DNA from: Acidimicrobiales bacterium | GTDB taxonomy: Bacteria > Actinomycetota > Acidimicrobiia > Acidimicrobiales > CADCSY01 | Assembly: GCA_035540955.1 (NCBI GenBank) | Contig: DATLFP010000058.1 | Span: 4,340 to 68,339, forward strand | DNA length: 64,000 nucleotides | Reading direction: 5' to 3' | Part shown: positions 1 to 64,000 of the stretch, piece after piece | Numbering within the stretch: the first letter of the stretch is position 1 | How the letters are laid out: the number at the start of each line of letters is the position of its first letter | Translations under genes and position numbers: made by a program | The notes under the pieces: generated by a model | Told to the model about the DNA's origin: nothing | What the model saw: the letters and a program-made list of their open reading frames with translations, nothing else | The model's database searches: none

Positions 1-915
1 CACTCGGGTCCGCTGGGCTTCATGGGCATCGTGCAGCTGATGGGCGGCACGATCGTCGTGCAGCGGCACTTCGACGCCGAGGAGTGGCTGCGGCTCATCC
101 AGGACCACAAGGTGACCACGACGTTCTCGGCGCCGACCCCGCTGCGACGGGTCGTCGACCTGCCCGAGGAGGTGCGGGCCAAGTACGACTACTCGTCGAT
201 GAAGCGGTTCGTCGCCAACGCCGCTCCGTGGCCGTTCGAGCTCAAGCGCAAGTACGTCGAGCGCCTGGGCGACGGTTCGCTGTGGGAGGTGTACGGCTCG
301 ACCGAGCTCGGCGTGAACACGGTGCTGAAGCCCGAGGACCAGATGCGCAAGCCCGGCTCGTGCGGGCAGGCAGCACCGATGGTGGAGGTGGCGCTGTTCG
401 ACGAGGAGGGCAACCGGGTCGAGAAGCCGATGGAGCCCGGTGAGCTGTTCGTGCGGTCGGCCGGCGCGTTCGACACCTACTACAAGGCCGAAGAGAAGTA
501 CGAGGAGAACAAGCGCGGCGACTGGATCACCGTCGGCGACATCGCCTACTTCGACGACGAGGGGTTCTTCTACATCTGCGACCGCAAGAACGACATGATC
601 ATCAGCGGCGGGATGAACATCTACCCGGCGGAGATCGAGGCCGTGCTGGTCGCCCATCCCGCCATCGCCGACGCCGCCGTGTTCGGGGTGCCCTCCGACG
701 AGTGGGGTGAGTCGGTGCACGCCACGATCACCGAGTACGAGGGCCAGTCGGCGACCGACGAGGAGATCCAGCAGTTCTGCCGCGACCACCTCGCGTCGTA
801 CAAGATCCCCCGCTCGATCGACCGCATGGAGGAGATCCCCCGCTCGGCCAGCGGGAAGGTCCTCAAGAAGGAGCTCCGCGCCCCCTACTGGGCCGACCGC
901 CAGACCAACGTCTAG
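1..915 (+). CDS. AMP-dependent acyl-CoA synthetase/ligase, C-terminal part (5' end lies outside the window)
   Basis: Frame 1 is open from nt 1. The translation carries adenylate-forming enzyme motifs (YGSTE, GDIAYFDDEGFFYICDRKNDMIISGG, PRSASGKVLKKELR). Confidence 0.9.
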   Translation, partial: HSGPLGFMGIVQLMGGTIVVQRHFDAEEWLRLIQDHKVTTTFSAPTPLRRVVDLPEEVRAKYDYSSMKRFVANAAPWPFELKRKYVERLGDGSLWEVYGSTELGVNTVLKPEDQMRKPGSCGQAAPMVEVALFDEEGNRVEKPMEPGELFVRSAGAFDTYYKAEEKYEENKRGDWITVGDIAYFDDEGFFYICDRKNDMIISGGMNIYPAEIEAVLVAHPAIADAAVFGVPSDEWGESVHATITEYEGQSATDEEIQQFCRDHLASYKIPRSIDRMEEIPRSASGKVLKKELRAPYWADRQTNV

Positions 916-962
916 TTCTGTGTCGATTCACCGGCGGTATTCGACGGTGGATCGACGCAGAA
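916..962 (+). terminator. stem-loop directly after the acyl-CoA synthetase stop
   Basis: Arms are TTCTGTGTCGATTCACC (916-932) and GGTGGATCGACGCAGAA (946-962), giving 15 Watson-Crick plus 2 G-U pairs and a 13-nt loop. It begins 1 nt after the TAG at 913-915. There is no U-tract. Confidence 0.4.
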
Positions 963-1094
963 CGGGGGAGCGGCGGGGCATCGTGACGACCCTGTTACAG
1001 GGGCCTACGAGGGTTGACGGGAGGGGACGGCGGGGACACAGGTCGCACCCGTCACATGACCGAGCGCAGGAACGAGAGGCAGGTAGGCTGAAGC

Positions 1095-1298
1095 ATGACC
1101 TCAACCAACACGGTCGAAGAGCCGATGGAGCTCAACATGACGGAGACACTCGAGGCGACGCAGGTCTTGGCCGATGCCCTCGCAGTCATCGACCGAGGTC
1201 TGTCCGAGATGCTCCACCGAGAGCTCGTCTCGACCGACGAGGTCGCCGACCTGCTGCTCGACGTGCGCATGATCCTCGCCGGCACCGCCGCCAACTAG
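1095..1298 (+). CDS. hypothetical small acidic helical protein (67 aa)
   Basis: ATG-initiated ORF with GC-rich third codon positions like neighbouring genes. Stem-loops flank it on both sides (916-962 and 1321-1344). I recognise no family. Confidence 0.55.
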   Translation: MTSTNTVEEPMELNMTETLEATQVLADALAVIDRGLSEMLHRELVSTDEVADLLLDVRMILAGTAAN

Positions 1299-1320
1299 CG
1301 CCCGGCCGCCAGGTCTGACC

Positions 1321-1355
1321 GGAGCCGCCCCACGGGGCGGCTCCGTGCGTTTTCC
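1321..1355. terminator. intrinsic-terminator-like hairpin between convergent genes
   Basis: GGAGCCGCCC-cacg-GGGCGGCTCC forms a perfect 10-bp stem (1321-1344), followed by GTGCGTTTTCC. It lies between the + gene ending at 1298 and the - gene ending at 1366. Confidence 0.65.
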
Positions 1356-1365
1356 ACCCGGTGTC

Positions 1366-2712
1366 TCAGGCGTACGCGAGGAGCTCGTCGAAGGACTCGA
1401 CCAGGCACGCCTTCAGCAGCGCGGGATCGTCGATGGCGGCGGTGTCGATCACGCACCCCATGTCGAGGTTGCCGGCGAAGGACAGGGTGGTGAGGTTGAA
1501 CGCGGTGCCGGCCATGGGACCGATCGGATAGTTCCCCTCGATCCTCGCGCCGCAGATGAACAGCTCGAACGGCGCACCCCGCACGTTCGAGGTGGTGAAG
1601 TCCACGGTGCCCACCTGCTGGCGGGCGAAGCGGGTGAGCAGCTGATTGGGCAGCGGCGACAGCAGCCCGGCCACCGATGACGCGAGGCCCACCGCCCGTT
1701 CGGTCTTCGTGACGTTGATGGCGTCTCGGATGGCGGCGAAGCGCACCTCGGGGTCCTCGATCCCCACCGGCACGAGCATCCGGGTCGGCGTGAAGGCGTT
1801 TCCGCCGGCGCCCTTGTCGGTCCGGGTCGAGATCGGCATCGCCATGCGCAGCTCGTCGACCGTTGCGCCCTTGGCCCGGTGGTACGCCCCCGCCGCCCCG
1901 GCCGCACCGCACACGAAGAGATCGTTCACCGATCCGCCGAGGGCGCCGGCGGCGGCCTTCGTCCGGTCGAGGGGGATCGACAGGATCTCGAGGTGGCGCC
2001 GCAGCGATCGCTCGCACCAGAGCGGCGACCGGGCCGGCTCGCTCACCGCCAGCTGGCGCAGGACCGACCGCACCATCTCCACCGGGTTGCCGCCGGTGAG
2101 GGCATCGACGCCGCCCCGGGCCATCCCCAGCGGCACCCGCACCGCGCTGCGGACGGCGTCGACGGCGCTCGAACCCCCCTCGCGCTCGACGATCGCCGGC
2201 TCGGGCACGCCGCCCAGCGGCTCGGTGGCGTCGCGGGCGAGGTCGAGGAACATGGCCGACAGCCGCACACCCCCCTCGCCGTCGGTGATCGTGTGGTGGA
2301 GCTTCTGCACCATCGCCGCTCGCCCGTCGGCCATGCCCTCGACCACGGTGAACTGCCAGAGGGGCCGGGCCCGGTCGAACGGGTCGAGCGAGAGGCGGGC
2401 GGCGAGGTCGAGCACGGCCCGCTCGTCGCCGGGCGCCGGCGCGCCCACCCGGCGGACGTGGAAGTCGAGATCGAAGAACGGATCGTCGACCCACTCCGGG
2501 TTGGCGATGCCCGGCGGGTCGCTCACCCGCTGCCGCAGACGCGGCAGGGCCTCGATGGCGAGCAGCATCCGCTCCCGGAACCGTTCGACGTCGGGCATCC
2601 GGTCGAGGAACGTGACGTTGGCGAAGGTCGACCGCAGGACGGGGTCGTCCTCCAGCGCCCACATCAGCGCCTCGGTGTCGGACATGCGACGCTCGAACCG
2701 CAGGGGCGGCAT
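1366..2712 (-). CDS. wax ester synthase / diacylglycerol O-acyltransferase (WS/DGAT) family
   Basis: The active-site motif HHTITDGEGG (HHxxxDG) is present and the length is typical (~449 aa). Start taken at ATG 2712 (MPPLRFERRMSDTEALMW), with ATG 2685 as an alternative. The longer track ORF to 3165 runs antisense through the next gene. Confidence 0.9.
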   Translation of the reverse strand: MPPLRFERRMSDTEALMWALEDDPVLRSTFANVTFLDRMPDVERFRERMLLAIEALPRLRQRVSDPPGIANPEWVDDPFFDLDFHVRRVGAPAPGDERAVLDLAARLSLDPFDRARPLWQFTVVEGMADGRAAMVQKLHHTITDGEGGVRLSAMFLDLARDATEPLGGVPEPAIVEREGGSSAVDAVRSAVRVPLGMARGGVDALTGGNPVEMVRSVLRQLAVSEPARSPLWCERSLRRHLEILSIPLDRTKAAAGALGGSVNDLFVCGAAGAAGAYHRAKGATVDELRMAMPISTRTDKGAGGNAFTPTRMLVPVGIEDPEVRFAAIRDAINVTKTERAVGLASSVAGLLSPLPNQLLTRFARQQVGTVDFTTSNVRGAPFELFICGARIEGNYPIGPMAGTAFNLTTLSFAGNLDMGCVIDTAAIDDPALLKACLVESFDELLAYA

Positions 2713-2723
2713 GCGGCGCGACG

Positions 2724-3326
2724 CTAGCGACTCAGCGTGGTGTGCTTGAACTCGTTGAGCTCGGGCCAACCGCCGAGCAGCCCGACGACGCGCTCGATCG
2801 CCTTGGACGGGTCGTGGATGCCGTCGCGCGGACGGTCCATGAGGCGGACGAAGGCGGCGCGGTCGTCGACGATGAACGTGGGAACGCCCCACACCGTGTG
2901 CTCGGAGACGCCCCGCTCGTGCTCGTCGCGCACCGTCTTCAGCGGCCAGCCGGACGTGACCTCGGCGAAGGCGGCGTCGACATCGACGCCGGCCCCCGCG
3001 AGCGCCGACCGCAGCTCGTCCTCGTCGCGCTGGCTCTTGCCGTGGTCGTGGCGGATGCCGAACAGCGCGAGGTGGGCGTCGAGGAACCGGTCGGGCTGGG
3101 TGTCTCGGATGGCGATCCCCAGCTGCAGGGCCAGCAGCCCGGAGTCCTTCTCCGGCTCGTCCCACACCGACGTCTCCCCCTCGGCGACCTTGTTCTGGCT
3201 CAGGGAGAACGCCAGGAACCGGACATCCCAGTCGGCCCCCGCCCGCAGCCCCTCGACCACGTGCTCATGGGCGTTGCGGGCAAACGGGCAGCGGTAGTCG
3301 AAGGTGACCCCGAACGAGAGCGCCAT
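2724..3326 (-). CDS. DsbA-like thioredoxin-fold protein (single-Cys CPFA motif)
   Basis: 200 aa. It has N-terminal FDYRCPFARNAHE and C-terminal VWGVPTFIVDD, as in DsbA/HCCA-isomerase-like proteins. Confidence 0.75.
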   Translation of the reverse strand: MALSFGVTFDYRCPFARNAHEHVVEGLRAGADWDVRFLAFSLSQNKVAEGETSVWDEPEKDSGLLALQLGIAIRDTQPDRFLDAHLALFGIRHDHGKSQRDEDELRSALAGAGVDVDAAFAEVTSGWPLKTVRDEHERGVSEHTVWGVPTFIVDDRAAFVRLMDRPRDGIHDPSKAIERVVGLLGGWPELNEFKHTTLSR

Positions 3327-3341
3327 ACCGATCCCAACCCC

Positions 3342-3953
3342 TCAGATGCGCCAGATCTTCCGGACCAGCCTGCCCAGCCCGACGCCGATCAACGCCCCGG
3401 CGGCCACATCCGACCCGTGGTGGATGCGCACGTGGACCCGGCTCGAGGCCACGATGGCCGCCAGGCCGTACCAGGCGAGGCGCCGGGATCGGGGCCGACC
3501 GGCGGCGAGCAGGGTGGCGGCCATGAACCCCGAGGTGGCGTGGCCGCTCGGGAACGAGCTCGACCGGGGCGTGCGCAGCCTCCGGGTGGCGTGGGCCACC
3601 CGGGGGGGCCGGGTGCGCCGGAACAGGGACTTCACGCCGAGGTTGATCACCGCCGACTCGACCCCGAGGGACACCGCCAGCCGCACCGCCTCCCGCTCCC
3701 CACCCCCGAGGGCCCGGGTGACGGCGGCGATGTGCCACAGCAGGGAGAAGTCGCCCACCGCCGAGGCGCCGTAGAGCACGCGGTCGGCCACCGGATGGCC
3801 CCGGATGCGGTCGAACGCCCGATCGACCTCGTCGTCGAAGGCCTTGACCGCCGCGCCGAGCCGGCCCGGGAGGACCTCGGCCGCGGGACCGGGCTCGGGG
3901 CGGTACGCGCCGGGCGGCTCAGCGTCGAACACCTCGGTGATGACGTCGGCCAC
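3342..3953 (-). CDS. PAP2 superfamily phosphatase (membrane)
   Basis: The three PAP2 motifs are present: KSLFRRTRP, PSGH, SRVHVRIHHGSD. Start taken at GTG 3953, 11 nt after the upstream gene's stop. The upstream part of the track ORF overlaps the nuclease gene out of frame. Confidence 0.8.
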   Translation of the reverse strand: MADVITEVFDAEPPGAYRPEPGPAAEVLPGRLGAAVKAFDDEVDRAFDRIRGHPVADRVLYGASAVGDFSLLWHIAAVTRALGGGEREAVRLAVSLGVESAVINLGVKSLFRRTRPPRVAHATRRLRTPRSSSFPSGHATSGFMAATLLAAGRPRSRRLAWYGLAAIVASSRVHVRIHHGSDVAAGALIGVGLGRLVRKIWRI

Positions 3954-3963
3954 GCCAGGGACG

Positions 3964-4743
3964 TTACGAGGCCAGCGCGCTCCCGCCGAACGCGGGGCAG
4001 TGATCCCGGAACGCGCACCAGGTGCAGAGCGTCCCCGGCTTGGGCCGGAAGTCGTCTCGTTCGCAGGCCCGCTCGATCGCCGACCAGATGGCGCCCACCT
4101 TCCGCTCGAGGCCACGCGTCGACTGCTCGCTCGGGGTGGCGATGATGGCCACCGGCTCCCCGAGGTAGAGCAGCTGGATGCGGGCCGGGCGCCGGCCGAA
4201 CAGCTTCTCGCACAGGTAGGCGTAGAAGTGGACACCCGTGAGCCGGCCCTGCTCGAACCGCTCGCCGGGGACCTTGCCCGTCTTGTAGTCGGTGACGACC
4301 AGCTCACCGTCCTCGTCGAGCTCGAGGCGGTCGATGATGCCCCGCAGGTGGACGCTGTCGTTGAGGGGGGTCGACAGGAAGAGCTCGAGGCCGATCGGCC
4401 GGATCGTCGTCGGGTCCTCGAGCTGGAAGTACCGGCGCACGAGCTCCTCGGCCGAGGCCCGGAACGCCGCCTCGTCGTCGAGGACGAGGCCGGCGTACTC
4501 CTCGCCGAGCATGACGTCGTCCCACGACCGCGCCAGATCGTCGAGGGCGTGGTCGAGCGTGCGCTCCGCCGGTTCGCGCCCGTAGAGCAGCTCGAGGGCG
4601 CGGTGCACGAGGGTGCCCTTGGCGGCCGGCGACGACGGCGGCTCGGGGAGCCGGTCGATCACCGCGTACTTGAAGGCGAGGGCGCAGTCGCGGAACGCGA
4701 CGACCTTCGACGGTGACAGCGACGCCGGCAGCTCCAAGCCCAC
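3964..4743 (-). CDS. RecB-family PD-(D/E)XK exonuclease (Cas4-like Cys cluster)
   Basis: N-terminal SLSPSKVVAFRDCALAFKYAVIDRLPEPP, a core IIDRLELDEDGELVVTDYKTG (D...D/EYK), and C-terminal CTWCAFRDHC. GTG start. Confidence 0.85.
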   Translation of the reverse strand: MGLELPASLSPSKVVAFRDCALAFKYAVIDRLPEPPSSPAAKGTLVHRALELLYGREPAERTLDHALDDLARSWDDVMLGEEYAGLVLDDEAAFRASAEELVRRYFQLEDPTTIRPIGLELFLSTPLNDSVHLRGIIDRLELDEDGELVVTDYKTGKVPGERFEQGRLTGVHFYAYLCEKLFGRRPARIQLLYLGEPVAIIATPSEQSTRGLERKVGAIWSAIERACERDDFRPKPGTLCTWCAFRDHCPAFGGSALAS

Positions 4744-4781
4744 GGCACGACCGTAACGAGGGCCTGTGACAGTCTGGGTGG

Positions 4782-5165
4782 ATGGGTGACGACGAGGCCG
4801 TCCTCGCCGCCAACCGGACCTTCTACGGGGCCTTCGAGGCGAGGGACATGGACGCCATGTCCGATCTGTGGGAGCACTCGGACCGCGCCGCCTGCGTGCA
4901 CCCCGGCTGGGGGAGCCTGGCGGGCTGGGGCGCCATCTCGGCGTCGTGGTTCGCCCTGTTCCAGAACGGCGAGAACCTGCAGTTCATCATCACCAACGAG
5001 CGGGTGGCGGTGGAGGGCGACGTCGCCTGGGTCTCCTGCGACGAGAACATCCTCGCCGACGAGGTGGGGGGCACCGTGGCGGCCATGAACGTCTTCGTGC
5101 GCCACCCGGACCGCTGGCGGCTGGTCGTGCACCACGGCTCCTCGGTGGCCGAGCGCCGCCGCTGA
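4782..5165 (+). CDS. SnoaL-like / NTF2-fold protein
   Basis: 127 aa. N-terminal AANRTFYGAFEARDMDAMSDLW is typical of SnoaL/DUF4440 polyketide-cyclase-like folds. Confidence 0.75.
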   Translation: MGDDEAVLAANRTFYGAFEARDMDAMSDLWEHSDRAACVHPGWGSLAGWGAISASWFALFQNGENLQFIITNERVAVEGDVAWVSCDENILADEVGGTVAAMNVFVRHPDRWRLVVHHGSSVAERRR

Positions 5166-5228
5166 GGGAGCCGGGAAGGGTCGCCGGGCCGTCCCGGCGA
5201 AGTTGACCTCCGAGAAAGGGGTCAACAC

Positions 5229-6765
5229 ATGCAGAACGCGCTCGAGCAGGTGCGAAGCCTGCGGGGCAAGACCGGCGCGGCCGCCGCCGTGGGCCTCGGC
5301 GCGGCCGCCGTGTGGCTCGTGCTGCTGGCCGTGGTCGGCGCCATCGCCGTGTCCGGAGACCGCACCGACGCCGGGACCGGTGTGTCGGCCGTGGGCGGGC
5401 TGCCGGGCCAGCAGTCGACCTCGCCGTCGGGTCCGGGCGCCCCCGGCGACGGGGCGACCACGGTGCCCGTCGGGGAGGTGCCGGCGGACGCGTCGGTGCC
5501 CCAGCCCGGCGAGCCGTCGCTCACGACCGAGCCGGGCGCGCCTGCCCCCACCGGCGGAGGCGGCGGCAGCGGTGCCGCCGGCGGGCCGGCGCCGGCCGCG
5601 GCGCCGGGCGCCCCGGGCGACTCGACGGGCGTGACCGACAGCGAGATCCGGGTCGGGATCCACGCCCCGCTCACCTTCAGCGGCGTTCCCCTGAACCTCG
5701 CCGAGGACCCGATCAAGGGCGTCTACACCTACACCGACTACATCAACAACCACGGCGGCATCAACGGTCGCAAGATCGTCCTCGACATCCAGGACGACCG
5801 CTACGACAACGAGGGCGCCCGCAACTCGGCCCAGACCCTCATCAACGACCACCAGAACTTCCTCGTGTCGGGCACCCTCGGCATCGACCAGGTCGGCATC
5901 GTCGCCGCCGAGGCTGCCAAGCGGGGCGTGCCCTACACGGCGGCCGGTGGCGTCGAGTCGGCGGCGATCCCCGGCATGTACCAGCTGAGCGCCAGCTACA
6001 CGACGCACGCCCTGAAGCTCGCGCAGTTCATGGCCAAGGACGACGCGCTGAAGGATCTGAAGAAGATCGGGATCCTCGCCGTCGACTCGCAGTTCGTGAA
6101 GCCGCTGATCGACGAGTTCAAGGCGGAGGCGGAGAAGCTCGGCTTCGAGATCGTCGCCGTCGTCTACAACCAGAAGCCGGCTCAGAACCCCGACTACAAC
6201 GGGTACGTCCTGCGCTTCCGGCAGGCCGGCACGCAGGTGCTCGTCCCCTTCACCGACCCGCTCACGACGCAGCAGATCGTGCAGCGCTGTGCCGCCGGTG
6301 CCGCCTGCGGGTGGACCTACACCTTCTCCAACTTCGCGCACGACAGCGACACCGCGCTCACGCTCTTCACGCCGACGTGGGCCACCCAGCGCGTCAGGGG
6401 CCTCTCCGCAGGCTGCTACTACATGGCGCCCGAGGTCGAGGGTGACAACTGCGCGCAGATGCGCGTCGCCCGTGAGCAGTGGATCGAGGCCCACGGCGAG
6501 GATGACTGGGTCGAGAACGGCTCCGGTGGCGCCACGGGATACCAGATCGTCTCCTTCCTCAAGGGCGCGCTCCAGCAGGCCGGGCGCGACCTCACCCGGG
6601 AGCGCTTCCGCGGCGCGCTCGCCGCGTACAACGGCTACGCCGACCTGATCACGGGTCCGATCACGTTCGCCGGGCGGAGCAACACGATGCACGGCGCCGA
6701 GCGGATGACCGTGCTCGAAGCGCAGTCGAACAACAAGTACAAGATGATCACGCCCGGGTTCGTCG

Positions 6766-6776
<11 letters not shown>
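5229..6776 (+). CDS. ABC transporter substrate-binding protein, branched-chain amino acid (LivJ/Peripla_BP_6) type, membrane-anchored
   Basis: N-terminal TM helix (AAAVWLVLLAVVGAIAV), no lipobox Cys, a ~90-aa Pro/Gly/Ala linker, then a type-I periplasmic binding fold (IRVGIHAPLTF...GINGRKIVLDIQDD). Confidence 0.9.
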
Positions 6777-8312
<1,536 letters not shown>

Positions 8313-8316
<4 letters not shown>

Positions 8317-10292
8317 TCGAAGACCTCTTCTCCTACATCGTCATCGGTCTCAGCCGCGGCCTCGTCTACGGCATCCTCGCCCTCGGCCTCGTGCTCGTCT
8401 ACAAGGGCACCAAGATCCTCAATCTGGCGCAGCCGTTCTTCGGCCTCCTCGGCGCCTTCCTCTGCTGGTGGCTCACCGCCCGGGCCGGGTTCCTGCCCTT
8501 CGACGCAATGACCCGGCCCCGCATGGTCCTGGCCGCCGTGATCAGCGTCGCTCTCGTCGCCCTCAACGGGATCGGCCTCGAGCGGTCGCTGTTCCACCGC
8601 CTGCGCCACGCGCCGCGGTTGGTCACCCTGGTGGCCACGCTGGCGATCGGGCAGGGGACCGTCGGTCTGGTCACCATCCTCTTCGCCCGCAACCAGGAGC
8701 AGGCGGAGACCCTGCGGATCATCCCCAGCGGCATCCGCCACGTCGTCGAGCTGGGCGACGTGAACCTCACCGGCGGCGACCTGCAGGTCATCCTGGTCGT
8801 GCCGCTCGTCGCCCTCGCCCTCGCCCTGTACTTCAAGCGCTCCCGGTTCGGTGTGGCGATCCGCGCCGCGGCCGAGAACGGCGACGCGGCGCGGCTGCTC
8901 GGCGTGTCGGTCGACCGCGTCGCCATGTTCGTGTGGGCGGCCGGCTCCGCGCTCGCGGCCATCGCCGGCATCCTGCTGGCCACCAAGGACGGCTCGCTGC
9001 AGCCCAGCACGCTGTCGGAGGGCTTCCTCGTCAAGGCCCTGGCCGCCGCCCTCATCGGTGGTCTCACGAGCCTGCCGGGCGCCATCGTCGGCGGGCTGGC
9101 GGTGGGCATCGGCGAGGCGGTGATCTCGGGCTGGTTCAGCGACACGATCGGCGCCAGCGAGATCGTCTTCTTCATCGCCGTCGTGCTCATCCTCGCGTTC
9201 CGGCCCCAGGGGTTCTTCGGCATCCGCGACGAGGCCGAGGACACCGCGGCGTTCGTCCCCGCCATCCGCGACCTGCCGCGCCGACTCCAGGAGACCGCCT
9301 ACCCGCTGCTCTTCGGCTGGGCGGGCAAGGCCACCTTCGTGTTCTTCGCCCTGGCGGTGAGCTGGGTCACCGGCTCGGCCACCAACGACGTCCTGTCGCA
9401 GGTGATGATCCTCGCGATGGTGGGGGTGAGCCTCACGGTGGTGATGGGCTTCACCGGCCAGATCTCGCTCGGCCACTGGGCCCTGGCCGGCGTCGGCGCG
9501 TTCGCGGCGGCCAACCTCTTCGGCCGGGCCGGCGTGCCGTTCCTCGTGACGCTGCCGCTCGTCTTCCTCATCGGCGCCGCCGTCAGCCTCGTCATCGGCC
9601 TGCCGGCGCTCCGCATCAAGGGGCTCTACCTGGCGGTGGTGACCGTCACCTTCAGCTACGCCGCCGAGCTGTTCCTCTTCAAGAGCGACGTGTTCGGGGG
9701 CGGCACGAGCGGCCGGTCGATGCCCGCCCCCCGGCTCGGCCCGCTCGATCTCGACAACCCGTCGAACCGGCCCATGTTCGTGTTCACGCTCATCCTGCTG
9801 CTGCTCAGCATGGCGCTGGCCCGCAACGTGCTGAAGAGCCGGGTCGGCCGGTCGTTCGTGGCGCTGCGGGAGAACGAGAAGGCGGCCGCCACCTTCGGCG
9901 TGCGCCTGGCGCCGACGCGGCTGATCGCGTTCGCGCTGTCGGGTGGCATCGCCGCTGTCGCCGGCCTCGCGTTCGCCGTCCGGGTCGGCACCGTCAACAA
10001 CACCGACTTCCACACCCAGACGTCGCTGTTGCTCGTGCTGATGGTCATCATCGGGGGCCTGCCGACCCTCTCGGGGCCGCTGCTCGGCTCCTTCGTGGTG
10101 TTCGGGTTGCCGTTCCTCCTCAAGTTCGACAACGGCTGGATCATCCCGATCGGGACCGGGATCCTGACCATCGTCGTGCTCATCAGGCTGCCCGGCGGCC
10201 TCGCCGGCGTGTTCCTCCGTGGCCGCCAGTCGGCCATCGAGACGCTGGTGGACCTGGAGGAGCAACCGGCGCCGGTACCGTCCGGCGCGTGA
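8313..10292 (+). CDS. fused branched-chain amino acid ABC permease (LivH-like + LivM-like)
   Basis: 659 aa and highly hydrophobic. The N-half resembles LivH (GLSRGLVYGILALGLVLVY) and the C-half LivM (GQISLGHWALAGVGAFAAA). The GTG start overlaps the ATPase stop (GTGA). Confidence 0.9.
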
Positions 10293-10930
10293 TCCGCGTC
10301 GACGGCGTCGCCCGCTCCTTCGGCGGGCACCCGGCCGTCGACGACGTCTCCTTCGCGGTGGGCGACGGTGAGGTGGTCGGCCTCCTCGGACCCAACGGCG
10401 CCGGCAAGACGACCACCATCCGCATCGTGCTCGGCCTGCTGCCCCCGGAGCGCGGTGCCGTGGAGGTCACCCGCCCGCTCGGCTACCTGCCCGAGCACCT
10501 CCAGCCCCACGACGGGATGACCGTCCGCGGGTACCTGCGCTTCATGTGCCGGCTCCGGCGCATTCCCGCAGGAGGCATCGACGGAGCGCTGCGCGACGCG
10601 GGGATCGAGGACCTCGCCCGCCGCCCGATCGGCCGCCTGAGCAAGGGCCAGCGCCAGCGGGTCGGACTGGCGCAGGCCGTCGTCGGCGACCCCCGCTCGC
10701 TGGTGCTCGACGAGCCCACGGCATCCCTCGACCCCAAGCAGGTCGTGGAGGTCCGGCGGCTCGTCCGCCAGCGGGCCGCGGCCGGCGCTGCGGTCCTCGT
10801 GTCCACCCACCTGCTCGCCGAGGCCGCGGCGATGTGCGACCGCGTGGTCGTCCTCAGCGCCGGGCGGGTGGTGGCCGTCGAGGCGCCCGGCCCCGACCTC
10901 GAACAGCGCTTCCTCCACCTGACGGGATGA
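10289..10930 (+). CDS. ABC-2 type transporter ATP-binding protein
   Basis: Walker [10 protein letters not shown], signature LSKGQRQRV, Walker B LVLDEPTASLD. The GTG at 10289 overlaps the permease stop (GTGA). It occupies the last third of track ORF 8468..10930. Confidence 0.85.
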   Translation: MIRVDGVARSFGGHPAVDDVSFAVGDGEVVGLLGPNGAGKTTTIRIVLGLLPPERGAVEVTRPLGYLPEHLQPHDGMTVRGYLRFMCRLRRIPAGGIDGALRDAGIEDLARRPIGRLSKGQRQRVGLAQAVVGDPRSLVLDEPTASLDPKQVVEVRRLVRQRAAAGAAVLVSTHLLAEAAAMCDRVVVLSAGRVVAVEAPGPDLEQRFLHLTG

Positions 10931-10949
10931 CGGTGGGAAGCGTGCTCGC

Positions 10950-12899
10950 GTGACGCTCGCGGTGCTCCGCAAGGAGCTGGCCGTGCTGTGGACCTCGCCG
11001 GTCCCGTGGGTGGCGGGCGCCGCGCTGCAGGCGGTGCTCGCCGTGCTGTTCGTGGACCAGCTGCAGGGTCGGACCCAGGCGGTGGTGCAGCCGCTGTTCC
11101 CGATCGCCGGCCTCCTGCTCGTGGTGACGGTGCCGGTGCTCGCCATGCGGGCCTTCACCGAGGAGCGGCGGACCGGCAACCTCGACGTGCTCCTCGCCGC
11201 CCCGGTGCCGGTGCTCCCGCTGGCGGTCGGCAAGTGGCTCGCGGCGTGGCTCACCGCGCTGGCCATCCTGGCGCCCGCGATCCTCCTGGCCGGGTTGACC
11301 GCGCTGTGGGGCGACCCCGACGTCGGGCCGATCGTCAGCGGCTTCCTCGGCCTCGCCCTCCTTGCCGGGGCGGTCCTCGCCATCGGTGTGCTCGCCTCGG
11401 CGGCGACCGCGTCGCAGGCGCTCGCCGCGCTGGTCACGATCCTCGCCTGCCTCGTGCTCTGGTTCGTGGGCTCGACGACCGGCGACTCGACGCTCTCGCG
11501 CTCGCTCGGATCGGTGTCGCTGTCCGAGCGGCTCCGCACGTTCGCGCAGGGCGGCGTCGACAGCGGCGACGTGGCGTTCTTCGCGGCCGTGTCGATCGTC
11601 GGCGTCGGTGCCGCCGCCCTCCGGTACCAGCGCCGGGCCGCCACGGTGCTCCTGCTCGCCGCCGGGCTCGTGGTCGCCCTGGCGGCGAGCACCAACCGGC
11701 TCGTCGATCTCACCGAGCAGGAGACGCTCACGTTGACGACGATCACCCGCGACGTGGTCGCCGCCGTCGACGACGCCGTCACGATCACCGCCTTCGTCGG
11801 TCGCAACGACCCGGGCCGGGTCGAGGCGGTGACGCTGCTCGACCGGTACGTCCGCCTGAACCACCGAGTCGGCGTGGAGGTGATCGACCCCGCCGACCGC
11901 CCCGGCGACCTGCGACGGTTCGGGATCGATCCGGTGCTCGGCGGCGTCGTCGTCCGCCAGGGCGAGGCCGTCGAGCGGGCGGCGGGGCCGACCGAGCAGG
12001 ACATCACCTCGGCGCTGGCGCGGCTGCTCCGGGGCGACGACTCCGTCGTGTGCCTGACCACCGGTCACGGCGAGGTCGACCTGGACCTGCCCACCTTCGA
12101 TGTCCGGCGGATCGACCTGCTGGCCACGGCGACGATCCCCGAGGGTTGCGACGTGGTGGCGGTCGCCACGCCGCAGACCGATCTCGGGGCCGCCGAGGCC
12201 GCCCTCGCCGAATGGGTCGCGGCCGACGGGAAGCTCCTCGCCCTGCTGGACCCGGTGAGCGACGTGGACCTCGCCGCGGTGCTGTCGCCCTACGGGCTCG
12301 GGGTGAAGCGGGGCGTGGTGTTCGAGGGCGACCCCGACTCGATCGTCGGCGGCGACGAGGCGTCGCCCATCATCCGGCGCTACTCGGCGGCCCACCCCGT
12401 GGTGCGCAACCTCCCGCCCACGTACTTCCCCGGCGTGCAGGAGGTCACCGTGGACGACGGCGTGCGGGTGCCGGGGCTCACCGTCGCCCGCCTCGCCGAC
12501 ACCTCGGAGGTGTCGTACCTGGAGACGGCACCGCTCGAGCCTCGGTTCGACCCGGGGGTCGACAGCGGTGGACCGATCACGATCGCGGCGGCGGCCGACC
12601 GATCGCGGGTGGAGCGTGACGATGCGGTGGCCCGGACCCGGGTGGTCGTCGTCGGCGACGTCGACTTCGCCACCACGTTCGTGGGGAGCGCCGCCAACGA
12701 GCGGTTCCTGCTGCAGGCCCTGGGCTGGCTCGCCCTCGACGACGACCTCATCCCGCTGTCGTCGAACCTGCCCCTCGACCGGCCGCTGGACCTGACCGAC
12801 GCCCGCGTCGGCTACGCCCGCGTGCTCGGTGTGGTCGTCGTCCCCGGCCTGTTCCTCGTCGGCGGCGCCATCGTGTGGGCGGTGCGACGCTCCCGCTGA
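10950..12899 (+). CDS. fused ABC-2 permease (GldF-like) + GldG-like auxiliary domain
   Basis: The N-terminal ~220 aa form a multi-TM ABC-2 permease (RAFTEERRTGNLDVLL). The rest matches the ABC_transp_aux/GldG pattern (ITAFVGRNDP...LLDRY...VEVIDP...CLTTGHGE) and ends in a C-terminal TM helix. Confidence 0.75.
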   Translation: MTLAVLRKELAVLWTSPVPWVAGAALQAVLAVLFVDQLQGRTQAVVQPLFPIAGLLLVVTVPVLAMRAFTEERRTGNLDVLLAAPVPVLPLAVGKWLAAWLTALAILAPAILLAGLTALWGDPDVGPIVSGFLGLALLAGAVLAIGVLASAATASQALAALVTILACLVLWFVGSTTGDSTLSRSLGSVSLSERLRTFAQGGVDSGDVAFFAAVSIVGVGAAALRYQRRAATVLLLAAGLVVALAASTNRLVDLTEQETLTLTTITRDVVAAVDDAVTITAFVGRNDPGRVEAVTLLDRYVRLNHRVGVEVIDPADRPGDLRRFGIDPVLGGVVVRQGEAVERAAGPTEQDITSALARLLRGDDSVVCLTTGHGEVDLDLPTFDVRRIDLLATATIPEGCDVVAVATPQTDLGAAEAALAEWVAADGKLLALLDPVSDVDLAAVLSPYGLGVKRGVVFEGDPDSIVGGDEASPIIRRYSAAHPVVRNLPPTYFPGVQEVTVDDGVRVPGLTVARLADTSEVSYLETAPLEPRFDPGVDSGGPITIAAAADRSRVERDDAVARTRVVVVGDVDFATTFVGSAANERFLLQALGWLALDDDLIPLSSNLPLDRPLDLTDARVGYARVLGVVVVPGLFLVGGAIVWAVRRSR

Positions 12900-12942
12900 C
12901 GCACGGCGGGCCGAAGGCCCCCCACGCGCAGAGCGAAGACCA

Positions 12943-14007
12943 TCAGATCCGGGGTTCCTTGGGGAGCCCGAGCAGCATCTCGCCGATGATGTTGCGCTGC
13001 ACCTGGCTGCTGCCCCCGGCGATGCGACCGCCGGGGGCGCCGAGCACGCCGAGGGCGGCGTCGCCGTCGAGCATGGCGTGGGCGCCGGCCTCGTCGGCCC
13101 GGGCCACGGCGATGTCGAAGAACAGCTCGGTGATGCCGAGCTTCAGCAGCGACGCCGCGGTGGTGGCCTGCGGACCCTGCCGCTGGCCGAGGGCCTGCAG
13201 GGCCCGTCCCCGCGCGTAGAGCGACACATCCGTGAGGTCGGCCACCCGCCGCCCGAGGGAGATGACCGACGCGCCGATGTGGCCCCGCTCGTTGGTGAGG
13301 GTGCCCATGGCCACGCCCCACCCGCCGTGCAGCGGACCGAGGAGGGCGTCGGCGGGGATGCGGGCGTCGGTGAAGAACACCTCGTCGAACTCGCTGCCGC
13401 CGGTCATCTGCCGGATCGGCCGCAGCTCGATGCCGGGGATCTGCATGTCGACGAGGAAGAACGAGATGCCCTTGTGCTTGGGCGCGTCGGCATCCGTGCG
13501 CGCCAGGCAGATGCCGTAGTCGGCGACGCGGCCGTTCGAGCACCACACCTTCTGGCCGTTGAGCACCCACTCGTCGCGGTCGCGCTCGGCCCTCGTCGCC
13601 AGCGACGCGAGGTCGCTGCCGGCGCCGGGCTCGCTGAACAGCTGGCACCACACCCGCTCGCCTCGCAGGGTGCGGTGGAGGTGGTCGGCCTTCTGCTCGT
13701 CGGTGCCGTGCGCCATCACCGTCTCGCCCATGAGCACGATCGAGACCATGTTGAGGAACGGCGGCACGTCGGCCAGCGCCGCCTCCTCCAGCCACACCCC
13801 GGTGTGCGCGGCGCTGAGCCCCTTGCCGCCGTGCTCGGGGGGCCAGTGGAACCCCGTCATGCCCGCGTCGTAGAGCCGGCGCTGCCACGCCATGCCCTCC
13901 TCGACGAGCTCGGGCGGGACGATGGCGCCGTAGTTGCGGGGGGCGTGCTGCGTGTTGGCCCGCAGCCAGGCGCTGACGTCGGCCCGGAAGGTCTCGAGGT
14001 CGCTCAC
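12943..14007 (-). CDS. acyl-CoA dehydrogenase
   Basis: 354 aa. ACAD middle and C-terminal motifs are present (WCQLFSEPGAGSDLASL, NGQKVWCSNG, GGSSQVQRNIIGE). GTG start. Confidence 0.9.
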   Translation of the reverse strand: MSDLETFRADVSAWLRANTQHAPRNYGAIVPPELVEEGMAWQRRLYDAGMTGFHWPPEHGGKGLSAAHTGVWLEEAALADVPPFLNMVSIVLMGETVMAHGTDEQKADHLHRTLRGERVWCQLFSEPGAGSDLASLATRAERDRDEWVLNGQKVWCSNGRVADYGICLARTDADAPKHKGISFFLVDMQIPGIELRPIRQMTGGSEFDEVFFTDARIPADALLGPLHGGWGVAMGTLTNERGHIGASVISLGRRVADLTDVSLYARGRALQALGQRQGPQATTAASLLKLGITELFFDIAVARADEAGAHAMLDGDAALGVLGAPGGRIAGGSSQVQRNIIGEMLLGLPKEPRI

Positions 14008-14029
14008 GACGGGCGAACCTAGCGGTCGT

Positions 14030-14590
14030 TCAGCGGGCGGGAGCCACCCTGACGGGCATCACCAGCGTGAGGAGACCCGGCGCTCGCACCGCCAGCGGGG
14101 CGAACGGTCCGGCCGCCTCGATGATCACCTGCCCGTCACCCGCGAGCTCGAGGGCGTCGTGCAGGAGGTCGGGATCGACGTGGAGCTCGTCGTCGCCGCC
14201 GAAGCGGACACCGTCGGTCCCGACGTGGACGGAGACGGGCCCATCGTCGGCGGCTTCTTCGAGCGCGCGCAGCACCGACGGCCCGTGCGCGGTCGTCGCC
14301 ACCGCCGCCGGGTCGGCGGGGAGGAAGCGCTCGTAGTCCGGGAAGTCGTCCTCGACGTCGCCGGCCGGCTCGAGGGTGTCGGGGTCGAGCAGCACCCGCG
14401 CCGGGTCGGTGGGCCCCGCCGGTCGCTCACACACGACGAGGCGGTGCTTGTCGGTGGCGACGGCGCGCACGACGTCGCCGGCTCGCTCCACGAGGACGCA
14501 CCGAAGGGCGGCGGCGTGCTTCCGATCGCGTGACACCGCCGTCCGCGCCAGGCGAACCGCGGCGGCGAGGTCGTCAGAGATGGTGGTCAT
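14030..14590 (-). CDS. half-size DNA polymerase III beta-clamp (DnaN)-like protein
   Basis: 186 aa. Three motifs are colinear with E. coli DnaN domains II-III: RAVATDKHRLVVCERP (cf. TVATDGHRLAVCSMP), FPDYERFLP (cf. FPDYRRVLP), and C-terminal LTLVMPVRV (cf. YVVMPMRL). ATG at 14590. The rest of track ORF 14030..15913 is antisense to the SDR gene. Confidence 0.65.
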   Translation of the reverse strand: MTTISDDLAAAVRLARTAVSRDRKHAAALRCVLVERAGDVVRAVATDKHRLVVCERPAGPTDPARVLLDPDTLEPAGDVEDDFPDYERFLPADPAAVATTAHGPSVLRALEEAADDGPVSVHVGTDGVRFGGDDELHVDPDLLHDALELAGDGQVIIEAAGPFAPLAVRAPGLLTLVMPVRVAPAR

Positions 14591-14628
14591 GCCCGAGGAG
14601 TACGCCGTCGGCGTGACGGCCTCCTGGT

Positions 14629-15525
14629 CTACCGGAAGTGCTTCATGAGGGCGGCGAACTCGTCGCCCGGACCGCTGGGGACGATGTAGCCGGTCTCGTC
14701 GCGGATCTTGTCGAAGTTGTCGCGGACCTCTTCGGCGGTGAGGTTCTCCGAGTAGAAGCCCTCGGTGAGGCCGATGAAGAAGCGGGCGATGCGGCCGCCG
14801 GCGGCGCTGTAGATCTCGCCGGTGACGGGGCAGTCCTCGTGCACCAGCCAGGCGACGATCGGCGACACCGTCTTCGGGTCGAGCTTGTCGGCCAGCGGGC
14901 CGAGGATGTCCTCGGTCATGCGGGTGCGGGCCACCGGGGCCAGGGCGTTCACCTTGATGTTGTACTTGGCGCCCTCGGCGGCGAGCACCCGGGTGAGGCC
15001 GACGAGCCCCATCTTGGCGGCGCCGTAGTTGCTCTGGCCGAAGTTGCCGAGGATGCCCGAGTTGCTGGCGGTGTTCACGACCCGGCCATAGCCCTGCTCG
15101 CGCATCTTGATCCACGCCGGCTTGGTGACCCAGAACGCGCCCCGCAGATGGACGTCGATCACGGGATCGACGAACTCCGGCGTCATGTTGTGGAACGTCT
15201 TGTCGCGGAGGATGCCGGCGTTGTTGATGACGATGTCGACGCGGCCGAACGCATCGAGCGCGGTCTGGACGATCGCCTCGCCGCCCTCGGGCGTGGCGAC
15301 GCTGTTGCCGTCGGCCACGGCGACGCCGCCCGCCGCCTCGATCTCCTTCACGACCTGCTCGGCCGGGCCGAGGCTGCCGCTGTCGCCCCCCTGCACGCTG
15401 CCACCGAGGTCGTTCACCACGACCTGGGCGCCGCGGCTGGCGAGGAGCAGCGCGTGCTCCCGCCCGAGGCCACCGCCCGCCCCCGTGATGATCGCGACCT
15501 TGCCGTCGTACCCGAGCTCTGCCAT
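14629..15525 (-). CDS. SDR-family oxidoreductase (MFE-2 / 3-hydroxyacyl-CoA dehydrogenase-like)
   Basis: TGAGGGLG cofactor motif, NNAG, YGAAK catalytic motif. 298 aa, resembling the N-terminal dehydrogenase domain of multifunctional enzyme type 2. Confidence 0.9.
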   Translation of the reverse strand: MAELGYDGKVAIITGAGGGLGREHALLLASRGAQVVVNDLGGSVQGGDSGSLGPAEQVVKEIEAAGGVAVADGNSVATPEGGEAIVQTALDAFGRVDIVINNAGILRDKTFHNMTPEFVDPVIDVHLRGAFWVTKPAWIKMREQGYGRVVNTASNSGILGNFGQSNYGAAKMGLVGLTRVLAAEGAKYNIKVNALAPVARTRMTEDILGPLADKLDPKTVSPIVAWLVHEDCPVTGEIYSAAGGRIARFFIGLTEGFYSENLTAEEVRDNFDKIRDETGYIVPSGPGDEFAALMKHFR

Positions 15526-15549
15526 GTCGCCGGACGCTATTCCCTCCCT

Positions 15550-15598
15550 GTTTGGGCGGTGAAATCGCCGCGTGACGCGGCAGACCCACCGCCCAAAC
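15550..15598 (-). terminator. compound stem-loop between the fadD-like and SDR genes
   Basis: Perfect 12-bp outer arms GTTTGGGCGGTG (15550-15561) / CACCGCCCAAAC (15587-15598) enclose an inner 6-bp stem GCCGCG-tga-CGCGGC. It begins 5 nt downstream (minus sense) of the synthetase stop at 15604. Confidence 0.45.
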
Positions 15599-15603
15599 GG
15601 AGG

Positions 15604-17217
15604 TCAGATGCGGGCGATGGCCTCGGCCTTGAGGCGCTTGTAGTCGACCTTGCCGTTCGGGGCCCGGCCGATGGTGGCGACCTCGAACACCCGCTTCGGC
15701 GACTTGTAGGCCGCCAGCTTCGTCCGGACGTGGGCGATCACGTCGGCCTCGTCCACCGTGGCACCGGGCCGGGCCTCGACCATGGCGGTGATGGCCTCGC
15801 CGAACTTCTCGTCGGGCACGCCGACGACGACCGCGTCGGCCACCGACGGGTGCTGCTTCAGCACCTCCTCGACCTCCTCGGGGAAGACCTTCTCGCCGCC
15901 GGTGTTGATGCACACCGAGCCCCGGCCGAGCAGCGTGAGCGAGCCGTCGGCCTCGACGGTGGCCCAGTCACCAGGGATCGAGTAGCGCTCGCCGTCGATG
16001 GTCACGAACGTGGCTGCCGTCTTCGCCTCGTCCTTGTAGTAGCCGAGCGGGTTCGGCCCCTTCAGCGCCACGAGCCCGGCTTCGCCCGAGCCGGGCTCGA
16101 CCCAGCGGGTGCGGTCCTCGCTCACCACCCGGGCACGGGGCCCGAGCGCGAACTTCGCGGTCTTGGCCACGCCCTGGCCGCCGCCGGAGACCGACTGGCC
16201 CATCCCGATCGCCTCCGAGGACGAGAAGCCGTCGGACAGCAGCATCATCGGGTGGTGGCGGAGGAGCCCCTCCTTCGTCTCCTGCGACCACATCACGCCC
16301 GAGGAGGCGATGAGCTTCAGCGAGGAGATGTCCCACTTGCCGGGCGCGTCGTCGAGGGCCCGCAGCATCGGCTTGGCGAAGGCGTCGCCGACGATCGCCA
16401 TCGAGTTCACGCCCTCCCGCTCGATGGTGTCGAGCAGCTCGACCACCTCGAAGTGGCGGTTGGTGAGGGTGACGATCGACCCGCCGACGTCCATGGCCCC
16501 GAACGAGGTGAGCGCGCCGGTGCCGTGCATGAGCGGGCACGCCGGCAGGTGCACCTGCTGGGGGCCGGCCTCGGCGACGATCCGCCGCATCTCCTCGGGT
16601 GACGCGTCCTCCGGGAACTTCACGGTGGCAGCCGCGTTGAGCATCGAGAACAGGTCGCCCTGGCGCCACATGACGCCCTTCGGCATGCCCGTGGTGCCAC
16701 CGGTGTAGAGCATGTAGAGGTCGTCGCCCGACCGGCCCCACGGCGGCACGGTGCGCTCGGTCGCCGCCCCCGCCGCCGTCTCGTAGGGCACCGCCCACTC
16801 GGGGCACGGGTTGGACCCGTCGTCGACCCAGAGCCAGGTCTGCACGCGCGGCACCTTCGAGCGGATCCGCTCGATGGTCTCGGTGAAGGTGCCGTGGAAC
16901 ACCACGGCGACGGCGTCGGCGTTGTCCCACAGGTAGACGAGCTCGTCGTCGGTGTAGCGGTAGTTGGTGTTCACCGGAGCGAGACCGGCCTTCACGATCC
17001 CGAACAGCGACTCGAGGTACTCGGGCCCGTTGTAGAGGTACTGGGCGACCTTGTCCTGCTGCTGCACGCCGGCGTCGAGCAGCGTGCGGGCGATGCCGTC
17101 GGCGCGGCGGTCCATCTCCGACCACGTGTACCTGCGGTCGCCGTGGACCTGGGCCTGCGCGTCGGGGAGGCCGTCGGCGACGGCCTCCCAGATGTCGGCG
17201 AAGGAGTGCTGCGTCAC
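15604..17217 (-). CDS. long-chain acyl-CoA synthetase (FadD-like), paralog 1
   Basis: 537 aa. Motifs YTGGTTGMPKGV, GDWATVEADGSLTLLGRGSVCINTGGEKV, GKVDYKRLK. GTG start at 17217. Confidence 0.9.
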   Translation of the reverse strand: MTQHSFADIWEAVADGLPDAQAQVHGDRRYTWSEMDRRADGIARTLLDAGVQQQDKVAQYLYNGPEYLESLFGIVKAGLAPVNTNYRYTDDELVYLWDNADAVAVVFHGTFTETIERIRSKVPRVQTWLWVDDGSNPCPEWAVPYETAAGAATERTVPPWGRSGDDLYMLYTGGTTGMPKGVMWRQGDLFSMLNAAATVKFPEDASPEEMRRIVAEAGPQQVHLPACPLMHGTGALTSFGAMDVGGSIVTLTNRHFEVVELLDTIEREGVNSMAIVGDAFAKPMLRALDDAPGKWDISSLKLIASSGVMWSQETKEGLLRHHPMMLLSDGFSSSEAIGMGQSVSGGGQGVAKTAKFALGPRARVVSEDRTRWVEPGSGEAGLVALKGPNPLGYYKDEAKTAATFVTIDGERYSIPGDWATVEADGSLTLLGRGSVCINTGGEKVFPEEVEEVLKQHPSVADAVVVGVPDEKFGEAITAMVEARPGATVDEADVIAHVRTKLAAYKSPKRVFEVATIGRAPNGKVDYKRLKAEAIARI

Positions 17218-17282
17218 GGCATCCGCGCCCGGCCTTCGGCCGGGCCGCTCGGGCCTCGCTCGCTCGTTCCTCGCTCGCTCAT
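17214..17282 (-). repeat. intergenic repeat IGR-C copy 1 with bridging mini-ORF (MSERGTSERGPSGPAEGRARMP)
   Basis: It fills the gap between the two fadD paralogs. The mini-ORF ATG (17282) overlaps the upstream TGA (ATGA) and its TGA overlaps the downstream GTG (GTGA). The sequence is nearly identical to 23445-23507 and contains a GGCC-GAA-GGCC hairpin. Confidence 0.7.
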
Positions 17283-18904
17283 GAGGCGCCGGCCCCCACC
17301 CGCTCGGTGGCCAGTGCCTTCAGCCGCTTGTAGTCGACCTTGGCGTTGGGCGCCCGCCCGATGGTGTCGACCACGACGACGTGCTTGGGCGCCTTGTAGG
17401 CCGCCAGCTTCCCCTTCACATGGGCGATGACGTCGGCGGCGTCGACCTCGGCGCCCGGCTCGGGCTCGACCACGGCGGTGATCGCCTCGCCGAACTTCTC
17501 GTCGGGCACGCCCACGGCGACGGCGTCGCGGATGGCCGGGTGCAGCTTCAGGACCTCCTCGACCTCCTCGGGGAAGACCTTCTCGCCACCGGTGTTGATG
17601 CACACCGACCCCCGCCCCAGCAGGGTGATCGTGCCGTCGGCCTCCACCTGGGCGAAGTCGCCGGGCAGGGAGTACCGGATCCCGTCGATGGTGGGGAACG
17701 TGGCGGCCGTCTTGGCCTCGTCCTTGTAGTAGCCGACCGGCACGCGGCCCTTGATGCCGAGCCGGCCGATCTCGCCGGAGCCGGGCTCGACGAGCTTCCC
17801 GTCCTCGGAGACCACCACGGCGTTGGGGCCGAGGTTGAACTTGGCCGTCTTCGCGGCGGCGTCGCCGGTCGACGCCGATGACCCCATGCCCACCGCCTCC
17901 GAGGAGCCGAGGGAGTCGGCGAGGATCATCGACGGGTGGTGCTTCAGCAGGCCCTGCTTCACCGGCTCGCTCCACATCACGCCCGAGCTGAGGACGACGA
18001 GCACCGAGGAGAGGTCCCACTTGCCGGGGTTGGCGTCGAGCGCTCGCAGCATCGGCTTGGCGAAGGCGTCACCCACGATCACCAGCACGTTGACGCCGTG
18101 CCGTTCGACGAGGTCGAACAGCTCGGCGGCGTCGAAGGAGCGGTTCTCGAGGAGCACGACGCACCCGCCCGCCTGGAGAGCGCCGAAGGACGAGAGCGCG
18201 CCGGTGCCGTGCATGAGCGGGCACGCCGGCAGCAGCTTGGGTCCCGGCCCCTGGGCGCGGCGCTGGGCGACGGCGTCCTCGAGGCTCGCCCCCTCGGGGT
18301 ACGGCACCAGGCCGCCGCCGTTCAGCAGCCAGAACAGGTCCTCCTGCCGCCACATGACGCCCTTGGGCATGCCGGTGGTGCCGCCGGTGTAGAGCATGTA
18401 GAGGTCGTCGCCGTCGCGCGCCCAGGGTGCCGTGGGGCGGTCGACCGTGCGGGACGCGACCTCCTCGTACGACACCGCCCAGTCCGGCATCTCGCCGGCG
18501 CCGTCGTCGACCCAGTACCAGCGCTCGACGCGGGGAACGCGATCGCGGATGCGCTCGATCGTCTCGGTGAACGTGGCGTGGAAGACCACGGCGACGGCGT
18601 CGGCGTTGTCCCACAGGTAGACGAGCTCGTCGTCGGCGTAGCGGTAGTTGGTGTTGACCGGCACGAGGCCGACCTTCCACCCGGCGTACAGCGACTCGAG
18701 GTACTCGGTGCAGTTGTGGAGGTACTGGGCGACCTTCGCCTGGTGGGTGACCCCGTCGAGGGTGAGCAGGTCGGCGGCGACGGCGTCGGCGCGCCGGTCG
18801 AAGTCGCGCCACGACTGCAGCCGTTCGCCCTGGATCTGGGCCGGCGCGTCCGGCTGGACCTCGGCGATCGCTTCCCAGACGTCGGCGTAGTTCATCCCCG
18901 GCAC
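17279..18904 (-). CDS. long-chain acyl-CoA synthetase (FadD-like), paralog 2
   Basis: 541 aa, colinear with and clearly similar to 15604-17217 (same motifs, for example YTGGTTGMPKGVMWRQEDLF). GTG 18904, with ATG 18895 as an alternative. Confidence 0.9.
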   Translation of the reverse strand: MPGMNYADVWEAIAEVQPDAPAQIQGERLQSWRDFDRRADAVAADLLTLDGVTHQAKVAQYLHNCTEYLESLYAGWKVGLVPVNTNYRYADDELVYLWDNADAVAVVFHATFTETIERIRDRVPRVERWYWVDDGAGEMPDWAVSYEEVASRTVDRPTAPWARDGDDLYMLYTGGTTGMPKGVMWRQEDLFWLLNGGGLVPYPEGASLEDAVAQRRAQGPGPKLLPACPLMHGTGALSSFGALQAGGCVVLLENRSFDAAELFDLVERHGVNVLVIVGDAFAKPMLRALDANPGKWDLSSVLVVLSSGVMWSEPVKQGLLKHHPSMILADSLGSSEAVGMGSSASTGDAAAKTAKFNLGPNAVVVSEDGKLVEPGSGEIGRLGIKGRVPVGYYKDEAKTAATFPTIDGIRYSLPGDFAQVEADGTITLLGRGSVCINTGGEKVFPEEVEEVLKLHPAIRDAVAVGVPDEKFGEAITAVVEPEPGAEVDAADVIAHVKGKLAAYKAPKHVVVVDTIGRAPNAKVDYKRLKALATERVGAGAS

Positions 18905-18981
18905 GGTTCCCCCTCGGTGGCGTCGGTCGGGAGAGGAAACTAGACGGTCGTTCAGGGAGTCGTTTGCGCCAAGATGCGGTC

Positions 18982-20145
18982 ATGGACTTCGACCTGCCGC
19001 CCGACGACGATCCCCGGCGCCTGGCGGTGCGGTCGTGGCTGGCCGCCAACCCGAGCCCCACCGGCCGGCAGCTGGCCGAGGCCGGCTACGTCGCCCCCCA
19101 CTGGCCGAAGCCCTGGGGCCTCGACGCCGACCCCATCCACCAGATCATCATCGACGACGAGCTCCGGCGGGCGGGCGTGCGCCGACCCGGCAACGTCATC
19201 GGGATCGGCTGGGGCGGGCCCACGATCATCCACGGCGGCACCCAGGAGCAGAAGGACCGCTACCTCATGCCGATGCTGGCCGGCGAGGAGATCTGGTGCC
19301 AGCTGTTCAGCGAGCCGGGCGCCGGGAGCGACCTGGCCAACATCTCGACCCGGGCCGTCCGCGACGGCGACGAGTACGTCGTGAACGGCCAGAAGGTGTG
19401 GACGTCGATGGGCCACATGGCCAAGTTCGGCATCCTCATCGTCCGCACCGATCCCGACGCCCCGAAGCACCAGGGGATCTCGTACTTCATCTGCCCGATG
19501 GACACCCCCGGCATCGAGGTCCGGCCCCTCATCGAGATGACCGGCGCCCACATCTTCAACGAGGTGTTCTTCACCGACGTCCGCATCCCGGCCGCCAACC
19601 TCGTCGGCGAGGAGAACCGGGGTTGGGAGCTGGCGAAGGTGACGCTCGGCAACGAGCGGGTGTCGCTGTCCACCGGCGGCGCGCTGTGGGGCAACGGCCC
19701 GTCCTACGACGACCTGCTGCGGGTGGTACGTGAGCGGGGCGGGTTACGCGACCGGTCGCTGCGCCAGCGGATGGCCCAGCTGTACATCGAGTCCGAGCTG
19801 CTGCGCCTGATCCGCCTGCGGACCGTCACCGCCGCGGTGAAGGGTCGCCCGCCGGGGCCCGAGGCGTCGATCCGCAAGCTCCTCGCCGACGAGCACGGTC
19901 AGAAGCTCATGGAGCTCGCCAAGGACCTCTGCGGGGCCGACGGGATGCTGACCGACCGCGGGCCTCTGCAGGGACCGGATCAGCACGGCTGGCACTACGG
20001 GTTCCTGTTCGCCCGGGCCCTCACGATCGGCGGCGGGACGACGCAGGTGCAGCGCAACATCGTGGCCGAGCGGGTCCTCGAGCTCCCGCACGACGTCGAC
20101 GTGGAGCAGGGCAAGTCGTGGCGCGAAGCCCGAGCGGCGTCATGA
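18982..20145 (+). CDS. acyl-CoA dehydrogenase
   Basis: WCQLFSEPGAGSDLANI, NGQKVWTSMG, GGTTQVQRNIVAERVLELP. Start taken at ATG 18982 (MDFDLPPDDD). The track start at 18964 is a TTG. Confidence 0.9.
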   Translation: MDFDLPPDDDPRRLAVRSWLAANPSPTGRQLAEAGYVAPHWPKPWGLDADPIHQIIIDDELRRAGVRRPGNVIGIGWGGPTIIHGGTQEQKDRYLMPMLAGEEIWCQLFSEPGAGSDLANISTRAVRDGDEYVVNGQKVWTSMGHMAKFGILIVRTDPDAPKHQGISYFICPMDTPGIEVRPLIEMTGAHIFNEVFFTDVRIPAANLVGEENRGWELAKVTLGNERVSLSTGGALWGNGPSYDDLLRVVRERGGLRDRSLRQRMAQLYIESELLRLIRLRTVTAAVKGRPPGPEASIRKLLADEHGQKLMELAKDLCGADGMLTDRGPLQGPDQHGWHYGFLFARALTIGGGTTQVQRNIVAERVLELPHDVDVEQGKSWREARAAS

Positions 20146-20534
20146 GTCGCTTCATCCCGATGCTGTTCGTCGACGACGTCGAGGCATCGTCGCGCTGGTA
20201 CCAGGACCTGCTCGGGGCGCGGAGCGCTCACGGCGGTCCGGAGTTCGAGATGCTGATGCTGGGCGACGAGCTGGTGCTGCAGCTGCATCACGCCGATGCC
20301 GAGGAGCACGGCTCCGAACGGCTACCGGAGGGGGCGCCGCGGGGCGCGGGTGTGCTGCTCTACCTGCAGACCGCGGATGTCGACGCCGTGCACGCACTGC
20401 ACGCGCGCGCGGTGGAGATGGGCGCGGCGGTCGAGAGCGAGCCGACGTACATCGAGCTCGCGCACCACACCGAGTTCGTCGTGCGCGATCCCGACGGCTA
20501 CGCCCTCGCCGTGCACTCGCCCTTCACACCCTGA
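20142..20534 (+). CDS. VOC / glyoxalase-bleomycin resistance family protein
   Basis: 130 aa. MSRFIPMLFVDDVEASSRWYQDLLG ... FVVRDPDGYALAV. The ATG overlaps the ACAD stop (ATGA). Confidence 0.85.
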   Translation: MSRFIPMLFVDDVEASSRWYQDLLGARSAHGGPEFEMLMLGDELVLQLHHADAEEHGSERLPEGAPRGAGVLLYLQTADVDAVHALHARAVEMGAAVESEPTYIELAHHTEFVVRDPDGYALAVHSPFTP

Positions 20535-20550
20535 TCGCGCCCACCGCTGC

Positions 20551-21600
20551 TCAGCCGAGGCCGGCGAACGGCGGGGGATAGACGGCGACGCCCCGAACCC
20601 ACGGCTCGTACGACGACAGCGTGAGGGCCTGGCCGGCCTCGGGCGGCGCCCAGTCGGGCAGGTGGATGGTGATGCCGAGCGTTCGGGCGTCGACGAACCC
20701 GAAGCGCGAGTAGTAGGTCGGACTGCCCTCGAGGATGACGAGCGGGTCGCCGGCCGCGGCGGCCCGGGAGAGCACCTCGTGCACGAGCGCCGAGCCGATC
20801 CCGTCTCGCTGCCGTGACGGCGTGACCGCGAGCGGCGACAGCATCCCGATCCGGTGGACGGTGTCGCCGTCGTGCAGCTCGCAGTGGTTCACCATCACGT
20901 GGCCCACGATCTCGCCGCCGTCCTCGGCGACGAGGGCCAGCTCCGGGCGGTAGCAGCGGTCGCCTCGGATGGCCTCGACGAGGTCGCGCTCGACGGCCGA
21001 GCCGAACGCGGCCTCGACAATCGCCGCGATGGCCGAGACGTCCTCGGGTCTCTCAGGACGGATGATCACGGCAGCACGTTTTCTGAGATCGCTGCCGGCT
21101 CCTTGGCTTCCGCGATCCGCATCGAGGGACTCCGTGCCGTCCCGGACGGTCAGTGCCGACGAGTGTTCGGCGGGCGGGGTTGGTCCCATGCCCGGTGGGA
21201 AGACAACCGCCATGATGACCGGCGGTGCCAGGAAGAACACGACGGGGTAGTACCAGTCGGCCGTCGCCGAGCCCACTGCGGTGGCACCGAGTGCCAGCGC
21301 GGCGAGACCGGCTACCGCGGCGACTTGGGTGAGGCGCGTCGGCTTCCGATGGCGTCTGGTTGCGATGTGCGCGCCGGCCCATGCGCCGAGGACCCAGCAG
21401 ACTGCGAGGCCGATGAGTGCTGTGTTGAGGTCGTCGATGCCGTCCGGATCGTTCCCAAGCCGGTATCGCGGAAGGCCGGCGGCGGCGCCCAGCGCCCAAC
21501 CAGCAACCACTCCCACCGTCGCGCCGATCAACGCTCCGAGCTCGGCGGCGAGCATGACGAGGAGCGCCGTGGTGCCCCGCCGCCGTCGACGGTTCGACAT
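20551..21600 (-). CDS. GNAT N-acetyltransferase with an N-terminal 4-TM extension (or an unresolved fusion of two genes)
   Basis: The C-terminal ~170 aa form a standard GNAT (IIRPERPEDVSAIAAIVEAAF...RQRDGIGSALV...YYSRFGF). The N-terminal ~175 aa contain four hydrophobic helices. No in-frame stop separates them. An internal GTG at 21069 could start a stand-alone GNAT. Confidence 0.65.
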   Translation of the reverse strand: MSNRRRRRGTTALLVMLAAELGALIGATVGVVAGWALGAAAGLPRYRLGNDPDGIDDLNTALIGLAVCWVLGAWAGAHIATRRHRKPTRLTQVAAVAGLAALALGATAVGSATADWYYPVVFFLAPPVIMAVVFPPGMGPTPPAEHSSALTVRDGTESLDADRGSQGAGSDLRKRAAVIIRPERPEDVSAIAAIVEAAFGSAVERDLVEAIRGDRCYRPELALVAEDGGEIVGHVMVNHCELHDGDTVHRIGMLSPLAVTPSRQRDGIGSALVHEVLSRAAAAGDPLVILEGSPTYYSRFGFVDARTLGITIHLPDWAPPEAGQALTLSSYEPWVRGVAVYPPPFAGLG

Positions 21601-21766
21601 CCCGTCCGTCCTATCCCTCATGGAAGGATCGAACCGCTCCGACTGCCGGTTCGCGCATCCGCTGTAGCGCAATGCCGGTGAATTCGGCTTCGGAGGCCGC
21701 GATCACCGGCATCGCTCTGCGCTCGTTCGCGAGATCGACCCGATGGCTTCGCCTCCGTACGGGGAC

Positions 21767-22729
21767 TCAGGCCCGCAGGGCGCTCATCCGGTCGATGGTC
21801 TCCTCGGCGAGCCGGACGAACTGGCGCACGAGCTCGCCCGCGGGGACCAGCTCGTGGATGGCGCCGACGCCCTGGCCGGCGGGCATGAACTCCCGCTTCA
21901 GGTCGACCTCGGTCTCGGGCGGGGCGCCGAGGTGGTTGGCGCCGTCCTGCATCGACTGGATGGCCTGCTGCGGGAAGGGCTTGAGAGCCGACGGGTCGTC
22001 CTCGAACTGCTGGGTGTAGTCGTTGCGCACCACCCGGCACGTCTTGCCGGTGAACGCCCGGGAGATCACGGTGCCGTCCTCGGGGATGGCGATCAGCGTC
22101 TCCTTGTAGCCCTTCACGCCCCACGCCTCGGGGGTGGCGATGAACCGCGTGCCGACCCAGATGCCGTCGGCGCCGAGCGCCAGCGCCGCCGCCAGGTGGC
22201 GGCCATCGGTGATGCCGCCGGCGGCGACCACCGGCACCTTGTCACCGACGGCGTCGACGCACCCGGGGACGAGGGGGAAGGTGGCGATCTGCCCGGTGTG
22301 GCCGCCGGCCTCGGTGCCCTGGGCCACGACGATGTCGCAGCCGGCGGCGACGGCCGACACCGCGTGCTTGACCTTCCCGCACATGCTGGCGACCAGCACG
22401 TTGTTGTCGTGGCAGAGCTCGACGACCTCGCGCGGCACGCCGAGGCCGGCCACGAAGACCCGGGCCCCCTCGTCGATCACGGCCTGGACCTGCCGCTCGA
22501 CCTGGCCGGGCACCGCGGTGAGGAGGTCGACGCCGAAGGGCTTGGCGGTCTGCGCCTTCACCTTGCGGATCTCCTCGACCATCGACTCGCCCATGGTGGA
22601 CGCGCCGAGGGTCCCGAACCCGCCGGCCTCGGAGACCGCCGCGCACAGGTCGGCGTAGGACACCCCGCCCATGCCGGCGAGCATCACGGGGTGCTCGACC
22701 TCGAGGATGTCGGTCAGTCGGGTTCGCAT
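21767..22729 (-). CDS. nitronate monooxygenase (NMO / 2-nitropropane dioxygenase, FabK-like) family
   Basis: 320 aa. N-terminal LEVEHPVMLAGMGGVSYADLCAAVSEAGGFG and QGTEAGGHTG motif. Confidence 0.9.
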   Translation of the reverse strand: MRTRLTDILEVEHPVMLAGMGGVSYADLCAAVSEAGGFGTLGASTMGESMVEEIRKVKAQTAKPFGVDLLTAVPGQVERQVQAVIDEGARVFVAGLGVPREVVELCHDNNVLVASMCGKVKHAVSAVAAGCDIVVAQGTEAGGHTGQIATFPLVPGCVDAVGDKVPVVAAGGITDGRHLAAALALGADGIWVGTRFIATPEAWGVKGYKETLIAIPEDGTVISRAFTGKTCRVVRNDYTQQFEDDPSALKPFPQQAIQSMQDGANHLGAPPETEVDLKREFMPAGQGVGAIHELVPAGELVRQFVRLAEETIDRMSALRA

Positions 22730-22745
22730 GCTGGGGCTCTGCTCT

Positions 22746-23174
22746 CTACTCGGTGATGCGGTAGGTCTGGACGGCCGACGCGACGACGCGGCCGTCGGCG
22801 TCGGTGGCTTCGATCTCGAGGAAGATCAGCTCGCGGGCGCGGCGCACGGTGCGGGCGGTGCACAGCAGGTCGGACTGGCGGGCGGCGCCGACGTAGTTGA
22901 CGGTCATGCTCACCGTCGACGCCTTCGAACCGCGGTCGAAGTCGTGGTTCGACCAGGCAGCCGCCGCGCCGGTCGTGTCGATCAGGGCGGCGACGACGCC
23001 GCCGTGGTACACGACGCCGTCGTTCGTGAGGTCCTCCCGGAACGGCAGCCGCATCCGCACGTGATCGGGCTCGTAGACCTCGAAGGTCATGCCCATCCGG
23101 CCGATGAAGGGCGTCTTCGGGAAGATCTCGGCGATGGCCGCCCGCTTGCGGACGTTCGGGTCGTCGTCGCTCAT
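22746..23174 (-). CDS. PaaI-family hotdog thioesterase
   Basis: 142 aa. GVVYHGGVVAALIDTTGAAA is typical of PaaI/4HBT class thioesterases. Confidence 0.85.
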   Translation of the reverse strand: MSDDDPNVRKRAAIAEIFPKTPFIGRMGMTFEVYEPDHVRMRLPFREDLTNDGVVYHGGVVAALIDTTGAAAAWSNHDFDRGSKASTVSMTVNYVGAARQSDLLCTARTVRRARELIFLEIEATDADGRVVASAVQTYRITE

Positions 23175-23419
23175 CGGCGGTTGACCGCCCCGAAGAGGAG
23201 GAGCAGGAGCGATGCGCCGACGAACGCGAGCAGGAGCGACCAGAGGCTGAACTCGTTGACGCCCGTCTCGCCGGCGGCGTTGGCGATGGCGCCCCCGATG
23301 AGCGCGCCCGCGACACCGAGGGCGATCCGGGTGAGGCAGCCACTGCTCTGCGCGCCCGTGGCCTTCTCGGCGAGGAGCCCGGCCAGGAAGCCGAGCACGA
23401 TCCAGGCGACGATGCTCAT
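23171..23419 (-). CDS. GlsB/YeaQ/YmgE-family small membrane stress protein
   Basis: 82 aa. MSIVAWIVLGFLAGLLAEK...GVAGALIGGAI matches the transglycosylase-associated protein family pattern. Its stop overlaps the thioesterase start by 4 nt. Confidence 0.85.
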   Translation of the reverse strand: MSIVAWIVLGFLAGLLAEKATGAQSSGCLTRIALGVAGALIGGAIANAAGETGVNEFSLWSLLLAFVGASLLLLLFGAVNRR

Positions 23420-23444
23420 GTAATCCGCTCTCGACGGTGCTGAC

Positions 23445-23507
23445 TCATGCTGTCCGCTCTCGGCCTTCGGCCGGGCCGCTCGGGCCCCGCTCGCTGCGCT
23501 CGCTCAT
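23445..23507 (-). repeat. intergenic repeat IGR-C copy 2 with mini-ORF (MSERSERGPSGPAEGRERTA)
   Basis: The minus-strand sequence ATGAGCGAGCGCAGCGAGCGGGGCCCGAGCGGCCCGGCCGAAGGCCGAGAGCGG... aligns with copy 1 apart from a 6-nt indel and a few substitutions. Its ATG overlaps the TGA of the reductase gene (ATGA). Confidence 0.7.
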
Positions 23508-24724
23508 GGTGTCTCGACCCTAGACACGAACGCGCCATCACCGGCAAGGGAGTGCTCACGCCACCTGCCCGGGGTGGCGAGCACGGCGCGCGGGTAGTCC
23601 TCGAACAACCAGCGGGCGAAGTTGCGGCGCGTCCATGCGTTGGCCCCGGCCAGTCGGACGGCGGCACGGGTGCCCTTGCGATGCCGCAGCGCCCGGATGA
23701 GCAGGCGGGACAGGGCGGCATCGGCCACCAGCTCCCGGCGGGCCGCCCGCGCGTAGGCGGGTCCGGCGCCGGTGGCGCCGCGGGCGAGGATCGCCTCGGC
23801 CGCCAAGCGACCGGTGAGCAGGGCCTGTCCGATGCCCTCGCCGGTCATGGGGTCGGTGGCGGCGGCGGCGTCGCCCACCACGAGCACCCGGCCGCCGCCG
23901 GCCGAGAGCGTGGCGGCCTCGATGCGGGCGGGGATGGGCCAGGCCTTGTGCGCCGCCTCGGGCCGGGCGTCGGGCCCCAGGAACACCTGCACGTGCTCCC
24001 GTTGCAGGAGGTCGGGCCACAGCGCGCCCATGGCCTGGGTCGCCACCTTGCCGCCCCGCTGGATGCCGAAGCCGACGTTGGCTCGGCCGCCGGGGAGCGG
24101 GAACGACCACGCGTAGCCGGGGAGCAGGTCGGCCTCGAACCACACGGCCAGGTGGCGCGCTCCCGGTCCGGTCACCCCCGTGAAGTACTGCCGGAAGGCG
24201 TGCCACTCACCCAGGTAGCCGGGCTCGATCGCGCCCACCGCCTTGCGCAGCGGCGACCACATCCCGTCGGCGGCGATGGCGTACCGGGCGGCGACGGGTC
24301 CGATGCCGGCGGCATGCACCACGACCCGCTCGGGGTCGACCTCGATCGCCTCGAAGCCGTGCCCGTCGGCCACCTTGGCGCCGGCGCTCCGCGCCAGGTC
24401 GACGAGGGCGGCGTCGAGCTCCATCCGGGGCACCACCGCGGCGTAGGTGCCCCGCTGGCGGGGGAGCGGGAACACGACCTCGCGACCCGACGGGCTGCGC
24501 ACGACGACGTCGTCCACCACCTGCCAGCCGGGGAGGTCGGGGACGAAGCCGAGCGCCTCGAGCTCGCGGAGGGCCAGGGTGGTGAGCCCGTCGCCGCAGC
24601 ACTTGTCGCGGGGGAAGACGGCCTTGTCCACGACGAGCACGTCGCGGCCGGCGCGCGCCAGCGGGACCGCCGCCGCCACCCCGGCCGGTCCGGCGCCCAC
24701 GACCACCACGTCGACCGCCTGCAC
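23504..24724 (-). CDS. geranylgeranyl reductase-family FAD oxidoreductase (MenJ-like)
   Basis: Start at GTG 24724 gives VQAVDVVVVGAGPAGVAAAVPLARAG (Rossmann GxGxxG), followed by KCCGDGL. 406 aa. The upstream third of the track ORF is Arg/Pro-rich read-through. Confidence 0.85.
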   Translation of the reverse strand: MQAVDVVVVGAGPAGVAAAVPLARAGRDVLVVDKAVFPRDKCCGDGLTTLALRELEALGFVPDLPGWQVVDDVVVRSPSGREVVFPLPRQRGTYAAVVPRMELDAALVDLARSAGAKVADGHGFEAIEVDPERVVVHAAGIGPVAARYAIAADGMWSPLRKAVGAIEPGYLGEWHAFRQYFTGVTGPGARHLAVWFEADLLPGYAWSFPLPGGRANVGFGIQRGGKVATQAMGALWPDLLQREHVQVFLGPDARPEAAHKAWPIPARIEAATLSAGGGRVLVVGDAAAATDPMTGEGIGQALLTGRLAAEAILARGATGAGPAYARAARRELVADAALSRLLIRALRHRKGTRAAVRLAGANAWTRRNFARWLFEDYPRAVLATPGRWREHSLAGDGAFVSRVETP

Positions 24725-24791
24725 GGCGCCCGAGGCTAGAGCCGCCGGCCGTGCCCGCCCTTCTCGGCGCGCGGCGCCGAGACCGAGCGGC

Positions 24792-26546
24792 TCAGGTGTC
24801 CTCGGGCGACGGGTCGGGGTCGGGTGAGGGCTCGGGTTCGGGTTCCGGCTCGGGCGCGGTCGTCGTCGTCGTCGTGGGTGGCGGGCCGTCGCACCGCACT
24901 CCCTCGGCGGGGCGGTACACGGCGTGCACCCGGTCGGTCTCGGTGCGCCCGTCGCGGTAGGTGCGGGTGCGGGTGGTCGTGACCCGCTTGCACCCGGCCT
25001 GACCGACGGGAGCCTCGGACTGCGCCGTCTGCTCGCCCTTGGCGTAGGTGGTCGAGTAGAGCGTGACGGTGATCGTGGTCCCCGTGTAGGTGGGCCAGAC
25101 GAGCACGCCGTGGGGCGTCGAGTTCCTGAGGACGAGGTCGGGCTTGGGGAACGACAGCGTCGCCTCGCGGCCATAGGGATACCGAGAGATGTAGATCGAG
25201 TGCGACTGGTACTCGACGAAGTCGAGACCACCGAAGAAGGCGGCGTTGAAGAGCGTCGTGGCGAACTGGGAGATCCCGCCTCCGATGCTCGTCTCGAACA
25301 CGCCGTTCTGGATGACGCCGCCCTCGACGAAGCCCCGCTCGGCGGTGCGCCGCCCCACGAACTCGTTCACCGAGAACTGCGCGCCCGGGCGGATCACCAC
25401 ACCGCGGACGATGTCGGCGATGCGATGGATGTTGGTGACCCGGCCCTGGCAGCAGTCGTGGCGGGTGGTGAAGCTCCCGATCTCCTCCACGATGCCGAGC
25501 GCTTCGAGCGCGGCGGTGGACTGGTCGGGCTCGAGCTCGGTGAGCGGGAGGGTGACGGGCCCCGCGTTGCCGGCCTTCACCGCACCGAGCAGGTAGCCGA
25601 CGGCCGTCTCGTCGCAGCACGTCCGGCCCGGCTCGCCGGGGATGATCCTCGGGCGACCGCCCTCGACGGTGAACCGCGCGTTCTGCGGGCTGGTGCCGAC
25701 ATCCCCGAGGAGGTCGCGCAGGTCGGCGAGCACGCGGTCGCCGTCGAGGCGGAGCTCGAGGCCCTCGGGCCCGGCGTCGGAACGCAGCCACGTTCGCACC
25801 GTCCCGGGCGGGATGCTGACGTCCTTGCCGCCGGCGGACACCGCGAGGGATGACGCCGTGAGCTCCTCGGCCGTGCGGGCGAGCGCTTCCGCGTCCTCGC
25901 GACTGAACCGGGGTTGGATCGTCGTGGGCGCCACCTCGACGACGATCGGGAGCCGGCCGTCGGCGCCGGCGGACTCGATGGCGTCGGCCACCTCGGCGGC
26001 GTCGAGCCCCTCGCCGGCCTCGCCCAGCACCACCGCGATCTCGCCCGAGTCGCCGACGATGCCCGGCTCCCGCGGCTCGCGCCGGGCGGTGGGATCCTCG
26101 GCGCCCACGAAGAACCGGACCTTGTCGCGGTCGACGTCGACGACGACCCCGGCCTCCCGGGCGCCGACGAGGGAGCGCAGCCAGCGGAGGGGCCGCATCG
26201 GGAGGGCGTCGCGCCGTCCGGCCGCCAGGGCCCGCTCGACGGTGCCCTCGACGTCGAGGGCGAGCCCCAGATCGGCGGCCGCCGCCTCGAGCTCGCCGTC
26301 GGGCGTGACGATCATCACCGTCGCCTCGGCGTAGCGCCCGGCGACCTCCTCCACGGCGGTGGTGAGGGCGTCGCCGCCGAGCCCGCCGACCCGATGTCCG
26401 GCCACCTCGACGTTGCGGAGGGCCTCACCATCGTGGGCGCGGGCGTCGAGGATCCACGCGGTGACGAGGAGGGCGAGGACCGCGAGGGGGATCCCGGCGA
26501 GGAGCAGTCGGCGTCTCAAGAGCGCCAAGTCTGCCGACTGGAGCAA
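24792..26546 (-). CDS. VanW-family protein with N-terminal TM anchor and Thr/Pro/Glu/Asp-rich tail
   Basis: The VanW core is present (FSVNEFVG...GGGISQFATTLFNAAFFGGL...SRYPYGREATL). The C-terminal tail is PPPTTTTTTAPEPEPEPEPSPDPDPSPEDT. TTG start; the exact start is uncertain. Confidence 0.85.
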   Translation of the reverse strand: MLQSADLALLRRRLLLAGIPLAVLALLVTAWILDARAHDGEALRNVEVAGHRVGGLGGDALTTAVEEVAGRYAEATVMIVTPDGELEAAAADLGLALDVEGTVERALAAGRRDALPMRPLRWLRSLVGAREAGVVVDVDRDKVRFFVGAEDPTARREPREPGIVGDSGEIAVVLGEAGEGLDAAEVADAIESAGADGRLPIVVEVAPTTIQPRFSREDAEALARTAEELTASSLAVSAGGKDVSIPPGTVRTWLRSDAGPEGLELRLDGDRVLADLRDLLGDVGTSPQNARFTVEGGRPRIIPGEPGRTCCDETAVGYLLGAVKAGNAGPVTLPLTELEPDQSTAALEALGIVEEIGSFTTRHDCCQGRVTNIHRIADIVRGVVIRPGAQFSVNEFVGRRTAERGFVEGGVIQNGVFETSIGGGISQFATTLFNAAFFGGLDFVEYQSHSIYISRYPYGREATLSFPKPDLVLRNSTPHGVLVWPTYTGTTITVTLYSTTYAKGEQTAQSEAPVGQAGCKRVTTTRTRTYRDGRTETDRVHAVYRPAEGVRCDGPPPTTTTTTAPEPEPEPEPSPDPDPSPEDT

Positions 26547-26554
26547 GATGTTCC

Positions 26555-27397
26555 ATGCCCATCAACCCGGATGCCGTCGGAGCCGAAGCCGGACCGGTGG
26601 AGCGGTCGTGGACCTCCAAGGACGCGCTGCTCTACGCGGTCGGGGTGGGCGCCGGCACCAGCGAGCTCCCGTTCACCACCGAGAACAGCAAGGGGATCAC
26701 CCAGCAGGTGCTGCCCACGTTCGCGGTGATCGCCGGCGCCGGCGCGCCCGCCATGGCCGCCGCCGGCGACATCGACTTCACCCAGCTGGTCCACGGCGAG
26801 CAGGCCTTCGAGCTGGCGGGCCCCATCCCCGTCGAGGGGACGGTGAGCACCACGTCCCGTATCACCGGCATCTACGACAAGGGCAAGGGAGCGGTGATCG
26901 CCACCGAGTCGACCTCGGTCGATGCCAAGACCGCTGAGCCCCGGTTCACGACCCGCTCCTCGGTGTACATCCGCGGCGCCGGCGGGTTCGGCGGCGACCG
27001 GGGCCCGTCGGGCGGCGGCAACGAGCCGCCCGACCGGACACCCGATGTCGAGATCAGCTACCAGACGCTGCCCGACCAGGCCCTCGTGTACCGGCTGTCC
27101 GGCGACCGCAACCCGCTGCACTCCGATCCCGAGTTCGCCAAGCTCGCCGGGTTCGACCGTCCGATCCTCCATGGCCTCTGCACCTACGGGTTCACCGGCC
27201 GCGCCCTCCTGCACGGGCTGTGCGACGGCGATCCGGCGCGGTTCCGGAGCATGGCCGGGCGGTTCTCATCGCCCGTCTTCCCGGGCGACGAGCTGACCGT
27301 CTCGATGTGGCGCGTGGGTGACGGCGAAGCCGTGTTCACCACCCGCACCCAGACCGGCCAGGTGGTCATCACCGACGGCAGGATGACCTACCGGTAG
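26555..27397 (+). CDS. MaoC-like (R)-specific enoyl-CoA hydratase, double hotdog (MFE-2 hydratase-2-like)
   Basis: 280 aa. YRLSGDRNPLHSDPEFAKLAGFDRPILHGLCTYG is the hydratase-2 motif. Confidence 0.9.
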   Translation: MPINPDAVGAEAGPVERSWTSKDALLYAVGVGAGTSELPFTTENSKGITQQVLPTFAVIAGAGAPAMAAAGDIDFTQLVHGEQAFELAGPIPVEGTVSTTSRITGIYDKGKGAVIATESTSVDAKTAEPRFTTRSSVYIRGAGGFGGDRGPSGGGNEPPDRTPDVEISYQTLPDQALVYRLSGDRNPLHSDPEFAKLAGFDRPILHGLCTYGFTGRALLHGLCDGDPARFRSMAGRFSSPVFPGDELTVSMWRVGDGEAVFTTRTQTGQVVITDGRMTYR

Positions 27398-27506
27398 AAG
27401 CGCAACGAGCCAAGGGCGCGCAGCCGCAGGGCCGGACGGCAGTCCGGCAGTCGGAGCGGCAAGCCGATCGCGAGCGCAACGAGCCGCGCGCGCAGAGCGG
27501 AGACGA
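27398..27506. repeat. intergenic repeat IGR-B copy 1 (between convergent MaoC and nucS genes)
   Basis: It fills the whole 109-nt gap. The block CGCAGGGCCGGACGGCAGTCCGGCAGTCGGAGCGGCAAGCCG...CGCAGAGCGGAGACGATCAG aligns with the reverse complement of 36950-37048 and partly with 61318-61423. It has an internal direct repeat GCGCAACGAGCC x2. Confidence 0.7.
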
Positions 27507-28166
27507 TCAGAAAAGCGAGAGGACGTTCGACTCGATGCCGCGGAGGGCGTCGTAGTCGACCTCGACGCACTCGATGCCCCGGGCGGCGGCCAGCACCCGG
27601 GCCTGGGGCTTGATCTGCTGGGCCGCGAAGATGCCCCGGACCGGGGACAGCGCCGGGTCGAGCTCCATGCGCTCGAGGTAGCGCACGAGCTGCTCGACCC
27701 CGGCGATCTCGCCGACCCGCTTGACCTCCACCGCCACGCACGCGCCCGCCTCGTCACGGCACAGCAGGTCGACCGGCCCGATGTCGGTGAAGTGCTCCCG
27801 CTTCACCAGCCGGAGGCCGTGTGCCAGCACCTCGGGGTTGGCCGCCAGCAGCTCCTGCAGGTGGGCCTCGACGCCGTCCTTGCGCAGCCCCGGGTCCTCG
27901 CCGAGCTCATGCGAGAGGTCGGTGTGGATCTCCTCGATCGTGATCGTGAGCGTCTCGCCCTTCGGCGAGGAGACGAGCCACCGGCCCTCCTCCTCGACGA
28001 TCCGGCACGGCGGGTTCATCCAGTTGAGCGGCTTGAAGGCGCGGTCGTCGCAGTGGATCGAGATCGACCCGTCGGCCTTCACCATGAGGAGCCGGGTCGC
28101 CATGGGCAGGTGGGCGGTGAGCCGCCCGGCGTAGTCGACCGAGCAGGTGGCGATGACGAGCCGCAT
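27507..28166 (-). CDS. nucS: mismatch endonuclease NucS/EndoMS
   Basis: 219 aa. [21 protein letters not shown] at the N-terminus, the RecB-like nuclease core [21 protein letters not shown], and a C-terminus of NVLSLF. Confidence 0.95.
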
Positions 28167-28260
28167 CGCGCGCGACGGTACCGACTTCGCGCCGCGGCGC
28201 CCGGCGACCCGTTCCTCGCTACGTTGCTCGGATCAGGTAGGCGGAGCTCCGGGGGGTTGC

Positions 28261-30003
28261 ATGGTCGAGCTGGATCAGCCGTGGGTCGTGGACAACCGAC
28301 CCAGTGAGCGGTTCCGCATCTACACGCGGGCGAACGTCGGCGAGGTGTTCCCCGATCCCGTCACCCCGCTGTCCTGGACGGTGGCCGGCGCGAAGTACGG
28401 CGAGGCCGGCTGGCGCGACGCGCTCGAGCGCTTCGGTGCCGTCACGCACGCCGAGTTCGATCCCGACAACCTCGAGGTCATGGGCGTGTTCGGGGGGTAC
28501 TGCTACCTGAACGTGTCGGTCTCCCGGCTGATGGGGGTGCGCACGCCAGGGCTCACGTGGGAGGCGATCGACTACTCGCTGTTCGGGGTGCAGCCCGGCA
28601 TCCCGCCCTACGAACCGGCGGACGGCGACGAGAGCGACGAGCGGTCGGCGGCGTGCGGCGCCACCCTGCAGTGGATCCTCACCACCGAGTCGCTGCCCGA
28701 GCTGGTCGAGCACCAGCAGGCCATCGCCGAGCTGCGGGCCGAGCGCCCGGACCTCACGACGCTGCCGGACGCCGCGCTCGTCGACCGCCTGCGCGACCTG
28801 ATGGGCACCTGGTTCCGCACGCTGTTCGGCGAGCACCTCTTCATCACCTACTGCTCGACGGTGCCGGCGGGGATCATCGCCCAGGTGTGCCAGGCGGTCG
28901 GCGATCCCACCCTCGCCAACCGGCTCATCGCCGGCATCGGCGGGGTCGACTCGGCGGCGCCGTCATGGGCCATGTGGGAGCTGGGCCGGATGGCGGCGGC
29001 GTCACCGGCGATCACCGCCCAGTTCGAGGCGGGGACCGGCGATCTCGTCGAGCGGCTGCGGGCCAGCGACGACCCCGAGGAGCAGCGGTTCGTCGCCGCC
29101 TTCGACGACTTCCTCTACGAGTTCGGCTCCCGGGGCCCCAACGAGTGGGAGATGCGGTCGCCGACGTGGGAGACCCGGCCCGGTCTCGCGCTCGGCGCCA
29201 TCGACCGGATGCGGCTCACCAGCGAGATCGACGCCCCGCAGAAGCACCACGAGGCGATGGCCGCCGACCGGGAGGCGCTCGTGGCCCACATCGGTGAGCA
29301 GCTGGCGGGCGATCCCGAGACGCAGGGCCAGTTCCTCGCCGCCGTGCGCGCCGCCGGGGTGTTCCTCGCCGGCCGGGAGCGCACCAAGACGACGATCATC
29401 CGGCTGACGCACGAGGCCCGGATGGCGATGCGCGAGCTCGGTCGGCGGATGGTCGAGGCCGGTCACTTCGACGACATCAACGACTTCGGGATGATCCGCG
29501 ACGACGAGTACGACGCGTTCCTAGCCGATCCGGCGTCGTTCACCGGGACCATCCGCGAACGCAAGGCGTGGTACGCCGAGCTGGCGGCACTCGAGCCGCC
29601 GTTCGTGGTCACCACCGGCAACATCCCGCCGGCCTCGACGTGGGCGCGTCGCGACGCGGACCGCCACGACCTCGCGCAGCCCGGAGACGTGCTCGAGGGG
29701 CTGCCCGGGTGCCCAGGTGTGGCCACGGGCCGGGCGCGGGTGATCCTCGACAGCAACGACCCGACGGCGCTCGAGCCCGGCGACGTGCTCGTCGCCCCCA
29801 TCACCGACCCGTCCTGGACACCGCTGTTCGTCCCCGCGGCGGCCGTCGTCGTCGACGTCGGCGCCCAGATCAGCCACGCCATCATCGTCAGCCGGGAGCT
29901 GGGCATCCCGTGCGTGGTGTCGGTGACCGGTGGTACCAAGCGGATCCCCGACGGTGCGACGGTCACCGTCGACGGCACGAAGGGCACGGTGACGGTCCTG
30001 TGA
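28261..30003 (+). CDS. PEP-utilizing enzyme (mobile/swivel phosphohistidine domain) protein, RPH/PpsA-like without an ATP-grasp domain, paralog 1
   Basis: The C-terminal ~100 aa are a swivel domain with the conserved His (GCPGVATGRARVI...ITDPSWTPLF...GAQISHAIIVSRELGIPCVV). The N-terminal ~480 aa show no ATP-grasp motifs. ATG 28261 chosen because it sits divergent from nucS. Confidence 0.85.
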   Translation: MVELDQPWVVDNRPSERFRIYTRANVGEVFPDPVTPLSWTVAGAKYGEAGWRDALERFGAVTHAEFDPDNLEVMGVFGGYCYLNVSVSRLMGVRTPGLTWEAIDYSLFGVQPGIPPYEPADGDESDERSAACGATLQWILTTESLPELVEHQQAIAELRAERPDLTTLPDAALVDRLRDLMGTWFRTLFGEHLFITYCSTVPAGIIAQVCQAVGDPTLANRLIAGIGGVDSAAPSWAMWELGRMAAASPAITAQFEAGTGDLVERLRASDDPEEQRFVAAFDDFLYEFGSRGPNEWEMRSPTWETRPGLALGAIDRMRLTSEIDAPQKHHEAMAADREALVAHIGEQLAGDPETQGQFLAAVRAAGVFLAGRERTKTTIIRLTHEARMAMRELGRRMVEAGHFDDINDFGMIRDDEYDAFLADPASFTGTIRERKAWYAELAALEPPFVVTTGNIPPASTWARRDADRHDLAQPGDVLEGLPGCPGVATGRARVILDSNDPTALEPGDVLVAPITDPSWTPLFVPAAAVVVDVGAQISHAIIVSRELGIPCVVSVTGGTKRIPDGATVTVDGTKGTVTVL

Positions 30004-31736
30004 GAACCACCTTCATCACCGACACGCAGCCGAGTGAGAAGTACCGCATCGTGTCGCGCGCGAACGCCGGTGAGGTCATGCCCGACCCGTGCTCACCGCT
30101 GAACGCGACGCTGGGCATGTTCGAGGCCGGGGAGAAGGGCTGGCGGGACGCGTACGTCGTCACCGGCACCTTCCGGCGCGACGAGTTCGAGCCCGATCGC
30201 ACGAACACCATCCACTGCTTCGGCGGCTACATGTACATCAACATGTCGCTGACGCGGCTGTACGGCCTCCGAACCGGGCTGATGACCCCCGAGCAGGTCG
30301 ACCTCCAGTACTTCGGGGAGATGGCGGGCATCCCGCCGTACGAGGACGAGGCGCGGCCGACCGACGTCTCGCCCGAGGCGACCGAGAAGCTCACGGCCTT
30401 CTTCGCGTCCGAGGTCTGGGCGAAGGAGGACCTGCCCGAGCTGCGGGACGACGCCGCGCAGACCGAGCGGCTCGTGCGTTCGCGGCCCGACTTCGCCGAG
30501 CTGTCGAACCAGGAGCTCGTCGACCACGCGCGCTCGTTCGTCCCGCTCTACCGCCGCCTGTTCGGCCGTCACATCATCATCTCCGGCAACTCGGGTATGG
30601 GGATCGGGACGGTCTCGGCGGTCTGCGCCGCCGTCGGCCGCCCCGAGCTCACCATGACGCTGGTGGCGGGCCTCGGCGACGTCGACTCGGCGGCGCCGTC
30701 GATGGCGATGTGGGATCTCGGCCGGCTGGTCGCGGGATCCGAGGCGCTGACCGCCGCGTTCCGCGCCGGCGTGCCCGGGCTGCTCGACCGGTTGCGGGCG
30801 GACGGCTCGAAGGACGTCCAGCGCTTCCTCGACGGGTTCGACGCGCTGCTCGAGCGGTTCGGGTCGCGGGGCCCGAACGAGTGGGAGCTGCGCTCGCACA
30901 CGTGGGGGACCAAGCCCGAGCTGGCGCTGGCGGCCATCGACCGCATGCGGCTGTCGCCCGACGGTGCCGCTCCCGCCGGCCACCAGGCCGAGCGCAAGGC
31001 GGAGGCCGACGCCGCGGCCGACGAGGTGCGGGTACTCGTGGCCGGCGACGCCGAGGCGGCGGGTCAGTTCGAGGCCGGCCTGCGGGCGGCCCGCCTGTTC
31101 CTCGCCGGTCGCGAGCGATCGAAGACGAACTGCATCCGCATCGTGCAGGAGATGCGCTTGGCGCTGCGCGAGGTCGGTCGCCGCCTCCTCGACGCCGGCC
31201 ACCTCGACACGGTGGAGCAGCTGTTCATGTTCACCGACGACGAGCTCGATCAGGTGCTCGTCGACCCCGGGGCGTGGACGGCCGTCGCCCGCGAGCGCGA
31301 GCAGCAGTACCTCGAGCTGTTCGAGCTCGAACCGCCGTTCGTGATCGTGGGCGACCCGCCGCCGCTGTCGTCGTGGACGCGGCGCGACGCTTCCACGGTC
31401 GAGCAGGCCGTCGCCGGCACCGTGCTCACCGGCATCCCCGGTTGCCCGGGAACGGCCCGGGGCCGGGCCCGGGTGATCCTCGATCCGTCCGATCCGACCG
31501 CGCTCGAGCCCGGCGACATCCTCGTCGCCCCGCTCACCGACCCGGCGTGGACGCCGCTGTTCGTCCCCGCCGCGGCCGTCGTCGTCGACGTCGGCGCCCA
31601 GATCACCCACGCCGTGATCGTGAGCCGCGAGCTCGGGATCCCGTGCGTCGTCTCGGTCACCGGGGCAACGAAGACCATCCCCGACGGCGCCGAGATCGAG
31701 GTCGACGGCACCACCGGCACCGTCACGCTCCTCTGA
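30000..31736 (+). CDS. PEP-utilizing enzyme (swivel domain) protein, paralog 2
   Basis: Colinear with paralog 1 throughout (RANAGEVMPDPCSPL..., GSRGPNEWELRS..., GAQITHAVIVSRELGIPCVV). The GTG at 30000 overlaps the paralog-1 stop (GTGA). Confidence 0.85.
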   Translation: MRTTFITDTQPSEKYRIVSRANAGEVMPDPCSPLNATLGMFEAGEKGWRDAYVVTGTFRRDEFEPDRTNTIHCFGGYMYINMSLTRLYGLRTGLMTPEQVDLQYFGEMAGIPPYEDEARPTDVSPEATEKLTAFFASEVWAKEDLPELRDDAAQTERLVRSRPDFAELSNQELVDHARSFVPLYRRLFGRHIIISGNSGMGIGTVSAVCAAVGRPELTMTLVAGLGDVDSAAPSMAMWDLGRLVAGSEALTAAFRAGVPGLLDRLRADGSKDVQRFLDGFDALLERFGSRGPNEWELRSHTWGTKPELALAAIDRMRLSPDGAAPAGHQAERKAEADAAADEVRVLVAGDAEAAGQFEAGLRAARLFLAGRERSKTNCIRIVQEMRLALREVGRRLLDAGHLDTVEQLFMFTDDELDQVLVDPGAWTAVAREREQQYLELFELEPPFVIVGDPPPLSSWTRRDASTVEQAVAGTVLTGIPGCPGTARGRARVILDPSDPTALEPGDILVAPLTDPAWTPLFVPAAAVVVDVGAQITHAVIVSRELGIPCVVSVTGATKTIPDGAEIEVDGTTGTVTLL

Positions 31737-32697
31737 CGGACTCCCGCCACGCCGACGGCGCGGTGCCGCGCGCCCGCTTGAACGCGCGGCTGAACGCCTC
31801 CTCGGCGTCGTAGCCGACGCGCCGAGCGATCTCGAAGACGGTCAGCCGCGTCGACGCCAACAGGTCGGCGGCGACGTGCATGCGCCAGTCGGTCAGGTAG
31901 CGGATCGGTGAGCGCCGGAGCACCTCCCGGAAGCGGGCGTCGAGCGTGGACGGCGCCGCCGCGGCGTGGTTCGCCAGCTCGGCGACGGTCCACTTCCGCT
32001 CCGGCTGGCCGTGGATGGCGGCGAGCGCCGGCGCCAGCACCGGATCTCGCAACGCGGCGAACAGGCCGTGGTCGGCCGCCGGCGCGGTCGCCAGGTGGAG
32101 GCGGAGAACCTCGGCGAGCAGCAGCTCGGGCAGCCGCGTGACCTCGGAGCCGGCCGCCATGGCGTACTCGATGCTGGCCCGGACCCACTGGGCGGCGGCG
32201 TCGTCCGGGCGAACGACGAGCACCTCGGGAAGCGTGCGCAGCGACGGATCGAACAGCGCGTCGTCGCAGTGGAGGTAGCCGCAGACGACGTCGGTCCGCG
32301 ATCCGCCCTGTCCGAGCCGCAGCACGGGGAAGGAGTCCCACGGCGGCGGGTCCATGAACGACAGGATGGAGACGGTCTCGGCCGGCTCGGTGCCGCCCAT
32401 CGCGTGCTGGTCGCCGTACGGGAGCAGGATCACGTCGCCCGCTTCGGCCCAGTGCCGGTCGCCGTCGCCGACCGCGATCCAGCACCGACCGGCAGCGACC
32501 AGATGGAAGAGCACCACGTTGGCGGCGCCGGGATGCAGCATCGCCGCCGTCGACGGCCCGTCGACCGCTTCGTAGGCCCACGGCTCGGTGTACTCGGCGC
32601 GCAGGAAGATGGCGCCGCTGATCCGCAGGTGGTCGAACCGTGGGGAATCGGTCATCCCCGCTGGGGTCGCGGTCATGGGCACATCGCCCCCGCTCAT
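31723..32697 (-). CDS. AraC-family transcriptional regulator with N-terminal cupin domain
   Basis: C-terminal HTH (WTVAELANHAAAAPSTLDARFREVL...FEIARRVGYDAEEAFSRAFKR) and N-terminal cupin (FHLVAAGRCWIAVGD...ILLPYGDQHAMGG). The start is ambiguous (ATG 32697, 32676 or 32655). The 3' end overlaps the convergent gene by 14 nt. Confidence 0.85.
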   Translation of the reverse strand: MSGGDVPMTATPAGMTDSPRFDHLRISGAIFLRAEYTEPWAYEAVDGPSTAAMLHPGAANVVLFHLVAAGRCWIAVGDGDRHWAEAGDVILLPYGDQHAMGGTEPAETVSILSFMDPPPWDSFPVLRLGQGGSRTDVVCGYLHCDDALFDPSLRTLPEVLVVRPDDAAAQWVRASIEYAMAAGSEVTRLPELLLAEVLRLHLATAPAADHGLFAALRDPVLAPALAAIHGQPERKWTVAELANHAAAAPSTLDARFREVLRRSPIRYLTDWRMHVAADLLASTRLTVFEIARRVGYDAEEAFSRAFKRARGTAPSAWRESVRGA

Positions 32698-32746
32698 GGA
32701 CAGTGATGGTGTCACAACGACCCCACCGATGACAGGGAGACGAACG

Positions 32747-33031
32747 ATGCCGAAGTACGTGATCGAGCGGACCATTCCGGGTGCCGGATCGCTGAGCAGC
32801 GACGAGCTGCAGGCGATCTCGCAGAAGTCCAACGAGGTGCTCGACGGGATGGCCGGGCGGGCGCAGTGGCTGCAGTCCTACGTCACCGGCGACAAGATCT
32901 ACTGCGTCTACATCGCCGACGACGAGGACGCCGTCCGCGAGCACGCGCAGTGCGGCGGCTTCCCTGCGGACGCGATCAGTCGCGTCGCCACGGTGATCGA
33001 CCCCACCACCGCCGAGCTCGCCCCCGCCTGA
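32747..33031 (+). CDS. DUF4242-like small protein
   Basis: 94 aa, MPKYVIERTIPGAGSLSSDELQAISQKS...YVTGDKIYCVYIADDEDAVREHA. A GGGAGA motif lies 6 nt upstream of the ATG. The upstream part of the track ORF overlaps the AraC start region. Confidence 0.75.
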   Translation: MPKYVIERTIPGAGSLSSDELQAISQKSNEVLDGMAGRAQWLQSYVTGDKIYCVYIADDEDAVREHAQCGGFPADAISRVATVIDPTTAELAPA

Positions 33032-33032
33032 C

Positions 33033-33084
33033 AGATCTCGGGCCGGTGAAGGCCCTGGTGGGGCTTCCACCGGCCCGAGATCTC
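33033..33084. terminator. long hairpin between convergent genes
   Basis: Arms AGATCTCGGGCCGGTGAAG (33033-33051) / CTTCCACCGGCCCGAGATCT (33065-33084) form a ~19-bp stem with one bulge. Confidence 0.5.
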
Positions 33085-33092
33085 CTGGGGGC

Positions 33093-33908
33093 TCAGAACC
33101 GGGGTGGGCGCTTGTCCTGCAGGGCGCGGACGCCCTCGGTGAAGTCCGGCTCGCCGACCATGCGCTGGAGCAGGGCGTAGGAGTCGGCGACGGAGTCGTC
33201 GAGCGATCGACCGGTCAGGTCGGCCCACAGCTGTTGCTTGATCGTTGCCAGGGACGACCGCGAGATCTCGGCGGCGATGGTGCGGGCGTAGTCGAGCGTC
33301 GCGTCGACCCCGCACACGCGATCGACGAGCCCCATCGCCAGCGCCTCCTCGGCCAGCACCACCCGCGACGAGAACAGCAGATCGGCGGCCCGGGAGCGGC
33401 CGACGAGCCGGGGGAGCAGCCACGACGACCCGTACTCGGCGGGTAGCCCCAGCCGGCCGAACGAGGTCGTGAGCTTCGCCCCCGACACGGCGAACCGAAG
33501 GTCGCAGAACAGCGCGAGCACGAGGCCGACCCCGGCCACCGGGCCGTTGATGGCGGCGATCACCGGCTTCGACATCCGCAGCTGCCACGCGAACCCCCGC
33601 TCGGGCTCTCCGCTCAGACGGCCGCTCGGGCCGGGTTCCCCGCCGCCGCCGTCGCTGTCGCCCGTACCGGGGTCGTAGGTGCCGCTCTCGGCCATCGGAC
33701 CGAGCGCGGCGGCGTCAGCGCCGGCGCAGAACCCCCGCCCGGCGCCGGTGACCACCACCACCCGCACCGCGGGGTCGGCCTCGGCGTCGGCCATCGCGGC
33801 GCGGTAGGCCGACTCCATCCGACCGGTCCACGCGTTGAGCCGCTCGGGCCGGTTCAGCGTGACGGTGGCGACGCCGCCGTCGACCTCGACCAGCACCGGC
33901 TCGCTCAC
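33093..33908 (-). CDS. enoyl-CoA hydratase/isomerase (crotonase) family
   Basis: Start at GTG 33908 gives VSEPVLVEVDGGVATVTLNRPERLNAW, followed by GRGFCAGAD and AAINGPVAGVG. It has an unusual Gly/Asp-rich insertion (GTYDPGTGDSDGGGGEPGPSG). Confidence 0.9.
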   Translation of the reverse strand: MSEPVLVEVDGGVATVTLNRPERLNAWTGRMESAYRAAMADAEADPAVRVVVVTGAGRGFCAGADAAALGPMAESGTYDPGTGDSDGGGGEPGPSGRLSGEPERGFAWQLRMSKPVIAAINGPVAGVGLVLALFCDLRFAVSGAKLTTSFGRLGLPAEYGSSWLLPRLVGRSRAADLLFSSRVVLAEEALAMGLVDRVCGVDATLDYARTIAAEISRSSLATIKQQLWADLTGRSLDDSVADSYALLQRMVGEPDFTEGVRALQDKRPPRF

Positions 33909-33991
33909 TGGCGCTCGCTGCCACGAACGTTGTCGCGCTCGCCCGCCTGCGGCGGCGCAGCGCGACAACCTTCGAAGTCGGGGCGAGTCAC
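33905..33991 (-). repeat. intergenic repeat IGR-A copy 1 with bridging mini-ORF (VTRPDFEGCRAAPPQAGERDNVRGSERQ)
   Basis: Hairpin arms CGAACGTTGTCGCG (33924-33937) / CGCGACAACCTTCG (33961-33974). The mini-ORF GTG overlaps the cysQ TGA (GTGA) and its TGA overlaps the hydratase GTG (GTGA). It aligns with 51854-51963. Confidence 0.7.
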
Positions 33992-34731
33992 CGGAGCGCG
34001 GCCAGGCACGTCTCGGCCAGCTCCGGCCGGCACACGAGCAGATCGGGAAGCCACGGGTCGCGCTCGTTGTAGCGCAACGCGGCGCCGTCGAGGCGGGAGG
34101 CGTGCAGACCGGCGGCCTGCGCCACGGCGGCCGGCGCGGCCGAGTCCCACTCGTACATGCCGCCGGCATGGGCGTAGGCGTCGACCACGCCGAGGACGAC
34201 GGCCATCGCCTTGGCGCCCGCCGATCCCATCGGCACCAGCTCGGCGCCCAGGGCTTCGGCCACGAGCACCGAGGCGTACGGTCGCCGGGTCCGGCTCGTC
34301 ACCACCCGCATCGGGCGGTCGCCGTTGGCCGGCACCTCGGGCGGGTCGTCGGTGCCGAGGACGAGGCCCATGGCGGGCAGGGCCACGGCGCCGGCCACGA
34401 GGGTCCCGTTGATCGCGAGCGCGCAGTGCACGGCCCAATCGGTGCGGCCGGGCTCGCCGAACTCCCGCGTGCCGTCGAGGGGATCGACGATCCAGGCCCG
34501 CTCGTGCGCGAGCCGCGAGGGGTCGTCGGCGCCCTCTTCCGACAGCACGGCGTCGCCGGGCCGCTCGGCCCGGAGCAGCTCGAGGATGAGCTTGTGCGCG
34601 AGCCAGTCGCCGTCGGCCCGCATGGTCTCGGGGTGCAGACCCGAGCGGGTGCGCAGCTCGAGGAGGAGGTCGCCCGCCTCGCTCACCGCCCGGCGGGCGA
34701 GGGCGTGGTCGTCGTCGCTGGCCACCGGCAC
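33988..34731 (-). CDS. cysQ: 3'(2'),5'-bisphosphate nucleotidase / inositol monophosphatase family (CysQ)
   Basis: Motifs LSEEG, WIVDPLDGTREF, EWDSAAP. Start taken at GTG 34731. It lies divergent from cysD. Confidence 0.85.
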   Translation of the reverse strand: MPVASDDDHALARRAVSEAGDLLLELRTRSGLHPETMRADGDWLAHKLILELLRAERPGDAVLSEEGADDPSRLAHERAWIVDPLDGTREFGEPGRTDWAVHCALAINGTLVAGAVALPAMGLVLGTDDPPEVPANGDRPMRVVTSRTRRPYASVLVAEALGAELVPMGSAGAKAMAVVLGVVDAYAHAGGMYEWDSAAPAAVAQAAGLHASRLDGAALRYNERDPWLPDLLVCRPELAETCLAALR

Positions 34732-34762
34732 GGCAGGGGACGGTACCGGCTGACCCGAATGT

Positions 34763-34777
34763 TGACCTCGGAGGTCA
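34763..34777. promoter_or_regulatory. perfect 15-nt palindrome covering the cysD ribosome-binding site
   Basis: TGACCTC-G-GAGGTCA ends 3 nt before the cysD ATG (34781). The GGAGG lies inside the palindrome. It sits in the 49-bp cysQ/cysD divergent gap. Confidence 0.4.
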
Positions 34778-34780
34778 GGA

Positions 34781-35710
34781 ATGTACGCTCGGCGGATCGC
34801 CACGCACACGTACGAGCTCTCGCACCTGCGCGCCCTCGAGGCGGAGTCGATCTTCATCTTCCGCGAGGTCGTCGCCACCATGGAGCGGCCGGTCCTGCTG
34901 TTCTCCGGCGGCAAGGACTCGATCATCATGCTCCGGCTGGCCGAGAAGGCCTTCTGGCCGGCGAAGATCCCGTTCCCGGTCATGCACATCGACACCGGAC
35001 AGAACTTCCCCGAGGCGCTCGCGTTCCGTGATGCGCGCGTCGCCGAGCTCGGTGTGCGGCTCATCGTGGCGTCGGTCCAGGCGACGATCGACGCCGGACG
35101 AGTCGTGGAGGAGTCGGGCCCGGGCGCCAGCCGCAACCGCCTGCAGACCACCACCCTCCTCGACGCCATCGAGGAGCACGGCTTCGACTGCGCGATCGGG
35201 GGCGGCCGGCGCGACGAGGAGAAGGCCCGGGCCAAGGAGCGGGTGTTCAGCTTCCGCGACGACTTCGGTCAGTGGGACCCGAAGAACCAACGGCCCGAGC
35301 TGTGGAGCCTCTACAACGGCCGCCACCGCAAGGGCGAGCACATCCGGGCCTTCCCGATCAGCAACTGGACCGAGCTGGACGTGTGGCAGTACATCGCCGA
35401 GGACGACGTCGCCATCCCGTCGCTGTACTACGCCCACCGCCGCCGCGTCGTGCGCCGCGACGGCATGCTGTTCTCGATCAACGAGCACTTCGAGGCCCTC
35501 GACCACGAAGAGGTCTTCGAGGCCACGATCCGGTACCGGACCGTGGGCGACGCGTCCTGCACGGCCGCCATCGAGTCGGCCGCCGGCAACGCGCGCGAGG
35601 TCGCCGCCGAGGTCGCCGCCACCCGGGTCACCGAGCGGGGCGCCACCCGGGCCGACGACAAGTTCTCCGAGGCGGCCATGGAGGATCGCAAGAAGGAGGG
35701 GTACTTCTAG
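34781..35710 (+). CDS. cysD: sulfate adenylyltransferase subunit 2
   Basis: 309 aa. LSHLRALEAESIFIFREVVA...LLFSGGKDSIIMLRLA (PAPS-reductase-like PP-loop), C-terminal KKEGYF. Confidence 0.95.
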   Translation: MYARRIATHTYELSHLRALEAESIFIFREVVATMERPVLLFSGGKDSIIMLRLAEKAFWPAKIPFPVMHIDTGQNFPEALAFRDARVAELGVRLIVASVQATIDAGRVVEESGPGASRNRLQTTTLLDAIEEHGFDCAIGGGRRDEEKARAKERVFSFRDDFGQWDPKNQRPELWSLYNGRHRKGEHIRAFPISNWTELDVWQYIAEDDVAIPSLYYAHRRRVVRRDGMLFSINEHFEALDHEEVFEATIRYRTVGDASCTAAIESAAGNAREVAAEVAATRVTERGATRADDKFSEAAMEDRKKEGYF

Positions 35711-36949
35711 ATGGAGCTGCTCCGCTTCGCGACCGCCGGGTCGGTCGACGACGGCAAGTCGACGCTCATCGGCCGGCTGCTCTACGACTCGAAGGCGATC
35801 TTCGAGGACCAGCTCGACGCCGTCGAGCGGGCCTCGGTCCAGCGCGGTGAGGAGACGAACCTCGCGCTGCTCACCGACGGCCTGCGGGCGGAGCGGGAGC
35901 AGGGCATCACCATCGACGTCGCCTACCGCTACTTCGCCACGCCGAAGCGGAAGTTCATCATCGCCGACACCCCCGGGCACATCCAGTACACGCGCAACAT
36001 GGTCACCGGCGCGTCGACCGCCGACCTCGCGCTCGTGCTGATCGACGCCCGGAACGGCATCGTCGAGCAGAGCCGGCGCCACGCCTTCCTCGCCTCGCTC
36101 CTGCGGGTGCCGCACATCGTCGTGTGCATCAACAAGATGGACCTGGTCGGCTACGACGAGGCCGTCTTCGAGGAGATCAAGCACGAGTTCCGGAGCTTTG
36201 CCACCAAGCTCGACATCGCCGACCTGGCGTTCATCCCCATCTCGGCGCTCAACGGCGACAACGTGGTGAACCGGTCGGCCAACATGCCGTGGTACGAGGG
36301 CGCCTCGCTCCTCCATCACCTCGAAGAGGTGCACATCGCGTCGGACCGCAACCTCATCGACGCCCGCTTCCCGGTGCAGTACGTGATCCGGCCCCGCAAC
36401 GACGAGTTCCACGACTACCGGGGCTATGCCGGCCAGATCGCGGGCGGGGTGATGAAGGCGGGCGACGAGGTGGTCGTCCTGCCGTCCGGCTTCACCAGCA
36501 GGATCGCGTCGATCGACACCGCCGACGGGCCCGTCGACGAGGCGTTCCCACCGATGTCGGTCACCGTCCGCCTCACGGACGACCTCGACGTGAGCCGGGG
36601 CGACATGATCTGCCGGCCCCACAACCAGCCGCGTGCGAGCCAGGACATCGACGCCATGCTGTGCTGGCTCTCCGAGCAGCCGATGCGGCCCCGGGGCAAG
36701 TACTTCATCAAGCACACGACGCGCGAGGCGCGAGCGATGCTCACCGACCTGCAGTACCGGCTCGACGTGAACACACTGCACCGGGACGAGTCAGCCGACG
36801 CGCTCACGCTGAACGAGATCGGCCGGGTGTCGCTGCGCACCACCGCGCCGCTGTTCGTCGACGAGTACCGCCGCAACCGCACGACCGGCTCGTTCATCCT
36901 CATCGACGAGGCGACCTACGCCACCGTCGCTGCGGGCATGATGCATTAG
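35711..36949 (+). CDS. cysN: sulfate adenylyltransferase subunit 1 (GTPase)
   Basis: G-domain motifs GSVDDGKST, DTPGH, NKMD. The ATG directly follows the cysD TAG. 412 aa, with no fused APS-kinase domain. Confidence 0.95.
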   Translation: MELLRFATAGSVDDGKSTLIGRLLYDSKAIFEDQLDAVERASVQRGEETNLALLTDGLRAEREQGITIDVAYRYFATPKRKFIIADTPGHIQYTRNMVTGASTADLALVLIDARNGIVEQSRRHAFLASLLRVPHIVVCINKMDLVGYDEAVFEEIKHEFRSFATKLDIADLAFIPISALNGDNVVNRSANMPWYEGASLLHHLEEVHIASDRNLIDARFPVQYVIRPRNDEFHDYRGYAGQIAGGVMKAGDEVVVLPSGFTSRIASIDTADGPVDEAFPPMSVTVRLTDDLDVSRGDMICRPHNQPRASQDIDAMLCWLSEQPMRPRGKYFIKHTTREARAMLTDLQYRLDVNTLHRDESADALTLNEIGRVSLRTTAPLFVDEYRRNRTTGSFILIDEATYATVAAGMMH

Positions 36950-37048
36950 ATGGTCTCGCTCTGCGCCGGGAGGCTCGCTGGCGCTCGCGGACGGCTTGCC
37001 GCTCGACATGCCGGACTGCCGTCCGGCCCTGCGGGATGCGCGCCGTGA
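36950..37048 (+). repeat. intergenic repeat IGR-B copy 2 (inverted) with bridging mini-ORF between cysN and cysC
   Basis: Its reverse complement aligns with 27398-27506 (CGCAGGGCCGGACGGCAGTCCGGCA..GAGCGGCAAGCCG..CGCAGAGCGAGACCAT). A 32-codon mini-ORF starts at ATG 36950 directly after the cysN TAG and ends at TGA 37046-37048, overlapping GTG 37045 in the cysC frame. Confidence 0.7.
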
Positions 37049-37635
37049 GCGGTCCCGACGTCTCCTGGCACCACGGTGAGGTGGGTCGCGACGAGCGACC
37101 GTCGCGTGGCGCCACGGTCTGGCTCACGGGCCTCAGCGGCTCCGGCAAGTCAACCGTCGCGGCCCGCGCCGAACGGCTGCTCGTCGATGCCGGCCGGCCC
37201 GCCTACGTGCTCGACGGGGACAACCTGCGGCACGGGCTGAACGCCGACCTCGGCTTCAGCGACGATGACCGCCGGGAGAACGTGCGCCGGGTGGGTGAGG
37301 TGGCCCGGCTGATGGCCGACGCCGGGGTGGTCGTCCTCGTACCGGTGATCTCGCCGTTCCGAGGCGCCCGGGAAGCGGTGCGGTCGGCCCACGAGGTCGC
37401 CGGGATCCCGTTCGTCGAGGTGTTCGTCGACACCCCGATCGAGGAGTGCGAGCGGCGCGATCCCAAGGGCCTCTACGCCAAGGCCCGCCGGGGCGAGCTC
37501 GCCGGCTTCACCGGGATCGACTCGCCCTACGAGCCGCCGGTCGCCGCCGATCTGGTCCTCACGCCGGCCGACGGCGACCCGGACGCTCAGGCGCGGCGGC
37601 TGCTCGTGGTGTTGGAGGAGTCCGCCGGCCCGTAG
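37036..37635 (+). CDS. cysC: adenylylsulfate (APS) kinase
   Basis: TVWLTGLSGSGKST (P-loop), LDGDNLRHGLN, PFVEVFVDTP. The start is either ATG 37036 or GTG 37045 (GTGA-coupled to the mini-ORF). Confidence 0.9.
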   Translation: MRAVSGPDVSWHHGEVGRDERPSRGATVWLTGLSGSGKSTVAARAERLLVDAGRPAYVLDGDNLRHGLNADLGFSDDDRRENVRRVGEVARLMADAGVVVLVPVISPFRGAREAVRSAHEVAGIPFVEVFVDTPIEECERRDPKGLYAKARRGELAGFTGIDSPYEPPVAADLVLTPADGDPDAQARRLLVVLEESAGP

Positions 37636-37859
37636 GGCGTGTCCGCCTGCTCGTAGCACTCGTCGTGGAAGTGCTCGACGCGGTTCCAGCGGCCGTCGAC
37701 GTAGACGTTGGCGATCACCTGCAGCTTGTGGAGGCGGGCGGCGAACTTCACCTGCTGCTCGCAGTGGACGCACACGGCCATGTTCCCGGGCTCGATGCGG
37801 CGCAGGACGGCACGGCTGACCGGGGCCACCCGAGTGACGGTGGCGGTGTTCTCAGACAT
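37587..37859 (-). CDS. hypothetical small Cys/His-containing protein (possible zinc ribbon)
   Basis: 90 aa from ATG 37859 with strong GC3 bias. It has CVHC ... HFHDEC. Its 3' end overlaps the convergent cysC 3' end by 49 nt. Confidence 0.55.
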   Translation of the reverse strand: MSENTATVTRVAPVSRAVLRRIEPGNMAVCVHCEQQVKFAARLHKLQVIANVYVDGRWNRVEHFHDECYEQADTPYGPADSSNTTSSRRA

Positions 37860-38046
37860 GCCCGAGTGATCGGCACCACCTTCCGGCGACCTGAGCAGAA
37901 TGTCCGATTCGACGTGTGACCATCGACCGCGCTCGGGGTGGCAACCCCGCTTGACTCGGACTTCCGCGTCGTCAAGCCTTGCGCCGCCGGGCCGGGGTGC
38001 TTCCGCCGTGCACCCCTGCCCGGCACTCACGCGGCTGCGCGGCGGG

Positions 38047-39726
<1,680 letters not shown>

Positions 39727-39747
39727 GGATCGACCAGGCTACGGGCC

Positions 39748-40371
39748 GTGAACGCGTTGTCGTGGGGGCTGCTGGGCGCGGCTGCAGTGGCGGCCGTCGC
39801 CGACTGGATCGCGGTGTGGCGGCGACCGACGGCGACGGAGCGCGTCCTCAAGCCGCTTGTCGTCGTGCTGCTCGTGGTCGCGGCGCTGGCCCTCGACCCC
39901 GCCGACGGCGCCCAGCGGGCGTGGTTCGTCACCGCCCTCGTGCTGTCACTGGCCGGCGACGTGCTCCTGCTTCCCACCGTCGATCGCTTCGTGCCCGGGC
40001 TCGCGTCGTTCCTCCTGGCCCACGTGGCCTACGTGGCGGGCTTCGCGGTGGCGGGCGCCGAGGTCCGCCCGGGTCTCGCGGTGCTCGTGCTCCTGGTGCC
40101 GGTGGCGGTGCGGGTCGTCACCGCGGTCGCCCGCTCCGATCGAGCGCTGGTGGTGCCCGTGGGCGTGTACATCGCCGTGATCGCCACGATGGTCGGCTTC
40201 GCCATCGGCCACGGCGACGCCCTGGGCATCGCCGGCGCGCTCACCTTCGCCGCCTCCGACTCGATCCTCGCCCTCGACCGCTTCGACCGCCACCGGCGGT
40301 GGATGCCCACCGCGGTGATGGTGACCTACCACGTCGCCCAGGCCCTGCTCGTCGCGTCGCTGGTGCCGTGA
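39748..40371 (+). CDS. YhhN-family (lysoplasmalogenase-like) membrane protein
   Basis: GTG 39748, 207 aa, multi-TM, with LSLAGDVLLL and FLLAHVAYV motifs typical of YhhN. Confidence 0.8.
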   Translation: MNALSWGLLGAAAVAAVADWIAVWRRPTATERVLKPLVVVLLVVAALALDPADGAQRAWFVTALVLSLAGDVLLLPTVDRFVPGLASFLLAHVAYVAGFAVAGAEVRPGLAVLVLLVPVAVRVVTAVARSDRALVVPVGVYIAVIATMVGFAIGHGDALGIAGALTFAASDSILALDRFDRHRRWMPTAVMVTYHVAQALLVASLVP

Positions 40372-40419
40372 GCGGCCGGCAGCAGGCCGATTTGGACCGC
40401 TGGGTAGCATCAGGTCCGC

Positions 40420-43400
40420 ATGAGCAGTGACGCGCCGGCCCCGTCCTCCTTCGGCCCGAACGCGTGGCTCGTCGACGAGATGTACGAGCAGTTCCTCGAC
40501 GATCCCCAGTCGGTCGGGGAGAGCTGGCGGGAGTTCTTCGCCGACTACAAGCGCGACCGCCCGACCGGACCGGTGCCGGCCGTCGGCACCCCGACGCCCA
40601 CGCCGCCGCCGGCGCCCGCCGCGCCGTCCCGCCCTGCCCCGCAGCCGTCGGCCAGCCCCACGGCGGCGGCGGCCACGCCGGCCGCCGACGCGGCCGGCGC
40701 CGAGCCGCTCCGGGGGGCGGCGGCACGCATCGTGCTCAACATGGAGGCCAGCCTCGGCGTCCCCACGGCCACCAGCTTCCGCGACGTGCCGGCCAAGCTC
40801 CTCGAGGTCAACCGGCGGATCATCAACGGGTACCTGGCGCGCACGCGGGGCGGCAAGGTCTCCTTCACCCATCTCATCGGCTTCGCCGTGGTGAAGGCCT
40901 TCGAGACCGTGCCGGCGATGAAGTCGTCCTATGCCCTCGTCGACGGCAAGCCCGGCGCCGTCCGCCACGAGCACGTCGGTCTCGGCATCGCCGTCGACGT
41001 GGAGAAGTCCGACGGCAGCCGGACCCTCCTCGTGCCGGCGATCAAGCAGGCCGACACGATGTCCTTCGCCGAGTTCCACGCCGCCTACGAGGAGCTGATC
41101 CGCAAGGTCCGCACGAACAAGATCGGCGCCGACGACCTCGCCGGCGTCACTGCCAGCCTGACCAACCCCGGCACCGTCGGCACGCTGCAGTCGGTGCCCC
41201 GCCTCATGCCGGGCCAGGGCGTGATCGTGGGCGTCGGCGCCCTCGACTTCCCCGCCGAGTACCAGGCCGCCGACCCGCGGGCGCTCGCCGAGCTCGGCGT
41301 GTCGAAGGTGATGACGATCACCTCGACCTACGACCACCGGATCATCCAGGGCGCCGAGTCCGGGCTGTTCCTCAAGCGGATCCACGAGCTGCTGCTCGGG
41401 GCGGACGAGTTCTACGTGGAGGTCTTCCGCTCCCTGGGCGTGCCCTACGAGCCGGCCATCTGGAAGCGGGACGAGAACCCGAACGACTCGCTCGAGGAGA
41501 GCCTCCGCAAGCACCTGGCGGTGAACACGCTCATCAACATGCACCGCGTGCGCGGGCACCTGATCGCCGACCTCGACCCGCTGAAGATCAAGGAGCCCGA
41601 CACCCACTCCGAGCTCGATCCGCTGACCTATGGCCTCACGATCTGGGACCTCGATCGCGAGTTCGTCGTCAACGGCCTCGCCGGCCACGAGCGACTGGCG
41701 CTCGTCGACATCCTCGGGATCCTGCGCGACGCCTACTGCCGCACGATCGGCGTCGAGTACATGCACATCCAGGATCCCGAGCAGAAGCGGTGGATCCAGG
41801 AGCGGGTCGAGGGCGTGAAGGTCGCCGTCGAGGCGCTCGAGCAGCGTCACGTGCTCGAGAAGCTCAACGCCGCCGAGGCGTTCGAGAAGTTCTTGGCGAC
41901 GAAGTACGTGGGCGCCAAGCGGTTCGGCCTCGAGGGCGCGGAGTCGACCATCCCGCTGCTCGACGCCGTGCTCGAGGCGGCGGCGGACGCCGAGCTCGAC
42001 GGTGCCGTGCTGGGCATGGCCCACCGCGGCCGGCTGAACGTGCTCGCCAACATCATCGGCAAGTCGCTCACCCAGGTCTTCGGCGAGTTCGAGGGTCACG
42101 TCGACCCCGACATGGTCCAGGGCTCCGGCGACGTGAAGTACCACCTCGGTGCCCGGGGAACCTTCCGCAGCCGGACCGGCAACCTCCTCGAGGTCCAGCT
42201 GGCGGCCAACCCCTCACACCTCGAAGCCGTCGATCCGGTGGTCGAGGGCATGGTCCGGGCCATGCAGGACCGGATCAACCGGCCCGGCTCCTACACCGTG
42301 CTGCCCCTCCTCATCCACGGCGACGCCGCGTTCGCCGGCCAGGGCGTGGTGTCCGAGACGCTCAACCTGTCCGACCTGAAGGGCTACCGCACGGGCGGGA
42401 CCATCCACCTCGTCATCAACAACCAGCTCGGCTTCACCACCGCCCCCGAGTTCGGGCGCTCGTCGGTGTACGCCACCGATGTCGCCAAGATGGTCCAGGC
42501 ACCGATCCTGCACGTCAACGGCGACGATCCCGAGGCCTGCGTCCGGGTGGCGAAGCTGGCCTTCGCCTTCCGTCAGCGCTTCAACATCGACGTCGTCATC
42601 GACATGTGGTGCTACCGCCGCCATGGCCACAACGAGGGCGACGACCCGAGCTACACGCAGCCGCTGATGTACCGGCGCATCGACGAGGCCCGCTCGGTGC
42701 GCAAGCTCTACGTCGAGGCGCTCGTCCGTCGCGGCGACATCACCATCGACGAGGCCGAGCAGGCGCTGACCGACTTCTCGGCGAAGCTGCAGGCTGCGCT
42801 CGACGAGACGCGCGCTCTCGCCACCGACACCACGCCGCGGGCGCCGCGCCCGGGGCGACCGGTCGGGGTCCTGCCGCCCGTGGAGACCGGCGTCGAGCGC
42901 ACCGTGCTCGACCACCTCTTCGGTGTCCTCGACACCACGCCCGAGGGGTTCACCGTCCACCCCAAGCTCGCCCGCCAGTTCGACCAGCGGCGGAAGCTCT
43001 GGCAAGGCGGTGAGGTCGACTGGGCGTTGGGTGAGGCCCTCGCGTTCGGCTCGCTCGTGGCCGAGCAGACCGACATCCGGTTCGCCGGGCAGGACTCGCG
43101 GCGGGGCACGTTCTCGCACCGTCACGCCGTGCTCGTCGACTACGAGACCGGCGACGAGCACGCCCCCCTCGCCCACGTGTCGCCCGATCAGGGCAAGTTC
43201 TGGATCTACGACTCGTCGCTCTCGGAGTACGCCGCCATGGGCTTCGAGTACGGCTACTCGCTGGTGCACCGCGACGCGCTCGTCTGCTGGGAGGCGCAGT
43301 TCGGCGACTTCATGAACGGCGCCCAGATCATCATCGACCAGTTCCTTGCCGCCGCCGAGGACAAGTGGGGCCAGACCAGCGGGCTGGTGCTGCTCCTGCC

Positions 43401-44043
43401 GCACGGGTACGACGGGCAGGGCCCCGAGCACTCATCGGGTCGCATCGAGCGGTTCCTCACCCTGTGCGCCGAGGACAACATGCAGGTCGCGAACGCCACC
43501 ACCGCGGCGCAGTACTTCCACCTCCTGCGCCGCCAGGTCCGGCGCAGCATTCGCAAGCCGCTCGTCGTGTTCACGCCGAAGTACCTGCTGCGGGCCAAGG
43601 AGTCGCGCTCGCCGATCACCGACCTCGAGCAGGGAGCGTTCCGGGAGGTGCTCGACGATCCCGGCGTGAGCGATCCGTCCTCGGTGCGGCGCGTGGTGCT
43701 CTGCTCCGGGAAGGTCGCCTTCGACCTGATGAAGCGGCGCGACGAGCGGGGGGTGCCGGCGGCCGTCGTGCGGGTCGAGCAGCTGTACCCGTGGCCCGAG
43801 CAGCAGATCCGGGCCCTGGTCGACCGGTACGAGCACGCCGACTCGGTGTTCTGGGTGCAGGAGGAGCCGGACAACATGGGGGCCTGGCCGTTCGCCGGCG
43901 CGCGGTTGCTGATGCTGCTGCCCGACCGGGTCAAGCTCGGTCACGCCAGCCGCGTCGAGTCCGGCAGCCCGGCGACGGGCTCGGCCAACGTGCACGCCCA
44001 GGAGCTCGAGGATCTCCTCGAGGAGGCCTACGCCGGGGTCTGA
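40420..44043 (+). CDS. kgd: multifunctional 2-oxoglutarate decarboxylase/dehydrogenase E1 with N-terminal succinyltransferase-like domain (Kgd/OdhA type)
   Basis: 1207 aa. It has an acyltransferase catalytic motif (STYDHRIIQGAESG) after a Pro/Ala linker, then the E1o ThDP domain (RFGLEGAES, GMAHRGRLNVL, HGDAAFAGQGVV). Confidence 0.95.
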   Translation: MSSDAPAPSSFGPNAWLVDEMYEQFLDDPQSVGESWREFFADYKRDRPTGPVPAVGTPTPTPPPAPAAPSRPAPQPSASPTAAAATPAADAAGAEPLRGAAARIVLNMEASLGVPTATSFRDVPAKLLEVNRRIINGYLARTRGGKVSFTHLIGFAVVKAFETVPAMKSSYALVDGKPGAVRHEHVGLGIAVDVEKSDGSRTLLVPAIKQADTMSFAEFHAAYEELIRKVRTNKIGADDLAGVTASLTNPGTVGTLQSVPRLMPGQGVIVGVGALDFPAEYQAADPRALAELGVSKVMTITSTYDHRIIQGAESGLFLKRIHELLLGADEFYVEVFRSLGVPYEPAIWKRDENPNDSLEESLRKHLAVNTLINMHRVRGHLIADLDPLKIKEPDTHSELDPLTYGLTIWDLDREFVVNGLAGHERLALVDILGILRDAYCRTIGVEYMHIQDPEQKRWIQERVEGVKVAVEALEQRHVLEKLNAAEAFEKFLATKYVGAKRFGLEGAESTIPLLDAVLEAAADAELDGAVLGMAHRGRLNVLANIIGKSLTQVFGEFEGHVDPDMVQGSGDVKYHLGARGTFRSRTGNLLEVQLAANPSHLEAVDPVVEGMVRAMQDRINRPGSYTVLPLLIHGDAAFAGQGVVSETLNLSDLKGYRTGGTIHLVINNQLGFTTAPEFGRSSVYATDVAKMVQAPILHVNGDDPEACVRVAKLAFAFRQRFNIDVVIDMWCYRRHGHNEGDDPSYTQPLMYRRIDEARSVRKLYVEALVRRGDITIDEAEQALTDFSAKLQAALDETRALATDTTPRAPRPGRPVGVLPPVETGVERTVLDHLFGVLDTTPEGFTVHPKLARQFDQRRKLWQGGEVDWALGEALAFGSLVAEQTDIRFAGQDSRRGTFSHRHAVLVDYETGDEHAPLAHVSPDQGKFWIYDSSLSEYAAMGFEYGYSLVHRDALVCWEAQFGDFMNGAQIIIDQFLAAAEDKWGQTSGLVLLLPHGYDGQGPEHSSGRIERFLTLCAEDNMQVANATTAAQYFHLLRRQVRRSIRKPLVVFTPKYLLRAKESRSPITDLEQGAFREVLDDPGVSDPSSVRRVVLCSGKVAFDLMKRRDERGVPAAVVRVEQLYPWPEQQIRALVDRYEHADSVFWVQEEPDNMGAWPFAGARLLMLLPDRVKLGHASRVESGSPATGSANVHAQELEDLLEEAYAGV

Positions 44044-44049
44044 CCAGGA

Positions 44050-44694
44050 TCAGGCGAGGTCGAGGCCGAGCACCTTCGAGAGCTCGGTCAGAGCGTCGTC
44101 GGGATCGACGACCTTGATCGTCGTCATGCCCATGGCCCGGGCCGGCTTGAGGTTGATGCCGAGGTCGTCGAGGAACACGATGCGATCGGCGGGCAGAAAC
44201 AGCGCGTCGAGCACGAGCTCGTAGGCGGCAGGGTCGGGCTTGCGGACGCCGGCCTTCGACGACTCGATCACGCAGTCGTAGACGTCCATGGCGTGGGCCA
44301 GGTCGGGGCGCGAGAACCCGTGGCCGTCCTCGTCCTCGGAGGCGAAGTTGTTGGTCAGGAGCGCCTGGCGCAGGCCGGCCTGCTTGATCCGCTGCTGGGC
44401 CCGGACCATCTGGGGACGCAGATCGCCCCGGAGCATGGCCAGCACGTCGGCCCCGACGAGCCGGTGGCCGGCGGCCTCGGCCTCGGCTTCGAACAGGCGG
44501 CAGAACGTCGGCAGGTCGACCTCGCTGCGCTCCATCTGCGCCCAGGCGTTGGTGTCGGGGTTCGTGGCGTTCAGGGTCCTGATGAAGTCCGCCGGGAGCC
44601 CGTGCTCGCGCTCGTAGCGGTTGAACGCTTCGAACGGGCTCGAGAGGATCACGCCCCCGAAGTCCCACAGCACCGCCTCGATCACGGCGGGCAC
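44050..44694 (-). CDS. HAD-superfamily hydrolase (subfamily IA)
   Basis: GTG 44694. Motif I VLWDFGGVI, then LLTNN, SSKAGVRKPDP, FLDDLGINL. Its stop lies only 6 nt from the convergent kgd stop. Confidence 0.85.
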   Translation of the reverse strand: MPAVIEAVLWDFGGVILSSPFEAFNRYEREHGLPADFIRTLNATNPDTNAWAQMERSEVDLPTFCRLFEAEAEAAGHRLVGADVLAMLRGDLRPQMVRAQQRIKQAGLRQALLTNNFASEDEDGHGFSRPDLAHAMDVYDCVIESSKAGVRKPDPAAYELVLDALFLPADRIVFLDDLGINLKPARAMGMTTIKVVDPDDALTELSKVLGLDLA

Positions 44695-44702
44695 GGTAAC
44701 GG

Positions 44703-46625
44703 CTATGGCGTGATCTTGATGGCTCCGCTCACCCCGGCGCTGACGCCGGCGTCGTCGGTGACGACGACGTACCAACCGAAGGTCGTCGGTCGCGCGACGA
44801 CGTACACGTGGCTGGCGACCGGGCCGGATGACACCACCTCGGACCCGTCGCCGAAGACGAACCGGTAGGAGGTGATCGCGCCGTCGGGATCGGAGGAGCC
44901 AGACGCGTCGAAGGTCACGACGACGCCCGATCGCGCCCTGCGAGGCGCCTGCACGATGGCCGACGGAGCATCCGAGGACCGGACCTCGACCGACACCGGG
45001 GCGCTGGAGACGCCGCGATCGTCGACGACGGTGAGGGTGGGCCGCCACGAGCCGGCGCCGTACGTTCGGACCACGGTGTCGGTGCCGGTGACCGCGTCGG
45101 CGACACCGTCGCCCTCCCAATCCCAGTGGTAGGCGGCGACGGCGCCATCGTCGGTGGAACCCGAACCGTCGAGCGTGACCGTCAGCGGGGCCGGGCCCGA
45201 GGATGCGGACACCGTGAGGGCGGCGACCGGCGCCTCGTTGGCTGCTCGCTGCACGGCGGCCAGCGCGTTCACCAGGCCGGCCCCGCAGTCGGCGGGACCG
45301 CACCCGGGGATCGGCGTCGCCGAACCGACGAGGATGGCCTTGATCTCGTCGGGGGTGAGCGTCGGGTCGGCCTCCAGGAGCAGCGCCACGACGCCGGTGA
45401 CGTGCGGTGCCGCCATGGACGTGCCGACCATCGCGGTGTAGTACGGCCACAGGGTGGGGGGGACGATCCGGGGGTTCACCGGATCGGTCGGATCGATCGG
45501 CAGCTGGTTGGGGAAGCTCACCACGCCGGTCTGGGCCCGGGTCGAGACGATCCAGGAGCCGGGCGCGCTCACGGTCGGATGGTGGAGCGCGTCGCCGCGA
45601 CTCGAGTAGTCGCCGGGCTGGCCGAGCTTGTCGACGCCGGCGACCCCGATGACCCAGTCGGGCCACGCATAGCGGTTGTACACGTTGCCCGACGCCTTCC
45701 CGTCGTTGCCCGCCGCGAACACCACGGTCATCCCTGCCTCGTAGGCCATCCGGCTCGCGACGTTGAGCGGGTCGTCCGGGTCGTAGTCGATCGTGCCGTC
45801 GGCCCACGAGTTGTTGATGACCCGGATGTCGAGGGCCTCGTGGTTGGCGAGGATCCAGTCGTAGCCCCCGAGGGCCGTGAGCATCTCGAGACCGTCGGCG
45901 GATCCCACGCCGACGAGGTCGGCGCCGGGCGCCACGCCCGCGTACGCACCGCCAGAGAGACCGCCGGTTCCGGCGGCGACGCCGGCGACGTGGGTCCCGT
46001 GGCCGGTGGTCGTGTCGGTGTTCGGCAGATCCTCGAGCACGACGACGGCGTCCCGAAACAGCTTCGTGTAGCCGAGGATCTTCACGTTCTGCACCGTCTT
46101 GCTGCCGAAGGCCAGGTCGGGGTGGGTCGCGTCGATTCCCGAGTCGAGGATCGCGATCCGCACCCCGGCGCCGGTGATCGACAGCGGTGGGTCGGCCACG
46201 TCGTCGGCCTGGATCATCGCGGTGCTCTGCTCGAGCGCCGAGTCCAGCTGGTGGTTGCCCCAGAGGGAGCGGACGAACGGCAGCGTGGCGGCAGCGTTGA
46301 TGGCGGCCGCCGGACCCTGCAGGGCGACCATCGGCAGGACCTGGTACGGGGTGGCGTCGAGCCCGACGCCGCGCAGGAGCGCGAGCTGGGTGGCGGTGGC
46401 CGGCGAGGACAGGACGGCTGCGGCACGGATGGTCCCGCCGCCGGCGAGGAGCTCGGTGAGCACACGGTCCATCGGCGCGGTGGCGGTGACCGGCGGCGGG
46501 GGCAGCAGTGCCGAGGCGGGCGCCGTCGCGGACACGAGCGCGAGGACGAGGCCCGCCGCAGCAACCACCGACCCGAACCCGCGCCGCACAGACCGATCAT
46601 CGAGGATCGAACGGTTGACCACCAT
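44703..46625 (-). CDS. secreted S8 (subtilisin-family) serine peptidase with two C-terminal PKD-like domains
   Basis: Signal/TM segment, catalytic triad contexts AILDSGID, HGTHVAG, GTSMAAPHVTG, and C-terminal repeats (VTLDGSGSTDDGAVAAYHWDW, VTFDASGSSDPDGAITSYRFVF). Confidence 0.9.
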   Translation of the reverse strand: MVVNRSILDDRSVRRGFGSVVAAAGLVLALVSATAPASALLPPPPVTATAPMDRVLTELLAGGGTIRAAAVLSSPATATQLALLRGVGLDATPYQVLPMVALQGPAAAINAAATLPFVRSLWGNHQLDSALEQSTAMIQADDVADPPLSITGAGVRIAILDSGIDATHPDLAFGSKTVQNVKILGYTKLFRDAVVVLEDLPNTDTTTGHGTHVAGVAAGTGGLSGGAYAGVAPGADLVGVGSADGLEMLTALGGYDWILANHEALDIRVINNSWADGTIDYDPDDPLNVASRMAYEAGMTVVFAAGNDGKASGNVYNRYAWPDWVIGVAGVDKLGQPGDYSSRGDALHHPTVSAPGSWIVSTRAQTGVVSFPNQLPIDPTDPVNPRIVPPTLWPYYTAMVGTSMAAPHVTGVVALLLEADPTLTPDEIKAILVGSATPIPGCGPADCGAGLVNALAAVQRAANEAPVAALTVSASSGPAPLTVTLDGSGSTDDGAVAAYHWDWEGDGVADAVTGTDTVVRTYGAGSWRPTLTVVDDRGVSSAPVSVEVRSSDAPSAIVQAPRRARSGVVVTFDASGSSDPDGAITSYRFVFGDGSEVVSSGPVASHVYVVARPTTFGWYVVVTDDAGVSAGVSGAIKITP

Positions 46626-46651
46626 GGTCCGGTCAGGTCATTCGTCGATGG

Positions 46652-47983
46652 TCACCCCAGGAAGTCGCGGGCCAGCTCCTCCCACATCTCGGTCGACAGC
46701 CGCAACGACTCGACGTCGACCCGCTCGTCGTCACCGTGGAACATGAGCGCGTAGTCCTCGTACCGGATCGCGGGGCTGAAGAGCCCGAATCCGTACGACG
46801 GGATGCCGAGACGACGGAAGAAGCGGGCATCGGTGGCACCCACGGTCATGGCCGGCACCAGGGCGGCGCCGGGATAGAAGCCGTCGGCAACCCGGGCCAT
46901 GGCGTCCCACAGCGGCGTGTCCGCCGGCGAGGCCGTGCTGGGGTCGTGGTTGGCGCCCACGACCGAGACCCGGCCGGCGAGGTCGCCGAGCGCGTCGCTC
47001 AGCATCGCGTCGACCTCCTCGGCCGATTGACCCGGGAGGGTGCGGATGTCGACCTGGAGGTCGACCCGATCGGGGATCACGTTCGTCTTCGTCCCCGCGT
47101 GCATGACGGTGGGGGCGAAGGTGGTGTGCGTGCAGGCATGGGCGACGCGGGCCATGCCGAGCGGCAGGTCGTCGAGCACGCCCTCGATCTCCCCGGGATC
47201 GAGCAGCGCCGCCTCCCGCTCGGGATCGAGCTCCATGCCGCGGACGTATCGCGTCCAGGTGTCGTGGATCTCCGCCTGCGGCCGGTACGCCGACAGCCGG
47301 CGGACGACCTCGGCGGCGGTGACGAGAGCGTTGTCGGTGCGGAAGGGCTGCGACGCGTGGCCCGGCGTGCCGCCGATGCGCAGCGTGCACCAGTGGCTGC
47401 CCTTCTCGGCGGTGATCACCGGCAGCTTCACGCCCGACGAGCGCCGGGTGGGGTTGCCGCCCGACTCGGTGACCACGTAGCTCGCCCGCACGGCGTCGAG
47501 CTCGTGGTCGACGAGCCACTCCGCCCCCCACGCACCGAGGGCCTCCTCGTCGGCCACGGCGAGGTAGATGAGCGTGCCGCGCGGTCGGAAGCCGGAGGAC
47601 GCCAGCCGGCGCACGGCGACGGCCATGGACGCCGTGAGGTTGAGCATGTCGACCGCGCCCCGGCCCCACACGTAGCCATCGGCGAGCTCGGCCGCGAACG
47701 GATCGCGCGTCCACCCGTCGGCGTTCACGGGCACGACGTCGGTGTGCCCCATGAGGAGAAGCGACGGCGCGTCGCGGTCGTGACCCTCGATGCGGGCAAC
47801 CAGGTTGGCGCGGTCGGGGCGCGCCGCGAACGTCTGCAGGTCGAGGCCCGGCCCCTCGAGGAGCGCGCGCAGCACGTCGACCGAGCGCGCTTCGTGACCG
47901 CTGTCGTCGGTTCCGTCGTTCACGCATGCGTTCCGGATGAGGGACTGGAGGACCTCGACGACCTCACCGGGCATGTCGCGCAT
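46652..47983 (-). CDS. M20-family metallopeptidase (ArgE/DapE/CPG2-like)
   Basis: [26 protein letters not shown]. The start is ambiguous (TTG 48007, ATG 47983 or ATG 47974). Confidence 0.85.
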
Positions 47984-48045
47984 ACGAGAAATCGTACGGG
48001 GATGCAACTATTGCAACGCGTTCGATGCTTGACTGTTACGCGCTG

Positions 48046-49677
48046 ATGGCAACGAAGCATCTCGTGGTCGATGGATCGAACATCGCGACCGAAGGTCGGA
48101 CGATGCCTTCGCTCGCGCAGCTCGACGAAGCCGTGCGCGCGTTCATCGCCGAGCGGCCGATGGACAACTACACCGTGATCGTCGACGCCACGTTCGAGCA
48201 CCGCATCGACGCGTCGGAGCGGAAGCTCTACGACGACGCGCTTGCCGCCAACGAGCTCATCGTCACGCCGGCCGGGACCGTCGGTCGCGGCGACCGCTTC
48301 ATCCTCGAGGTTGCCGACCGCGCCGGTGCCATCGTGCTCTCGAACGACTCGTTCCAGGAGTTCCACGGCGACTACGGCTGGCTGTTCGACTCGGGACGCC
48401 TGATCGGCGGCCGGCCGGTCCCCGGCGTCGGCTGGGTGTTCGTCGAGCGCTCACCGGTGCGAGGACCCAAGAGCCGCCAGGCGACCCGCGACGCCAAGCG
48501 CAAGCGGGGGCCGGCCACCAAGGCGGCCGCCGCGCCCCGCGCGGCGCCCACGGCGCCCTCGAAGTCGTCGGGGCGCCCCCGAGGGGCGAAGAAGGCGGTG
48601 GGCGACGCCGCACCTGCGAAGCGGGCGAAGGCGGCCGGGCCGGGCAAGGCGGCCGGCAAGCCGGCCGGCAAGCCGCCGGCGGCGAAGGCGCCGCCGCGCG
48701 AGGGCGATGGCCGGCGCCGGACCGGTCGTCCTCAGCAGCCGCTCAACGACCAGCTGCCCTTCATCGAGTTCATCGCCGAGCACCTGCCGGGCAGCACGGT
48801 CGAGGGCGAGGTCGTGGAGTTCAGCAGCCACGGCGCCTATGTCCAGATCGGCGACGTCCGCTGCTACGTCCCGCTGAAGAACATGGGCGACCCGCCGCCC
48901 CGCAGCGCGCGCGACGTGCTCGAGCGGGGCCAGGTCCGCACGTTCGTCGTCCACTCCATCGAAGCGGCCCGGCGCGGGATCGACCTCGCGCTGCCCGGCT
49001 TCGAACGCATCGCGGCATCGCCGACCGAACCGGTCGCGACGCCACCTCGGCCCCGCCGCTCGCGCGCGGCAGCGGCCGACACGACCCTGCCGGTTGCCGC
49101 GTCGAACGACGCCGCTCCGGCAGTGGACAGGGCCCCGGCTGCGGCCGGGGCGAACCAGCCCGAAAGCGAGGCCACACTGGCAGCAACCAAGAAGGCAGCG
49201 GGTCGAAAGACCGCGGCCAAGAAGAGCACGGCTCGCAAGAGCACGGCGAAGAAGGCCACGGCCCGGAAGTCGACCGCTCGCAAGGCAACTGCCAAGCGCG
49301 CGCCGGCGAAGAAGGCCACGGCTCGGAAGCGCACCGCCAAGAAGGCGACGGCCAAGAAGTCGACCGCCAAGAAGGCGACTGCCCGGAAGAGCACGGCCAA
49401 GAAGAGCGCAGCCAAGAAGAGCACGGCTCGCAAGAGCACGGCCAAGAAGGCTGCGAAGAAGAGCACGGCCAAGAAGAGCACCGCGAAGAAGGCGGGTGCC
49501 CGGAAGAGCTCGGCCAAGAAGGCCGGCGCTCGCAAGCGCCCGGCCAAGAAGAGCACAGCCAAGAAGAGCACGGCTCGCAAGAGCACGGCTCGCAAGCGCC
49601 CGGCCAAGAAGAGCACGGCTCGCAAGAGCACGGCCCGGAAGGCCGGCGCCCGGAAGAGCACGGCGCGCAAGCGCTGA
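48046..49677 (+). CDS. NYN (Zc3h12a/regnase-like) ribonuclease domain - S1-like domain - histone-H1-like Lys/Ala/Thr/Ser repeat tail protein
   Basis: N-terminal [11 protein letters not shown]...[25 protein letters not shown] (cf. regnase VVIDGSNVA...DDRFIV...GIVVSNDTY). Middle segment [27 protein letters not shown] (S1 fold). The last ~160 aa are about 30 repeats of (K/R)K(S/A)TA. Confidence 0.8.
49186..49674 (+). repeat. coding tandem repeat (15-nt / 5-codon periodicity) encoding the basic tail
   Basis: Units such as AAGAAGAGCACGGC(T/C)CGCAAGAGCACGGCC recur many times with small variations. They are in frame and lie inside the 48046-49677 CDS. Confidence 0.85.
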
Positions 49678-49693
49678 GCCCTGCGTCTCCGTT

Positions 49694-49737
49694 CTGGGAC
49701 TGGTTCGCCCGGGCACGCCCGGTCGGGCCAGTCCCAG
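49694..49737. terminator. hairpin between convergent genes
   Basis: CTGGGACTGG (49694-49703) pairs with CCAGTCCCAG (49728-49737), with further imperfect pairing inside (TTCGCCCGGG / CCCGGTCGGG). Confidence 0.45.
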
Positions 49738-49755
49738 CTCGCGTCTCGAGCGTGC

Positions 49756-50349
49756 TCAGCTTCGCTCGAGGAGCCGGGTGGCGACGCGGTGCATCGTGTC
49801 GCGGTCCTGCACGCCGGGGATGACGAACCCCGACGGCATGAGGAACGCCGGCGTGCCCGTGACCTCGTGATCCACGGCCTCGACCATCGACGCTCGGAGC
49901 GCGGCATGGGCCGAGCCGTCGTCGACCGCCGCCCGCACCGGCGCCGGATCACCCCCACAGGCGACGATCAGCTCGTCGACCACGTCCGGATCCTCGATGT
50001 CGCGCCCCTCGGCGAAGTGGGCGGCGAAGAGCGCTCGGTGCAGGCCCGGGAACACCGGAGGCTGGGTCAGGCGGACGTGCTCGGCGGCCTCGAGCACCTT
50101 GCGGGTGTTGGGTGATCGTCGGGGTCGCACGAACGGGAGTCCGACCTCCTCGCACTCGCGGCCGACGTGGTCGAACACCGCCGCCGTCCGCCCGCCGGCC
50201 CGGAGCTCGCGACCGCCGGTCGGGATGTCGGGGTGCAGCTCGTAGGGACGGATGACGACCTCGATGCCGAGGTCGTCCAGCTGCTGCTCGCGGTCGAGCC
50301 CCAGATAGCACCAGGGGCAGAGGTAGTCGGACCAGACGGTGACCAGCAC
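49756..50349 (-). CDS. DsbA/FrnE-family thiol-disulfide oxidoreductase
   Basis: 197 aa. VWSDYLCPWCYLG (CPWC active site) and C-terminal GTPAFLM. Confidence 0.85.
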   Translation of the reverse strand: MLVTVWSDYLCPWCYLGLDREQQLDDLGIEVVIRPYELHPDIPTGGRELRAGGRTAAVFDHVGRECEEVGLPFVRPRRSPNTRKVLEAAEHVRLTQPPVFPGLHRALFAAHFAEGRDIEDPDVVDELIVACGGDPAPVRAAVDDGSAHAALRASMVEAVDHEVTGTPAFLMPSGFVIPGVQDRDTMHRVATRLLERS

Positions 50350-50366
50350 GCGGGTCCATCGTTAGC

Positions 50367-51152
50367 GTGCCGACCGTGCGGATCGCCACCTGGAACGTAA
50401 ACTCGCTCCATGCCCGGCTGCCGCGGCTCGAGGAGTGGCTCGGCATCGCCCGCCCCGACGTCGTGTGCCTCCAGGAGACGAAGTGCGGCGACGACTCCTT
50501 CCCGACCATGGCCTTCACGACGCTCGGCTACGAGGCCGTGCACCACGGCGAGGGCCGGTGGAACGGCGTGGCGATCCTGAGCCGAGTCGGGATCGACGCC
50601 GTCGTCGACGGGTTCGCCGACGGCGGCGAGTCCGACGGCGAGGCCCGGCTGCTCACCGCCACGTGCGGTGGTGTGCGGGTGGCGACGACCTACGTCCCGA
50701 ACGGTCGGGAGGTCGGCCACGAGCAGTGGCACCGGAAGCTCGGCTGGCTCCGCCGCCTCCGAGACCACCTCGACGCGGTTGCCTCACCGGACGACGACGT
50801 CGTGCTGTGCGGTGACTTCAACGTGGCGCCCGATGACCGCGACGTGTGGGACCCGCAGCGATGTCACGGCGGCACCCACGTGAGCCCCGAGGAGCGAGAG
50901 GCGCTCGCCCACGTGCTGGGCTGGGGCCTCGTCGACACGTTGCGGGTGCGCCACCCCGACGATGCGCTCTACACCTGGTGGGACTACCAGGCCGGCGCGT
51001 TCCACAAGCACTGGGGCATGCGCATCGATCTGCTGCTCGCCAGTCGGTCCCTCTCGGATCGGCTCGAGTGGGTGCTCGTCGACCGCAACGCCCGCAAGGG
51101 GACCAAGCCGTCGGACCACGCTCCGTTCGTCGCCCAGTTCGGCCCCGGGTAG
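50367..51152 (+). CDS. xthA: exodeoxyribonuclease III
   Basis: VRIATWNVNSLHARL, VVCLQETK, GDFNVAP, SDHAPF. Start is GTG 50367 or GTG 50376. Confidence 0.9.
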   Translation: MPTVRIATWNVNSLHARLPRLEEWLGIARPDVVCLQETKCGDDSFPTMAFTTLGYEAVHHGEGRWNGVAILSRVGIDAVVDGFADGGESDGEARLLTATCGGVRVATTYVPNGREVGHEQWHRKLGWLRRLRDHLDAVASPDDDVVLCGDFNVAPDDRDVWDPQRCHGGTHVSPEEREALAHVLGWGLVDTLRVRHPDDALYTWWDYQAGAFHKHWGMRIDLLLASRSLSDRLEWVLVDRNARKGTKPSDHAPFVAQFGPG

Positions 51153-51163
51153 GTTCGCCGGCC

Positions 51164-51853
51164 GTGTCGGACGAGCAGGCCGCGAGCTGGGTCGAGCGGT
51201 GGGTGGCGCACGACGAGCCGTCGCCGCGCGTCGCCGAGATGCGCCGCCTCGCCGACGCGGCGCGGGTCGTGATCGAGCGGTTGGTCACCTCGGGGGCGCC
51301 CCACGACGCCATCGAGCGGGCGGCGTCGCACCTCGAGCAGGCCGCGGCGGCGCTCGAGGGCCCGGGTGCCGTGCGCAGCTACGAGGGGTTCGCCGAGTCG
51401 GCCAACGCCGGCGGCGACCCCCATGCCCACTTCGACCACAGCCCGGTCATGGGCACCGCCAACCCGATCGCCCCGCCGATGCGGGTCGAGTGGGGCGGCG
51501 ACAAGATCATCGTGCGGGCGGTGTTCGGCTCGGCCTACGAGGGCCCACCCGGTTCGGTCCACGGTGGCTGGATCGCCGCCGCCTTCGACGAGGTGCTCGG
51601 CATGGCGCAGTCGCTCGGTGGGAGCCCGGGCATGACCGGCACGCTCACCGTGAAGTACCGGCGGCCGACCCCGTTGCACCGTGAGCTGCGGTTCGAGGGC
51701 ACGCTCGACCGCGTCGACGGGCGCAAGATCTTCACGACCGGTCGCTGCTTCGACGGCGAGGTCCTGACCGCCGAGGCCGAGGGCCTGTTCATCCGCGTCG
51801 ACTTCCAGAAGATCGCCGACATGATGACCCGGCGCGACGCCGCCGCCCCCTGA
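51164..51853 (+). CDS. PaaI-like hotdog thioesterase with N-terminal extension
   Basis: GTG 51164. The core GSVHGGWIAAAFDEVLGMA ... TLTVKYRRPTP is typical of hotdog thioesterases. Confidence 0.75.
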   Translation: MSDEQAASWVERWVAHDEPSPRVAEMRRLADAARVVIERLVTSGAPHDAIERAASHLEQAAAALEGPGAVRSYEGFAESANAGGDPHAHFDHSPVMGTANPIAPPMRVEWGGDKIIVRAVFGSAYEGPPGSVHGGWIAAAFDEVLGMAQSLGGSPGMTGTLTVKYRRPTPLHRELRFEGTLDRVDGRKIFTTGRCFDGEVLTAEAEGLFIRVDFQKIADMMTRRDAAAP

Positions 51854-51963
51854 CTCACGAAGGTTGTCGCGCTCGCCCGGTCGGGGCGGGTGTCCGCGAC
51901 AACCTTCGAGCCCGGTCGGGGCGGGTGTCCGCGACAACCTTCGAGCTCGGTGGGGGGTGGCGG
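51854..51963. repeat. intergenic repeat IGR-A copy 2 with a perfect 35-bp internal tandem duplication
   Basis: It fills the gap between convergent genes. The left arm CGAAGGTTGTCGCG (51858-51871) is complementary to CGCGACAACCTTCG at 51895-51908 and again at 51930-51943. The units 51876-51910 and 51911-51945 are identical. Confidence 0.75.
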
Positions 51964-53970
51964 CTACGAGGCGCGGGCGTCGGCGACGACGCGGAGGAGG
52001 TCGTCGCCGTAGCGGGCCGCCTTCACCGGTCCGAGACCGGGAAGGGCGAGGAGCGCGTCGCGGTCGCGGGGCCGGGCCTCGGCCACCGCCGCCAGGGTGG
52101 TGTCGTGGAAGATCACGTAGGCGGGGACGCCCGCCGCCTTGGCCGCGGTTCGCCGCCACGCCTTGAGGGCGTCGAGCACCGCCGGGTCGGCGTCGGCGCC
52201 GATCACCGGCGTCGCCGGCCGGCTCCCGCCGCCGGTCGACCGCAGGCGTCGGCGCTCCTCGGCCACCCGCGCTCGGAGGTCGGCGGGCGCCACGCCCTGG
52301 CGTAGGGCCGCGAGCACCGCACCGATGTCGTCGAGCCACGGTGAGGGGGAGCGCCGCAGCGAGCGGGCGCCGAAGGTGCGCTCACGCGCCCAGGAGCAGT
52401 GGAGCTCGTCCTCGGCGCGGGTCACGGCGACGTACAGGAGCCGCCGCTCCTCCTCTTCGGCCGCGGGGGTCTTGGCGTGGCCGATGGGGACGAGCCCCCG
52501 CTCGAGACCGACGAGGAACACGACCGGCCACTCGAGCCCCTTGGCGGCGTGGAAGGTCGCCAGCTCCACGCCGTCGGCGACGGTCGCCCCGTTGTCGCCC
52601 CGCAGCGTGGCGTCGAGCCAGCCGGTGAACCCCTCGACGGTGGGGAGACCACCGGCGGCGGCGTACTCCCCGGCGAGGCGCACCAGCTCGGCGACGTTGC
52701 CGCGGCGCTCGGCGGCGGCGGGGGTGTCGTCGTCGTCCTCGAGCGCCCCGGCCTGCAGCCCGGCGATGCGCTCGGGGAAGGTCCCCGGCCGGCGCCGGAG
52801 CGAGGTGAGGGCATCGGCGATCTCGGGCCGGTCGAGGAAGGGCGCACCGCCGCGCACGCGATACGGGATGCCGGCGCTCCGCAGCGCCTCCTCGAGCACG
52901 ACGAGCTGCGCGTTGGTGCGGGCGAGCACGGCGAGCCGCGACCACGGCGTGCCGGGCGGGCGACGGTCGCGCACCGCCCTCGCCACCGCCCGAGCCTCGG
53001 CGTGCTCGTCGGCGAAGGCCCGCACCGACGGCAGCCGCCCGTCGGGCCGGTGGGCGCGCAGCCCGCCGCCCGGGTCGCCGAGCACGGTGGCGGCGACGGC
53101 GAGGATCTGCGGCGAGGACCGGAAGTTGTCCTCGAGCGACACGACGGTGGCGCCGGGCTCCCGGTCGCAGAACCGCGTGAGGTACGACGGCTCGGCGCCG
53201 TTCCACGCGTAGATCGCCTGGTTGGGATCGCCCACGACGCAGAGGTCGGCGTTGCCCGCCCGCCACCCGTCGAGGAGGGCGGACTGGGCGGGGTTGACGT
53301 CCTGGAACTCGTCGACGAAGAGGTGGCGGAACCGCCACCGCTGGCCGGCGGCGAACTCGCTGTCGTCGCGCAGGGCCCGGGCGCACAGGAGCAGGAGGTC
53401 GTCGAAGTCGACGAGGCGCCGGGCCCGCTTCTCCTCCTCGTAGCGGGCGTAGAGCGCGGCCATGGCGGTCGCCGCGATCGGCGTGGTACGGCCGATGCGG
53501 GCCACCTCGTCGGCGTAGCGCTCGGGCGCCACCAGCCGGGCCTTGGCCCACTCGATCTCGGCGACGAGATCGATGTGGGGCACGGCGGCGTCGCGCACGC
53601 GGCCCCGCAGCTCGGCCACAAGCGGGACCTTGCGCTTCAGGAGCGCCGGCGGCGTGATGTCGCGATCGGCCCACCGCTGCCGGAGCTGCGCGTAGGCGAT
53701 GGCGTGGAACGTGCCGGCCGCCACCTGGTCGCGCACGCCGAGCGATCCCAGCCTGGTGCGCAGCTCGCCGGCCGCCTTGCGGGTGAAGGTGAGAGCGAGG
53801 ACGTGCCGCGCCTCGGCACTGCCGGTCGCCGCCCGCCACGCGATGCGCCGGGTGAGCACCCGGGTCTTCCCCGAGCCGGCACCGGCGAGGATCACGAGCG
53901 GGGCGCCGTCGCTGGTGACGGCAGCGGCCTGGGCTTCGGTCAGCCCGTCGAGGAGACGTGTCGCGCCCAC
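51964..53970 (-). CDS. uvrD2: UvrD/PcrA-family ATP-dependent DNA helicase with C-terminal HRDC domain (UvrD2-like)
   Basis: GTG 53970. Walker A AGAGSGKTRVL, helicase motifs TFTRKAAGEL, FVDEFQD, VLARTN, LLYVAVTRA. The C-terminal HRDC is LKAWRRTAAKAAGVPAYVIFHDTTLAAVA...LPGLGPVKAARYG. The rest of the 1117-aa track ORF is read-through. Confidence 0.9.
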   Translation of the reverse strand: MGATRLLDGLTEAQAAAVTSDGAPLVILAGAGSGKTRVLTRRIAWRAATGSAEARHVLALTFTRKAAGELRTRLGSLGVRDQVAAGTFHAIAYAQLRQRWADRDITPPALLKRKVPLVAELRGRVRDAAVPHIDLVAEIEWAKARLVAPERYADEVARIGRTTPIAATAMAALYARYEEEKRARRLVDFDDLLLLCARALRDDSEFAAGQRWRFRHLFVDEFQDVNPAQSALLDGWRAGNADLCVVGDPNQAIYAWNGAEPSYLTRFCDREPGATVVSLEDNFRSSPQILAVAATVLGDPGGGLRAHRPDGRLPSVRAFADEHAEARAVARAVRDRRPPGTPWSRLAVLARTNAQLVVLEEALRSAGIPYRVRGGAPFLDRPEIADALTSLRRRPGTFPERIAGLQAGALEDDDDTPAAAERRGNVAELVRLAGEYAAAGGLPTVEGFTGWLDATLRGDNGATVADGVELATFHAAKGLEWPVVFLVGLERGLVPIGHAKTPAAEEEERRLLYVAVTRAEDELHCSWARERTFGARSLRRSPSPWLDDIGAVLAALRQGVAPADLRARVAEERRRLRSTGGGSRPATPVIGADADPAVLDALKAWRRTAAKAAGVPAYVIFHDTTLAAVAEARPRDRDALLALPGLGPVKAARYGDDLLRVVADARAS

Positions 53971-54009
53971 GTCGAACGAATGTACGGAGGGGGTGTGACA
54001 GGATGGGGG

Positions 54010-54354
54010 ATGGTCGTCCACGTGCCGCCGGAGCGGTTCGAGGAGCTCGTCGGCGAGGCCCTCGACGGCATCCCCGAGGAGCTGGCCCGCCACATCGACA
54101 ACGTCGTGATCCGGGTCCAGGACGAGTCCCGCGCCGGACTGCTCGGGCTCTACGAGGGCATCCCCCTGACCCGCCGTGAGCAGTACGGCGCCCTGGCGAT
54201 GCCCGATCGCATCACGATCTACCGCAACCCCATCCTCCGCCGGTCGCGGACCGAGACCGAGGTGGTCCACCAGGTGCGGGTGACGGTCATCCACGAGATC
54301 GCCCACCACTTCGGCATCAGCGACGCTCGCCTGCACGAGCTGGGCTGGGCCTGA
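54010..54354 (+). CDS. small zinc metallopeptidase-family protein (DUF1025-like, HExxH)
   Basis: 114 aa. MVVHVPPERFEELVGEALDGIPEEL ... VIHEIAHHFG. Confidence 0.8.
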   Translation: MVVHVPPERFEELVGEALDGIPEELARHIDNVVIRVQDESRAGLLGLYEGIPLTRREQYGALAMPDRITIYRNPILRRSRTETEVVHQVRVTVIHEIAHHFGISDARLHELGWA

Positions 54355-54396
54355 ACGGGCACAACGTCGAGCCGGGCGCGGCATAGCGTCGGGGCC

Positions 54397-54933
54397 GTGC
54401 CGCACGTCGCCGTGACCGCCGTGGGCGTCGACCGACCCGGCATCGTCGCCGCCGTGACCGGGGTGCTCCTCGACCACGGCGGCAACCTCGAGGACACGGC
54501 CATGACCAGGCTGGGCGGCCACTTCGCGATGGTCCTGGTGGTCGAGGTGCCGGGGGCCGAGGACGCGGCCGGCCTGGAGCAGGCCCTTGCCGCCGGCACC
54601 GCCGACCTCGGGCTCACGGTGACGGTCCGGCCCATCGGCGAGGTGGCCGAGGTCGCCGAGACCGGCTCGCCGTGGGCGGTGACCGTGCACGGGGCCGACC
54701 AGCCCGGGATCGTGCACCGCGTGGCGACGACCCTGGCCGGGCACGGCGCCAACATCGTCGACCTCTCGACCCGCCGGCTCACCACAGGCGCCGGCACCGG
54801 GTACGTGGTCCTGCTCGAGGTGCTGCTCCCGACCGGTGTCGACGAGGGGGCCGTCGAGGCCGACCTCGACCGGCTCGCCGCCGACCTCGGCGTCGAGGTG
54901 CACCTGCGGGCCGACGAGGCCGACGTCTTGTGA
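54397..54933 (+). CDS. tandem ACT-domain protein (GcvR-like)
   Basis: 178 aa with two ACT-like halves (VTAVGVDRPGIVAAVTGVLLDHGGNL and VTVHGADQPGIVHRVATTLAGHGANI). GTG start. Confidence 0.8.
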   Translation: MPHVAVTAVGVDRPGIVAAVTGVLLDHGGNLEDTAMTRLGGHFAMVLVVEVPGAEDAAGLEQALAAGTADLGLTVTVRPIGEVAEVAETGSPWAVTVHGADQPGIVHRVATTLAGHGANIVDLSTRRLTTGAGTGYVVLLEVLLPTGVDEGAVEADLDRLAADLGVEVHLRADEADVL

Positions 54934-54943
54934 GCGCGCGTCG

Positions 54944-55441
54944 GTGATCCGGCCGGTCCGGTTCTTCCCGGACCCCGTCCTCGCAGGTCGGTGCACGGCG
55001 GTCGGCGAGATCGACGACGCCGCGCTGGCCCTCGGGCGCGACCTCCTCGACACGATGCGGGGCTCGTCGCACTCCGTCGGCGTGGCCGCACCCCAGATCG
55101 GGGTGGCGCGGCGTGCGTTCTGCGTGGACGTGAGCGGCCACCCCAAGGCCCGCTCGTGCCACGGCGAGGTCGTCCTGTTCGATCCCGTGGTGGTGGAGCG
55201 GGCCGGCGCCCACGTGGGGCGGGAGGGGTGCATGAGCGTTCCCGATCTCACCGGCGACGTGCTCCGCGCCGCGACGATCGTCGTGCGGGGCCTCGGCCTC
55301 GACGGCGAGGAGCGCACGATCGAAGCGGACGCGTTCGAGGCTCGGGCCGTGCAGCACGAGCTCGACCATCTCGACGGTCTGCTCTTCCTCGACCGCGTCG
55401 TGGCCGCCGACCGCCTCTACCGCCGCCGCGTCTACCGGTAG
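54944..55441 (+). CDS. def: peptide deformylase
   Basis: GTG 54944. The three PDF motifs are GVAAPQIG, EGCMSVP and QHELDHLDG. Confidence 0.85.
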   Translation: MIRPVRFFPDPVLAGRCTAVGEIDDAALALGRDLLDTMRGSSHSVGVAAPQIGVARRAFCVDVSGHPKARSCHGEVVLFDPVVVERAGAHVGREGCMSVPDLTGDVLRAATIVVRGLGLDGEERTIEADAFEARAVQHELDHLDGLLFLDRVVAADRLYRRRVYR

Positions 55442-55487
55442 TCGGTACATTCGAGACCGGCGGCGCCGTCGGGCTTACGCTCGTCCC

Positions 55488-56108
55488 GTGCCCTTCCCCA
55501 AGAAGCTGCTCAACAGCGGTGAGCGGCTCGTCGTCGACATCCGGCCCCACTGGTGGTTCTTCTCGAGGCCGGCGGCCGCCCTCACCGTGTCGCTCGTGGG
55601 CCTCGTCTACCTGCGCTGGGTCCGCGACTGGACCGAGGGCGGCGGTGCCGCGGTGACCCTCGTGTTCGTCGCGCTCACCCTCCTGTCGCTCCTGTGGTTC
55701 GTGGGCCGCTACTTGAAGTGGATGACGACCAACTTCGTGGTGACCAGCCATCGTCTGGTCTTCCGCGAGGGCGTCGTCGCCAAGCAGGGCATCGAGATCC
55801 CCCTCGACCGCGTCAACACGATCTTCTTCAACCAGTCGATCTTCGAGCGGCTGATGGGCACGGGCGACCTCACCATCGAGTCGGCCGGCGAGCGGGGCAC
55901 GCAGAGCTTCAGCGACATCCGCAAGCCCTCCCAGGTGCAGAACGAGATCTATCGCCTCATCGAGGAGGAACAGGACACCCACGCCGGTCTCGGCCGCGAG
56001 CAGTCCATCCCCGACCAGCTCGAGAAGCTCGACGAGCTGCGGCGCCGGGGGGTCATCAGCGAGGCCGAGTTCCAGGCGAAGAAGGCGAAGCTTCTCGACC
56101 GCATGTGA
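55488..56108 (+). CDS. membrane bPH (YdbT/DUF304-like) domain protein with C-terminal SHOCT domain
   Basis: Two TM helices follow LVVDIRPHWWFF, then the PH-like core (VVTSHRLVFREGVVAKQGIEIPLDRV), then the SHOCT motif (QLEKLDELRRRGVISEAEFQAKKAKLL). Confidence 0.8.
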   Translation: MPFPKKLLNSGERLVVDIRPHWWFFSRPAAALTVSLVGLVYLRWVRDWTEGGGAAVTLVFVALTLLSLLWFVGRYLKWMTTNFVVTSHRLVFREGVVAKQGIEIPLDRVNTIFFNQSIFERLMGTGDLTIESAGERGTQSFSDIRKPSQVQNEIYRLIEEEQDTHAGLGREQSIPDQLEKLDELRRRGVISEAEFQAKKAKLLDRM

Positions 56109-56150
56109 AGCTTCTCGACCGCATGTGAAGCTGCTCGACCGCATGTGAAG
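56087..56150 (+). repeat. 20-bp tandem repeat (3 full copies plus a partial) spanning the stop codon of the SHOCT gene
   Basis: GAAGCTTCTCGACCGCATGT is at 56087-56106 and 56107-56126, GAAGCTGCTCGACCGCATGT at 56127-56146, followed by GAAGCGGCTCGCC. Confidence 0.9.
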
Positions 56151-56174
56151 CGGCTCGCCCCGAAAACGACGATT

Positions 56175-56194
56175 GCCGGGCCGTGGGGCCCGGC
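56175..56194. terminator. hairpin between convergent genes
   Basis: GCCGGGCC-gtgg-GGCCCGGC forms a perfect 8-bp stem. Confidence 0.5.
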
Positions 56195-56220
56195 AACCAT
56201 CGGGGTGGGGGTGGGTGGGA

Positions 56221-56445
56221 CTAGAGACGCTCTTCTCGCACGACGGTCTCGGTGTTGCGGCTGGTCGCGAACCCGGCGCCGCCCCACGAGCTCCAGAACA
56301 GCATCGACATCAGCAGCCCGATGGCGCCGACGATCATGAGGATCACGCCGACCGTGTTGAGGTTGATGCCTTCGGCCGTGACCTCGACGGCGAAGCTCAA
56401 GATGGCACCTACGGCGATCAGGAAGACGCTCACTCCGATGCCCAT
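56221..56445 (-). CDS. small two-TM membrane protein (DUF6458-like)
   Basis: 74 aa. MGIGVSVFLIAVGAILSFAV...VGVILMIVGAIGLLMSMLFW. A GGAGG lies 8 nt upstream of the ATG. Confidence 0.7.
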   Translation of the reverse strand: MGIGVSVFLIAVGAILSFAVEVTAEGINLNTVGVILMIVGAIGLLMSMLFWSSWGGAGFATSRNTETVVREERL

Positions 56446-56526
56446 GACGTTGCTACCTCCAGCGTGCGGATCTGCCTGCGAATGTGCCTGTGAATGTGAC
56501 AGTGGCGCGGGGGTACCCGGCGCCCC

Positions 56527-57447
56527 TCAGGCGGAAACCCAGGCCCCGCCGGCCGGCCGGACCTTCCACCCGTCGGCGAGGGCCCCGGGGTCGCACAGGG
56601 CGACGACGCAGCCGCCGAAGCCGGCCCCGGTGAGACGGGCGCCGTGCACGCCGGGGACGGCCCGGAGCCGCTCGACCTCGTCGTCGAGCGCTGGCGTCGA
56701 CACCTCGTAGTCGTCTCGCAGGCTGGCGTGGCTGGCGAGCATGAGCCCGCCGGCGGTGACCAGGTCACCCGCGGCGAGGGCGCCGGCGAAGGCGCGGACC
56801 CGCTCGTTCTCGGTGCGGACGTGACGGGTCCGGCGCGGGTGGCCGGCCTCCAGCTCGGCTCGCCGCTCGCCGTAGGCGCTGGTGGCGAGCGCCCGGTCCT
56901 CGACGTGCACGACCACGATCTCGGCGGTGGCCGGCACCGGCACCGGGGTGATCGAGTACGTCGAGCAGTCGATCAGCAGCGCGTGCCCGGCGATGCCGTG
57001 CACCGATGCGAGCTGGTCCATTCGTCCGCACGGCACGCCGGACGCGCGCTGCTCGGCCCGCTGGCACGCGGCGGCGAGGTCGATGTCGGTGCCGTCGCCC
57101 ACGAGCGCGAGGGCGACGGCGACCTCGAGCGCTGCACTCGAGGAGAGTCCGGCGCCGACGGGCAGCGTGGTGGTGACGCGACCGGTGAAGCCGCGGGAGG
57201 GCCGGACCTCGGCGACGACACCGGCGACGTAGCGGGCCCACACCGGCTCGACCCGCGCCGGGTCGGCGATGTCGAGCGGGATCTGCGCGACGCCCTCGAG
57301 TGCATCCGACGTGAGCAGCACGAGGTCGCCGCCCCGCTCTCCCTCGATCGTGGTGCCGAGGTCGATCGCCATCGGCAGCACGAGGCCCCCGGCGTAGTCG
57401 GTGTGGTCGCCGATCAGGTTGACCCGTCCCGGCGCGAACGCGATCAC
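56527..57447 (-). CDS. galK: galactokinase (GHMP kinase)
   Basis: The GTG at 57447 overlaps the galT stop (GTGA). Motifs: galactokinase signature APGRVNLIGDHTDYAGG, GHMP motif LPVGAGLSSSAALEVA, C-terminal RLTGAGFGGC. Confidence 0.9.
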   Translation of the reverse strand: MIAFAPGRVNLIGDHTDYAGGLVLPMAIDLGTTIEGERGGDLVLLTSDALEGVAQIPLDIADPARVEPVWARYVAGVVAEVRPSRGFTGRVTTTLPVGAGLSSSAALEVAVALALVGDGTDIDLAAACQRAEQRASGVPCGRMDQLASVHGIAGHALLIDCSTYSITPVPVPATAEIVVVHVEDRALATSAYGERRAELEAGHPRRTRHVRTENERVRAFAGALAAGDLVTAGGLMLASHASLRDDYEVSTPALDDEVERLRAVPGVHGARLTGAGFGGCVVALCDPGALADGWKVRPAGGAWVSA

Positions 57448-58286
57448 TCGGGGGCCGTCGCGGCGCGGAGCTGGGCCGCGGCCTCGGCGGGATCGACGGG
57501 GTTGAAGTAGACGCCGCTCCCGAGCTCGCCGGCCGCCACGAACCGGGGCGTTCCCGCGGCGCGCAGCAACGGCGCGAGGTGCACGTGCAGGTGGGCGGCG
57601 GGCCACCGTCCGCCGTCGGTCGGCCGCTGGTGGATCCAGAGCATCGACGGCATCGGTGCGTCGAACAGCGCGTCGAGGCGGCGGCTGGCGTCGCGCAGCA
57701 GCGCGGCGAGCGCGTCGCGGCCGTGGTCGTCGAGCGACGGCAGGTCGGCGACGTGGTCCGACGGCGCCAGGCGCAGCTCGTAGGGCCACGACGCCGCCGC
57801 CGGCACCCAGGCGCGCCAGCCGCCGCGCTCGGCGACGACGTTGGTGGGCTCGCGGCACAGGGCGCACGGCTCGTCGAGCTCGGCCGCCGCCGCCGGCGGC
57901 ACGTGGTCGAAGGCGTAGATCTGGCCGTGCGGGTGGGCGATGGTGGCGCCCACCTCGGGGCCGCGGTTCTCGAACACCAGCACGTAGGCGACGTCGTCGC
58001 GCCGGCCGAGCGCCACCGTCCGGTCGGCCCACAGGTCGACGACGCGGCGGACGCCCTCGACGCCGAGCGACCACAGCTGGGCGTCGTGCACCGGCGTGTA
58101 GAGCACGATCTCGCACCGATCGTCGGGCATGGGCGGCCACCGGTTCACGAACCAGCGGACGTCGTAGCCCTCGGGGGCCTCGAGCCCGCCCGGGCAGAAC
58201 GGGCAGCCGGCGTCGGGCAGGTTGGGTCGGCCCTGGCGGGACGACACGATCACCACGTCGGCGCCGGTCAGCTCGTCCCGCGGCAT
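57444..58286 (-). CDS. galT: galactose-1-phosphate uridylyltransferase
   Basis: ATG 58286. Zinc-site CPFCPG and active-site HPHGQIYAF (HxH). The upstream part of the track ORF is read-through. Confidence 0.9.
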   Translation of the reverse strand: MPRDELTGADVVIVSSRQGRPNLPDAGCPFCPGGLEAPEGYDVRWFVNRWPPMPDDRCEIVLYTPVHDAQLWSLGVEGVRRVVDLWADRTVALGRRDDVAYVLVFENRGPEVGATIAHPHGQIYAFDHVPPAAAAELDEPCALCREPTNVVAERGGWRAWVPAAASWPYELRLAPSDHVADLPSLDDHGRDALAALLRDASRRLDALFDAPMPSMLWIHQRPTDGGRWPAAHLHVHLAPLLRAAGTPRFVAAGELGSGVYFNPVDPAEAAAQLRAATAPE

Positions 58287-58380
58287 CCGGTGATGCTCCC
58301 ACCTCCCGACGCGTCTCGTGGCGGTTCGTGTCGTCAGACGAGCGAGACCGCCACAAGAGTGCGCCGCCGTCGACGCGGGC

Positions 58381-59277
58381 TCACGCGATCCCGACGGCCG
58401 CGGCGAAGCGCTCGAGGGCGTCGGGGTCGAAGGGTGCCCGCATGGCGATGTTGATCTGCTCGGCACCGGCGTCGACGTACTGGCCGATCCGGTCGAGCAT
58501 CTCCTCCTCGGTGCCGAACAGCACGCCGGGCCGGACGTGCTCGGCGATGTTGCCGAACTGCTCGCGGAGGCCGTCCTCGCTGAACGCCATGCCCACGTTG
58601 ATCGTGCAGCGGATCTCCGCCGGGTCCCGACCCACGTCGGCGCAGTGCCGGTGCAGCACGTCGCGCTTGCGGGCGAACTCCTCGGGCGAGATGAACGGCA
58701 CGTTCCACCCGTCGGCGTGCCGGGCGGCGATCCGCAGCGTCCGCTTCTCGCCGCCGCCCCCGACCCAGATCGGCACCTTGGCCTGCACCGGCCGCGGCTC
58801 GTTGCGGGCGTCGCGCACCTGGAACCAGCGGCCCTCGAAGGTCGTCGTCTCGTCGTGGAGCAGCCCCCGCAGCACCTGGATGCCCTCCTCGAGCTGGTCC
58901 ATGCGGGTGCCCACCGGCGGGAACGGGATGCCGTAGGCGTCGTACTCGATCTGGCTCCAACCGGCGCCGATGCCGACGTCGGTCCGGCCTCCCGAGAGGT
59001 GGTCGATCGTGGCGATGGCGTTGGCGAGCACCGCCGGGTGCCGGTACCCGACGCTGTACACGAGGGAACCGCACCGCACCTTCGTCGTCGACAGCGCCAG
59101 CGCAGCGTGCATGCTCACCGCTTCGAGGCAGGTGGCGTCGCCGGTCATGTCGGCGGCGTAGAAGTGGTCCCACACCGAGATCCAGCCGTAGCCGAGGTCC
59201 TCGATGCGTTTGTAGAGGTCGACCAGCTCACCGGCCGGCACCTTCTGCAGCCCGGCGTGCACCCCGAACGTCGTCAT
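58381..59277 (-). CDS. LLM-class (luciferase-like) F420/flavin-dependent oxidoreductase
   Basis: 298 aa. ISVWDHF, IATIDHLSGGRTDVGIGAGW, PIWVGGGGEKRTLRIAARHADGWN. Confidence 0.9.
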   Translation of the reverse strand: MTTFGVHAGLQKVPAGELVDLYKRIEDLGYGWISVWDHFYAADMTGDATCLEAVSMHAALALSTTKVRCGSLVYSVGYRHPAVLANAIATIDHLSGGRTDVGIGAGWSQIEYDAYGIPFPPVGTRMDQLEEGIQVLRGLLHDETTTFEGRWFQVRDARNEPRPVQAKVPIWVGGGGEKRTLRIAARHADGWNVPFISPEEFARKRDVLHRHCADVGRDPAEIRCTINVGMAFSEDGLREQFGNIAEHVRPGVLFGTEEEMLDRIGQYVDAGAEQINIAMRAPFDPDALERFAAAVGIA

Positions 59278-59302
59278 GGCCGGTCACCATATGATCCGGC
59301 CC

Positions 59303-60172
59303 ATGCCGCGCGCGCAGTGCAATGGGATCGAGATCGAGTTCGACACCTTCGGGAGCAGCGACGACCCCGCCCTCCTGCTGATCATGGGCTTCAGCGCCCA
59401 GATGACGGCGTGGGAGGAGGGGTTCTGCCGCCGCCTCGCCGACGAGGGCTTCCACGTCATCCGGTTCGACAACCGCGACGTCGGGCTGTCGTCCCGCATC
59501 ACCGGTGGGCCCGAGCCCGACATCGCCAAGGCGATGAGCGGCGACCCCTCGTCGGCGGCCTACACCCTCGACGACATGGCCGACGACGCCGCCGGACTGC
59601 TCGACGCGCTGGGGATCGACACCGCCCACATCGTCGGCGCGTCGATGGGCGGCATGATCGCCCAGCTGGTCGCGTGCCGGCATCCGGAGAAGACGCTGAG
59701 CCTCTGCTCGATCATGTCGACCACCGGAGACCCGTCGGTGGGCCAGCCGCAGCCCGAGGCGATCGCCGCCCTGCTCGCGCCGCGGCCCACCACCCGCGAG
59801 GAGGCGGTGGAGCGGGGCGGTGAGGTGGGCCGCATCATCGGCTCACCCGTCCACTTCGACGAGGCGAAGGCGCGCCAGCGGGCGGGCGAGGCGTTCGACC
59901 GGGCCAACGACCCGGACGGCGTCGCCCGGCAGCTCGTGGCGATCATGGCGTCGGCCGACCGCACGCCGGCGCTGGGCAACGTGAACGTGCCCACCCTCGT
60001 GATCCACGGCGCCGCCGACCCGCTCGTGACGCCGAGCGGCGGTGAGGCCACGGCGAAGGCGGTGCCCGGCGCCGACCTGCTCGTGCTCGAGGAGATGGGC
60101 CACGACCTGCCCGAGCCGCTGTGGCCGGGCATCGTCGACGCCATCGTCACCAACGCCAGGAGGGCTTCCTAG
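59303..60172 (+). CDS. alpha/beta-fold hydrolase
   Basis: PALLLIMGF, nucleophile elbow GASMGG, C-terminal GHDLP. Start taken at ATG 59303 (track start 59276 would overlap the divergent LLM start). Confidence 0.85.
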   Translation: MPRAQCNGIEIEFDTFGSSDDPALLLIMGFSAQMTAWEEGFCRRLADEGFHVIRFDNRDVGLSSRITGGPEPDIAKAMSGDPSSAAYTLDDMADDAAGLLDALGIDTAHIVGASMGGMIAQLVACRHPEKTLSLCSIMSTTGDPSVGQPQPEAIAALLAPRPTTREEAVERGGEVGRIIGSPVHFDEAKARQRAGEAFDRANDPDGVARQLVAIMASADRTPALGNVNVPTLVIHGAADPLVTPSGGEATAKAVPGADLLVLEEMGHDLPEPLWPGIVDAIVTNARRAS

Positions 60173-61321
60173 ATGGGCACCGGACCGCTCAGCGGCTACA
60201 CGATCATCGAGCTCGCCGGGATCGGTCCCGGCCCGTTCTGCGGGATGCTCCTCTCCGATCTCGGCGCCGACGTGATCCGCGTCGACCGCGCCCAGGCGGT
60301 TCGGGGCGGCGACCCCGCCAACCCGCCGCTCGACATCCTCGCCCGGGGCCGGCGCTCGATCGGCGTCGACCTGAAGAACCCCGACGGCGTCGAGACCGTG
60401 CTGAAGCTGGTGGAGAAGGCCGACGCCCTCTTCGAGGGGTTCCGGCCCGGCGTCACCGAGCGCCTCGGCCTCGGCCCCGACACCTGCCTGGCCCGCAACC
60501 CGACGCTCGTCTACGGGCGCATGACGGGCTGGGGCCAGGAGGGCCCCTACGCCCACGCCGCCGGCCACGACATCAACTACATCGCCCTCGCCGGCGCGCT
60601 GCATCCCATCGGCCGCGCCGGCCAGGCGCCGGTGCCCCCGCTCAACCTCGTCGGTGACTTCGGGGGAGGCGGGCTCATGCTCGCGTTCGGCATCGTCTGC
60701 GCCCTCCTCGACGCCCAGAAGACCGGCACCGGCCAGGTCATCGACGCCGCCATGGTCGACGGGGCCGCCACCCTCACGGCGTTCGTCTACGGCCTCAAGG
60801 CGATGGGCATGTGGACGACGGAGCGGGGCACGAACCTGCTCGACACCGGCGCCCACTTCTACGACGTCTACGAGACCAAGGACGGCGAGCACGTGTCGAT
60901 CGGCTCGATCGAGCCGCAGTTCTACGCCGAGCTGCGCCGGCTGGCCGGACTCGACGACGACGAGTGGAGCGCGCAGATGGACCGCTCGCAGTGGCCGGCG
61001 CTCAAGGAGAAGATCGCGGCCGTCTTCAAGACCAGGACCCGCGACGAGTGGAACGGCATCATGGAGCACACCGACGTCTGCTACGCCCCGGTGCTCTCCT
61101 TCGACGAGGCCTACCAGCACCCCCACAACATCGCCCGCGGCACGTTCAAGGAGGTGGCGGGGATCGTGCAGCCCGGACCGTCGCCGCGGTTCTCGCGCAC
61201 GCCGGGCGAGATCCAGGGCCCGGCGGCCCACGCCGGCCAGCACACCGACGACGTGCTCGCCGGGTTCGGCTTCGACGCCTCCGAGATCGCCAAGCTCCGA
61301 GAGGCCGGCGCGGTCAGGTGA
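60173..61321 (+). CDS. CaiB/BaiF family III CoA-transferase, alpha-methylacyl-CoA racemase (Mcr/AMACR)-like
   Basis: [36 protein letters not shown] and [11 protein letters not shown] are characteristic of the family. Confidence 0.9.
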
Positions 61322-61423
61322 CGAGGTGCGTGTCGCGTCGCGGCGCCGGCGCGCAGGTGCAGGCTCGTCTGAGCGGCAAGCCGCACGCCGAAGGCCGCTA
61401 CGCGCAGCGCGGAGACCACTGAG
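61318..61423 (+). repeat. intergenic repeat IGR-B copy 3 with bridging mini-ORF (34 codons)
   Basis: It shares GAGCGGCAAGCCG and CGCAGCGCGGAGACCACTGAG with the other B copies, plus a CCGAAGGCCG module. The mini-ORF GTG 61318 overlaps the CoA-transferase TGA (GTGA) and its TGA (61420-61422) ends 1 nt before the next gene's ATG. Confidence 0.65.
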
Positions 61424-62209
61424 ATGGCGACGCTCGTCTGCTTCCACGCCCACCCCGACGACGAGTCGATCGCCACCGGTGGGGTCATGGCGAAGGCGGC
61501 CGACGACGGCCACACGGTCGTCCTCGTGATCGCCACCAAGGGCGAGGAGGGCGAGGTGCCCGACGGGTTCCTGGCCGACGGCGAGCAGCTCGGCGACCGG
61601 CGGGTGCAGGAGACGATGGCGTCGGCCAAGGAGCTGGGCGTGGCGGCCGTCGAGTTCCTCGGCTACCGCGACTCGGGGATGATCGGCACCGCCACCAACG
61701 ACGACCCGACGTGCTTCTGGCGAGCCGACGTGGAGGAAGCCGCCCACCGCCTGGCGGTGCTGCTCACCGAGCACGAGGCCGACGTCCTGACCGTGTACGA
61801 CTCGAACGGCAACTACGGGCACCCCGACCACATCCAGGTCCACCGCGTGGGGGTCAGGGCTGCGGAGATCGCCGGGGTCGAGCAGGTGTACGAGGCGACG
61901 ATGAACCGCGACTACATCCAGCGGAACATCGCGGCGATGCGGGAGGCGGCGGGCGACGACGTGCCCGACGACCTGCCCGACGCGGACTTCGAGATCGGCG
62001 TGCCCGAGACCCTCATCACCACCGCCGTCGACGTGACCCCGTGGATCGCCCGCAAGCGGGCGTCGATGCGGGCCCACGCCAGCCAGATCTCGGAGCAGTC
62101 GTTCTTCCTGGCCATGCCCGACGAGGTGTTCGCCCAGGCGTTCGGCACCGAGTGGTACATCCATCGGGGCGTCGAACCCACCCAGCCCTGGGAAGACGCC
62201 ATCCTCTGA
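61424..62209 (+). CDS. PIG-L/LmbE-family N-acetylglucosaminyl deacetylase (MshB/Mca-like)
   Basis: FHAHPDDESIATGG, HPDH. 261 aa. Confidence 0.85.
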   Translation: MATLVCFHAHPDDESIATGGVMAKAADDGHTVVLVIATKGEEGEVPDGFLADGEQLGDRRVQETMASAKELGVAAVEFLGYRDSGMIGTATNDDPTCFWRADVEEAAHRLAVLLTEHEADVLTVYDSNGNYGHPDHIQVHRVGVRAAEIAGVEQVYEATMNRDYIQRNIAAMREAAGDDVPDDLPDADFEIGVPETLITTAVDVTPWIARKRASMRAHASQISEQSFFLAMPDEVFAQAFGTEWYIHRGVEPTQPWEDAIL

Positions 62210-62760
62210 TGCGCATCACGCTGGTCCGGCACGGTCAGGCCGCGGCGGGATGGGGCGACGACCTCGATCCCGGTCTGTCGGCGATCGGTCGCGAGCAGGC
62301 CGAGGCGACGGCGGCCGCACTCGAGCACCTGGGCCCGCTGCCCATCGTGTGCTCGCCGTTGCGCCGGTGCCGGGAGACGGCGGCCCCGTTCGCGGCGCGG
62401 TGGGGCGTCGATCCGGTCGTCGACGGCGCGGTGGGGGAGATCGTCTCGCCCGCCGACGCCGCCGGCCTCGAGGCCCGCAGCGCCTGGTTGCGCACGGCGA
62501 TGCAGGGCCGGTGGTCCGACCTCGGCGCCGAGCACGCCGCGTGGCGCCAGCGGGTGCTCGACCGGATCCGCGCCGTCGACACCGACACGGTGGTCCACTC
62601 GCACTTCATCGCCATCAACGTGGTCGTGGGCGCCGCCCTCGGCGACGACCGGGTCGTGTGCTTCGCCCCCGACAACTGCTCGTGGACCGTCGTCGACGTC
62701 ACCGCCGACGGGATCAGCGTCGTCGAGCTCGGTCGACAGGCCACGACCGAGGTCCGCTAG
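62209..62760 (+). CDS. histidine phosphatase (phosphoglycerate mutase-like) family protein
   Basis: MRITLVRHGQA (RHG motif) and SPLRRCRETA. The ATG shares 1 nt with the upstream TGA (TGATG). Confidence 0.85.
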   Translation: MRITLVRHGQAAAGWGDDLDPGLSAIGREQAEATAAALEHLGPLPIVCSPLRRCRETAAPFAARWGVDPVVDGAVGEIVSPADAAGLEARSAWLRTAMQGRWSDLGAEHAAWRQRVLDRIRAVDTDTVVHSHFIAINVVVGAALGDDRVVCFAPDNCSWTVVDVTADGISVVELGRQATTEVR

Positions 62761-62762
62761 CG

Positions 62763-63881
62763 GTGCCCGCTCTCGGCGACTGGACCCACACCGGCTACAC
62801 GCAGCAGGTCCACTTCGGGACCGGCGCCATCGACGGCGTGGGGAAGATCCTGCGCGACCTCGGCCTCCGGCGGGTGCTGCTCGTCACCACCCAGGGCCGG
62901 GCCGCCTCGCCCGAGGGCGAACGCCTCCAGCGATCGATCGGGCGCGCCGCGGTCGGCACCTTCGCCGGGGTGCAGTCGCACGTGCCGACGACCGCCGTGC
63001 AGGCCGCCCTGCGGCAGGCGCACACCGAGGGCATCGACGGCGTCGTGAGCTTCGGCGGCGGCTCGTGCGCCGACCTCGGCAAGGCGGTGTGCTTCTTCCT
63101 CGAGCAGGAGTCTGGCGCCCCGGGCTCCTCCTACGCCGACACCGCCGCCGTGCGCCACGTGGCGGTCCCCACCACGTACTCGGGCGCCGAGCTCACCGGC
63201 TTCTTCGGCATGACCGACGAGACGGCCCGGTCCAAGACCGGCGCCGGTGGGCCGACGATCGTGCCGGTCGCCGCCGTCTACGACCCCGACGCCACCCGGT
63301 CGACGCCGGCGCGCGTCAGCGCCGAGACCGGCATGAACTGCCTGGCGCACGGGATCGAGGCGGCGTGGTCGCCCTACCGCTCGCCGGAGGCCGAGGTGAT
63401 CGCGCTGGCCTGCATCGAGCGGGTGGCCGACGCCCTGCCGCGGGTGGTGGACGCCCCCGACGACCTGGGGGCCCGCAGCGACATGCTCATCGGCGCCGTC
63501 CTCGGCGGCCGGTGCCTGCACAACGCGCAGATGGGCGTGCACCACGGCCTCTCGCAGCTGCTCGGCGGGCGCACCGGGATCCCCCACGGGCTCGCCAACG
63601 CGCTCGTGCTGCCGCACGCCATGCGGTTCAACGCCGAGGCGGTCCCCGAGGAGCTGCGCCGCATCGGCCGGGCCCTCGGCGACGAGGACGACCCCGCGGG
63701 GGCGGTGGAGCGGCTGCGGGCGCGCATCGGGCTGCCCGCCGGCATCTCCGACCTCGGCCTCGTCGTCGATGACGACCTTGCCGCCGTCGCCCGCCTGTCG
63801 CAGCAGAACCGCAGCGTCCGGGCCAACCCCCGCCCGGTGAGCGAGGCCGACGCCCTCGCCATCCTCGAAGCGGCCTGGTGA
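62763..63881 (+). CDS. iron-containing alcohol dehydrogenase family (maleylacetate reductase-like)
   Basis: GTG 62763. VVSFGGGSCADLGK, PTTYSGAE, GMNCLAHGIEA, VHHGLSQLLGG. Confidence 0.85.
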   Translation: MPALGDWTHTGYTQQVHFGTGAIDGVGKILRDLGLRRVLLVTTQGRAASPEGERLQRSIGRAAVGTFAGVQSHVPTTAVQAALRQAHTEGIDGVVSFGGGSCADLGKAVCFFLEQESGAPGSSYADTAAVRHVAVPTTYSGAELTGFFGMTDETARSKTGAGGPTIVPVAAVYDPDATRSTPARVSAETGMNCLAHGIEAAWSPYRSPEAEVIALACIERVADALPRVVDAPDDLGARSDMLIGAVLGGRCLHNAQMGVHHGLSQLLGGRTGIPHGLANALVLPHAMRFNAEAVPEELRRIGRALGDEDDPAGAVERLRARIGLPAGISDLGLVVDDDLAAVARLSQQNRSVRANPRPVSEADALAILEAAW

Positions 63882-63925
63882 CCGGAGCGCGCGCGGGCGG
63901 CCGGGCGCACGACAGACTGGGGTCC

Positions 63926-64000
63926 ATGCCGGAGATCGAGGAGACGCTGCTGCCGGGCGTCGGCGTCCGGCACGAGTTCAGGTCCGAGAGCGGCGACCGG
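63926..64000 (+). CDS. 5' end of a TrkA-C/KhtT-like cation-transport regulatory protein (3' end lies outside the window)
   Basis: Only 25 codons are visible. MPEIEETLLPGVGVRHEFRSESGDR resembles the N-terminus of KhtT-type regulators (M.I.E..LPGIG..YEF.T..G). Confidence 0.45.
   Translation, partial: MPEIEETLLPGVGVRHEFRSESGDR

What the first reader, a model, noticed from the sequence alone, without database searches (positions are those of the whole stretch)
17214..61423. MIRU-like intergenic repeat superfamily: 7 copies in 64 kb, with mini-ORFs bridging neighbouring genes
Seven intergenic segments are built from recurring GC-rich modules: 17214-17282, 23445-23507, 27398-27506, 33905-33991, 36950-37048, 51854-51963 and 61318-61423. 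By eye they fall into three subtypes (A, B, C; see separate findings). Five of the seven lie between closely spaced co-directional genes. In all five, an element-encoded mini-ORF of 20-34 codons abuts or overlaps the flanking genes. Copy 17282/17214: ATGA on the upstream fadD stop and GTGA on the downstream fadD start. Copy 33991/33905: GTGA on the cysQ stop and GTGA on the enoyl-CoA hydratase start. Copy 36950/37045-37048: ATG immediately after the cysN TAG and GTGA on a cysC-frame GTG. Copy 61318/61420-61422: GTGA on the CoA-transferase stop, and a TGA 1 nt before the deacetylase ATG. Copy 23507: ATGA on the reductase stop. Mycobacterial interspersed repetitive units have this architecture (40-100 bp operon-internal repeats with small ORFs whose ends overlap adjacent genes), but I do not recognise these sequences as MIRUs or any named repeat. 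The local density of about 1 per 9 kb suggests hundreds of copies genome-wide. Caveat: in a ~70% GC genome, frames are often open, and NTGA junctions readily create start codons. The double-ended overlaps at 17214-17282 and 33905-33991 are therefore the strongest evidence.
Basis: partly seen in the sequence, partly recalled or inferred. Interest (0 to 1): 0.78.

Follow-up and report, generated by a model that had tools for sequence, protein, structure and literature searches.

The report
MIRU-like operon-junction repeats in an Acidimicrobiales genome
This uncultured high-GC actinobacterium carries families of 40-110 bp repeats that were inserted exactly at the junctions between neighbouring genes, and every copy inside an operon carries a small reading frame linking the upstream stop codon to the downstream start codon, as mycobacterial MIRUs do, although the sequences are unrelated to the one MIRU unit tested.

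Summary
The window (72% GC, Acidimicrobiales MAG) has three pairs of significantly similar intergenic segments (A, B, C).

More copies exist at other loci, both in the same species and in relatives at about 82-87% protein identity. Orthologous junctions in relatives are clean empty sites: a 4-nt RTGA start/stop overlap, or TAG followed directly by GTG. So these are insertions, not conserved gene ends.

All 9 copies between co-directional genes (5 in the window, 4 elsewhere) carry a chain of mini-ORFs coupling the upstream stop to the downstream start. Only 2 of 33 ordinary spacers do (Fisher p = 1.2e-7). All six RTGA-to-RTGA spacings are 3n+2.

This is the MIRU architecture: short operon-internal repeats, tetranucleotide direct repeats and overlapping mini-ORFs. 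There is no significant similarity to a real MIRU unit and no Rfam match.

The best explanation is that these are mobile or recombinationally spread repeats, and that in operons only frame-matched copies preserving translational coupling persist. The mobilisation mechanism and the genome-wide copy number remain untested.

The parts
17214..17282 (-). A1 element with its 22-codon mini-ORF (ATG 17282-17280, TGA 17216-17214). It lies between two tandem fadD-like genes and is flanked by ATGA (upstream stop) and GTGA (downstream start).
   Evidence: 35 nt at 97% to A2. Relatives L004 and L005 have a single 4-nt RTGA overlap at this junction, and L131's gene calls show the same 4-nt overlap. Coupling chain.
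23416..23507 (-). A2 element (23445-23507, 20-codon ORF) plus a partial duplicate of its 3' end (23416-23448, 10-codon ORF). This gives an ATGA-ATGA-ATGA chain between the FAD reductase and the Transgly_assoc gene.
   Evidence: Relative L131 has a GTGA overlap at this junction; L004/L126 have a 9-nt spacer.
27398..27506 (+). B3 element. It fills the whole spacer between the convergent MaoC dehydratase and NucS stop codons.
   Evidence: 55 nt at 93% to B5 and 83 nt at 92% to L026. Relative L126 has an unrelated 74-nt hairpin spacer here. The four same-species strain contigs that carry the identical NucS protein: L128-L130 keep the 109-nt spacer and match the B profile; L127 ends just past nucS and does not span it.
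33905..33991 (-). C4 element: a long hairpin (GAACGTTGTCGCG...CGCGACAACCTTC) with a 28-codon mini-ORF, GTGA to GTGA, between the cysQ-like and enoyl-CoA hydratase genes. The hydratase start codon lies in a GCGAGCG-type module.
   Evidence: RNA fold z = -3.55. In relatives L126 and L131 the two genes overlap by 22 nt with no spacer.
36950..37048 (-). B5 element (B orientation on the minus strand), inserted exactly between the cysN TAG and the cysC GTG. The 32-codon mini-ORF on the plus strand runs from ATG 36950 to TGA 37046-37048.
   Evidence: Relative L126 has TAG directly followed by GTG. The same TAG|ATGGTCTCGCTCTGCGC end occurs at an unrelated locus, L049.
51854..51963 (.). C6 element between convergent genes: the C hairpin plus a 35-nt unit repeated 2.3 times (51875-51956).
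   Evidence: TRF reports 95% matches. Fold z = -3.0 on the plus strand and -4.2 on the minus strand.
61318..61423 (+). B7, a module-sharing B relative with a 34-codon mini-ORF (GTG 61318, TGA 61420-61422, then G, then ATG 61424), between the CoA-transferase and the PIG-L deacetylase.
   Evidence: Alignment and profile hit. Chain. Identical in the strain contigs L001 and L027.
12900..12942 (+). Short B-like element (GGGCCGAAGGCCC hairpin plus GCGCAGAGCGAAGACCA end) between convergent genes.
   Evidence: Relative L005 has an unrelated 21-nt spacer.
33032..33092 (.). Family D: a near-perfect 16+7 bp hairpin downstream of the enoyl-CoA hydratase, between convergent genes. It is a separate repeat family in the same genome.
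   Evidence: nhmmer copies in L026, L131, L006 and L147. Fold z = -5.67. It is absent in L126, where the two stop codons overlap.

Best explanation
These are short, non-coding, GC-rich interspersed repeat elements. A, B and C are modular families that share motifs; D is a separate hairpin family. They have spread to many intergenic sites in one clade of uncultured Acidimicrobiales.

Shown: they are insertions at very tight gene junctions. The junctions are RTGA start/stop overlaps, a stop directly abutting a start, and overlapping convergent stop codons.

Shown: inside operons the upstream gene still ends at its stop and the downstream gene still begins at its start. The element in between is spanned by one or two small ORFs. 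Each ORF starts on or next to the preceding stop (ATGA, GTGA or TAG|ATG) and ends on or next to the next start (RTGA or TGA-N-ATG).

Inferred mechanism: a ribosome finishing the upstream gene re-initiates on the mini-ORF. It translates through and melts the element's hairpins, terminates at the downstream start and re-initiates again. The translational coupling that existed at the uninterrupted junction is thus kept.

Inferred: copies survive in operons only if their length is 3n+2 (or otherwise frame-matched) and the relay frame is open. Either the elements are built that way or selection removes the rest.

Inferred: between convergent genes the same elements, and the C and D hairpins, sit where 3'-end hairpins (terminator or RNA-stabiliser) normally lie, with no ORF requirement.

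How the elements move is not known.
For: Repeats are real:
- Pairwise E-values run from 1e-12 to 5e-6; the pairs also appear.
- Shared modules are enriched 20-26 fold.

Copies elsewhere:
- L026, L049 and L083.
- A copy in L131.
- Short B-like copy in L135.
- D copies in L026, L131, L006 and L147.

Filled versus empty sites:
- fadD|fadD: ATGA + 61 nt + GTGA in the window; a single RTGA in L004, L005 and L131.
- cysN|cysC: 95 nt inserted between TAG and GTG.
- cysQ|ech.
- Transgly|4HBT: filled in L131 with ATGA on both sides, empty ATGA in the window and in L126.
- Rph|Rph: filled in L135 with GTGA on both sides, empty GTGA in the window.
- D site: empty in L126.

Bridging ORFs:
- 9/9 element spacers against 2/33 ordinary co-directional spacers of 15-160 nt in the same set of loci, p = 1.2e-7.
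- All six RTGA-to-RTGA distances (65, 59, 29, 47, 83, 50) are 2 mod 3.
- The three A copies differ in length by 6 and 12 nt.
- Indels of 1-2 nt abolish bridging in A1, C4 and B5 and almost entirely in B7 and L026.
- Bridging holds for B copies in both orientations relative to transcription. This argues against a conserved peptide and for a frame constraint.

Other support:
- B hairpin 1 is kept through compensatory changes: 4 pairs changed on both sides, 95% of cells paired.
- NTGA overlaps are the commonest junction in these genomes: 16 of 84 co-directional pairs.
- MIRUs have the same combination of features (PMC3184786).
- Re-initiation after short ORFs in Actinobacteria is discussed in PMC4833913.
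Against: - There are no transcript or ribosome data, so co-transcription and translation of the mini-ORFs are inferred.
- In 72% GC DNA frames are usually open. With RTGA at both ends, 87-91% of shuffles are bridged, so the signal rests on phase and consistency across only nine insertions from several related genomes.
- If a transposition mechanism duplicates RTGA and the element has a fixed 3n+2 design, bridging could be a by-product of the mechanism rather than of selection at each site.
- Downstream start codons are predicted, not mapped. Homology to relatives supports those of fadD, cysC and ech.
- A and B do not fold better than shuffled sequence as a whole (z from 0.3 to -1.6), so 'melting hairpins' applies mainly to short modules and to C.
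- No transposase, inverted terminal repeats or other mobilisation signature were found.
Confidence: 0.68

Rival explanations
1. The elements are host cis-regulatory RNA or DNA structures: U-tract-less terminators or attenuators, mRNA 3'-end stabilisers, or processing sites. They were recruited for differential expression within and between operons, and the mini-ORFs are incidental. This overlaps with the best explanation for the copies between convergent genes.
For: - C and D are exceptionally stable hairpins (z from -3 to -5.7).
- Four window copies sit exactly between convergent stop codons.
- Relatives carry different hairpin repeats at the same NucS/MaoC junction.
- B hairpin 1 shows compensatory changes.
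Against: - It does not explain 9/9 frame-matched bridging ORFs or the 3n+2 spacings.
- A and B fold no better than shuffles.
- B occurs in both orientations in transcripts.
- No T-run follows any hairpin (read directly from the sequences).
- Relatives function with no spacer at all at these junctions.
Confidence: 0.2
2. They are REP- or PATE-type elements mobilised by a single-strand HUH (Y1) transposase of the RAYT or IS200/IS605 type. Such an enzyme inserts next to a specific tetranucleotide, here a TGA-containing one. The 'duplicated' RTGA would then be target plus element end, and bridging would be a design feature.
For: - There are no terminal inverted repeats, but there are internal and subterminal hairpins.
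- RTGA lies at both ends in 5 of 9 co-directional copies, with single-RTGA empty sites.
- All three A copies have the same orientation relative to transcription.
- C and D are palindromic and lie at gene 3' ends, as REPs do.
Against: - No RAYT or IS200/IS605 gene was seen among the genes whose families were examined. Window genes outside the L001/L147 overlaps and the flanking genes were not scanned.
- B5 and L049 are flanked by TTAG on one side rather than RTGA, and copies between convergent genes show no direct repeat.
- The GTAG or CGTC heads typical of REPs are absent.
Confidence: 0.25
3. They are true homologues of mycobacterial MIRUs, an ancient actinobacterial repeat family, rather than an independent analogue.
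For: - The architecture is the same.
- Both hosts are Actinomycetota.
- There are short shared strings: GCAGAGCGAAG in an M. intracellulare repeat-derived primer, and TGACTCGCnCCGAC in the reverse complement of the MIRU292 unit compared with C4 (my reading).
Against: - Local alignments of the MIRU292 unit and two other M. avium paratuberculosis tandem repeats against all 13 elements are not better than shuffles after multiple testing. The best MIRU292 p-value is 0.05.
- The A, B, C and D families are not even detectable by profile in several relatives at about 85% protein identity: no nhmmer hit in L004, L005, L126, L133 or L136, and only a short B-like copy found by eye in L135. Turnover is therefore fast, which makes deep homology untraceable.
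Confidence: 0.07
4. The mini-ORFs encode functional micropeptides, and the repeats are small paralogous genes.
For: - The ORFs have start codons in good coupling context.
- The A peptides are similar to each other (MSERGTSERGPSGPAEGR... and MSERSERGPSGPAEGR...).
Against: - Peptide similarity only mirrors DNA identity.
- B is read in opposite orientations at different loci and gives unrelated peptides.
- Lengths range from 10 to 45 codons.
- A search with the concatenated peptides found no protein even at E <= 10. That search may have been technically weak.
Confidence: 0.03
5. The similarity and the ORFs are chance features of GC-rich spacers.
For: Frames are often open at 72% GC, and NTGA readily creates start codons.
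Against: E-values down to 1e-12, copies at other loci and in other genomes, clean empty sites, and 9/9 against 2/33 bridging.
Confidence: 0.01

Closest known systems
Mycobacterial interspersed repetitive units (MIRUs; Supply et al. 1997, as summarised in PMC3184786)
   Same: - Size of 40-100 bp.
- Dispersed in intergenic regions inside operons.
- Filled and empty sites between relatives.
- Tetranucleotide direct repeats at the two ends.
- Small ORFs whose ends overlap the stop and start codons of the flanking genes.
- Some tandem duplication.
- The one real MIRU unit I retrieved (MIRU292, 53 bp) is, by my own reading, an ATGA-to-ATGA unit of length 3n+2 encoding an 18-codon ORF. That is the same geometry as found here.
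   Different: - No significant sequence similarity.
- The host is an Acidimicrobiales MAG, not Mycobacterium.
- There are several modular families rather than three size classes of one consensus.
- B copies work in both orientations.
- The same families also occupy spacers between convergent genes.
- Mostly single copies rather than VNTR arrays.
REP/BIME elements and their RAYT transposases
   Same: Short GC-rich extragenic palindromes, many copies, at gene 3' ends and between operon genes. Families C and D resemble them most closely.
   Different: - No GTAG or CGTC head.
- No RAYT gene seen.
- A and B are not simple palindromes.
- REPs are not known for frame-matched bridging ORFs.
Bacterial MITEs (Correia/NEMIS, RUP, ERIC, Nezha and others)
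   Same: Non-autonomous, about 100 bp, insertion-polymorphic, with short direct repeats at the insertion site. Some are co-transcribed and provide ORF extensions.
   Different: A and B have no terminal inverted repeats, no parent IS has been identified, and the flanking repeat is RTGA rather than TA or TNA.
Translational coupling by termination-reinitiation at NTGA overlaps and short relay or leader ORFs (for example PMC4833913, PMC2268962)
   Same: The proposed working principle: a ribosome terminating at a stop that overlaps or abuts a start codon re-initiates there.
   Different: Here the relay ORF is supplied by a repeated inserted element rather than by a locus-specific leader.

Membership tests
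MIRU | Repeat unit of about 40-100 bp dispersed at many intergenic loci | tested here: met
   Elements are 43-134 nt. There are 9 loci in the window and about 12 in about 80 kb of same-species DNA.
MIRU | Located between genes of the same operon (co-directional, polycistronic) | tested here: inconclusive
   Five of the eight A/B/C copies in the window, and four copies elsewhere, lie between co-directional genes that are overlapping or abutting in relatives. Co-transcription itself cannot be tested without RNA data.
MIRU | Small ORFs whose start and stop overlap the stop and start of the flanking genes | tested here: met
   9/9 co-directional copies have a complete coupling chain, against 2/33 controls.
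MIRU | Filled versus empty sites between relatives, with tetranucleotide direct repeats | tested here: met
   A1, A(L131) and B(L135) have RTGA on both sides and a single RTGA (TGATG in L126 for the Rph junction) in relatives. B5 shows a clean insertion between TAG and GTG without a visible repeat.
MIRU | Sequence similarity to the mycobacterial MIRU consensus | tested here: not met
   MIRU292 (M. avium paratuberculosis) against 13 elements: no alignment better than shuffles, best p = 0.05 uncorrected. Only one MIRU unit was available.
MIRU | Tandem (VNTR) arrays of the unit | tested here: inconclusive
   Only C6 (35 nt x 2.3) and the partial duplicate after A2. The other copies are single.
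REP/BIME (RAYT-associated) | Imperfect palindrome of 20-40 nt with a conserved GTAG or CGTC head | tested here: not met
   C and D are palindromes, but no such head is present. A and B are modular rather than single palindromes (read directly from the sequences).
REP/BIME (RAYT-associated) | A cognate RAYT (Y1 transposase) gene in the genome, often flanked by REPs | not testable with these tools
   The source genome is not in the genome collection. None was seen among the called genes of the fetched loci.
MITE | Terminal inverted repeats | tested here: not met
   The ends of A (GCGAGCGAGG... / ...GCGGATGCC) and of B (ATGGTCTCGCTCTGCGC... / ...GGATGCGCGCC) are not inverted copies of each other.
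MITE | Target-site duplication of fixed length | tested here: inconclusive
   A 4-nt RTGA lies on both sides in 5 of 9 co-directional copies. It is absent or different in B5, L049, L026 and the copies between convergent genes.
Intrinsic (rho-independent) terminator | GC-rich hairpin followed by a U-tract | tested here: not met
   Hairpins are present, but no T-run follows any of them on either strand (sequences).
Any curated RNA family (Rfam 15) | Covariance-model match | tested here: not met
   No hit at gathering score. At E <= 1 there were only two irrelevant hits away from the elements.

The most novel reading that the evidence does not exclude
The elements are junction-specialist mobile DNA. 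An as yet unidentified enzyme, most plausibly a single-strand HUH/Y1 transposase, would insert them specifically at TGA-containing start/stop overlaps. The elements would have evolved a built-in 'relay' design: length 3n+2, open in the used frame in either orientation, with an ATG at one end. Insertion into an operon would then be nearly neutral. This would be an independent, convergent invention of the MIRU strategy in a different actinobacterial class, and it would make stop/start overlaps a genomic niche for selfish DNA.
Probability: 0.25. Interest if true: 0.72.

Novelty: new member of a known kind. Interest (0 to 1): 0.55.

Why it matters
According to the sources I read, MIRUs have been described in Mycobacterium species. 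The idea that their small ORFs preserve translational coupling has had few independent test cases.

This clade of environmental Acidimicrobiales offers a sequence-unrelated second example. It has clean filled and empty sites, several families and both orientations. The hypothesis becomes testable by comparative genomics (phase statistics over hundreds of insertions) and by simple reporter assays.

There are practical consequences too:
- These repeats inflate intergenic distances.
- They create spurious N-terminal extensions and small-ORF calls in MAG annotation.
- They can split what look like fused or coupled genes, such as cysN/cysC.
- They may break short-read assemblies.

Tried and rejected
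- Genome-collection scan with the 21-nt B hairpin core. It gave only two chance hits (Bradyrhizobium, Gemmiger).
- Metagenome scan with GAGCGGCAAGCCG N{10,40} GCGCAGMGCG. I had underestimated the chance rate.
- blastn of all four element types against 72,556 plasmids. Only one marginal hit (49 nt, 82% identity, E = 0.009) inside a Gordonia gene, nothing relevant.
- Protein search with concatenated element translations, meant to catch mis-called ORFs or N-terminal extensions. No hit even at E <= 10. This is probably a technical failure (X spacers, compositional bias) rather than evidence, and it cost one of the three searches.
- Viral-contig scans for A and C patterns. The A pattern gave only chance coding matches and the C pattern gave nothing.
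- L049 as an orthologue of the cysN junction. Rejected, because the upstream protein is unrelated to CysN. The shared CATTAG|ATGGTCTC end is therefore a property of the element or its target, not of the locus.
- Whole-element RNA structure for A and B. They fold no better than shuffles; only short modules are conserved.
- Homology to MIRU. Rejected on the one unit available.
- Literature search for such repeats in Acidimicrobiia or other non-mycobacterial actinobacteria. Nothing found.

Full report
**What the window is.** The window is 71.8% G+C. Its fadD-like protein is 100% identical to a protein that NCBI names 'MAG TPA: acyl-CoA synthetase [Acidimicrobiales bacterium]', on a 74-kb contig. 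Near-identical strain contigs occur in ENA and JGI metagenomes: L001, L027, L127-L130 and L147. I called genes with a GC3 frame-score model. The calls agree with the pipeline calls where both exist.

- blastn-short of each segment against the window gives A1/A2 35 nt at 97% (E = 1e-12), B3/B5 (reverse complement) 55 nt at 93% (E = 2e-12) and C4/C6 24 nt at 96% (E = 5e-6) plus the hairpin arms.
- Segment 7 has no strong pairwise hit but aligns module by module with B. The alignment has an invariant GAGCGGCAAGCCG, a terminal GCGCAGMGCGGAGAC and a variable middle that is either a GCGAGCGC-AGCGAGCC module or a GGCCGAAGGCC hairpin.
- Reading all spacers revealed an eighth, short copy at 12900-12942 (hairpin plus the B terminal module).
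- It also revealed an unrelated long hairpin at 33032-33092, which proved to be a fourth family, D.
- Across subtypes, GCGAGCG occurs 9 times in 6 of 8 elements (0.44 expected from the rest of the window). CCGAAGG occurs in 4 elements at 26-fold enrichment. 'Superfamily by shared modules' is therefore a fair description of A, B and C.
- Rfam has nothing, either at gathering score or at E <= 1.

**Copies elsewhere.**
- The source genome is not in the species-representative genome collection.
- The one metagenome scan was noisy. It nevertheless returned true B copies at new loci: L026, L049 and L083. L026 comes from the same JGI metagenome as L027, which is 99.98% identical to the window end.
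- Orthologous regions of relatives at about 82-87% protein identity were fetched through fadD and NucS homologues. They contain an A copy (L131 9496-9546), a short B-like copy (L135 3068-3113), a C-like hairpin (L006) and D copies (L131, L006). Two further D copies lie in same-species DNA (L026, L147).
- In about 80 kb of same-species sequence I count about 12 element loci, roughly one per 7 kb. 'Hundreds per genome' is a reasonable but untested extrapolation.
- Other relatives (L004/L126, L005, L133, L136) lack A-D but carry their own palindromic repeats at some of the same junctions. Turnover is therefore fast.

**Insertions, not conserved gene ends.**
- *fadD|fadD.* L004 and L005 have a single GTGA or ATGA overlap, and L131's gene calls also overlap by 4 nt. 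The window has ATGA + 61 nt + GTGA, with the coding sequence aligned on both sides.
- *cysN|cysC.* L126 reads ...CAT TAG GTG GCG.... The window reads ...CAT TAG [95 nt] GTG AGC....
- *cysQ|ech.* In L126 and L131 the genes overlap by 22 nt. In the window cysQ keeps its last residues and stops at TGA, the C element follows, and ech restarts at a GTG inside a GCGAGCG-type module.
- *FAD reductase|Transgly_assoc.* L131 has GTGA and L004/L126 a 9-nt spacer. The window has ATGA-A2-ATGA-(partial duplicate of the A2 end)-ATGA.
- *Reciprocal case 1.* Transgly_assoc|4HBT is a bare ATGA in the window (23171-23174) and in L126. In L131 it holds an A element with ATGA on both sides.
- *Reciprocal case 2.* Rph|Rph is a bare GTGA in the window (30000-30003). 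In L135 it holds a short B-like element with GTGA on both sides.
- *D site.* D after ech is present in the window and in L131. It is absent in L126, where the convergent stop codons overlap.
- *Convergent sites.* At the convergent B3 and 12900 sites the relatives have unrelated spacers.

**The mini-ORFs.** I defined a coupling chain as follows. The chain starts at the upstream stop. Each next start codon must lie at -4, -1 or 0 to +3 nt from the preceding stop. The last stop must stand in the same relation to the downstream start.
- All five co-directional window copies have a complete chain, and so do L026, L049, L131 and L135: 9 of 9.
- The junction types are ATGA or GTGA (most), TAG|ATG (B5, L049) and TGA-N-ATG or TAA-N-ATG (B7, L026).
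- Among 33 ordinary co-directional spacers of 15-160 nt in the same loci, 2 are bridged. Fisher's exact test gives p = 1.2e-7.
With RTGA fixed at both ends and the length kept, A1 and C4 are bridged in 91% and 87% of dinucleotide shuffles. B7, L026, L049, A2 and B5 are bridged in 3-19%.
- The informative quantity is phase. Indels of 1 or 2 nt abolish bridging in A1, C4 and B5, and nearly so in B7 and L026.
- All six RTGA-to-RTGA distances (65, 59, 29, 47, 83, 50) are 2 mod 3. Chance would give (1/3)^6 = 0.0014.
- The three A copies differ in length by 6 and 12 nt.
- B copies are bridged in both orientations and give unrelated peptides. This points to a constraint on frame, not on peptide.

**Structure.**
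- C and D are outstanding hairpins (z = -3.0 to -5.7).
- A and B as wholes fold no better than shuffles (z = +0.3 to -1.6).
- B's first hairpin (CCGGAC-GNNA-GTCCGG) is maintained by changes on both sides at 4 of 7 pairs, with 95% of cells paired. Only 0-2 of 500 column shuffles reach the observed values, and slid controls collapse. The sample is only six sequences.
- None of the hairpins is followed by a T-run (sequences).

**How it most likely works.**
- *Shown:* repeat families; insertion polymorphism at zero-spacer junctions; RTGA on both sides of several copies; universal frame-matched relay ORFs in operon copies.
- *Inferred:* the gene pairs are co-transcribed and translationally coupled in the ancestral state. 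NTGA overlaps are the commonest junction here, 16 of 84 co-directional pairs.
- *Inferred:* after insertion, coupling is relayed through the mini-ORF by termination-reinitiation, which also unwinds the element's hairpins. Copies lacking this are lost, or the elements are designed to provide it.
- *Inferred:* between convergent genes the elements occupy the position of 3'-end hairpins and may act as U-tract-less terminators or stabilisers.
- *Unknown:* mobilisation. There are no terminal inverted repeats. The single RTGA at empty sites against RTGA at both ends of filled sites fits either a 4-bp target duplication or HUH-type insertion next to a tetranucleotide. B5 and L049 (TTAG on one side) and the convergent copies do not fit a single rule.

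**Comparison with what is known.**
- The review PMC3184786 summarises MIRUs as 40-100 bp, about 40-50 per genome, and intergenic within operons. They are transcribed polycistronically and show empty and filled sites between species. They have tetranucleotide direct repeats and ORFs whose ends overlap the adjacent genes.
- Every architectural feature that I could test is met here. Co-transcription could not be tested.
- The one genuine MIRU unit I could retrieve (MIRU292 of M. avium paratuberculosis) is itself an ATGA-to-ATGA unit of 53 nt (3n+2), by my reading.
- Sequence similarity of that unit to the present elements is not significant. The host is a different class, so I do not file these as MIRUs.
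- REP/BIME and MITE definitions fail on heads, terminal inverted repeats and the lack of an identified transposase.
- I found no description of such repeats in Acidimicrobiia or other non-mycobacterial actinobacteria in the searchable literature.

**Verdict.** This is a real, well-supported feature: a new set of MIRU-like intercistronic repeats in an uncultured actinobacterial lineage. It is a new member of a known kind rather than a new kind. Its value is as an independent, multi-family test case for the idea that translational coupling filters, or is exploited by, repeats that colonise operon junctions. Interest is moderate at 0.55. The stronger reading, junction-targeting mobile DNA with a built-in relay ORF, is not excluded.

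Noticed in passing
window 33032-33092; L026 4728-4797; L147 15439-15506; L131 2720-2805; L006 286-345: A fourth repeat family (D). It is a near-perfect long hairpin (AGATCTCGGGCCGGTG...CACCGGCCCGAGATCT, fold z = -5.7), found mostly between convergent genes. It is present after ech in the window and in L131 but absent in L126, where the two stop codons overlap.
   Followed up: partly
L133 3767-3820 and 11978-12042; L135 5573-5628; L126 10661-10734; L004 7088-7171: Relatives that lack A-D carry their own palindromic repeats (for example TCGTTTGTGCGGTGAATTCGGCCC...), several at the same convergent NucS/MaoC junction. This suggests rapid lineage-specific turnover of 3'-end hairpin repeats.
   Followed up: partly
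window 48103-49677 (+), tandem array 49214-49671: A protein with a C-terminal tail of about 30 or more [10 protein letters not shown] pentapeptide repeats (15-nt period, 28 copies by TRF). The tail resembles the lysine/alanine-rich tails of actinobacterial histone-like proteins. Its coding score is low because of the repeat.
   Followed up: no
window 56087-56151: An almost perfect 20-nt x 3.2 tandem repeat (GAAGCTTCTCGACCGCATGT, 97% matches). It straddles the 3' end of gene 55488-56108 and the following spacer, and is followed by a GC hairpin (GCCGGGCCGTGGGGCCCGGC).
   Followed up: no
window 15604-18904 and 28261-31736: Two tandem paralogue pairs: fadD-like x2 (72-84% DNA identity) and PEP-utilizer/Rph-like x2 (72-80%). 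Both pairs are conserved as pairs in relatives. The first pair is split by element A1 in this genome. The second is split by a short B-like element in L135.
   Followed up: partly
window 15526-15603; L004 12902-12943; L005 5285-5532; L006 8021-8237: A conserved non-coding motif (GATTTCACCGC[CG]CAAAC...AATAGCGTC) lies upstream of the short-chain dehydrogenase gene in the relatives; in the window its reverse complement lies in the spacer next to the fadD-like gene. It is probably an operator or promoter region of the lipid or steroid catabolic cluster. It is not one of the repeats.
   Followed up: no
window 36949-37048 versus L126 2755-2756: cysN and cysC are separate but directly abutting genes in the relative (TAG then GTG). 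In this genome they are 95 nt apart only because of the B5 insertion. My own gene caller skipped the true cysC start at 37045 and placed it at 37207.
   Followed up: yes

What the first reader, a model, noticed from the sequence alone, without database searches (positions are those of the whole stretch)
17214..17282. IGR-C subtype: two near-identical copies encoding a conserved MSER..SERGPSGPAEGR peptide
Read on the minus strand, 17282-17214 is ATGAGCGAGCGAGGAACGAGCGAGCGAGGCCCGAGCGGCCCGGCCGAAGGCCGGGCGCGGATGCCGTGA. The segment 23507-23445 is ATGAGCGAGCGCAGCGAGCGGGGCCCGAGCGGCCCGGCCGAAGGCCGAGAGCGGACAGCATGA. They differ by one 6-nt (two-codon) in-frame indel and a few substitutions near the 3' end. 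Both start with an ATG overlapping the TGA of the upstream gene. Both contain a GGCC-GAA-GGCC mini-hairpin; the C-GAA-G triloop is a well-known very stable motif. A related GGGCC-GAA-GGCCC hairpin also occurs at about 12907-12925 in another convergent gap. The in-frame indel is compatible with selection on the peptide, but could equally be chance.
Basis: seen in the sequence. Interest (0 to 1): 0.6.

Follow-up and report, generated by a model that had tools for sequence, protein, structure and literature searches.

The report
MIRU-like start-codon repeat in Acidimicrobiia
The two look-alike segments are copies of a small repeat of uncultured Acidimicrobiia that sits on gene start codons and carries a throw-away reading frame and ribosome-binding site, apparently relaying ribosomes to the next gene, the design known from mycobacterial MIRU repeats.

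Summary
Both segments are real and share an exact 26-nt core that chance does not explain. They belong to a family with about 20 copies in this Acidimicrobiia MAG and 3-57 copies in six of its 40 sampled relatives. It occurs in 36 of 401 sampled genomes of the class, and in no other class of the phylum.

Each unit, typically 59 nt, is a mini-ORF. Its NTG start overlaps the upstream TGA stop, and its own TGA overlaps the start of the next gene. Inside are a nearly invariant hairpin, a second hairpin kept by compensatory changes, and a Shine-Dalgarno-like AGGAGCGG.

Of 95 arrays, 75 relay through NTGA junctions onto the downstream start and 11 are fused in frame with it. None is clearly out of phase, whereas simulated 1- or 2-nt indels push 17-53% out of phase.

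The peptide itself is not conserved: the hairpin region is read as GPSGP or ARAAR, and third codon positions show no excess variation.

Filled and empty sites show insertion at the stop/start overlap or right after the start codon. Sites are mostly genome-specific.

Verdict: an apparently undescribed family of the known MIRU kind. Translation was not measured and the mobilising enzyme is unknown.

The parts
17214..17282 (-). Element copy 1: a 65-nt unit forming a 22-codon mini-ORF (MSERGTSERGPSGPAEGRARMP). Its ATG at 17282-17280 overlaps the upstream TGA at 17281-17279. Its TGA at 17216-17214 overlaps the GTG start at 17217-17215 of the next gene.
17242..17255 (-). Copy 1, hairpin 1 (GGCCCGAGCGGCCC), the nearly invariant core of the family.
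17231..17241 (-). Copy 1, hairpin 2 (GGCC-GAA-GGCC): a 4-bp stem with a C(GNA)G triloop.
17218..17230 (-). Copy 1, degraded Shine-Dalgarno-like box and spacer (GGGCGCGGATGCC; the family consensus is AGGAGCGGAnnAC).
23445..23507 (-). Element copy 2: a canonical 59-nt unit forming a 20-codon mini-ORF (MSERSERGPSGPAEGRERTA). Its ATG overlaps the upstream TGA at 23506-23504. Its TGA overlaps the ATG at 23448-23446.
23473..23486 (-). Copy 2, hairpin 1 (GGCCCGAGCGGCCC).
23462..23472 (-). Copy 2, hairpin 2 (GGCC-GAA-GGCC).
23449..23461 (-). Copy 2, Shine-Dalgarno-like box and spacer (GAGAGCGGACAGC).
23416..23448 (-). Second relay mini-ORF of 10 codons (MSQHRRERIT). It keeps only the 3' module of a unit (GAGAGCGGATTAC ATGA), and its TGA overlaps the ATG of the 82-aa gene.
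   Evidence: relay 59, 29; weak 3'-module hit, E 0.51
17279..18904 (-). Upstream gene of copy 1: AMP-binding enzyme (541 aa), with an ordinary 5' region of its own.
15604..17217 (-). Downstream gene of copy 1: a tandem paralogue of the AMP-binding enzyme (537 aa). The copies are 72-84% identical over the repeated blocks.
23504..24730 (-). Upstream gene of copy 2: FAD-binding monooxygenase-type enzyme. The ORF is open up to 25231 and its true start was not fixed.
23171..23419 (-). Downstream gene of copy 2: 82-aa transglycosylase-associated (GlsB/YeaQ-type) membrane protein. It is itself ATGA-coupled to a thioesterase gene at 22746-23174.

Best explanation
The two segments are copies of a short, non-autonomous repeat family of the class Acidimicrobiia that is built like a mycobacterial MIRU. 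A unit, typically 59 nt, lies immediately after a gene's start codon, most often inside a 4-nt NTGA stop/start overlap between co-directional genes. It ends with a new NTG(A). This leaves NTGA at both ends.

The original start codon now opens a throw-away mini-ORF that runs through the unit. The mini-ORF passes two small hairpins and a Shine-Dalgarno-like AGGAGCGG, and it stops at a TGA that overlaps the new start of the interrupted gene.

Inferred mechanism: ribosomes that finish the upstream gene, or that load on the unit's own SD, are handed on to the downstream gene. The insertion therefore costs little, and units can multiply in tandem, each being one more relay link.

Shown here: the anatomy, the strict co-orientation with genes, the phase rule, the covarying hairpin, the filled and empty sites, and the lineage-specific sites.

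Not shown here: that the mini-ORFs are translated, that coupling works, what the hairpins do, and which enzyme moves the element.
For: Family and anatomy: 22 profile hits in the own genome. Nearly all are NTGA-to-NTGA mini-ORFs ending on a long ORF with GC3 above 0.9.

Phase rule: of 95 arrays from 7 genomes, 75 relay exactly onto the downstream start and 11 are in frame with it. The other 9 are cut by N-runs, fall just under my GC3 cut-off, lack a start at the predicted position, or (L132) reach only a short downstream ORF. In 71 of the 95 the upstream stop overlaps the first start. Simulated -1 or +2 indels make 52-53% of arrays out of phase, and +1 or -2 indels make 17-18% so. A 3-nt deletion makes none so.

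Tandem arrays: arrays built of 60-nt units still sum to 2 mod 3 (170 nt in L017, 224 nt in L016). Tandem periods are 59, 62 and 92 nt.

Hairpin 2: 42 distinct sequences have a mean end-anchored stem of 4.1 bp, against 1.8 in shuffles (maximum 2.3). Pairs switch between CG, GC, TA and TG, with 1 non-pair in 60 cells of the 13-nt class. G-T wobbles occur and A-C never does, which points to the sense strand.

Filled versus empty sites: G021 has ..GTC ATGA[55 nt]ATGA GC.. where the own genome has ..GTC GTGA CC... A 4-unit array in G005 corresponds to a bare GTGA in the own genome. At the def-fmt-like junction, G001 is filled (TTGA..59..ATGA) and the own genome is empty (TAG G TTG). Same-genus G001 lacks the element at the junction of window copy 2.

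Turnover: the 95 arrays fall into 88 locus groups. Only 6 loci are shared between genomes, and those differ in array length or unit make-up.

Downstream genes have no common function.

Literature: MIRUs are 40-100 bp, lie in polycistronic spacers, carry ORFs that overlap both neighbours, and show tetranucleotide direct repeats at filled sites. They are read as inserting at start codons with -4 coupling (PMC3184786; PMC12548453).
Against: Canonical 59-nt single units carry the phase by descent, so only the length variants are independent evidence, perhaps 25 arrays. Some of those may share ancestry.

The SD-like box is degraded in window copy 1 (GGGCGCGG). Predicted folding energies are no better than shuffles at this GC content (z from +0.4 to -1.4).

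No mobilising gene was found. The near-invariance of hairpin 1 across a whole class is not explained by a purely selfish element.

The genomes are MAGs. Arrays often sit at contig ends, so copy numbers are lower bounds and shared sites may be under-counted.
Confidence: 0.75

Rival explanations
1. It is mainly a structural RNA or DNA element of the REP/BIME type. The hairpins would act as mRNA stabilisers, RNase processing sites or protein-binding sites between cistrons. The open frame would only be a by-product of lying between coupled genes.
For: Hairpin 2 is kept by compensatory changes, and hairpin 1 is nearly invariant across the class. G-T wobbles point to folding of the sense strand.
Against: REP-type elements have no phase rule and occur in both orientations, including convergent gaps. 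Here every evaluable array is co-directional with, and locked onto, the downstream start. Out-of-phase length variants are missing. No T-run follows the hairpins. No Y1/RAYT transposase is present in any element-bearing genome. There is no Rfam match. This role could still exist alongside the relay role.
Confidence: 0.1
2. The mini-ORF encodes a functional small peptide (MSERSERGPSGPAEGxERTx).
For: The frame is always open, it has a start codon and often an SD, and most 59-nt units read GPSGP (32 of the 35 peptide variants).
Against: Three of the 35 peptide variants, and several longer units, read the core in another frame as ARAAR, through compensating indels. Third codon positions show no excess variability. 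Units are truncated, fused to neighbouring genes, or reduced to 11-29-nt links that keep only the phase. The peptide is of low complexity.
Confidence: 0.03
3. It is a host-selected regulatory leader or uORF module that tunes expression of particular operons, for example in response to amino-acid supply or a binding protein at hairpin 1. On this view it is not a mobile insertion.
For: Hairpin 1 is conserved across the class. Some copies lie in 5' leaders rather than between genes (C28). A strong SD plus ATG can replace a weak native start (TTG in the own genome versus ATG in G001).
Against: Downstream genes are functionally unrelated. Sites are almost all genome-specific, even within one genus. 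Orthologous junctions in the closest relatives are empty. Shared sites differ in array length between species.
Confidence: 0.08

Closest known systems
MIRU, mycobacterial interspersed repetitive units (Supply et al. 1997, as summarised in PMC3184786 and PMC12548453)
   Same: A short (40-100 bp) GC-rich repeat with internal inverted repeats and tens of copies per genome, often in tandem. It lies in spacers of polycistronic operons in the sense orientation. Its ORF overlaps the stop of the upstream gene and the start of the downstream gene with -4 spacing. Filled sites carry tetranucleotide direct repeats, and empty sites exist in relatives. Copy number varies between lineages.
   Different: It occurs in another class (Acidimicrobiia, not Mycobacteriales). 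No sequence similarity was detectable: the covariance model found nothing outside the class in about 380 other Actinomycetota genomes, although I could not align it with a MIRU sequence directly. The typical unit is 59 nt with its own modules. The class-wide spread, the missing out-of-phase variants and the covarying hairpin are my own results here. I did not check whether the same has been reported for MIRUs.
Synthetic bicistronic design (BCD) translation-initiation cassettes (cited in PMC12548453)
   Same: A short leader ORF carries the SD of the next gene inside it, and its stop overlaps that gene's start. Translating ribosomes therefore open local structure and deliver initiation.
   Different: This one is natural, repeated and mobile. 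It sits behind a preceding gene and can be chained in tandem.
REP/BIME elements with RAYT transposases
   Same: Small GC-rich hairpin repeats dispersed between genes.
   Different: REPs lie after stop codons in either orientation, have no ORF or phase constraint, and go with a Y1 (RAYT) transposase. That transposase is absent from all seven element-bearing genomes.
MITEs
   Same: A non-autonomous short insertion with a short direct repeat at the target.
   Different: By eye, the ends (ATGAGCGAGCG... and ...GGAGCGGAnnAC) show no terminal inverted repeats. The target is a start codon or stop/start overlap, not a generic short site.

Membership tests
MIRU (mycobacterial interspersed repetitive units) | Short repeat of about 40-100 bp in tens of copies per genome, often in tandem arrays | tested here: met
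   Units are 59-92 nt. Genomes carry 20, 5, 57, 3, 20, 29 and 15 matches. Arrays reach 9 units.
MIRU (mycobacterial interspersed repetitive units) | Lies between co-directional genes in the sense orientation, with an ORF whose start and stop overlap the neighbours' stop and start | tested here: met
   In 71 of 95 arrays the upstream stop overlaps the first start. In 75 of 95 the relay ends exactly on the downstream start, and 11 of 95 are fused in frame.
MIRU (mycobacterial interspersed repetitive units) | Filled sites flanked by a tetranucleotide direct repeat, with empty sites in relatives | tested here: met
   NTGA lies on both sides of filled sites. Empty GTGA sites, or start-codon-only sites, are found in the own genome or in G001.
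MIRU (mycobacterial interspersed repetitive units) | Sequence homology to the mycobacterial units | tested here: inconclusive
   Model R1 finds no match outside the class in a 401-genome sample of the phylum. No MIRU sequence could be retrieved from the paper library.
MIRU (mycobacterial interspersed repetitive units) | Host is a Mycobacterium | tested here: not met
   Record titles of the closest loci name Acidimicrobiales/Acidimicrobiia MAGs. It is therefore filed as MIRU-like, not as a MIRU.
MIRU (mycobacterial interspersed repetitive units) | Transcribed as part of the polycistronic mRNA | not testable with these tools
REP/BIME with RAYT | Y1 (IS200-like, PF01797) transposase in the genomes that carry the repeat | tested here: not met
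   PF01797 has 0 matches in G000, G001, G005, G013, G015, G021 and G035. It is present only in 3 genomes that lack the element.
REP/BIME with RAYT | Extragenic palindromes in either orientation, without a reading-frame constraint | tested here: not met
   Orientation is strictly co-directional and the phase rule holds.
Intrinsic terminator | GC-rich hairpin followed by a T-run | tested here: not met
   No terminator-like site lies at either copy, and the hairpins are followed by AGGAGCGG.
Any Rfam RNA family | Match to a curated covariance model | tested here: not met
   No match at gathering score over the window, and none at E up to 10 on 23380-23580.

The most novel reading that the evidence does not exclude
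The cassette is not just tolerated junk. Its invariant hairpin 1 (GGGGCCCGAGCGGCCC) next to a shape-conserved hairpin 2 would be the recognition module of an unknown enzyme, not a Y1 transposase. That enzyme would place the unit right after start codons, which would be a start-codon-targeted mobilisation mechanism shared across Acidimicrobiia. Alternatively, the host uses the units as portable translation-initiation and relay modules, including recruitment of units as protein N-termini.
Probability: 0.2. Interest if true: 0.7.

Novelty: new member of a known kind. Interest (0 to 1): 0.42.

Why it matters
The finding indicates that the MIRU design is not a mycobacterial oddity. That design is a repeat on a start codon that pays its way with a relay ORF. 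Here it recurs as an unrelated-looking family across a whole class of mostly uncultured actinobacteria.

The missing out-of-phase variants are indirect but genome-wide evidence that such mini-ORFs are read by ribosomes.

There are practical consequences. Annotation pipelines will miscall starts, spacers and N-terminal extensions at these sites. The arrays break MAG assemblies. The loci could serve as VNTR-type strain markers. The unit is also a natural version of the bicistronic expression cassettes used in synthetic biology.

How MIRU-type elements move is still unknown. A second family that is widespread and active makes it possible to look for the enzyme by phylogenetic profiling.

Tried and rejected
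- **Rfam:** no match over the whole window or at permissive E on copy 2.
- **Terminator and promoter scans:** nothing at the elements.
- **Single-sequence folding:** energies are no better than shuffles at this GC content, so they are uninformative. RNAalifold on the 20-copy alignment gave a near-zero covariation term, because own-genome copies are too alike. Covariation appeared only after adding variants from other genomes.
- **RAYT/IS200 mobilisation:** rejected.
- **Peptide selection:** rejected.
- **Orthologues of the AMP-binding gene:** 80 other genomes carry no element there and no tandem paralogue, so they give no empty site for copy 1.
- **MIRU sequence for direct alignment:** a paper search for recalled sub-strings found nothing relevant.
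- **Literature on repeats in Acidimicrobiia or MIRU-like elements elsewhere:** nothing found.
- **The 12907-12925 hairpin:** not detectable as a family member.
- **Other repeat segments of the window:** they do not match the C-type profile.
Full report
**Observation.** They share an exact 26-nt core, GGCCCGAGCGGCCCGGCCGAAGGCCG. This core occurs twice in the window and never in 100 dinucleotide-preserving shuffles. The copies differ by one 6-nt insertion and about eight substitutions, mostly in the last 17 nt.

Each ATG overlaps the TGA of a long high-GC3 ORF. These are an AMP-binding enzyme at 17279-18904 and an FAD-binding enzyme ending at 23504. In copy 1 this is the GTGA at 17217-17214, on the start of a paralogous AMP-binding gene. 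In copy 2 it is the ATGA at 23448-23445. That ATG opens a second, 33-nt mini-ORF (23448-23416), which ends in another ATGA on the start of an 82-aa membrane-protein gene.

**The family.** The window is C58:4340-68339 of a 4.24-Mb, 268-contig genome with 72% GC. Record titles of the closest loci place it in the Acidimicrobiales/Acidimicrobiia. Iterated nhmmer finds 22 copies in it, including a tandem pair with a 59-nt period.

The consensus unit has five parts:
- NTGAGCGAGCGnAGCGAGCG;
- hairpin 1, GGGGCCCGAGCGGCCC;
- hairpin 2, for example GGCC-GAA-GGCC;
- AGGAGCGG;
- a 5-7-nt spacer, then the next NTGA.

Translated from the first NTG, almost every copy stops at a TGA that overlaps an ATG or GTG. 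That start opens a long ORF with GC3 of 0.92-0.98.

**Distribution.** I built a covariance model from 20 copies (R1).
- Among 40 relatives it finds the element in the same-genus genome (5 matches), in three genomes of another genus of the family (57, 20 and 29), in one further family member (3), and in a genome of another family (15). That last genome has 62-nt arrays of up to 9 units.
- In a 401-genome sample of the class, 36 genomes in 20 of 178 genera have matches at E of 1e-5 or below.
- All 16 distant loci I read have the same NTGA-to-NTGA design, with units up to 92 nt.
- In a 401-genome sample of the phylum, nothing outside the class matches.
- Rfam has no match.

**Phase, not peptide.** I fetched about 75 arrays from the relatives. 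In each I followed translation from the upstream gene's stop, or from the first unit's start, through successive NTGA junctions.

Of 95 arrays:
- 75 relay exactly onto the start of a long high-GC3 downstream ORF;
- 11 are in frame with it, that is, an N-terminal fusion;
- the other 9 are cut by N-runs (L106, and both arrays in L109), fall just below my GC3 threshold (L114, L122), reach only a short, low-GC3 downstream ORF (L132), or lack a start codon at the predicted position. Of this last group, L147 and L151 are resolved by eye as relays and L128 stays ambiguous.

In 71 of the 95 the upstream stop overlaps the first mini-ORF start.

Relay links are 14, 29, 35, 50, 56, 59, 62, 65, 68, 71, 74 and 92 nt. 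Units of 39, 51, 57 or 60 nt occur only in two situations. Either the array then runs in frame into the gene, or the array as a whole still sums to 2 mod 3 (60+60+50 = 170 nt in L017; 54+60+60+50 = 224 nt in L016). I saw no unit of 58 or 61 nt.

As a control, I made random indels in the same arrays. A -1 or +2 indel makes 52-53% of arrays out of phase. A +1 or -2 indel makes 17-18% so, and a -3 deletion makes none so. About 25 natural arrays contain units whose length is not 2 mod 3, and none is out of phase. On that rough count the absence is unlikely to be chance, about 1e-5 if the arrays are independent, which is not certain.

The peptide is not what is kept. Some copies have one base fewer early in the unit and one more later, and they read the hairpin region as ARAAR instead of GPSGP. 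Variability at codon positions 1, 2 and 3 is 0.058, 0.124 and 0.124. Truncated units are fused to the C-terminus of the upstream gene or the N-terminus of the downstream gene.

**Hairpins.** Hairpin 1 is nearly invariant in sequence across the class. Hairpin 2 varies in sequence but not in shape. Its 42 distinct versions have a mean end-anchored stem of 4.1 bp, against 1.8 in shuffles (maximum 2.3). Stem pairs switch between CG, GC, TA and TG, with one non-pair in 60 cells of the 13-nt class. The loops are mostly C(GNA)G. G-T wobbles occur five times and A-C never, a modest sign that the sense strand folds, as RNA or as sense single-stranded DNA.

No T-run follows the hairpins. Single-sequence folding energies are uninformative at this GC content.

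**Insertion sites.**
- In G021 the sequence is ..GTC ATGA[55 nt]ATGA GC.., where the own genome has ..GTC GTGA CC.. at the orthologous junction.
- A four-unit array in G005 corresponds to a bare GTGA in the own genome.
- A five-unit array in G005 corresponds to an 11-nt link (ATGAGCCGGTC + ATGA) in the own genome.
- At a junction that by sequence looks like def-fmt, G001 is filled (TTGA, 59 nt, ATGA) and the own genome is empty (TAG G TTG). The native start codon therefore becomes the mini-ORF start, and the unit supplies a new ATG.
- At the junction of window copy 2, the same-genus genome G001 has only TAA, 9 nt and GTG. That copy is therefore absent from the one same-genus genome available and is most simply a gain in this lineage.
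- Copy 1 sits between tandem AMP-binding paralogues. The 12 closest of 80 other Acidimicrobiia loci that I read show a single gene behind an ordinary upstream region, and none of the 80 loci contains the element.

The 95 arrays fall into 88 locus groups. Only six loci are shared between genomes, and those differ in array length or unit make-up. MAG incompleteness inflates this figure somewhat.

Downstream genes are unrelated in function. They include a beta-lactamase-family protein, a radical SAM enzyme, an SDR, an ABC transporter, RibF, a MaoC dehydratase, an acyl-CoA dehydrogenase and a luciferase-like oxidoreductase.

**Mechanism.** The best reading is a non-autonomous insertion that lands right after a start codon, usually in an NTGA overlap. 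It is tolerated because it restores what it interrupts. The old start opens a relay ORF, an SD lies 8 nt before the new start, and the relay ORF's stop overlaps that start, so terminating ribosomes can re-initiate. Tandem duplication adds further links.

The missing out-of-phase variants are what one expects if ribosomes really read the units, because a ribosome running out of frame over the downstream start would block it. That ribosomes read the units, and that the relay works, are inferences.

The role of the hairpins and the agent of mobility remain open. The Y1/RAYT idea fails, because PF01797 is absent from all seven element-bearing genomes.

**Comparison with known systems.** Two reviews summarise Supply et al. 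1997. MIRUs are 40-100 bp and number 40-50 per genome. They lie in polycistronic spacers, carry ORFs whose ends overlap the neighbouring genes, and have GC-rich internal inverted repeats. Their filled sites carry tetranucleotide direct repeats, and empty sites exist in a relative (PMC3184786). They appear to insert at start codons so that their ORF is coupled at -4 nt (PMC12548453).

Every structural criterion is met here. The host is not a Mycobacterium, and no sequence homology is detectable. I therefore file it as a new family of the MIRU kind, not as a MIRU.

I found no paper describing such elements in Acidimicrobiia. Earlier notes of this scan report the same design in many other genomes, including an 86-nt Acidimicrobiia repeat. 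Those notes are unverified, but they lower the surprise.

**Limits.**
- MAG assemblies break at these repeats. Several hits lie at contig ends, so copy numbers are lower bounds.
- Independence of the length variants is only partly controlled.

Noticed in passing
51854-51963 contains a direct duplication of a CGAAGGTTGTCGCG... module.
   Followed up: partly
window 12905-12927: GGGCC-GAA-GGCCC mini-hairpin in a convergent gap, followed by AGAGCGAAGACCATCA. That tail loosely resembles the 3' module of the element (AGGAGCGGAAGACATGA). It may be a decayed relic, but it is not detected by the profile.
   Followed up: partly
window 15604-18904 and 29083-31713: Two separate tandem gene duplications: the AMP-binding paralogues with a period near 1690, and a second pair with a period near 1735. 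The first pair is joined exactly by element copy 1. The 12 closest orthologous loci that I read show a single gene.
   Followed up: partly
G000 contigs C23:13199-13263, C32:22189-22254, C179:10693-10763: Three large transporter genes, which look paralogous by their N-terminal sequences (716-979 aa), each have an element copy at their start. In C23 and C32 the unit is in frame. In C32 the 3' ATG is replaced by CTG, so the unit-derived sequence must be translated as the protein's N-terminus.
   Followed up: partly
L101 (G001:C44:3625-3705), L102 (G001:C295:7645-7708): A related 74-nt subtype in the same-genus genome. It has the same 5' module (GTGAGCGAGCGnAGCGAGCG), then ATGAGCATCGCGC...GAGGC ATGAGT in place of the two hairpins. 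It is again a relay that ends on the downstream ATG.
   Followed up: no
L166 (G356:C11:111555-111699): An array of 46-nt units (1 mod 3) that lack hairpin 2. Two units together make a 92-nt relay link, and the last unit is 47 nt, so the array still ends in phase with the downstream ATG.
   Followed up: partly
G000 C88 around 19200 and C129 around 5530: Very short relay mini-ORFs (ATGAGCCGGTC+ATGA, and a 27-nt MRAFEARS ORF). They lie at junctions where a related genus has 3-5-unit arrays, so they could be footprints of collapsed arrays.
   Followed up: no
window 49168-49718: Long run of 15-nt periodic repeats inside a coding region, the lysine-rich tail already noted elsewhere in this scan.
   Followed up: no
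G015:C112:34-99, G021:C89:24-148, G013:C40:21-92, G005:C133:36-101: Several arrays lie within 100 nt of contig ends, which suggests that these repeats break MAG assemblies.
   Followed up: no

What the first reader, a model, noticed from the sequence alone, without database searches (positions are those of the whole stretch)
33905..33991. IGR-A subtype: 14-bp palindromic arm element (CGAAGGTTGTCGCG / CGCGACAACCTTCG) at two loci
33905-33991 and 51854-51963 share CACGAA(C/G)GTTGTCGCGCTCGCCC ... GCGACAACCTTCGA(A/G) ... GTCGGGGCG in the same orientation. Each can form a long hairpin: 14-bp arms with one mismatch in copy 1, and perfect arms in copy 2. Copy 1 is exactly the spacer between cysQ and the downstream enoyl-CoA hydratase gene. 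It is read through by a 28-codon ORF with GTGA overlaps at both ends. Copy 2 sits at the 3' ends of two convergent genes.
Basis: seen in the sequence. Interest (0 to 1): 0.6.

Follow-up and report, generated by a model that had tools for sequence, protein, structure and literature searches.

The report
Palindromic gene-end repeat with nuclease partner
The two flagged sequences are ordinary copies of a 51-base hairpin-forming repeat found about 50 times in this uncultured soil Acidimicrobiales genome, and the repeat family matters because two copies always bracket one conserved DNA-binding nuclease gene, much as REP repeats bracket their transposase.

Summary
Both loci carry the stated arms. 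Copy 1 fills the cysQ-echA spacer and copy 2 lies between convergent gene ends.

They are not a separate subtype. They belong to one 51-nt palindromic family, CGAACCTTGTCGCG-N23-CGCGACAAGGTTCG. It has about 48 copies in this genome and occurs in 23 of 33 genomes of the family. The CC/GG dinucleotide that defines the "subtype" assorts independently on the two arms.

Copies lie 0-35 nt after stop codons and never between divergent starts. Five supply the last codons and the stop codon of a gene. Orthologous sites in the sister species lack the element in 7 of 7 comparisons, so it moves.

No RAYT transposase occurs in any carrier genome. No target duplication and no U-tract were found.

Unexpectedly, in 16 loci from different genomes two copies bracket one roughly 300-aa gene. 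Its product has an AbiEi-like DNA-binding half and a Vsr/homing-endonuclease-like nuclease half. Paralogues of the gene are bracketed by their own different palindromes, most tagged GTTCT.

Best reading: a REP/RAYT-like repeat-enzyme partnership built on a different enzyme, with solo copies serving as gene-end hairpins. That the nuclease acts on the repeats is inferred, not shown.

The parts
33924..33974 (.). Copy 1 of the 51-nt palindromic element. Left arm 33924-33937, inner hairpin 33938-33960, right arm 33961-33974. Arm dinucleotides are CG..CC.
   Evidence: Covariance model R1 scores it 63 bits.
33905..33991 (-). 28-codon ORF that reads through copy 1. Its GTG overlaps the cysQ stop (GTGA) and its TGA overlaps the echA GTG start (GTGA). 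It is probably a translational-coupling bridge; that is inferred.
   Evidence: The same frame and geometry occur at C73:27905 (ATGA..ATGA). Strain-level contigs carry GTGA or ATGA at the upstream end.
33988..34731 (-). cysQ-like inositol-monophosphatase-family gene (247 aa as called in public assemblies), upstream of copy 1.
   Evidence: Pfam Inositol_P; exact look-up.
33093..33908 (-). Enoyl-CoA hydratase gene (271 aa), downstream of copy 1.
   Evidence: Pfam ECH_1/ECH_2; exact look-up.
51858..51908 (.). Copy 2 of the element, with perfect GG..CC outer arms.
   Evidence: R1 scores it 60 bits.
51910..51944 (.). Exact 35-nt tandem duplicate of the loop plus right arm of copy 2, a half-copy.
   Evidence: D1, 100% identity; nhmmer partial hit.
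50846..51853 (+). 4HBT thioesterase-domain gene that ends 4 nt before copy 2. Its start is uncertain.
51964..55317 (-). UvrD/HRDC helicase ORF that ends 20 nt after the duplicated half-copy. Its start is uncertain.

Best explanation
Both loci are solo copies of a lineage-specific, 51-nt palindromic interspersed repeat. Its structure is a 24-bp stem, a 3-nt loop and a recurrent mismatch at the sixth base pair. The family is restricted to one family of soil Acidimicrobiales. It has been inserted or lost recently, because sites differ between sister species. Copies survive almost only within about 35 nt after stop codons. There the transcript can form a hairpin of about -40 kcal/mol that most likely protects or defines mRNA 3' ends in both directions (inferred). 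Where a copy landed in an overlapping stop/start junction, as at cysQ-echA, a through-element mini-ORF that ends on the next start codon probably keeps translational coupling (inferred). The family is not a REP/RAYT system. Instead, two copies bracket a conserved gene for an AbiEi-like DNA-binding module fused to a Vsr/EDxHD-type nuclease. Paralogues of that gene are bracketed by their own palindrome families. I therefore read this nuclease as the cognate trans-acting protein that recognises, and probably mobilises or maintains, its own palindrome family, analogous to RAYT and REPINs. The bracketing is shown. The enzymatic link is inferred.
For: Dispersal:
- The genome holds 21 exact arms and about 48 full copies at about 43 loci, several of them at contig ends.
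- The exact core is absent from 297 other Acidimicrobiia genomes.
- True copies occur only in Acidimicrobiales or Actinomycetota soil MAGs among 185,000 species.
- Model R1 finds the family in 23 of 33 genomes and 8 of 12 genera of the family.

Structure:
- 84.9% of cells pair, against 72.9% in shuffles.
- There are 305 double-sided changes, against 125 in shuffles (0 of 500 shuffles reach the observed value).
- Inner stems are lineage-specific.
- Mean folding energy is -40 kcal/mol.

Context:
- 18 copies lie between convergent genes, 15 between co-directional genes and none between divergent genes.
- Copies lie 0-35 nt from a stop codon.
- Five genes end inside the element with the peptide ..RTLSR*.

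Mobility:
- The element is absent at the orthologous site in the congener in 7 of 7 comparisons.
- The C73 junction is overlapping or near-abutting genes in G011, G009, G002 and G004.
- The insertion is fixed and identical in strain-level contigs.

Partner gene:
- Copies lie on both sides of the gene, 1-70 nt away, in 16 loci. These are G000 (C179 plus C38), G009, G024, G048, G019, G023, G046, G042, G012, G002 and seven loci from six further public assemblies, counted as six distinct loci.
- Paralogues are bracketed by other palindromes in G000 C224 and C186 and in 5 of 7 further loci.
- Domains are AbiEi_4 and REase_MTES_1575, and PADLOC AbiEi models match at E 1e-22.
- The AF2 model has pLDDT 92. 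Its fold matches AbiEi (6y8q), Rv2827c, the I-Bth0305I catalytic domain (target TM-score 0.80), Vsr and the DUF559-like 3hrl.
- The residues D, E and WH of the nuclease motif are invariant.
- AbiEi proteins bind inverted repeats (PMC7319586, PMC3985639).
Against:
- There is no U-tract, so the element is not a canonical intrinsic terminator.
- There is no target-site duplication and no excision footprint, so the mode of movement is unknown.
- The phyletic link between nuclease orthologue and element is only modest. Twelve of 13 genomes with an orthologue have the element, against 11 of 20 without, Fisher p = 0.05. The genomes are incomplete MAGs, and one 100%-complete genome, G008, has 12 hits counted on both strands but no homologue.
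- Bracketing could instead mean that the palindromes are the ends or targets of a nuclease-carrying selfish unit, or operators of the gene.
- REase_MTES_1575 scores fall below Pfam's cut-off when a single sequence is used.
- The G000 bracket relies on joining contigs C179 and C38 through an overlap of about 138 nt.
Confidence: 0.65

Rival explanations
1. The element is purely a host-selected, factor-dependent terminator or 3'-end motif, like mycobacterial TRIT. It spreads by ordinary duplication and gene conversion. The nuclease gene merely uses two copies as its own terminator or insulator.
For: Copies sit tightly against stop codons and are bidirectional. Other hairpins occupy the same sites in the sister species. 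TRIT shows the same genomic behaviour (PMC3152330).
Against: Sixteen loci show a copy on the promoter side of the nuclease gene as well, which a terminator role does not explain. Each paralogue has its own palindrome. Copies lie inside operons 4-30 nt before the next start codon. There is no U-tract.
Confidence: 0.15
2. The unit [palindrome]-nuclease gene-[palindrome] is itself the selfish element, either homing-endonuclease-like or IS-like. Solo palindromes are then its MITE-like remnants or its target sites, not passengers of a domesticated enzyme.
For: The catalytic domain resembles the homing endonuclease I-Bth0305I. The C186 paralogue lies between 27-nt inverted repeats, as a transposon with terminal inverted repeats would. 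The gene sits in different neighbourhoods in different genomes. Tandem doublets with a 61-nt period could be unoccupied sites.
Against: There is one gene copy per palindrome family per genome, against tens of solo copies. The orthologue sits at the same mfd-pth position in at least four assemblies, which indicates vertical inheritance. The flanking copies are complete palindromes, not split halves.
Confidence: 0.2
3. The element is a MIRU-like translated intercistronic element. Its essential feature is the mini-ORF that couples neighbouring genes.
For: Copy 1 (GTGA..GTGA, 28 codons), C73:27905 (ATGA..ATGA, 27 codons) and C202 (ORF ending TGATG) use the same frame through the element. The start codon varies GTG/ATG among strains and remains a start codon. 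MIRUs couple at -4 (PMC12548453).
Against: Only 3 of 13 co-directional copies show this arrangement. Eighteen copies lie between convergent genes, where no such ORF can act. In five genes a different frame of the element is used.
Confidence: 0.1
4. The GG..CC and CG..CC copies form a distinct sub-lineage, the reader's 'IGR-A subtype', with its own master copy.
For: The window pair and the pair at C106:4483 and C106:5286 show the same CG..CC plus GG..CC combination.
Against: The arm states assort independently. The inner stems of the four copies are unrelated. The same kind of in-place complement flip occurs at stem positions 14, 16 and 22, and as AA/TT flips in other genera.
Confidence: 0.05

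Closest known systems
REP/REPIN elements with RAYT transposases (Proteobacteria; PMC2817692, PMC3116915, PMC3733652)
   Same: Both are short extragenic palindromes in tens of copies. Both have a conserved tag at the stem base and a variable stem. Both are lineage-specific families that are often doubled. In both, a partner gene present once per repeat family is bracketed by its own repeats. Different paralogue-repeat pairs coexist in one genome.
   Different: No Y1 (PF01797) gene occurs in any carrier genome. The tag is CGTTCT or CGAACN, not GTAG or CGTC. The partner is an AbiEi-like wHTH module fused to a Vsr-type PD-(D/E)xK nuclease. The phylum is Actinomycetota.
TRIT, the 'tuberculosis Rho-independent terminator' motif of Mycobacterium (Gardner et al. 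2011, PMC3152330)
   Same: Both are sequence-conserved palindromic hairpins found in 50-150 copies. Both are bidirectional, lie in a narrow position at or just inside gene ends, lack a canonical U-tract and are restricted to one actinobacterial lineage.
   Different: The sequence and the taxon differ. No associated gene has been reported for TRIT. Termination was not tested here.
MIRU (mycobacterial interspersed repetitive units; as summarised in PMC12548453)
   Same: At copy 1 and at C73 the insert sits at an overlapping stop/start junction. A short ORF runs through it and is coupled at -4 to the downstream gene.
   Different: Most copies are not intercistronic. The element is a perfect hairpin. 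Tandem arrays are limited to doublets.
AbiEi antitoxins (6y8q; Rv2827c 1zel) and Vsr/EDxHD nucleases (Vsr 1cw0; I-Bth0305I 3r3p; DUF559-like 3hrl)
   Same: The fold of the N-terminal ~200 residues matches AbiEi. The fold of the C-terminal ~100 residues matches Vsr-type nucleases. AbiEi binds inverted repeats.
   Different: No AbiEii toxin gene lies beside the gene. The gene is not in an intron. Here the two modules are fused and the gene is bracketed by dispersed palindromes.

Membership tests
REP/REPIN-RAYT | Short extragenic palindromic repeat in many copies | tested here: met
   About 48 copies of 51 nt with a 24-bp stem
REP/REPIN-RAYT | GTAG or CGTC tag at the stem base | tested here: not met
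   The ends are CGAACN or CGTTCT
REP/REPIN-RAYT | RAYT (Y1_Tnp, PF01797) gene in the genome, flanked by the repeats | tested here: not met
   No match in G000. Only 2 of 33 family genomes match, both non-carriers. Positive controls matched
TRIT | Conserved palindromic hairpin at or near stop codons, bidirectional | tested here: met
TRIT | Match to the TRIT covariance model, with distribution limited to Mycobacterium | not testable with these tools
   The TRIT model was not available. No Rfam hit was found. The taxon is Acidimicrobiales
Canonical intrinsic terminator | GC-rich hairpin followed by a U-tract | tested here: not met
   The longest T run is 2 or fewer in 85 of 92 flanks. The scanner found no terminator-like site
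MITE | Target-site duplication and a parent IS with the same terminal repeats | tested here: not met
   Flank longest common substring is 4.98 against a null of 4.67, with no fixed-distance repeat. No distant arm pairs exist except a copy split by an IS481-family element
MIRU | Intercistronic insert with an ORF overlapping the neighbouring stop and start | tested here: inconclusive
   Seen at 3 of 13 co-directional copies. It cannot apply to the 18 convergent copies
AbiE type IV toxin-antitoxin (for the partner protein) | AbiEi fold together with an adjacent AbiEii (DUF1814) toxin gene | tested here: not met
   The AbiEi fold is met. The neighbours are mfd, pth, ECH, SDR or AMP-binding genes, and no toxin gene is present
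Vsr/DUF559/EDxHD nucleases (for the partner protein) | Vsr-like PD-(D/E)xK fold with a conserved acidic and histidine motif | tested here: met
   Target TM-score is 0.80 to 3r3p and 0.69 to 3hrl. D238, G252, W255 and H256 are invariant and E249 is nearly so. Pfam PF18741 is below its cut-off on single sequences but is recorded for most homologues

The most novel reading that the evidence does not exclude
This is an undescribed counterpart of the REPIN-RAYT partnership. Families of GTTCT-tagged palindromic repeats are each recognised and propagated by their own, vertically inherited AbiEi-Vsr fusion nuclease, present once per repeat family, rather than by a Y1 transposase. Several orthogonal nuclease-palindrome pairs coexist in one Acidimicrobiales genome.
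Probability: 0.45. Interest if true: 0.8.

Novelty: new variant of a known kind. Interest (0 to 1): 0.6.

Why it matters
REP-type repeats are common, but only one partner enzyme class, the RAYT, is known. Most REP-like families outside Proteobacteria, including mycobacterial TRIT, have no known agent. Here a large family of proteins carries only uninformative database names: 'AbiEi antitoxin domain', 'very-short-patch-repair endonuclease' or 'regulator of viral defence system'. At least 1295 homologues were found. In every well-assembled case examined from this lineage, the gene is flanked by its own dispersed palindrome. If the nuclease acts on the repeats, this gives a testable mechanism for the spread of palindromic repeats in Actinomycetota. 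It would also give a new sequence- or structure-specific nuclease scaffold with naturally diversified specificities. Finally, it would explain why these genes sit on short contigs in metagenome assemblies. For annotation, it shows that the small ORFs and extended C-termini at these sites are by-products of element insertion.

Tried and rejected
- Rfam gave no family at gathering threshold for the whole window or at E <= 10 locally.
- The RAYT/Y1 search was negative in all carrier genomes.
- Parent IS: the only separated half-copies, at C162, are one element split in its loop by an IS481-family insertion with a 15-nt duplication. It is not a parent.
- Target-site duplication: none was consistent. 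The GTGA/ATGA pairs at two operon junctions may be duplicated stop/start overlaps, but two cases prove nothing.
- A literature search by the sequence words found only primers. Word searches found nothing on Acidimicrobiia repeats or on DUF559 with palindromes.
- The gene flanked by two copies at C106 is a TauE exporter and is not relevant.
- Pfam on the longest ORFs beside the G000 nuclease gene gave nothing, because the frames were wrong. GC3-guided frames show that the G000 gene is not at the mfd-pth locus.
- The PDB sequence-profile search and NCBIfam gave nothing for the nuclease.
- Orientation of asymmetric copies relative to transcription (about 5-6 against 1) involves too few cases to interpret.

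Full report
**1. Observation**

- Copy 1 core is 33924-33974. Its arms are CGAACGTTGTCGCG and CGCGACAACCTTCG, with one mismatch.
- Copy 2 core is 51858-51908 with perfect arms. An exact 35-nt tandem duplicate of the loop plus right arm follows at 51910-51944.
- The arm occurs 6 times in the window at up to 2 mismatches, against 1.18 expected. No shuffle of 100 reached 6.
- Pfam confirms the neighbours: an Inositol_P (cysQ-like) gene and an ECH_1 gene on the minus strand around copy 1, and a 4HBT thioesterase converging on a UvrD/HRDC helicase around copy 2.
- The 28-codon ORF with GTGA overlaps at both ends is real. Public gene calls use the same echA start.

**2. One family, not a subtype**

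The window is C58:4340-68339 of a 4.24-Mb, 72% G+C, 268-contig assembly. The assembly is an uncultured soil Acidimicrobiales MAG (record titles of relatives; earlier notes).

A genome-wide search finds 21 exact arms. It also finds a 51-nt element with a fixed 39 nt from TTGTCGCG to CGCGACAA. The consensus is CGAACCTTGTCGCG-CTCGCCCGGC-nnn-GCCGGGCGAG-CGCGACAAGGTTCG. nhmmer and a covariance model give about 48 copies at about 43 loci, several at contig ends.

- In 46 copies the left/right combinations are CC..GG 23, CC..CC 13, GG..GG 5 and GG..CC 5.
- Independent arms predict 21.9, 14.1, 6.1 and 3.9.
- The GG..CC and CG..CC copies in the window are therefore chance pairings of arm variants.
- The same kind of in-place complement flip occurs at stem positions 14, 16 and 22. 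It also occurs as AA/TT in other genera, where CGTTCT replaces CGAACN.

**3. Structure**

An ungapped alignment of 93 copies from eleven genomes supports a 24-bp stem with a 3-nt loop.
- 84.9% of cells pair, against 72.9% in shuffles.
- There are 305 double-sided changes, against 125 in shuffles (0 of 500 shuffles reach the observed value).
- Slid controls pair at about 40%.
- The inner stem is rewritten between genomes but stays paired.
- The sixth base pair is unpaired in 40 of 93 copies, a recurrent mismatch.
- Mean folding energy of the 51-mers is -40 kcal/mol.
- The window spacers fold with z-scores of -2.7 to -3.9.
- There is no U-tract. The longest T run is 2 or fewer in 85 of 92 flanks, and the terminator scan finds nothing.
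- No Rfam family matches.

**4. Distribution**

- The exact core is absent from 297 other Acidimicrobiia genomes.
- In a scan of one genome per species, true copies occur only in Acidimicrobiales or Actinomycetota soil MAGs. Other hits are single chance matches with unpaired interiors.
- Model R1 finds the family in 23 of 33 genomes and 8 of 12 genera of the taxonomic family, with up to about 40 copies per genome.

**5. Genomic context**

Frames were assigned from GC3 phase.
- 18 copies lie between convergent genes, 15 between co-directional genes and none between divergent starts.
- Almost every copy is 0-35 nt from a stop codon.
- In five genes the reading frame (GC3 0.95-0.96) runs into the element and ends there, typically as ..RTLSR* (one copy runs 7 codons further before its stop). 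The element therefore supplies the C-terminus and the stop codon.
- Five loci hold tandem doublets with a 61-62-nt period.
- One copy is split in its loop by an IS481-family element with a 15-nt duplication.

**6. Mobility**

*cysQ-echA junction.* In the congener G001, cysQ (stop TAG) abuts or overlaps echA with no element. G004 has a 34-nt spacer and G012 a spacer of about 105 nt, and neither contains the element.

*Copy 2's position.* G001 has two small genes and no element there. Those genes are absent from G000.

*Reverse comparison.* Five G001 copies with recognisable flanks are all absent at the G000 site. At one of these sites G000 carries a related palindrome instead.

The element is thus present in one congener and absent in the other at 7 of 7 comparable sites. 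Within the species the cysQ-echA insert is fixed and identical in six other contigs. No consistent target-site duplication exists.

**7. The mini-ORF**

At 3 of 13 co-directional junctions an ORF in the same frame through the element (E-x-C-R...R-D-N-V/L-R) ends on the next gene's start codon.
- Copy 1: GTGA..GTGA.
- C73:27905: ATGA..ATGA, 27 codons.
- C202: TGATG.

The C73 junction is overlapping genes in G011, G009 and G002 and a 9-nt spacer in G004. In G001 it holds a different insert of about 88 nt, which is also bridged by a 30-codon ORF running GTGA..ATGA.

Strain contigs carry GTGA or ATGA at the cysQ stop, so a start codon is kept.

This parallels what is described for MIRUs (PMC12548453). 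I read it as survival of only those operon-junction insertions that preserve translational coupling. That is inferred.

**8. Partner gene**

No Y1/RAYT gene exists in G000 or in any carrier genome. An earlier scan note reported a bracketed endonuclease gene for another Acidimicrobiia repeat. Prompted by it, I checked loci that hold two copies.

*First cases.*
- In G009 and in MAG MSU bin97, two copies about 1 kb apart bracket homologous genes of about 300 aa.
- G000 has the orthologue at the end of C179, directly after an element doublet.
- C179 overlaps C38 by about 138 nt. There the gene ends, and a second doublet follows 9 nt later.

*Across the family.* I fetched homologues across the taxonomic family and scanned them with R1.
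- Copies lie on both sides in G009, G024, G048, G019, G023, G046, G042 and G012, and in G002, where the gene is split over two contig ends.
- Copies lie on one side only in G020 and G010.

*Unrelated public assemblies.*
- The gene lies between mfd and pth with copies on both sides in four assemblies (three distinct loci), and upstream only in a fifth.
- It is bracketed in three further, different neighbourhoods.

*Paralogues.*
- G000 C224 is bracketed by another dispersed palindrome, pal2, found at about 13 loci.
- G000 C186 lies between 27-nt inverted repeats of a third dispersed family.
- Five of seven further paralogue loci have their own flanking palindromes, most beginning with GTTCT.

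Element copies occupy roughly 1% of gene ends, so double bracketing in 16 loci cannot be chance.

**9. The protein**

- Pfam finds AbiEi_4 (above its cut-off) and REase_MTES_1575 (below its cut-off).
- PADLOC AbiEi models cover residues 6-174 at E 1e-22.
- At least 1295 homologues exist. Their database names are only generic, and most lie on contigs of 1-2 kb.
- An AlphaFold model built from 46 sequences has pLDDT 92.3.
- The N-terminal ~200 residues match AbiEi (6y8q) and Rv2827c (1zel).
- The C-terminal ~100 residues match the I-Bth0305I homing-endonuclease catalytic domain (target TM-score 0.80), Vsr, PvuRts1I/AbaSI and the DUF559-like 3hrl.
- The motif D...E-x-x-G-x-x-W-H is conserved: invariant in the bracketed set, and in the 46-sequence alignment too except that E is in at least 90% of sequences.
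- AbiEi proteins bind inverted repeats (PMC7319586, PMC3985639).
- No AbiEii toxin gene lies beside the gene.

**10. Interpretation**

*Shown:*
- a dispersed, structured, recently mobile palindromic family at gene ends;
- the absence of RAYT;
- systematic bracketing of a nuclease gene by its cognate palindrome, with paralogue-specific pairs.

*Inferred:*
- that the nuclease recognises and propagates or maintains the repeats, as RAYT does for REPINs;
- that solo copies act as 3' hairpins;
- that the cysQ-echA mini-ORF preserves coupling.

*Weak points:*
- The phyletic correlation is modest (Fisher p = 0.05).
- The genomes are incomplete MAGs.

*Closest known systems:* REP/REPIN-RAYT, for which the tag and enzyme tests failed, and TRIT (PMC3152330), which behaves the same way at gene ends.

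*Verdict:* the two flagged loci are ordinary members of the family and the "subtype" is not real. The family as a whole is a new variant of the repeat-plus-partner-enzyme theme.

Noticed in passing
G000 C179:34562-35475 joined to C38:1-275 (outside the window): An AbiEi-Vsr fusion nuclease gene lies between two doublets of the element (C179:34381-34492 and C38:164-275). The linkers GGTCTCGTC(T/A) and the inner stems are shared between the two doublets.
   Followed up: yes
G000 C224:6342-7362, C186:6852-7894, and L215, L216, L217, L234, L236: Paralogues of the nuclease are each bracketed by a different palindrome. These include pal2 (GTTCTGGGCGGGATCTGCCGG..) and pal3 (CAAGATCTCGGAGYACTCAGACCGGTA). 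Most of the palindromes begin with GTTCT. pal2 and pal3 are themselves dispersed, at about 13 and about 12 loci.
   Followed up: partly
G000 C179:34520-34561 and C224:6390-6426: The motif GTGACTGTCACACCCCG lies between the upstream palindrome and the start codon of both nuclease paralogues. It may be an autoregulatory operator.
   Followed up: no
G000 C22:9866, C28:34719, C32:35251, C75:32098, C174:7036, C187:3484 and ~17380, C193:15877, C217:3748, C221:1987, C257:15770, C261:481: A sister repeat family, TCTTGTGGCG-N25-CGCCACAAGA, has the same architecture with one compensated C/G flip in the core. At one site it occupies in G000 the position that family A occupies in G001. One copy lies next to a weak nuclease homologue on C257.
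   Followed up: partly
G000 C162:11536-12876 (locus L031 1037-2377): An IS481-family element (388-aa rve transposase) is inserted in the loop of a family-A copy, with a 15-nt target duplication CCCGGTCGCGGCGGA.
   Followed up: yes
G001 locus L184 1695-1787: At the AAA-ATPase/VWA junction the sister species carries a different insert of about 88 nt. It too is bridged by a 30-codon ORF with GTGA and ATGA overlaps.
   Followed up: no
G001 locus L194 2097-2960, compared with window 51854-51963: Two small genes lie between the helicase and the thioesterase in G001: a 165-aa protein and a roughly 100-aa protein with a sigma-70 region-4-like tail. They are absent from G000, where the 1.5-copy element sits. 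The gap may be a deletion associated with the repeat.
   Followed up: partly
   Followed up: no
loci L108 (Pseudonocardiaceae) and L121 (Melainabacteria): An unrelated, near-identical palindrome TTGTCGCGACTACA..TGTAGTCGCGACAA turned up in two distant phyla in the pattern scan.
   Followed up: no
G001 loci L038 and L055: Two copies in the sister species lie directly beside tRNA genes.
   Followed up: no
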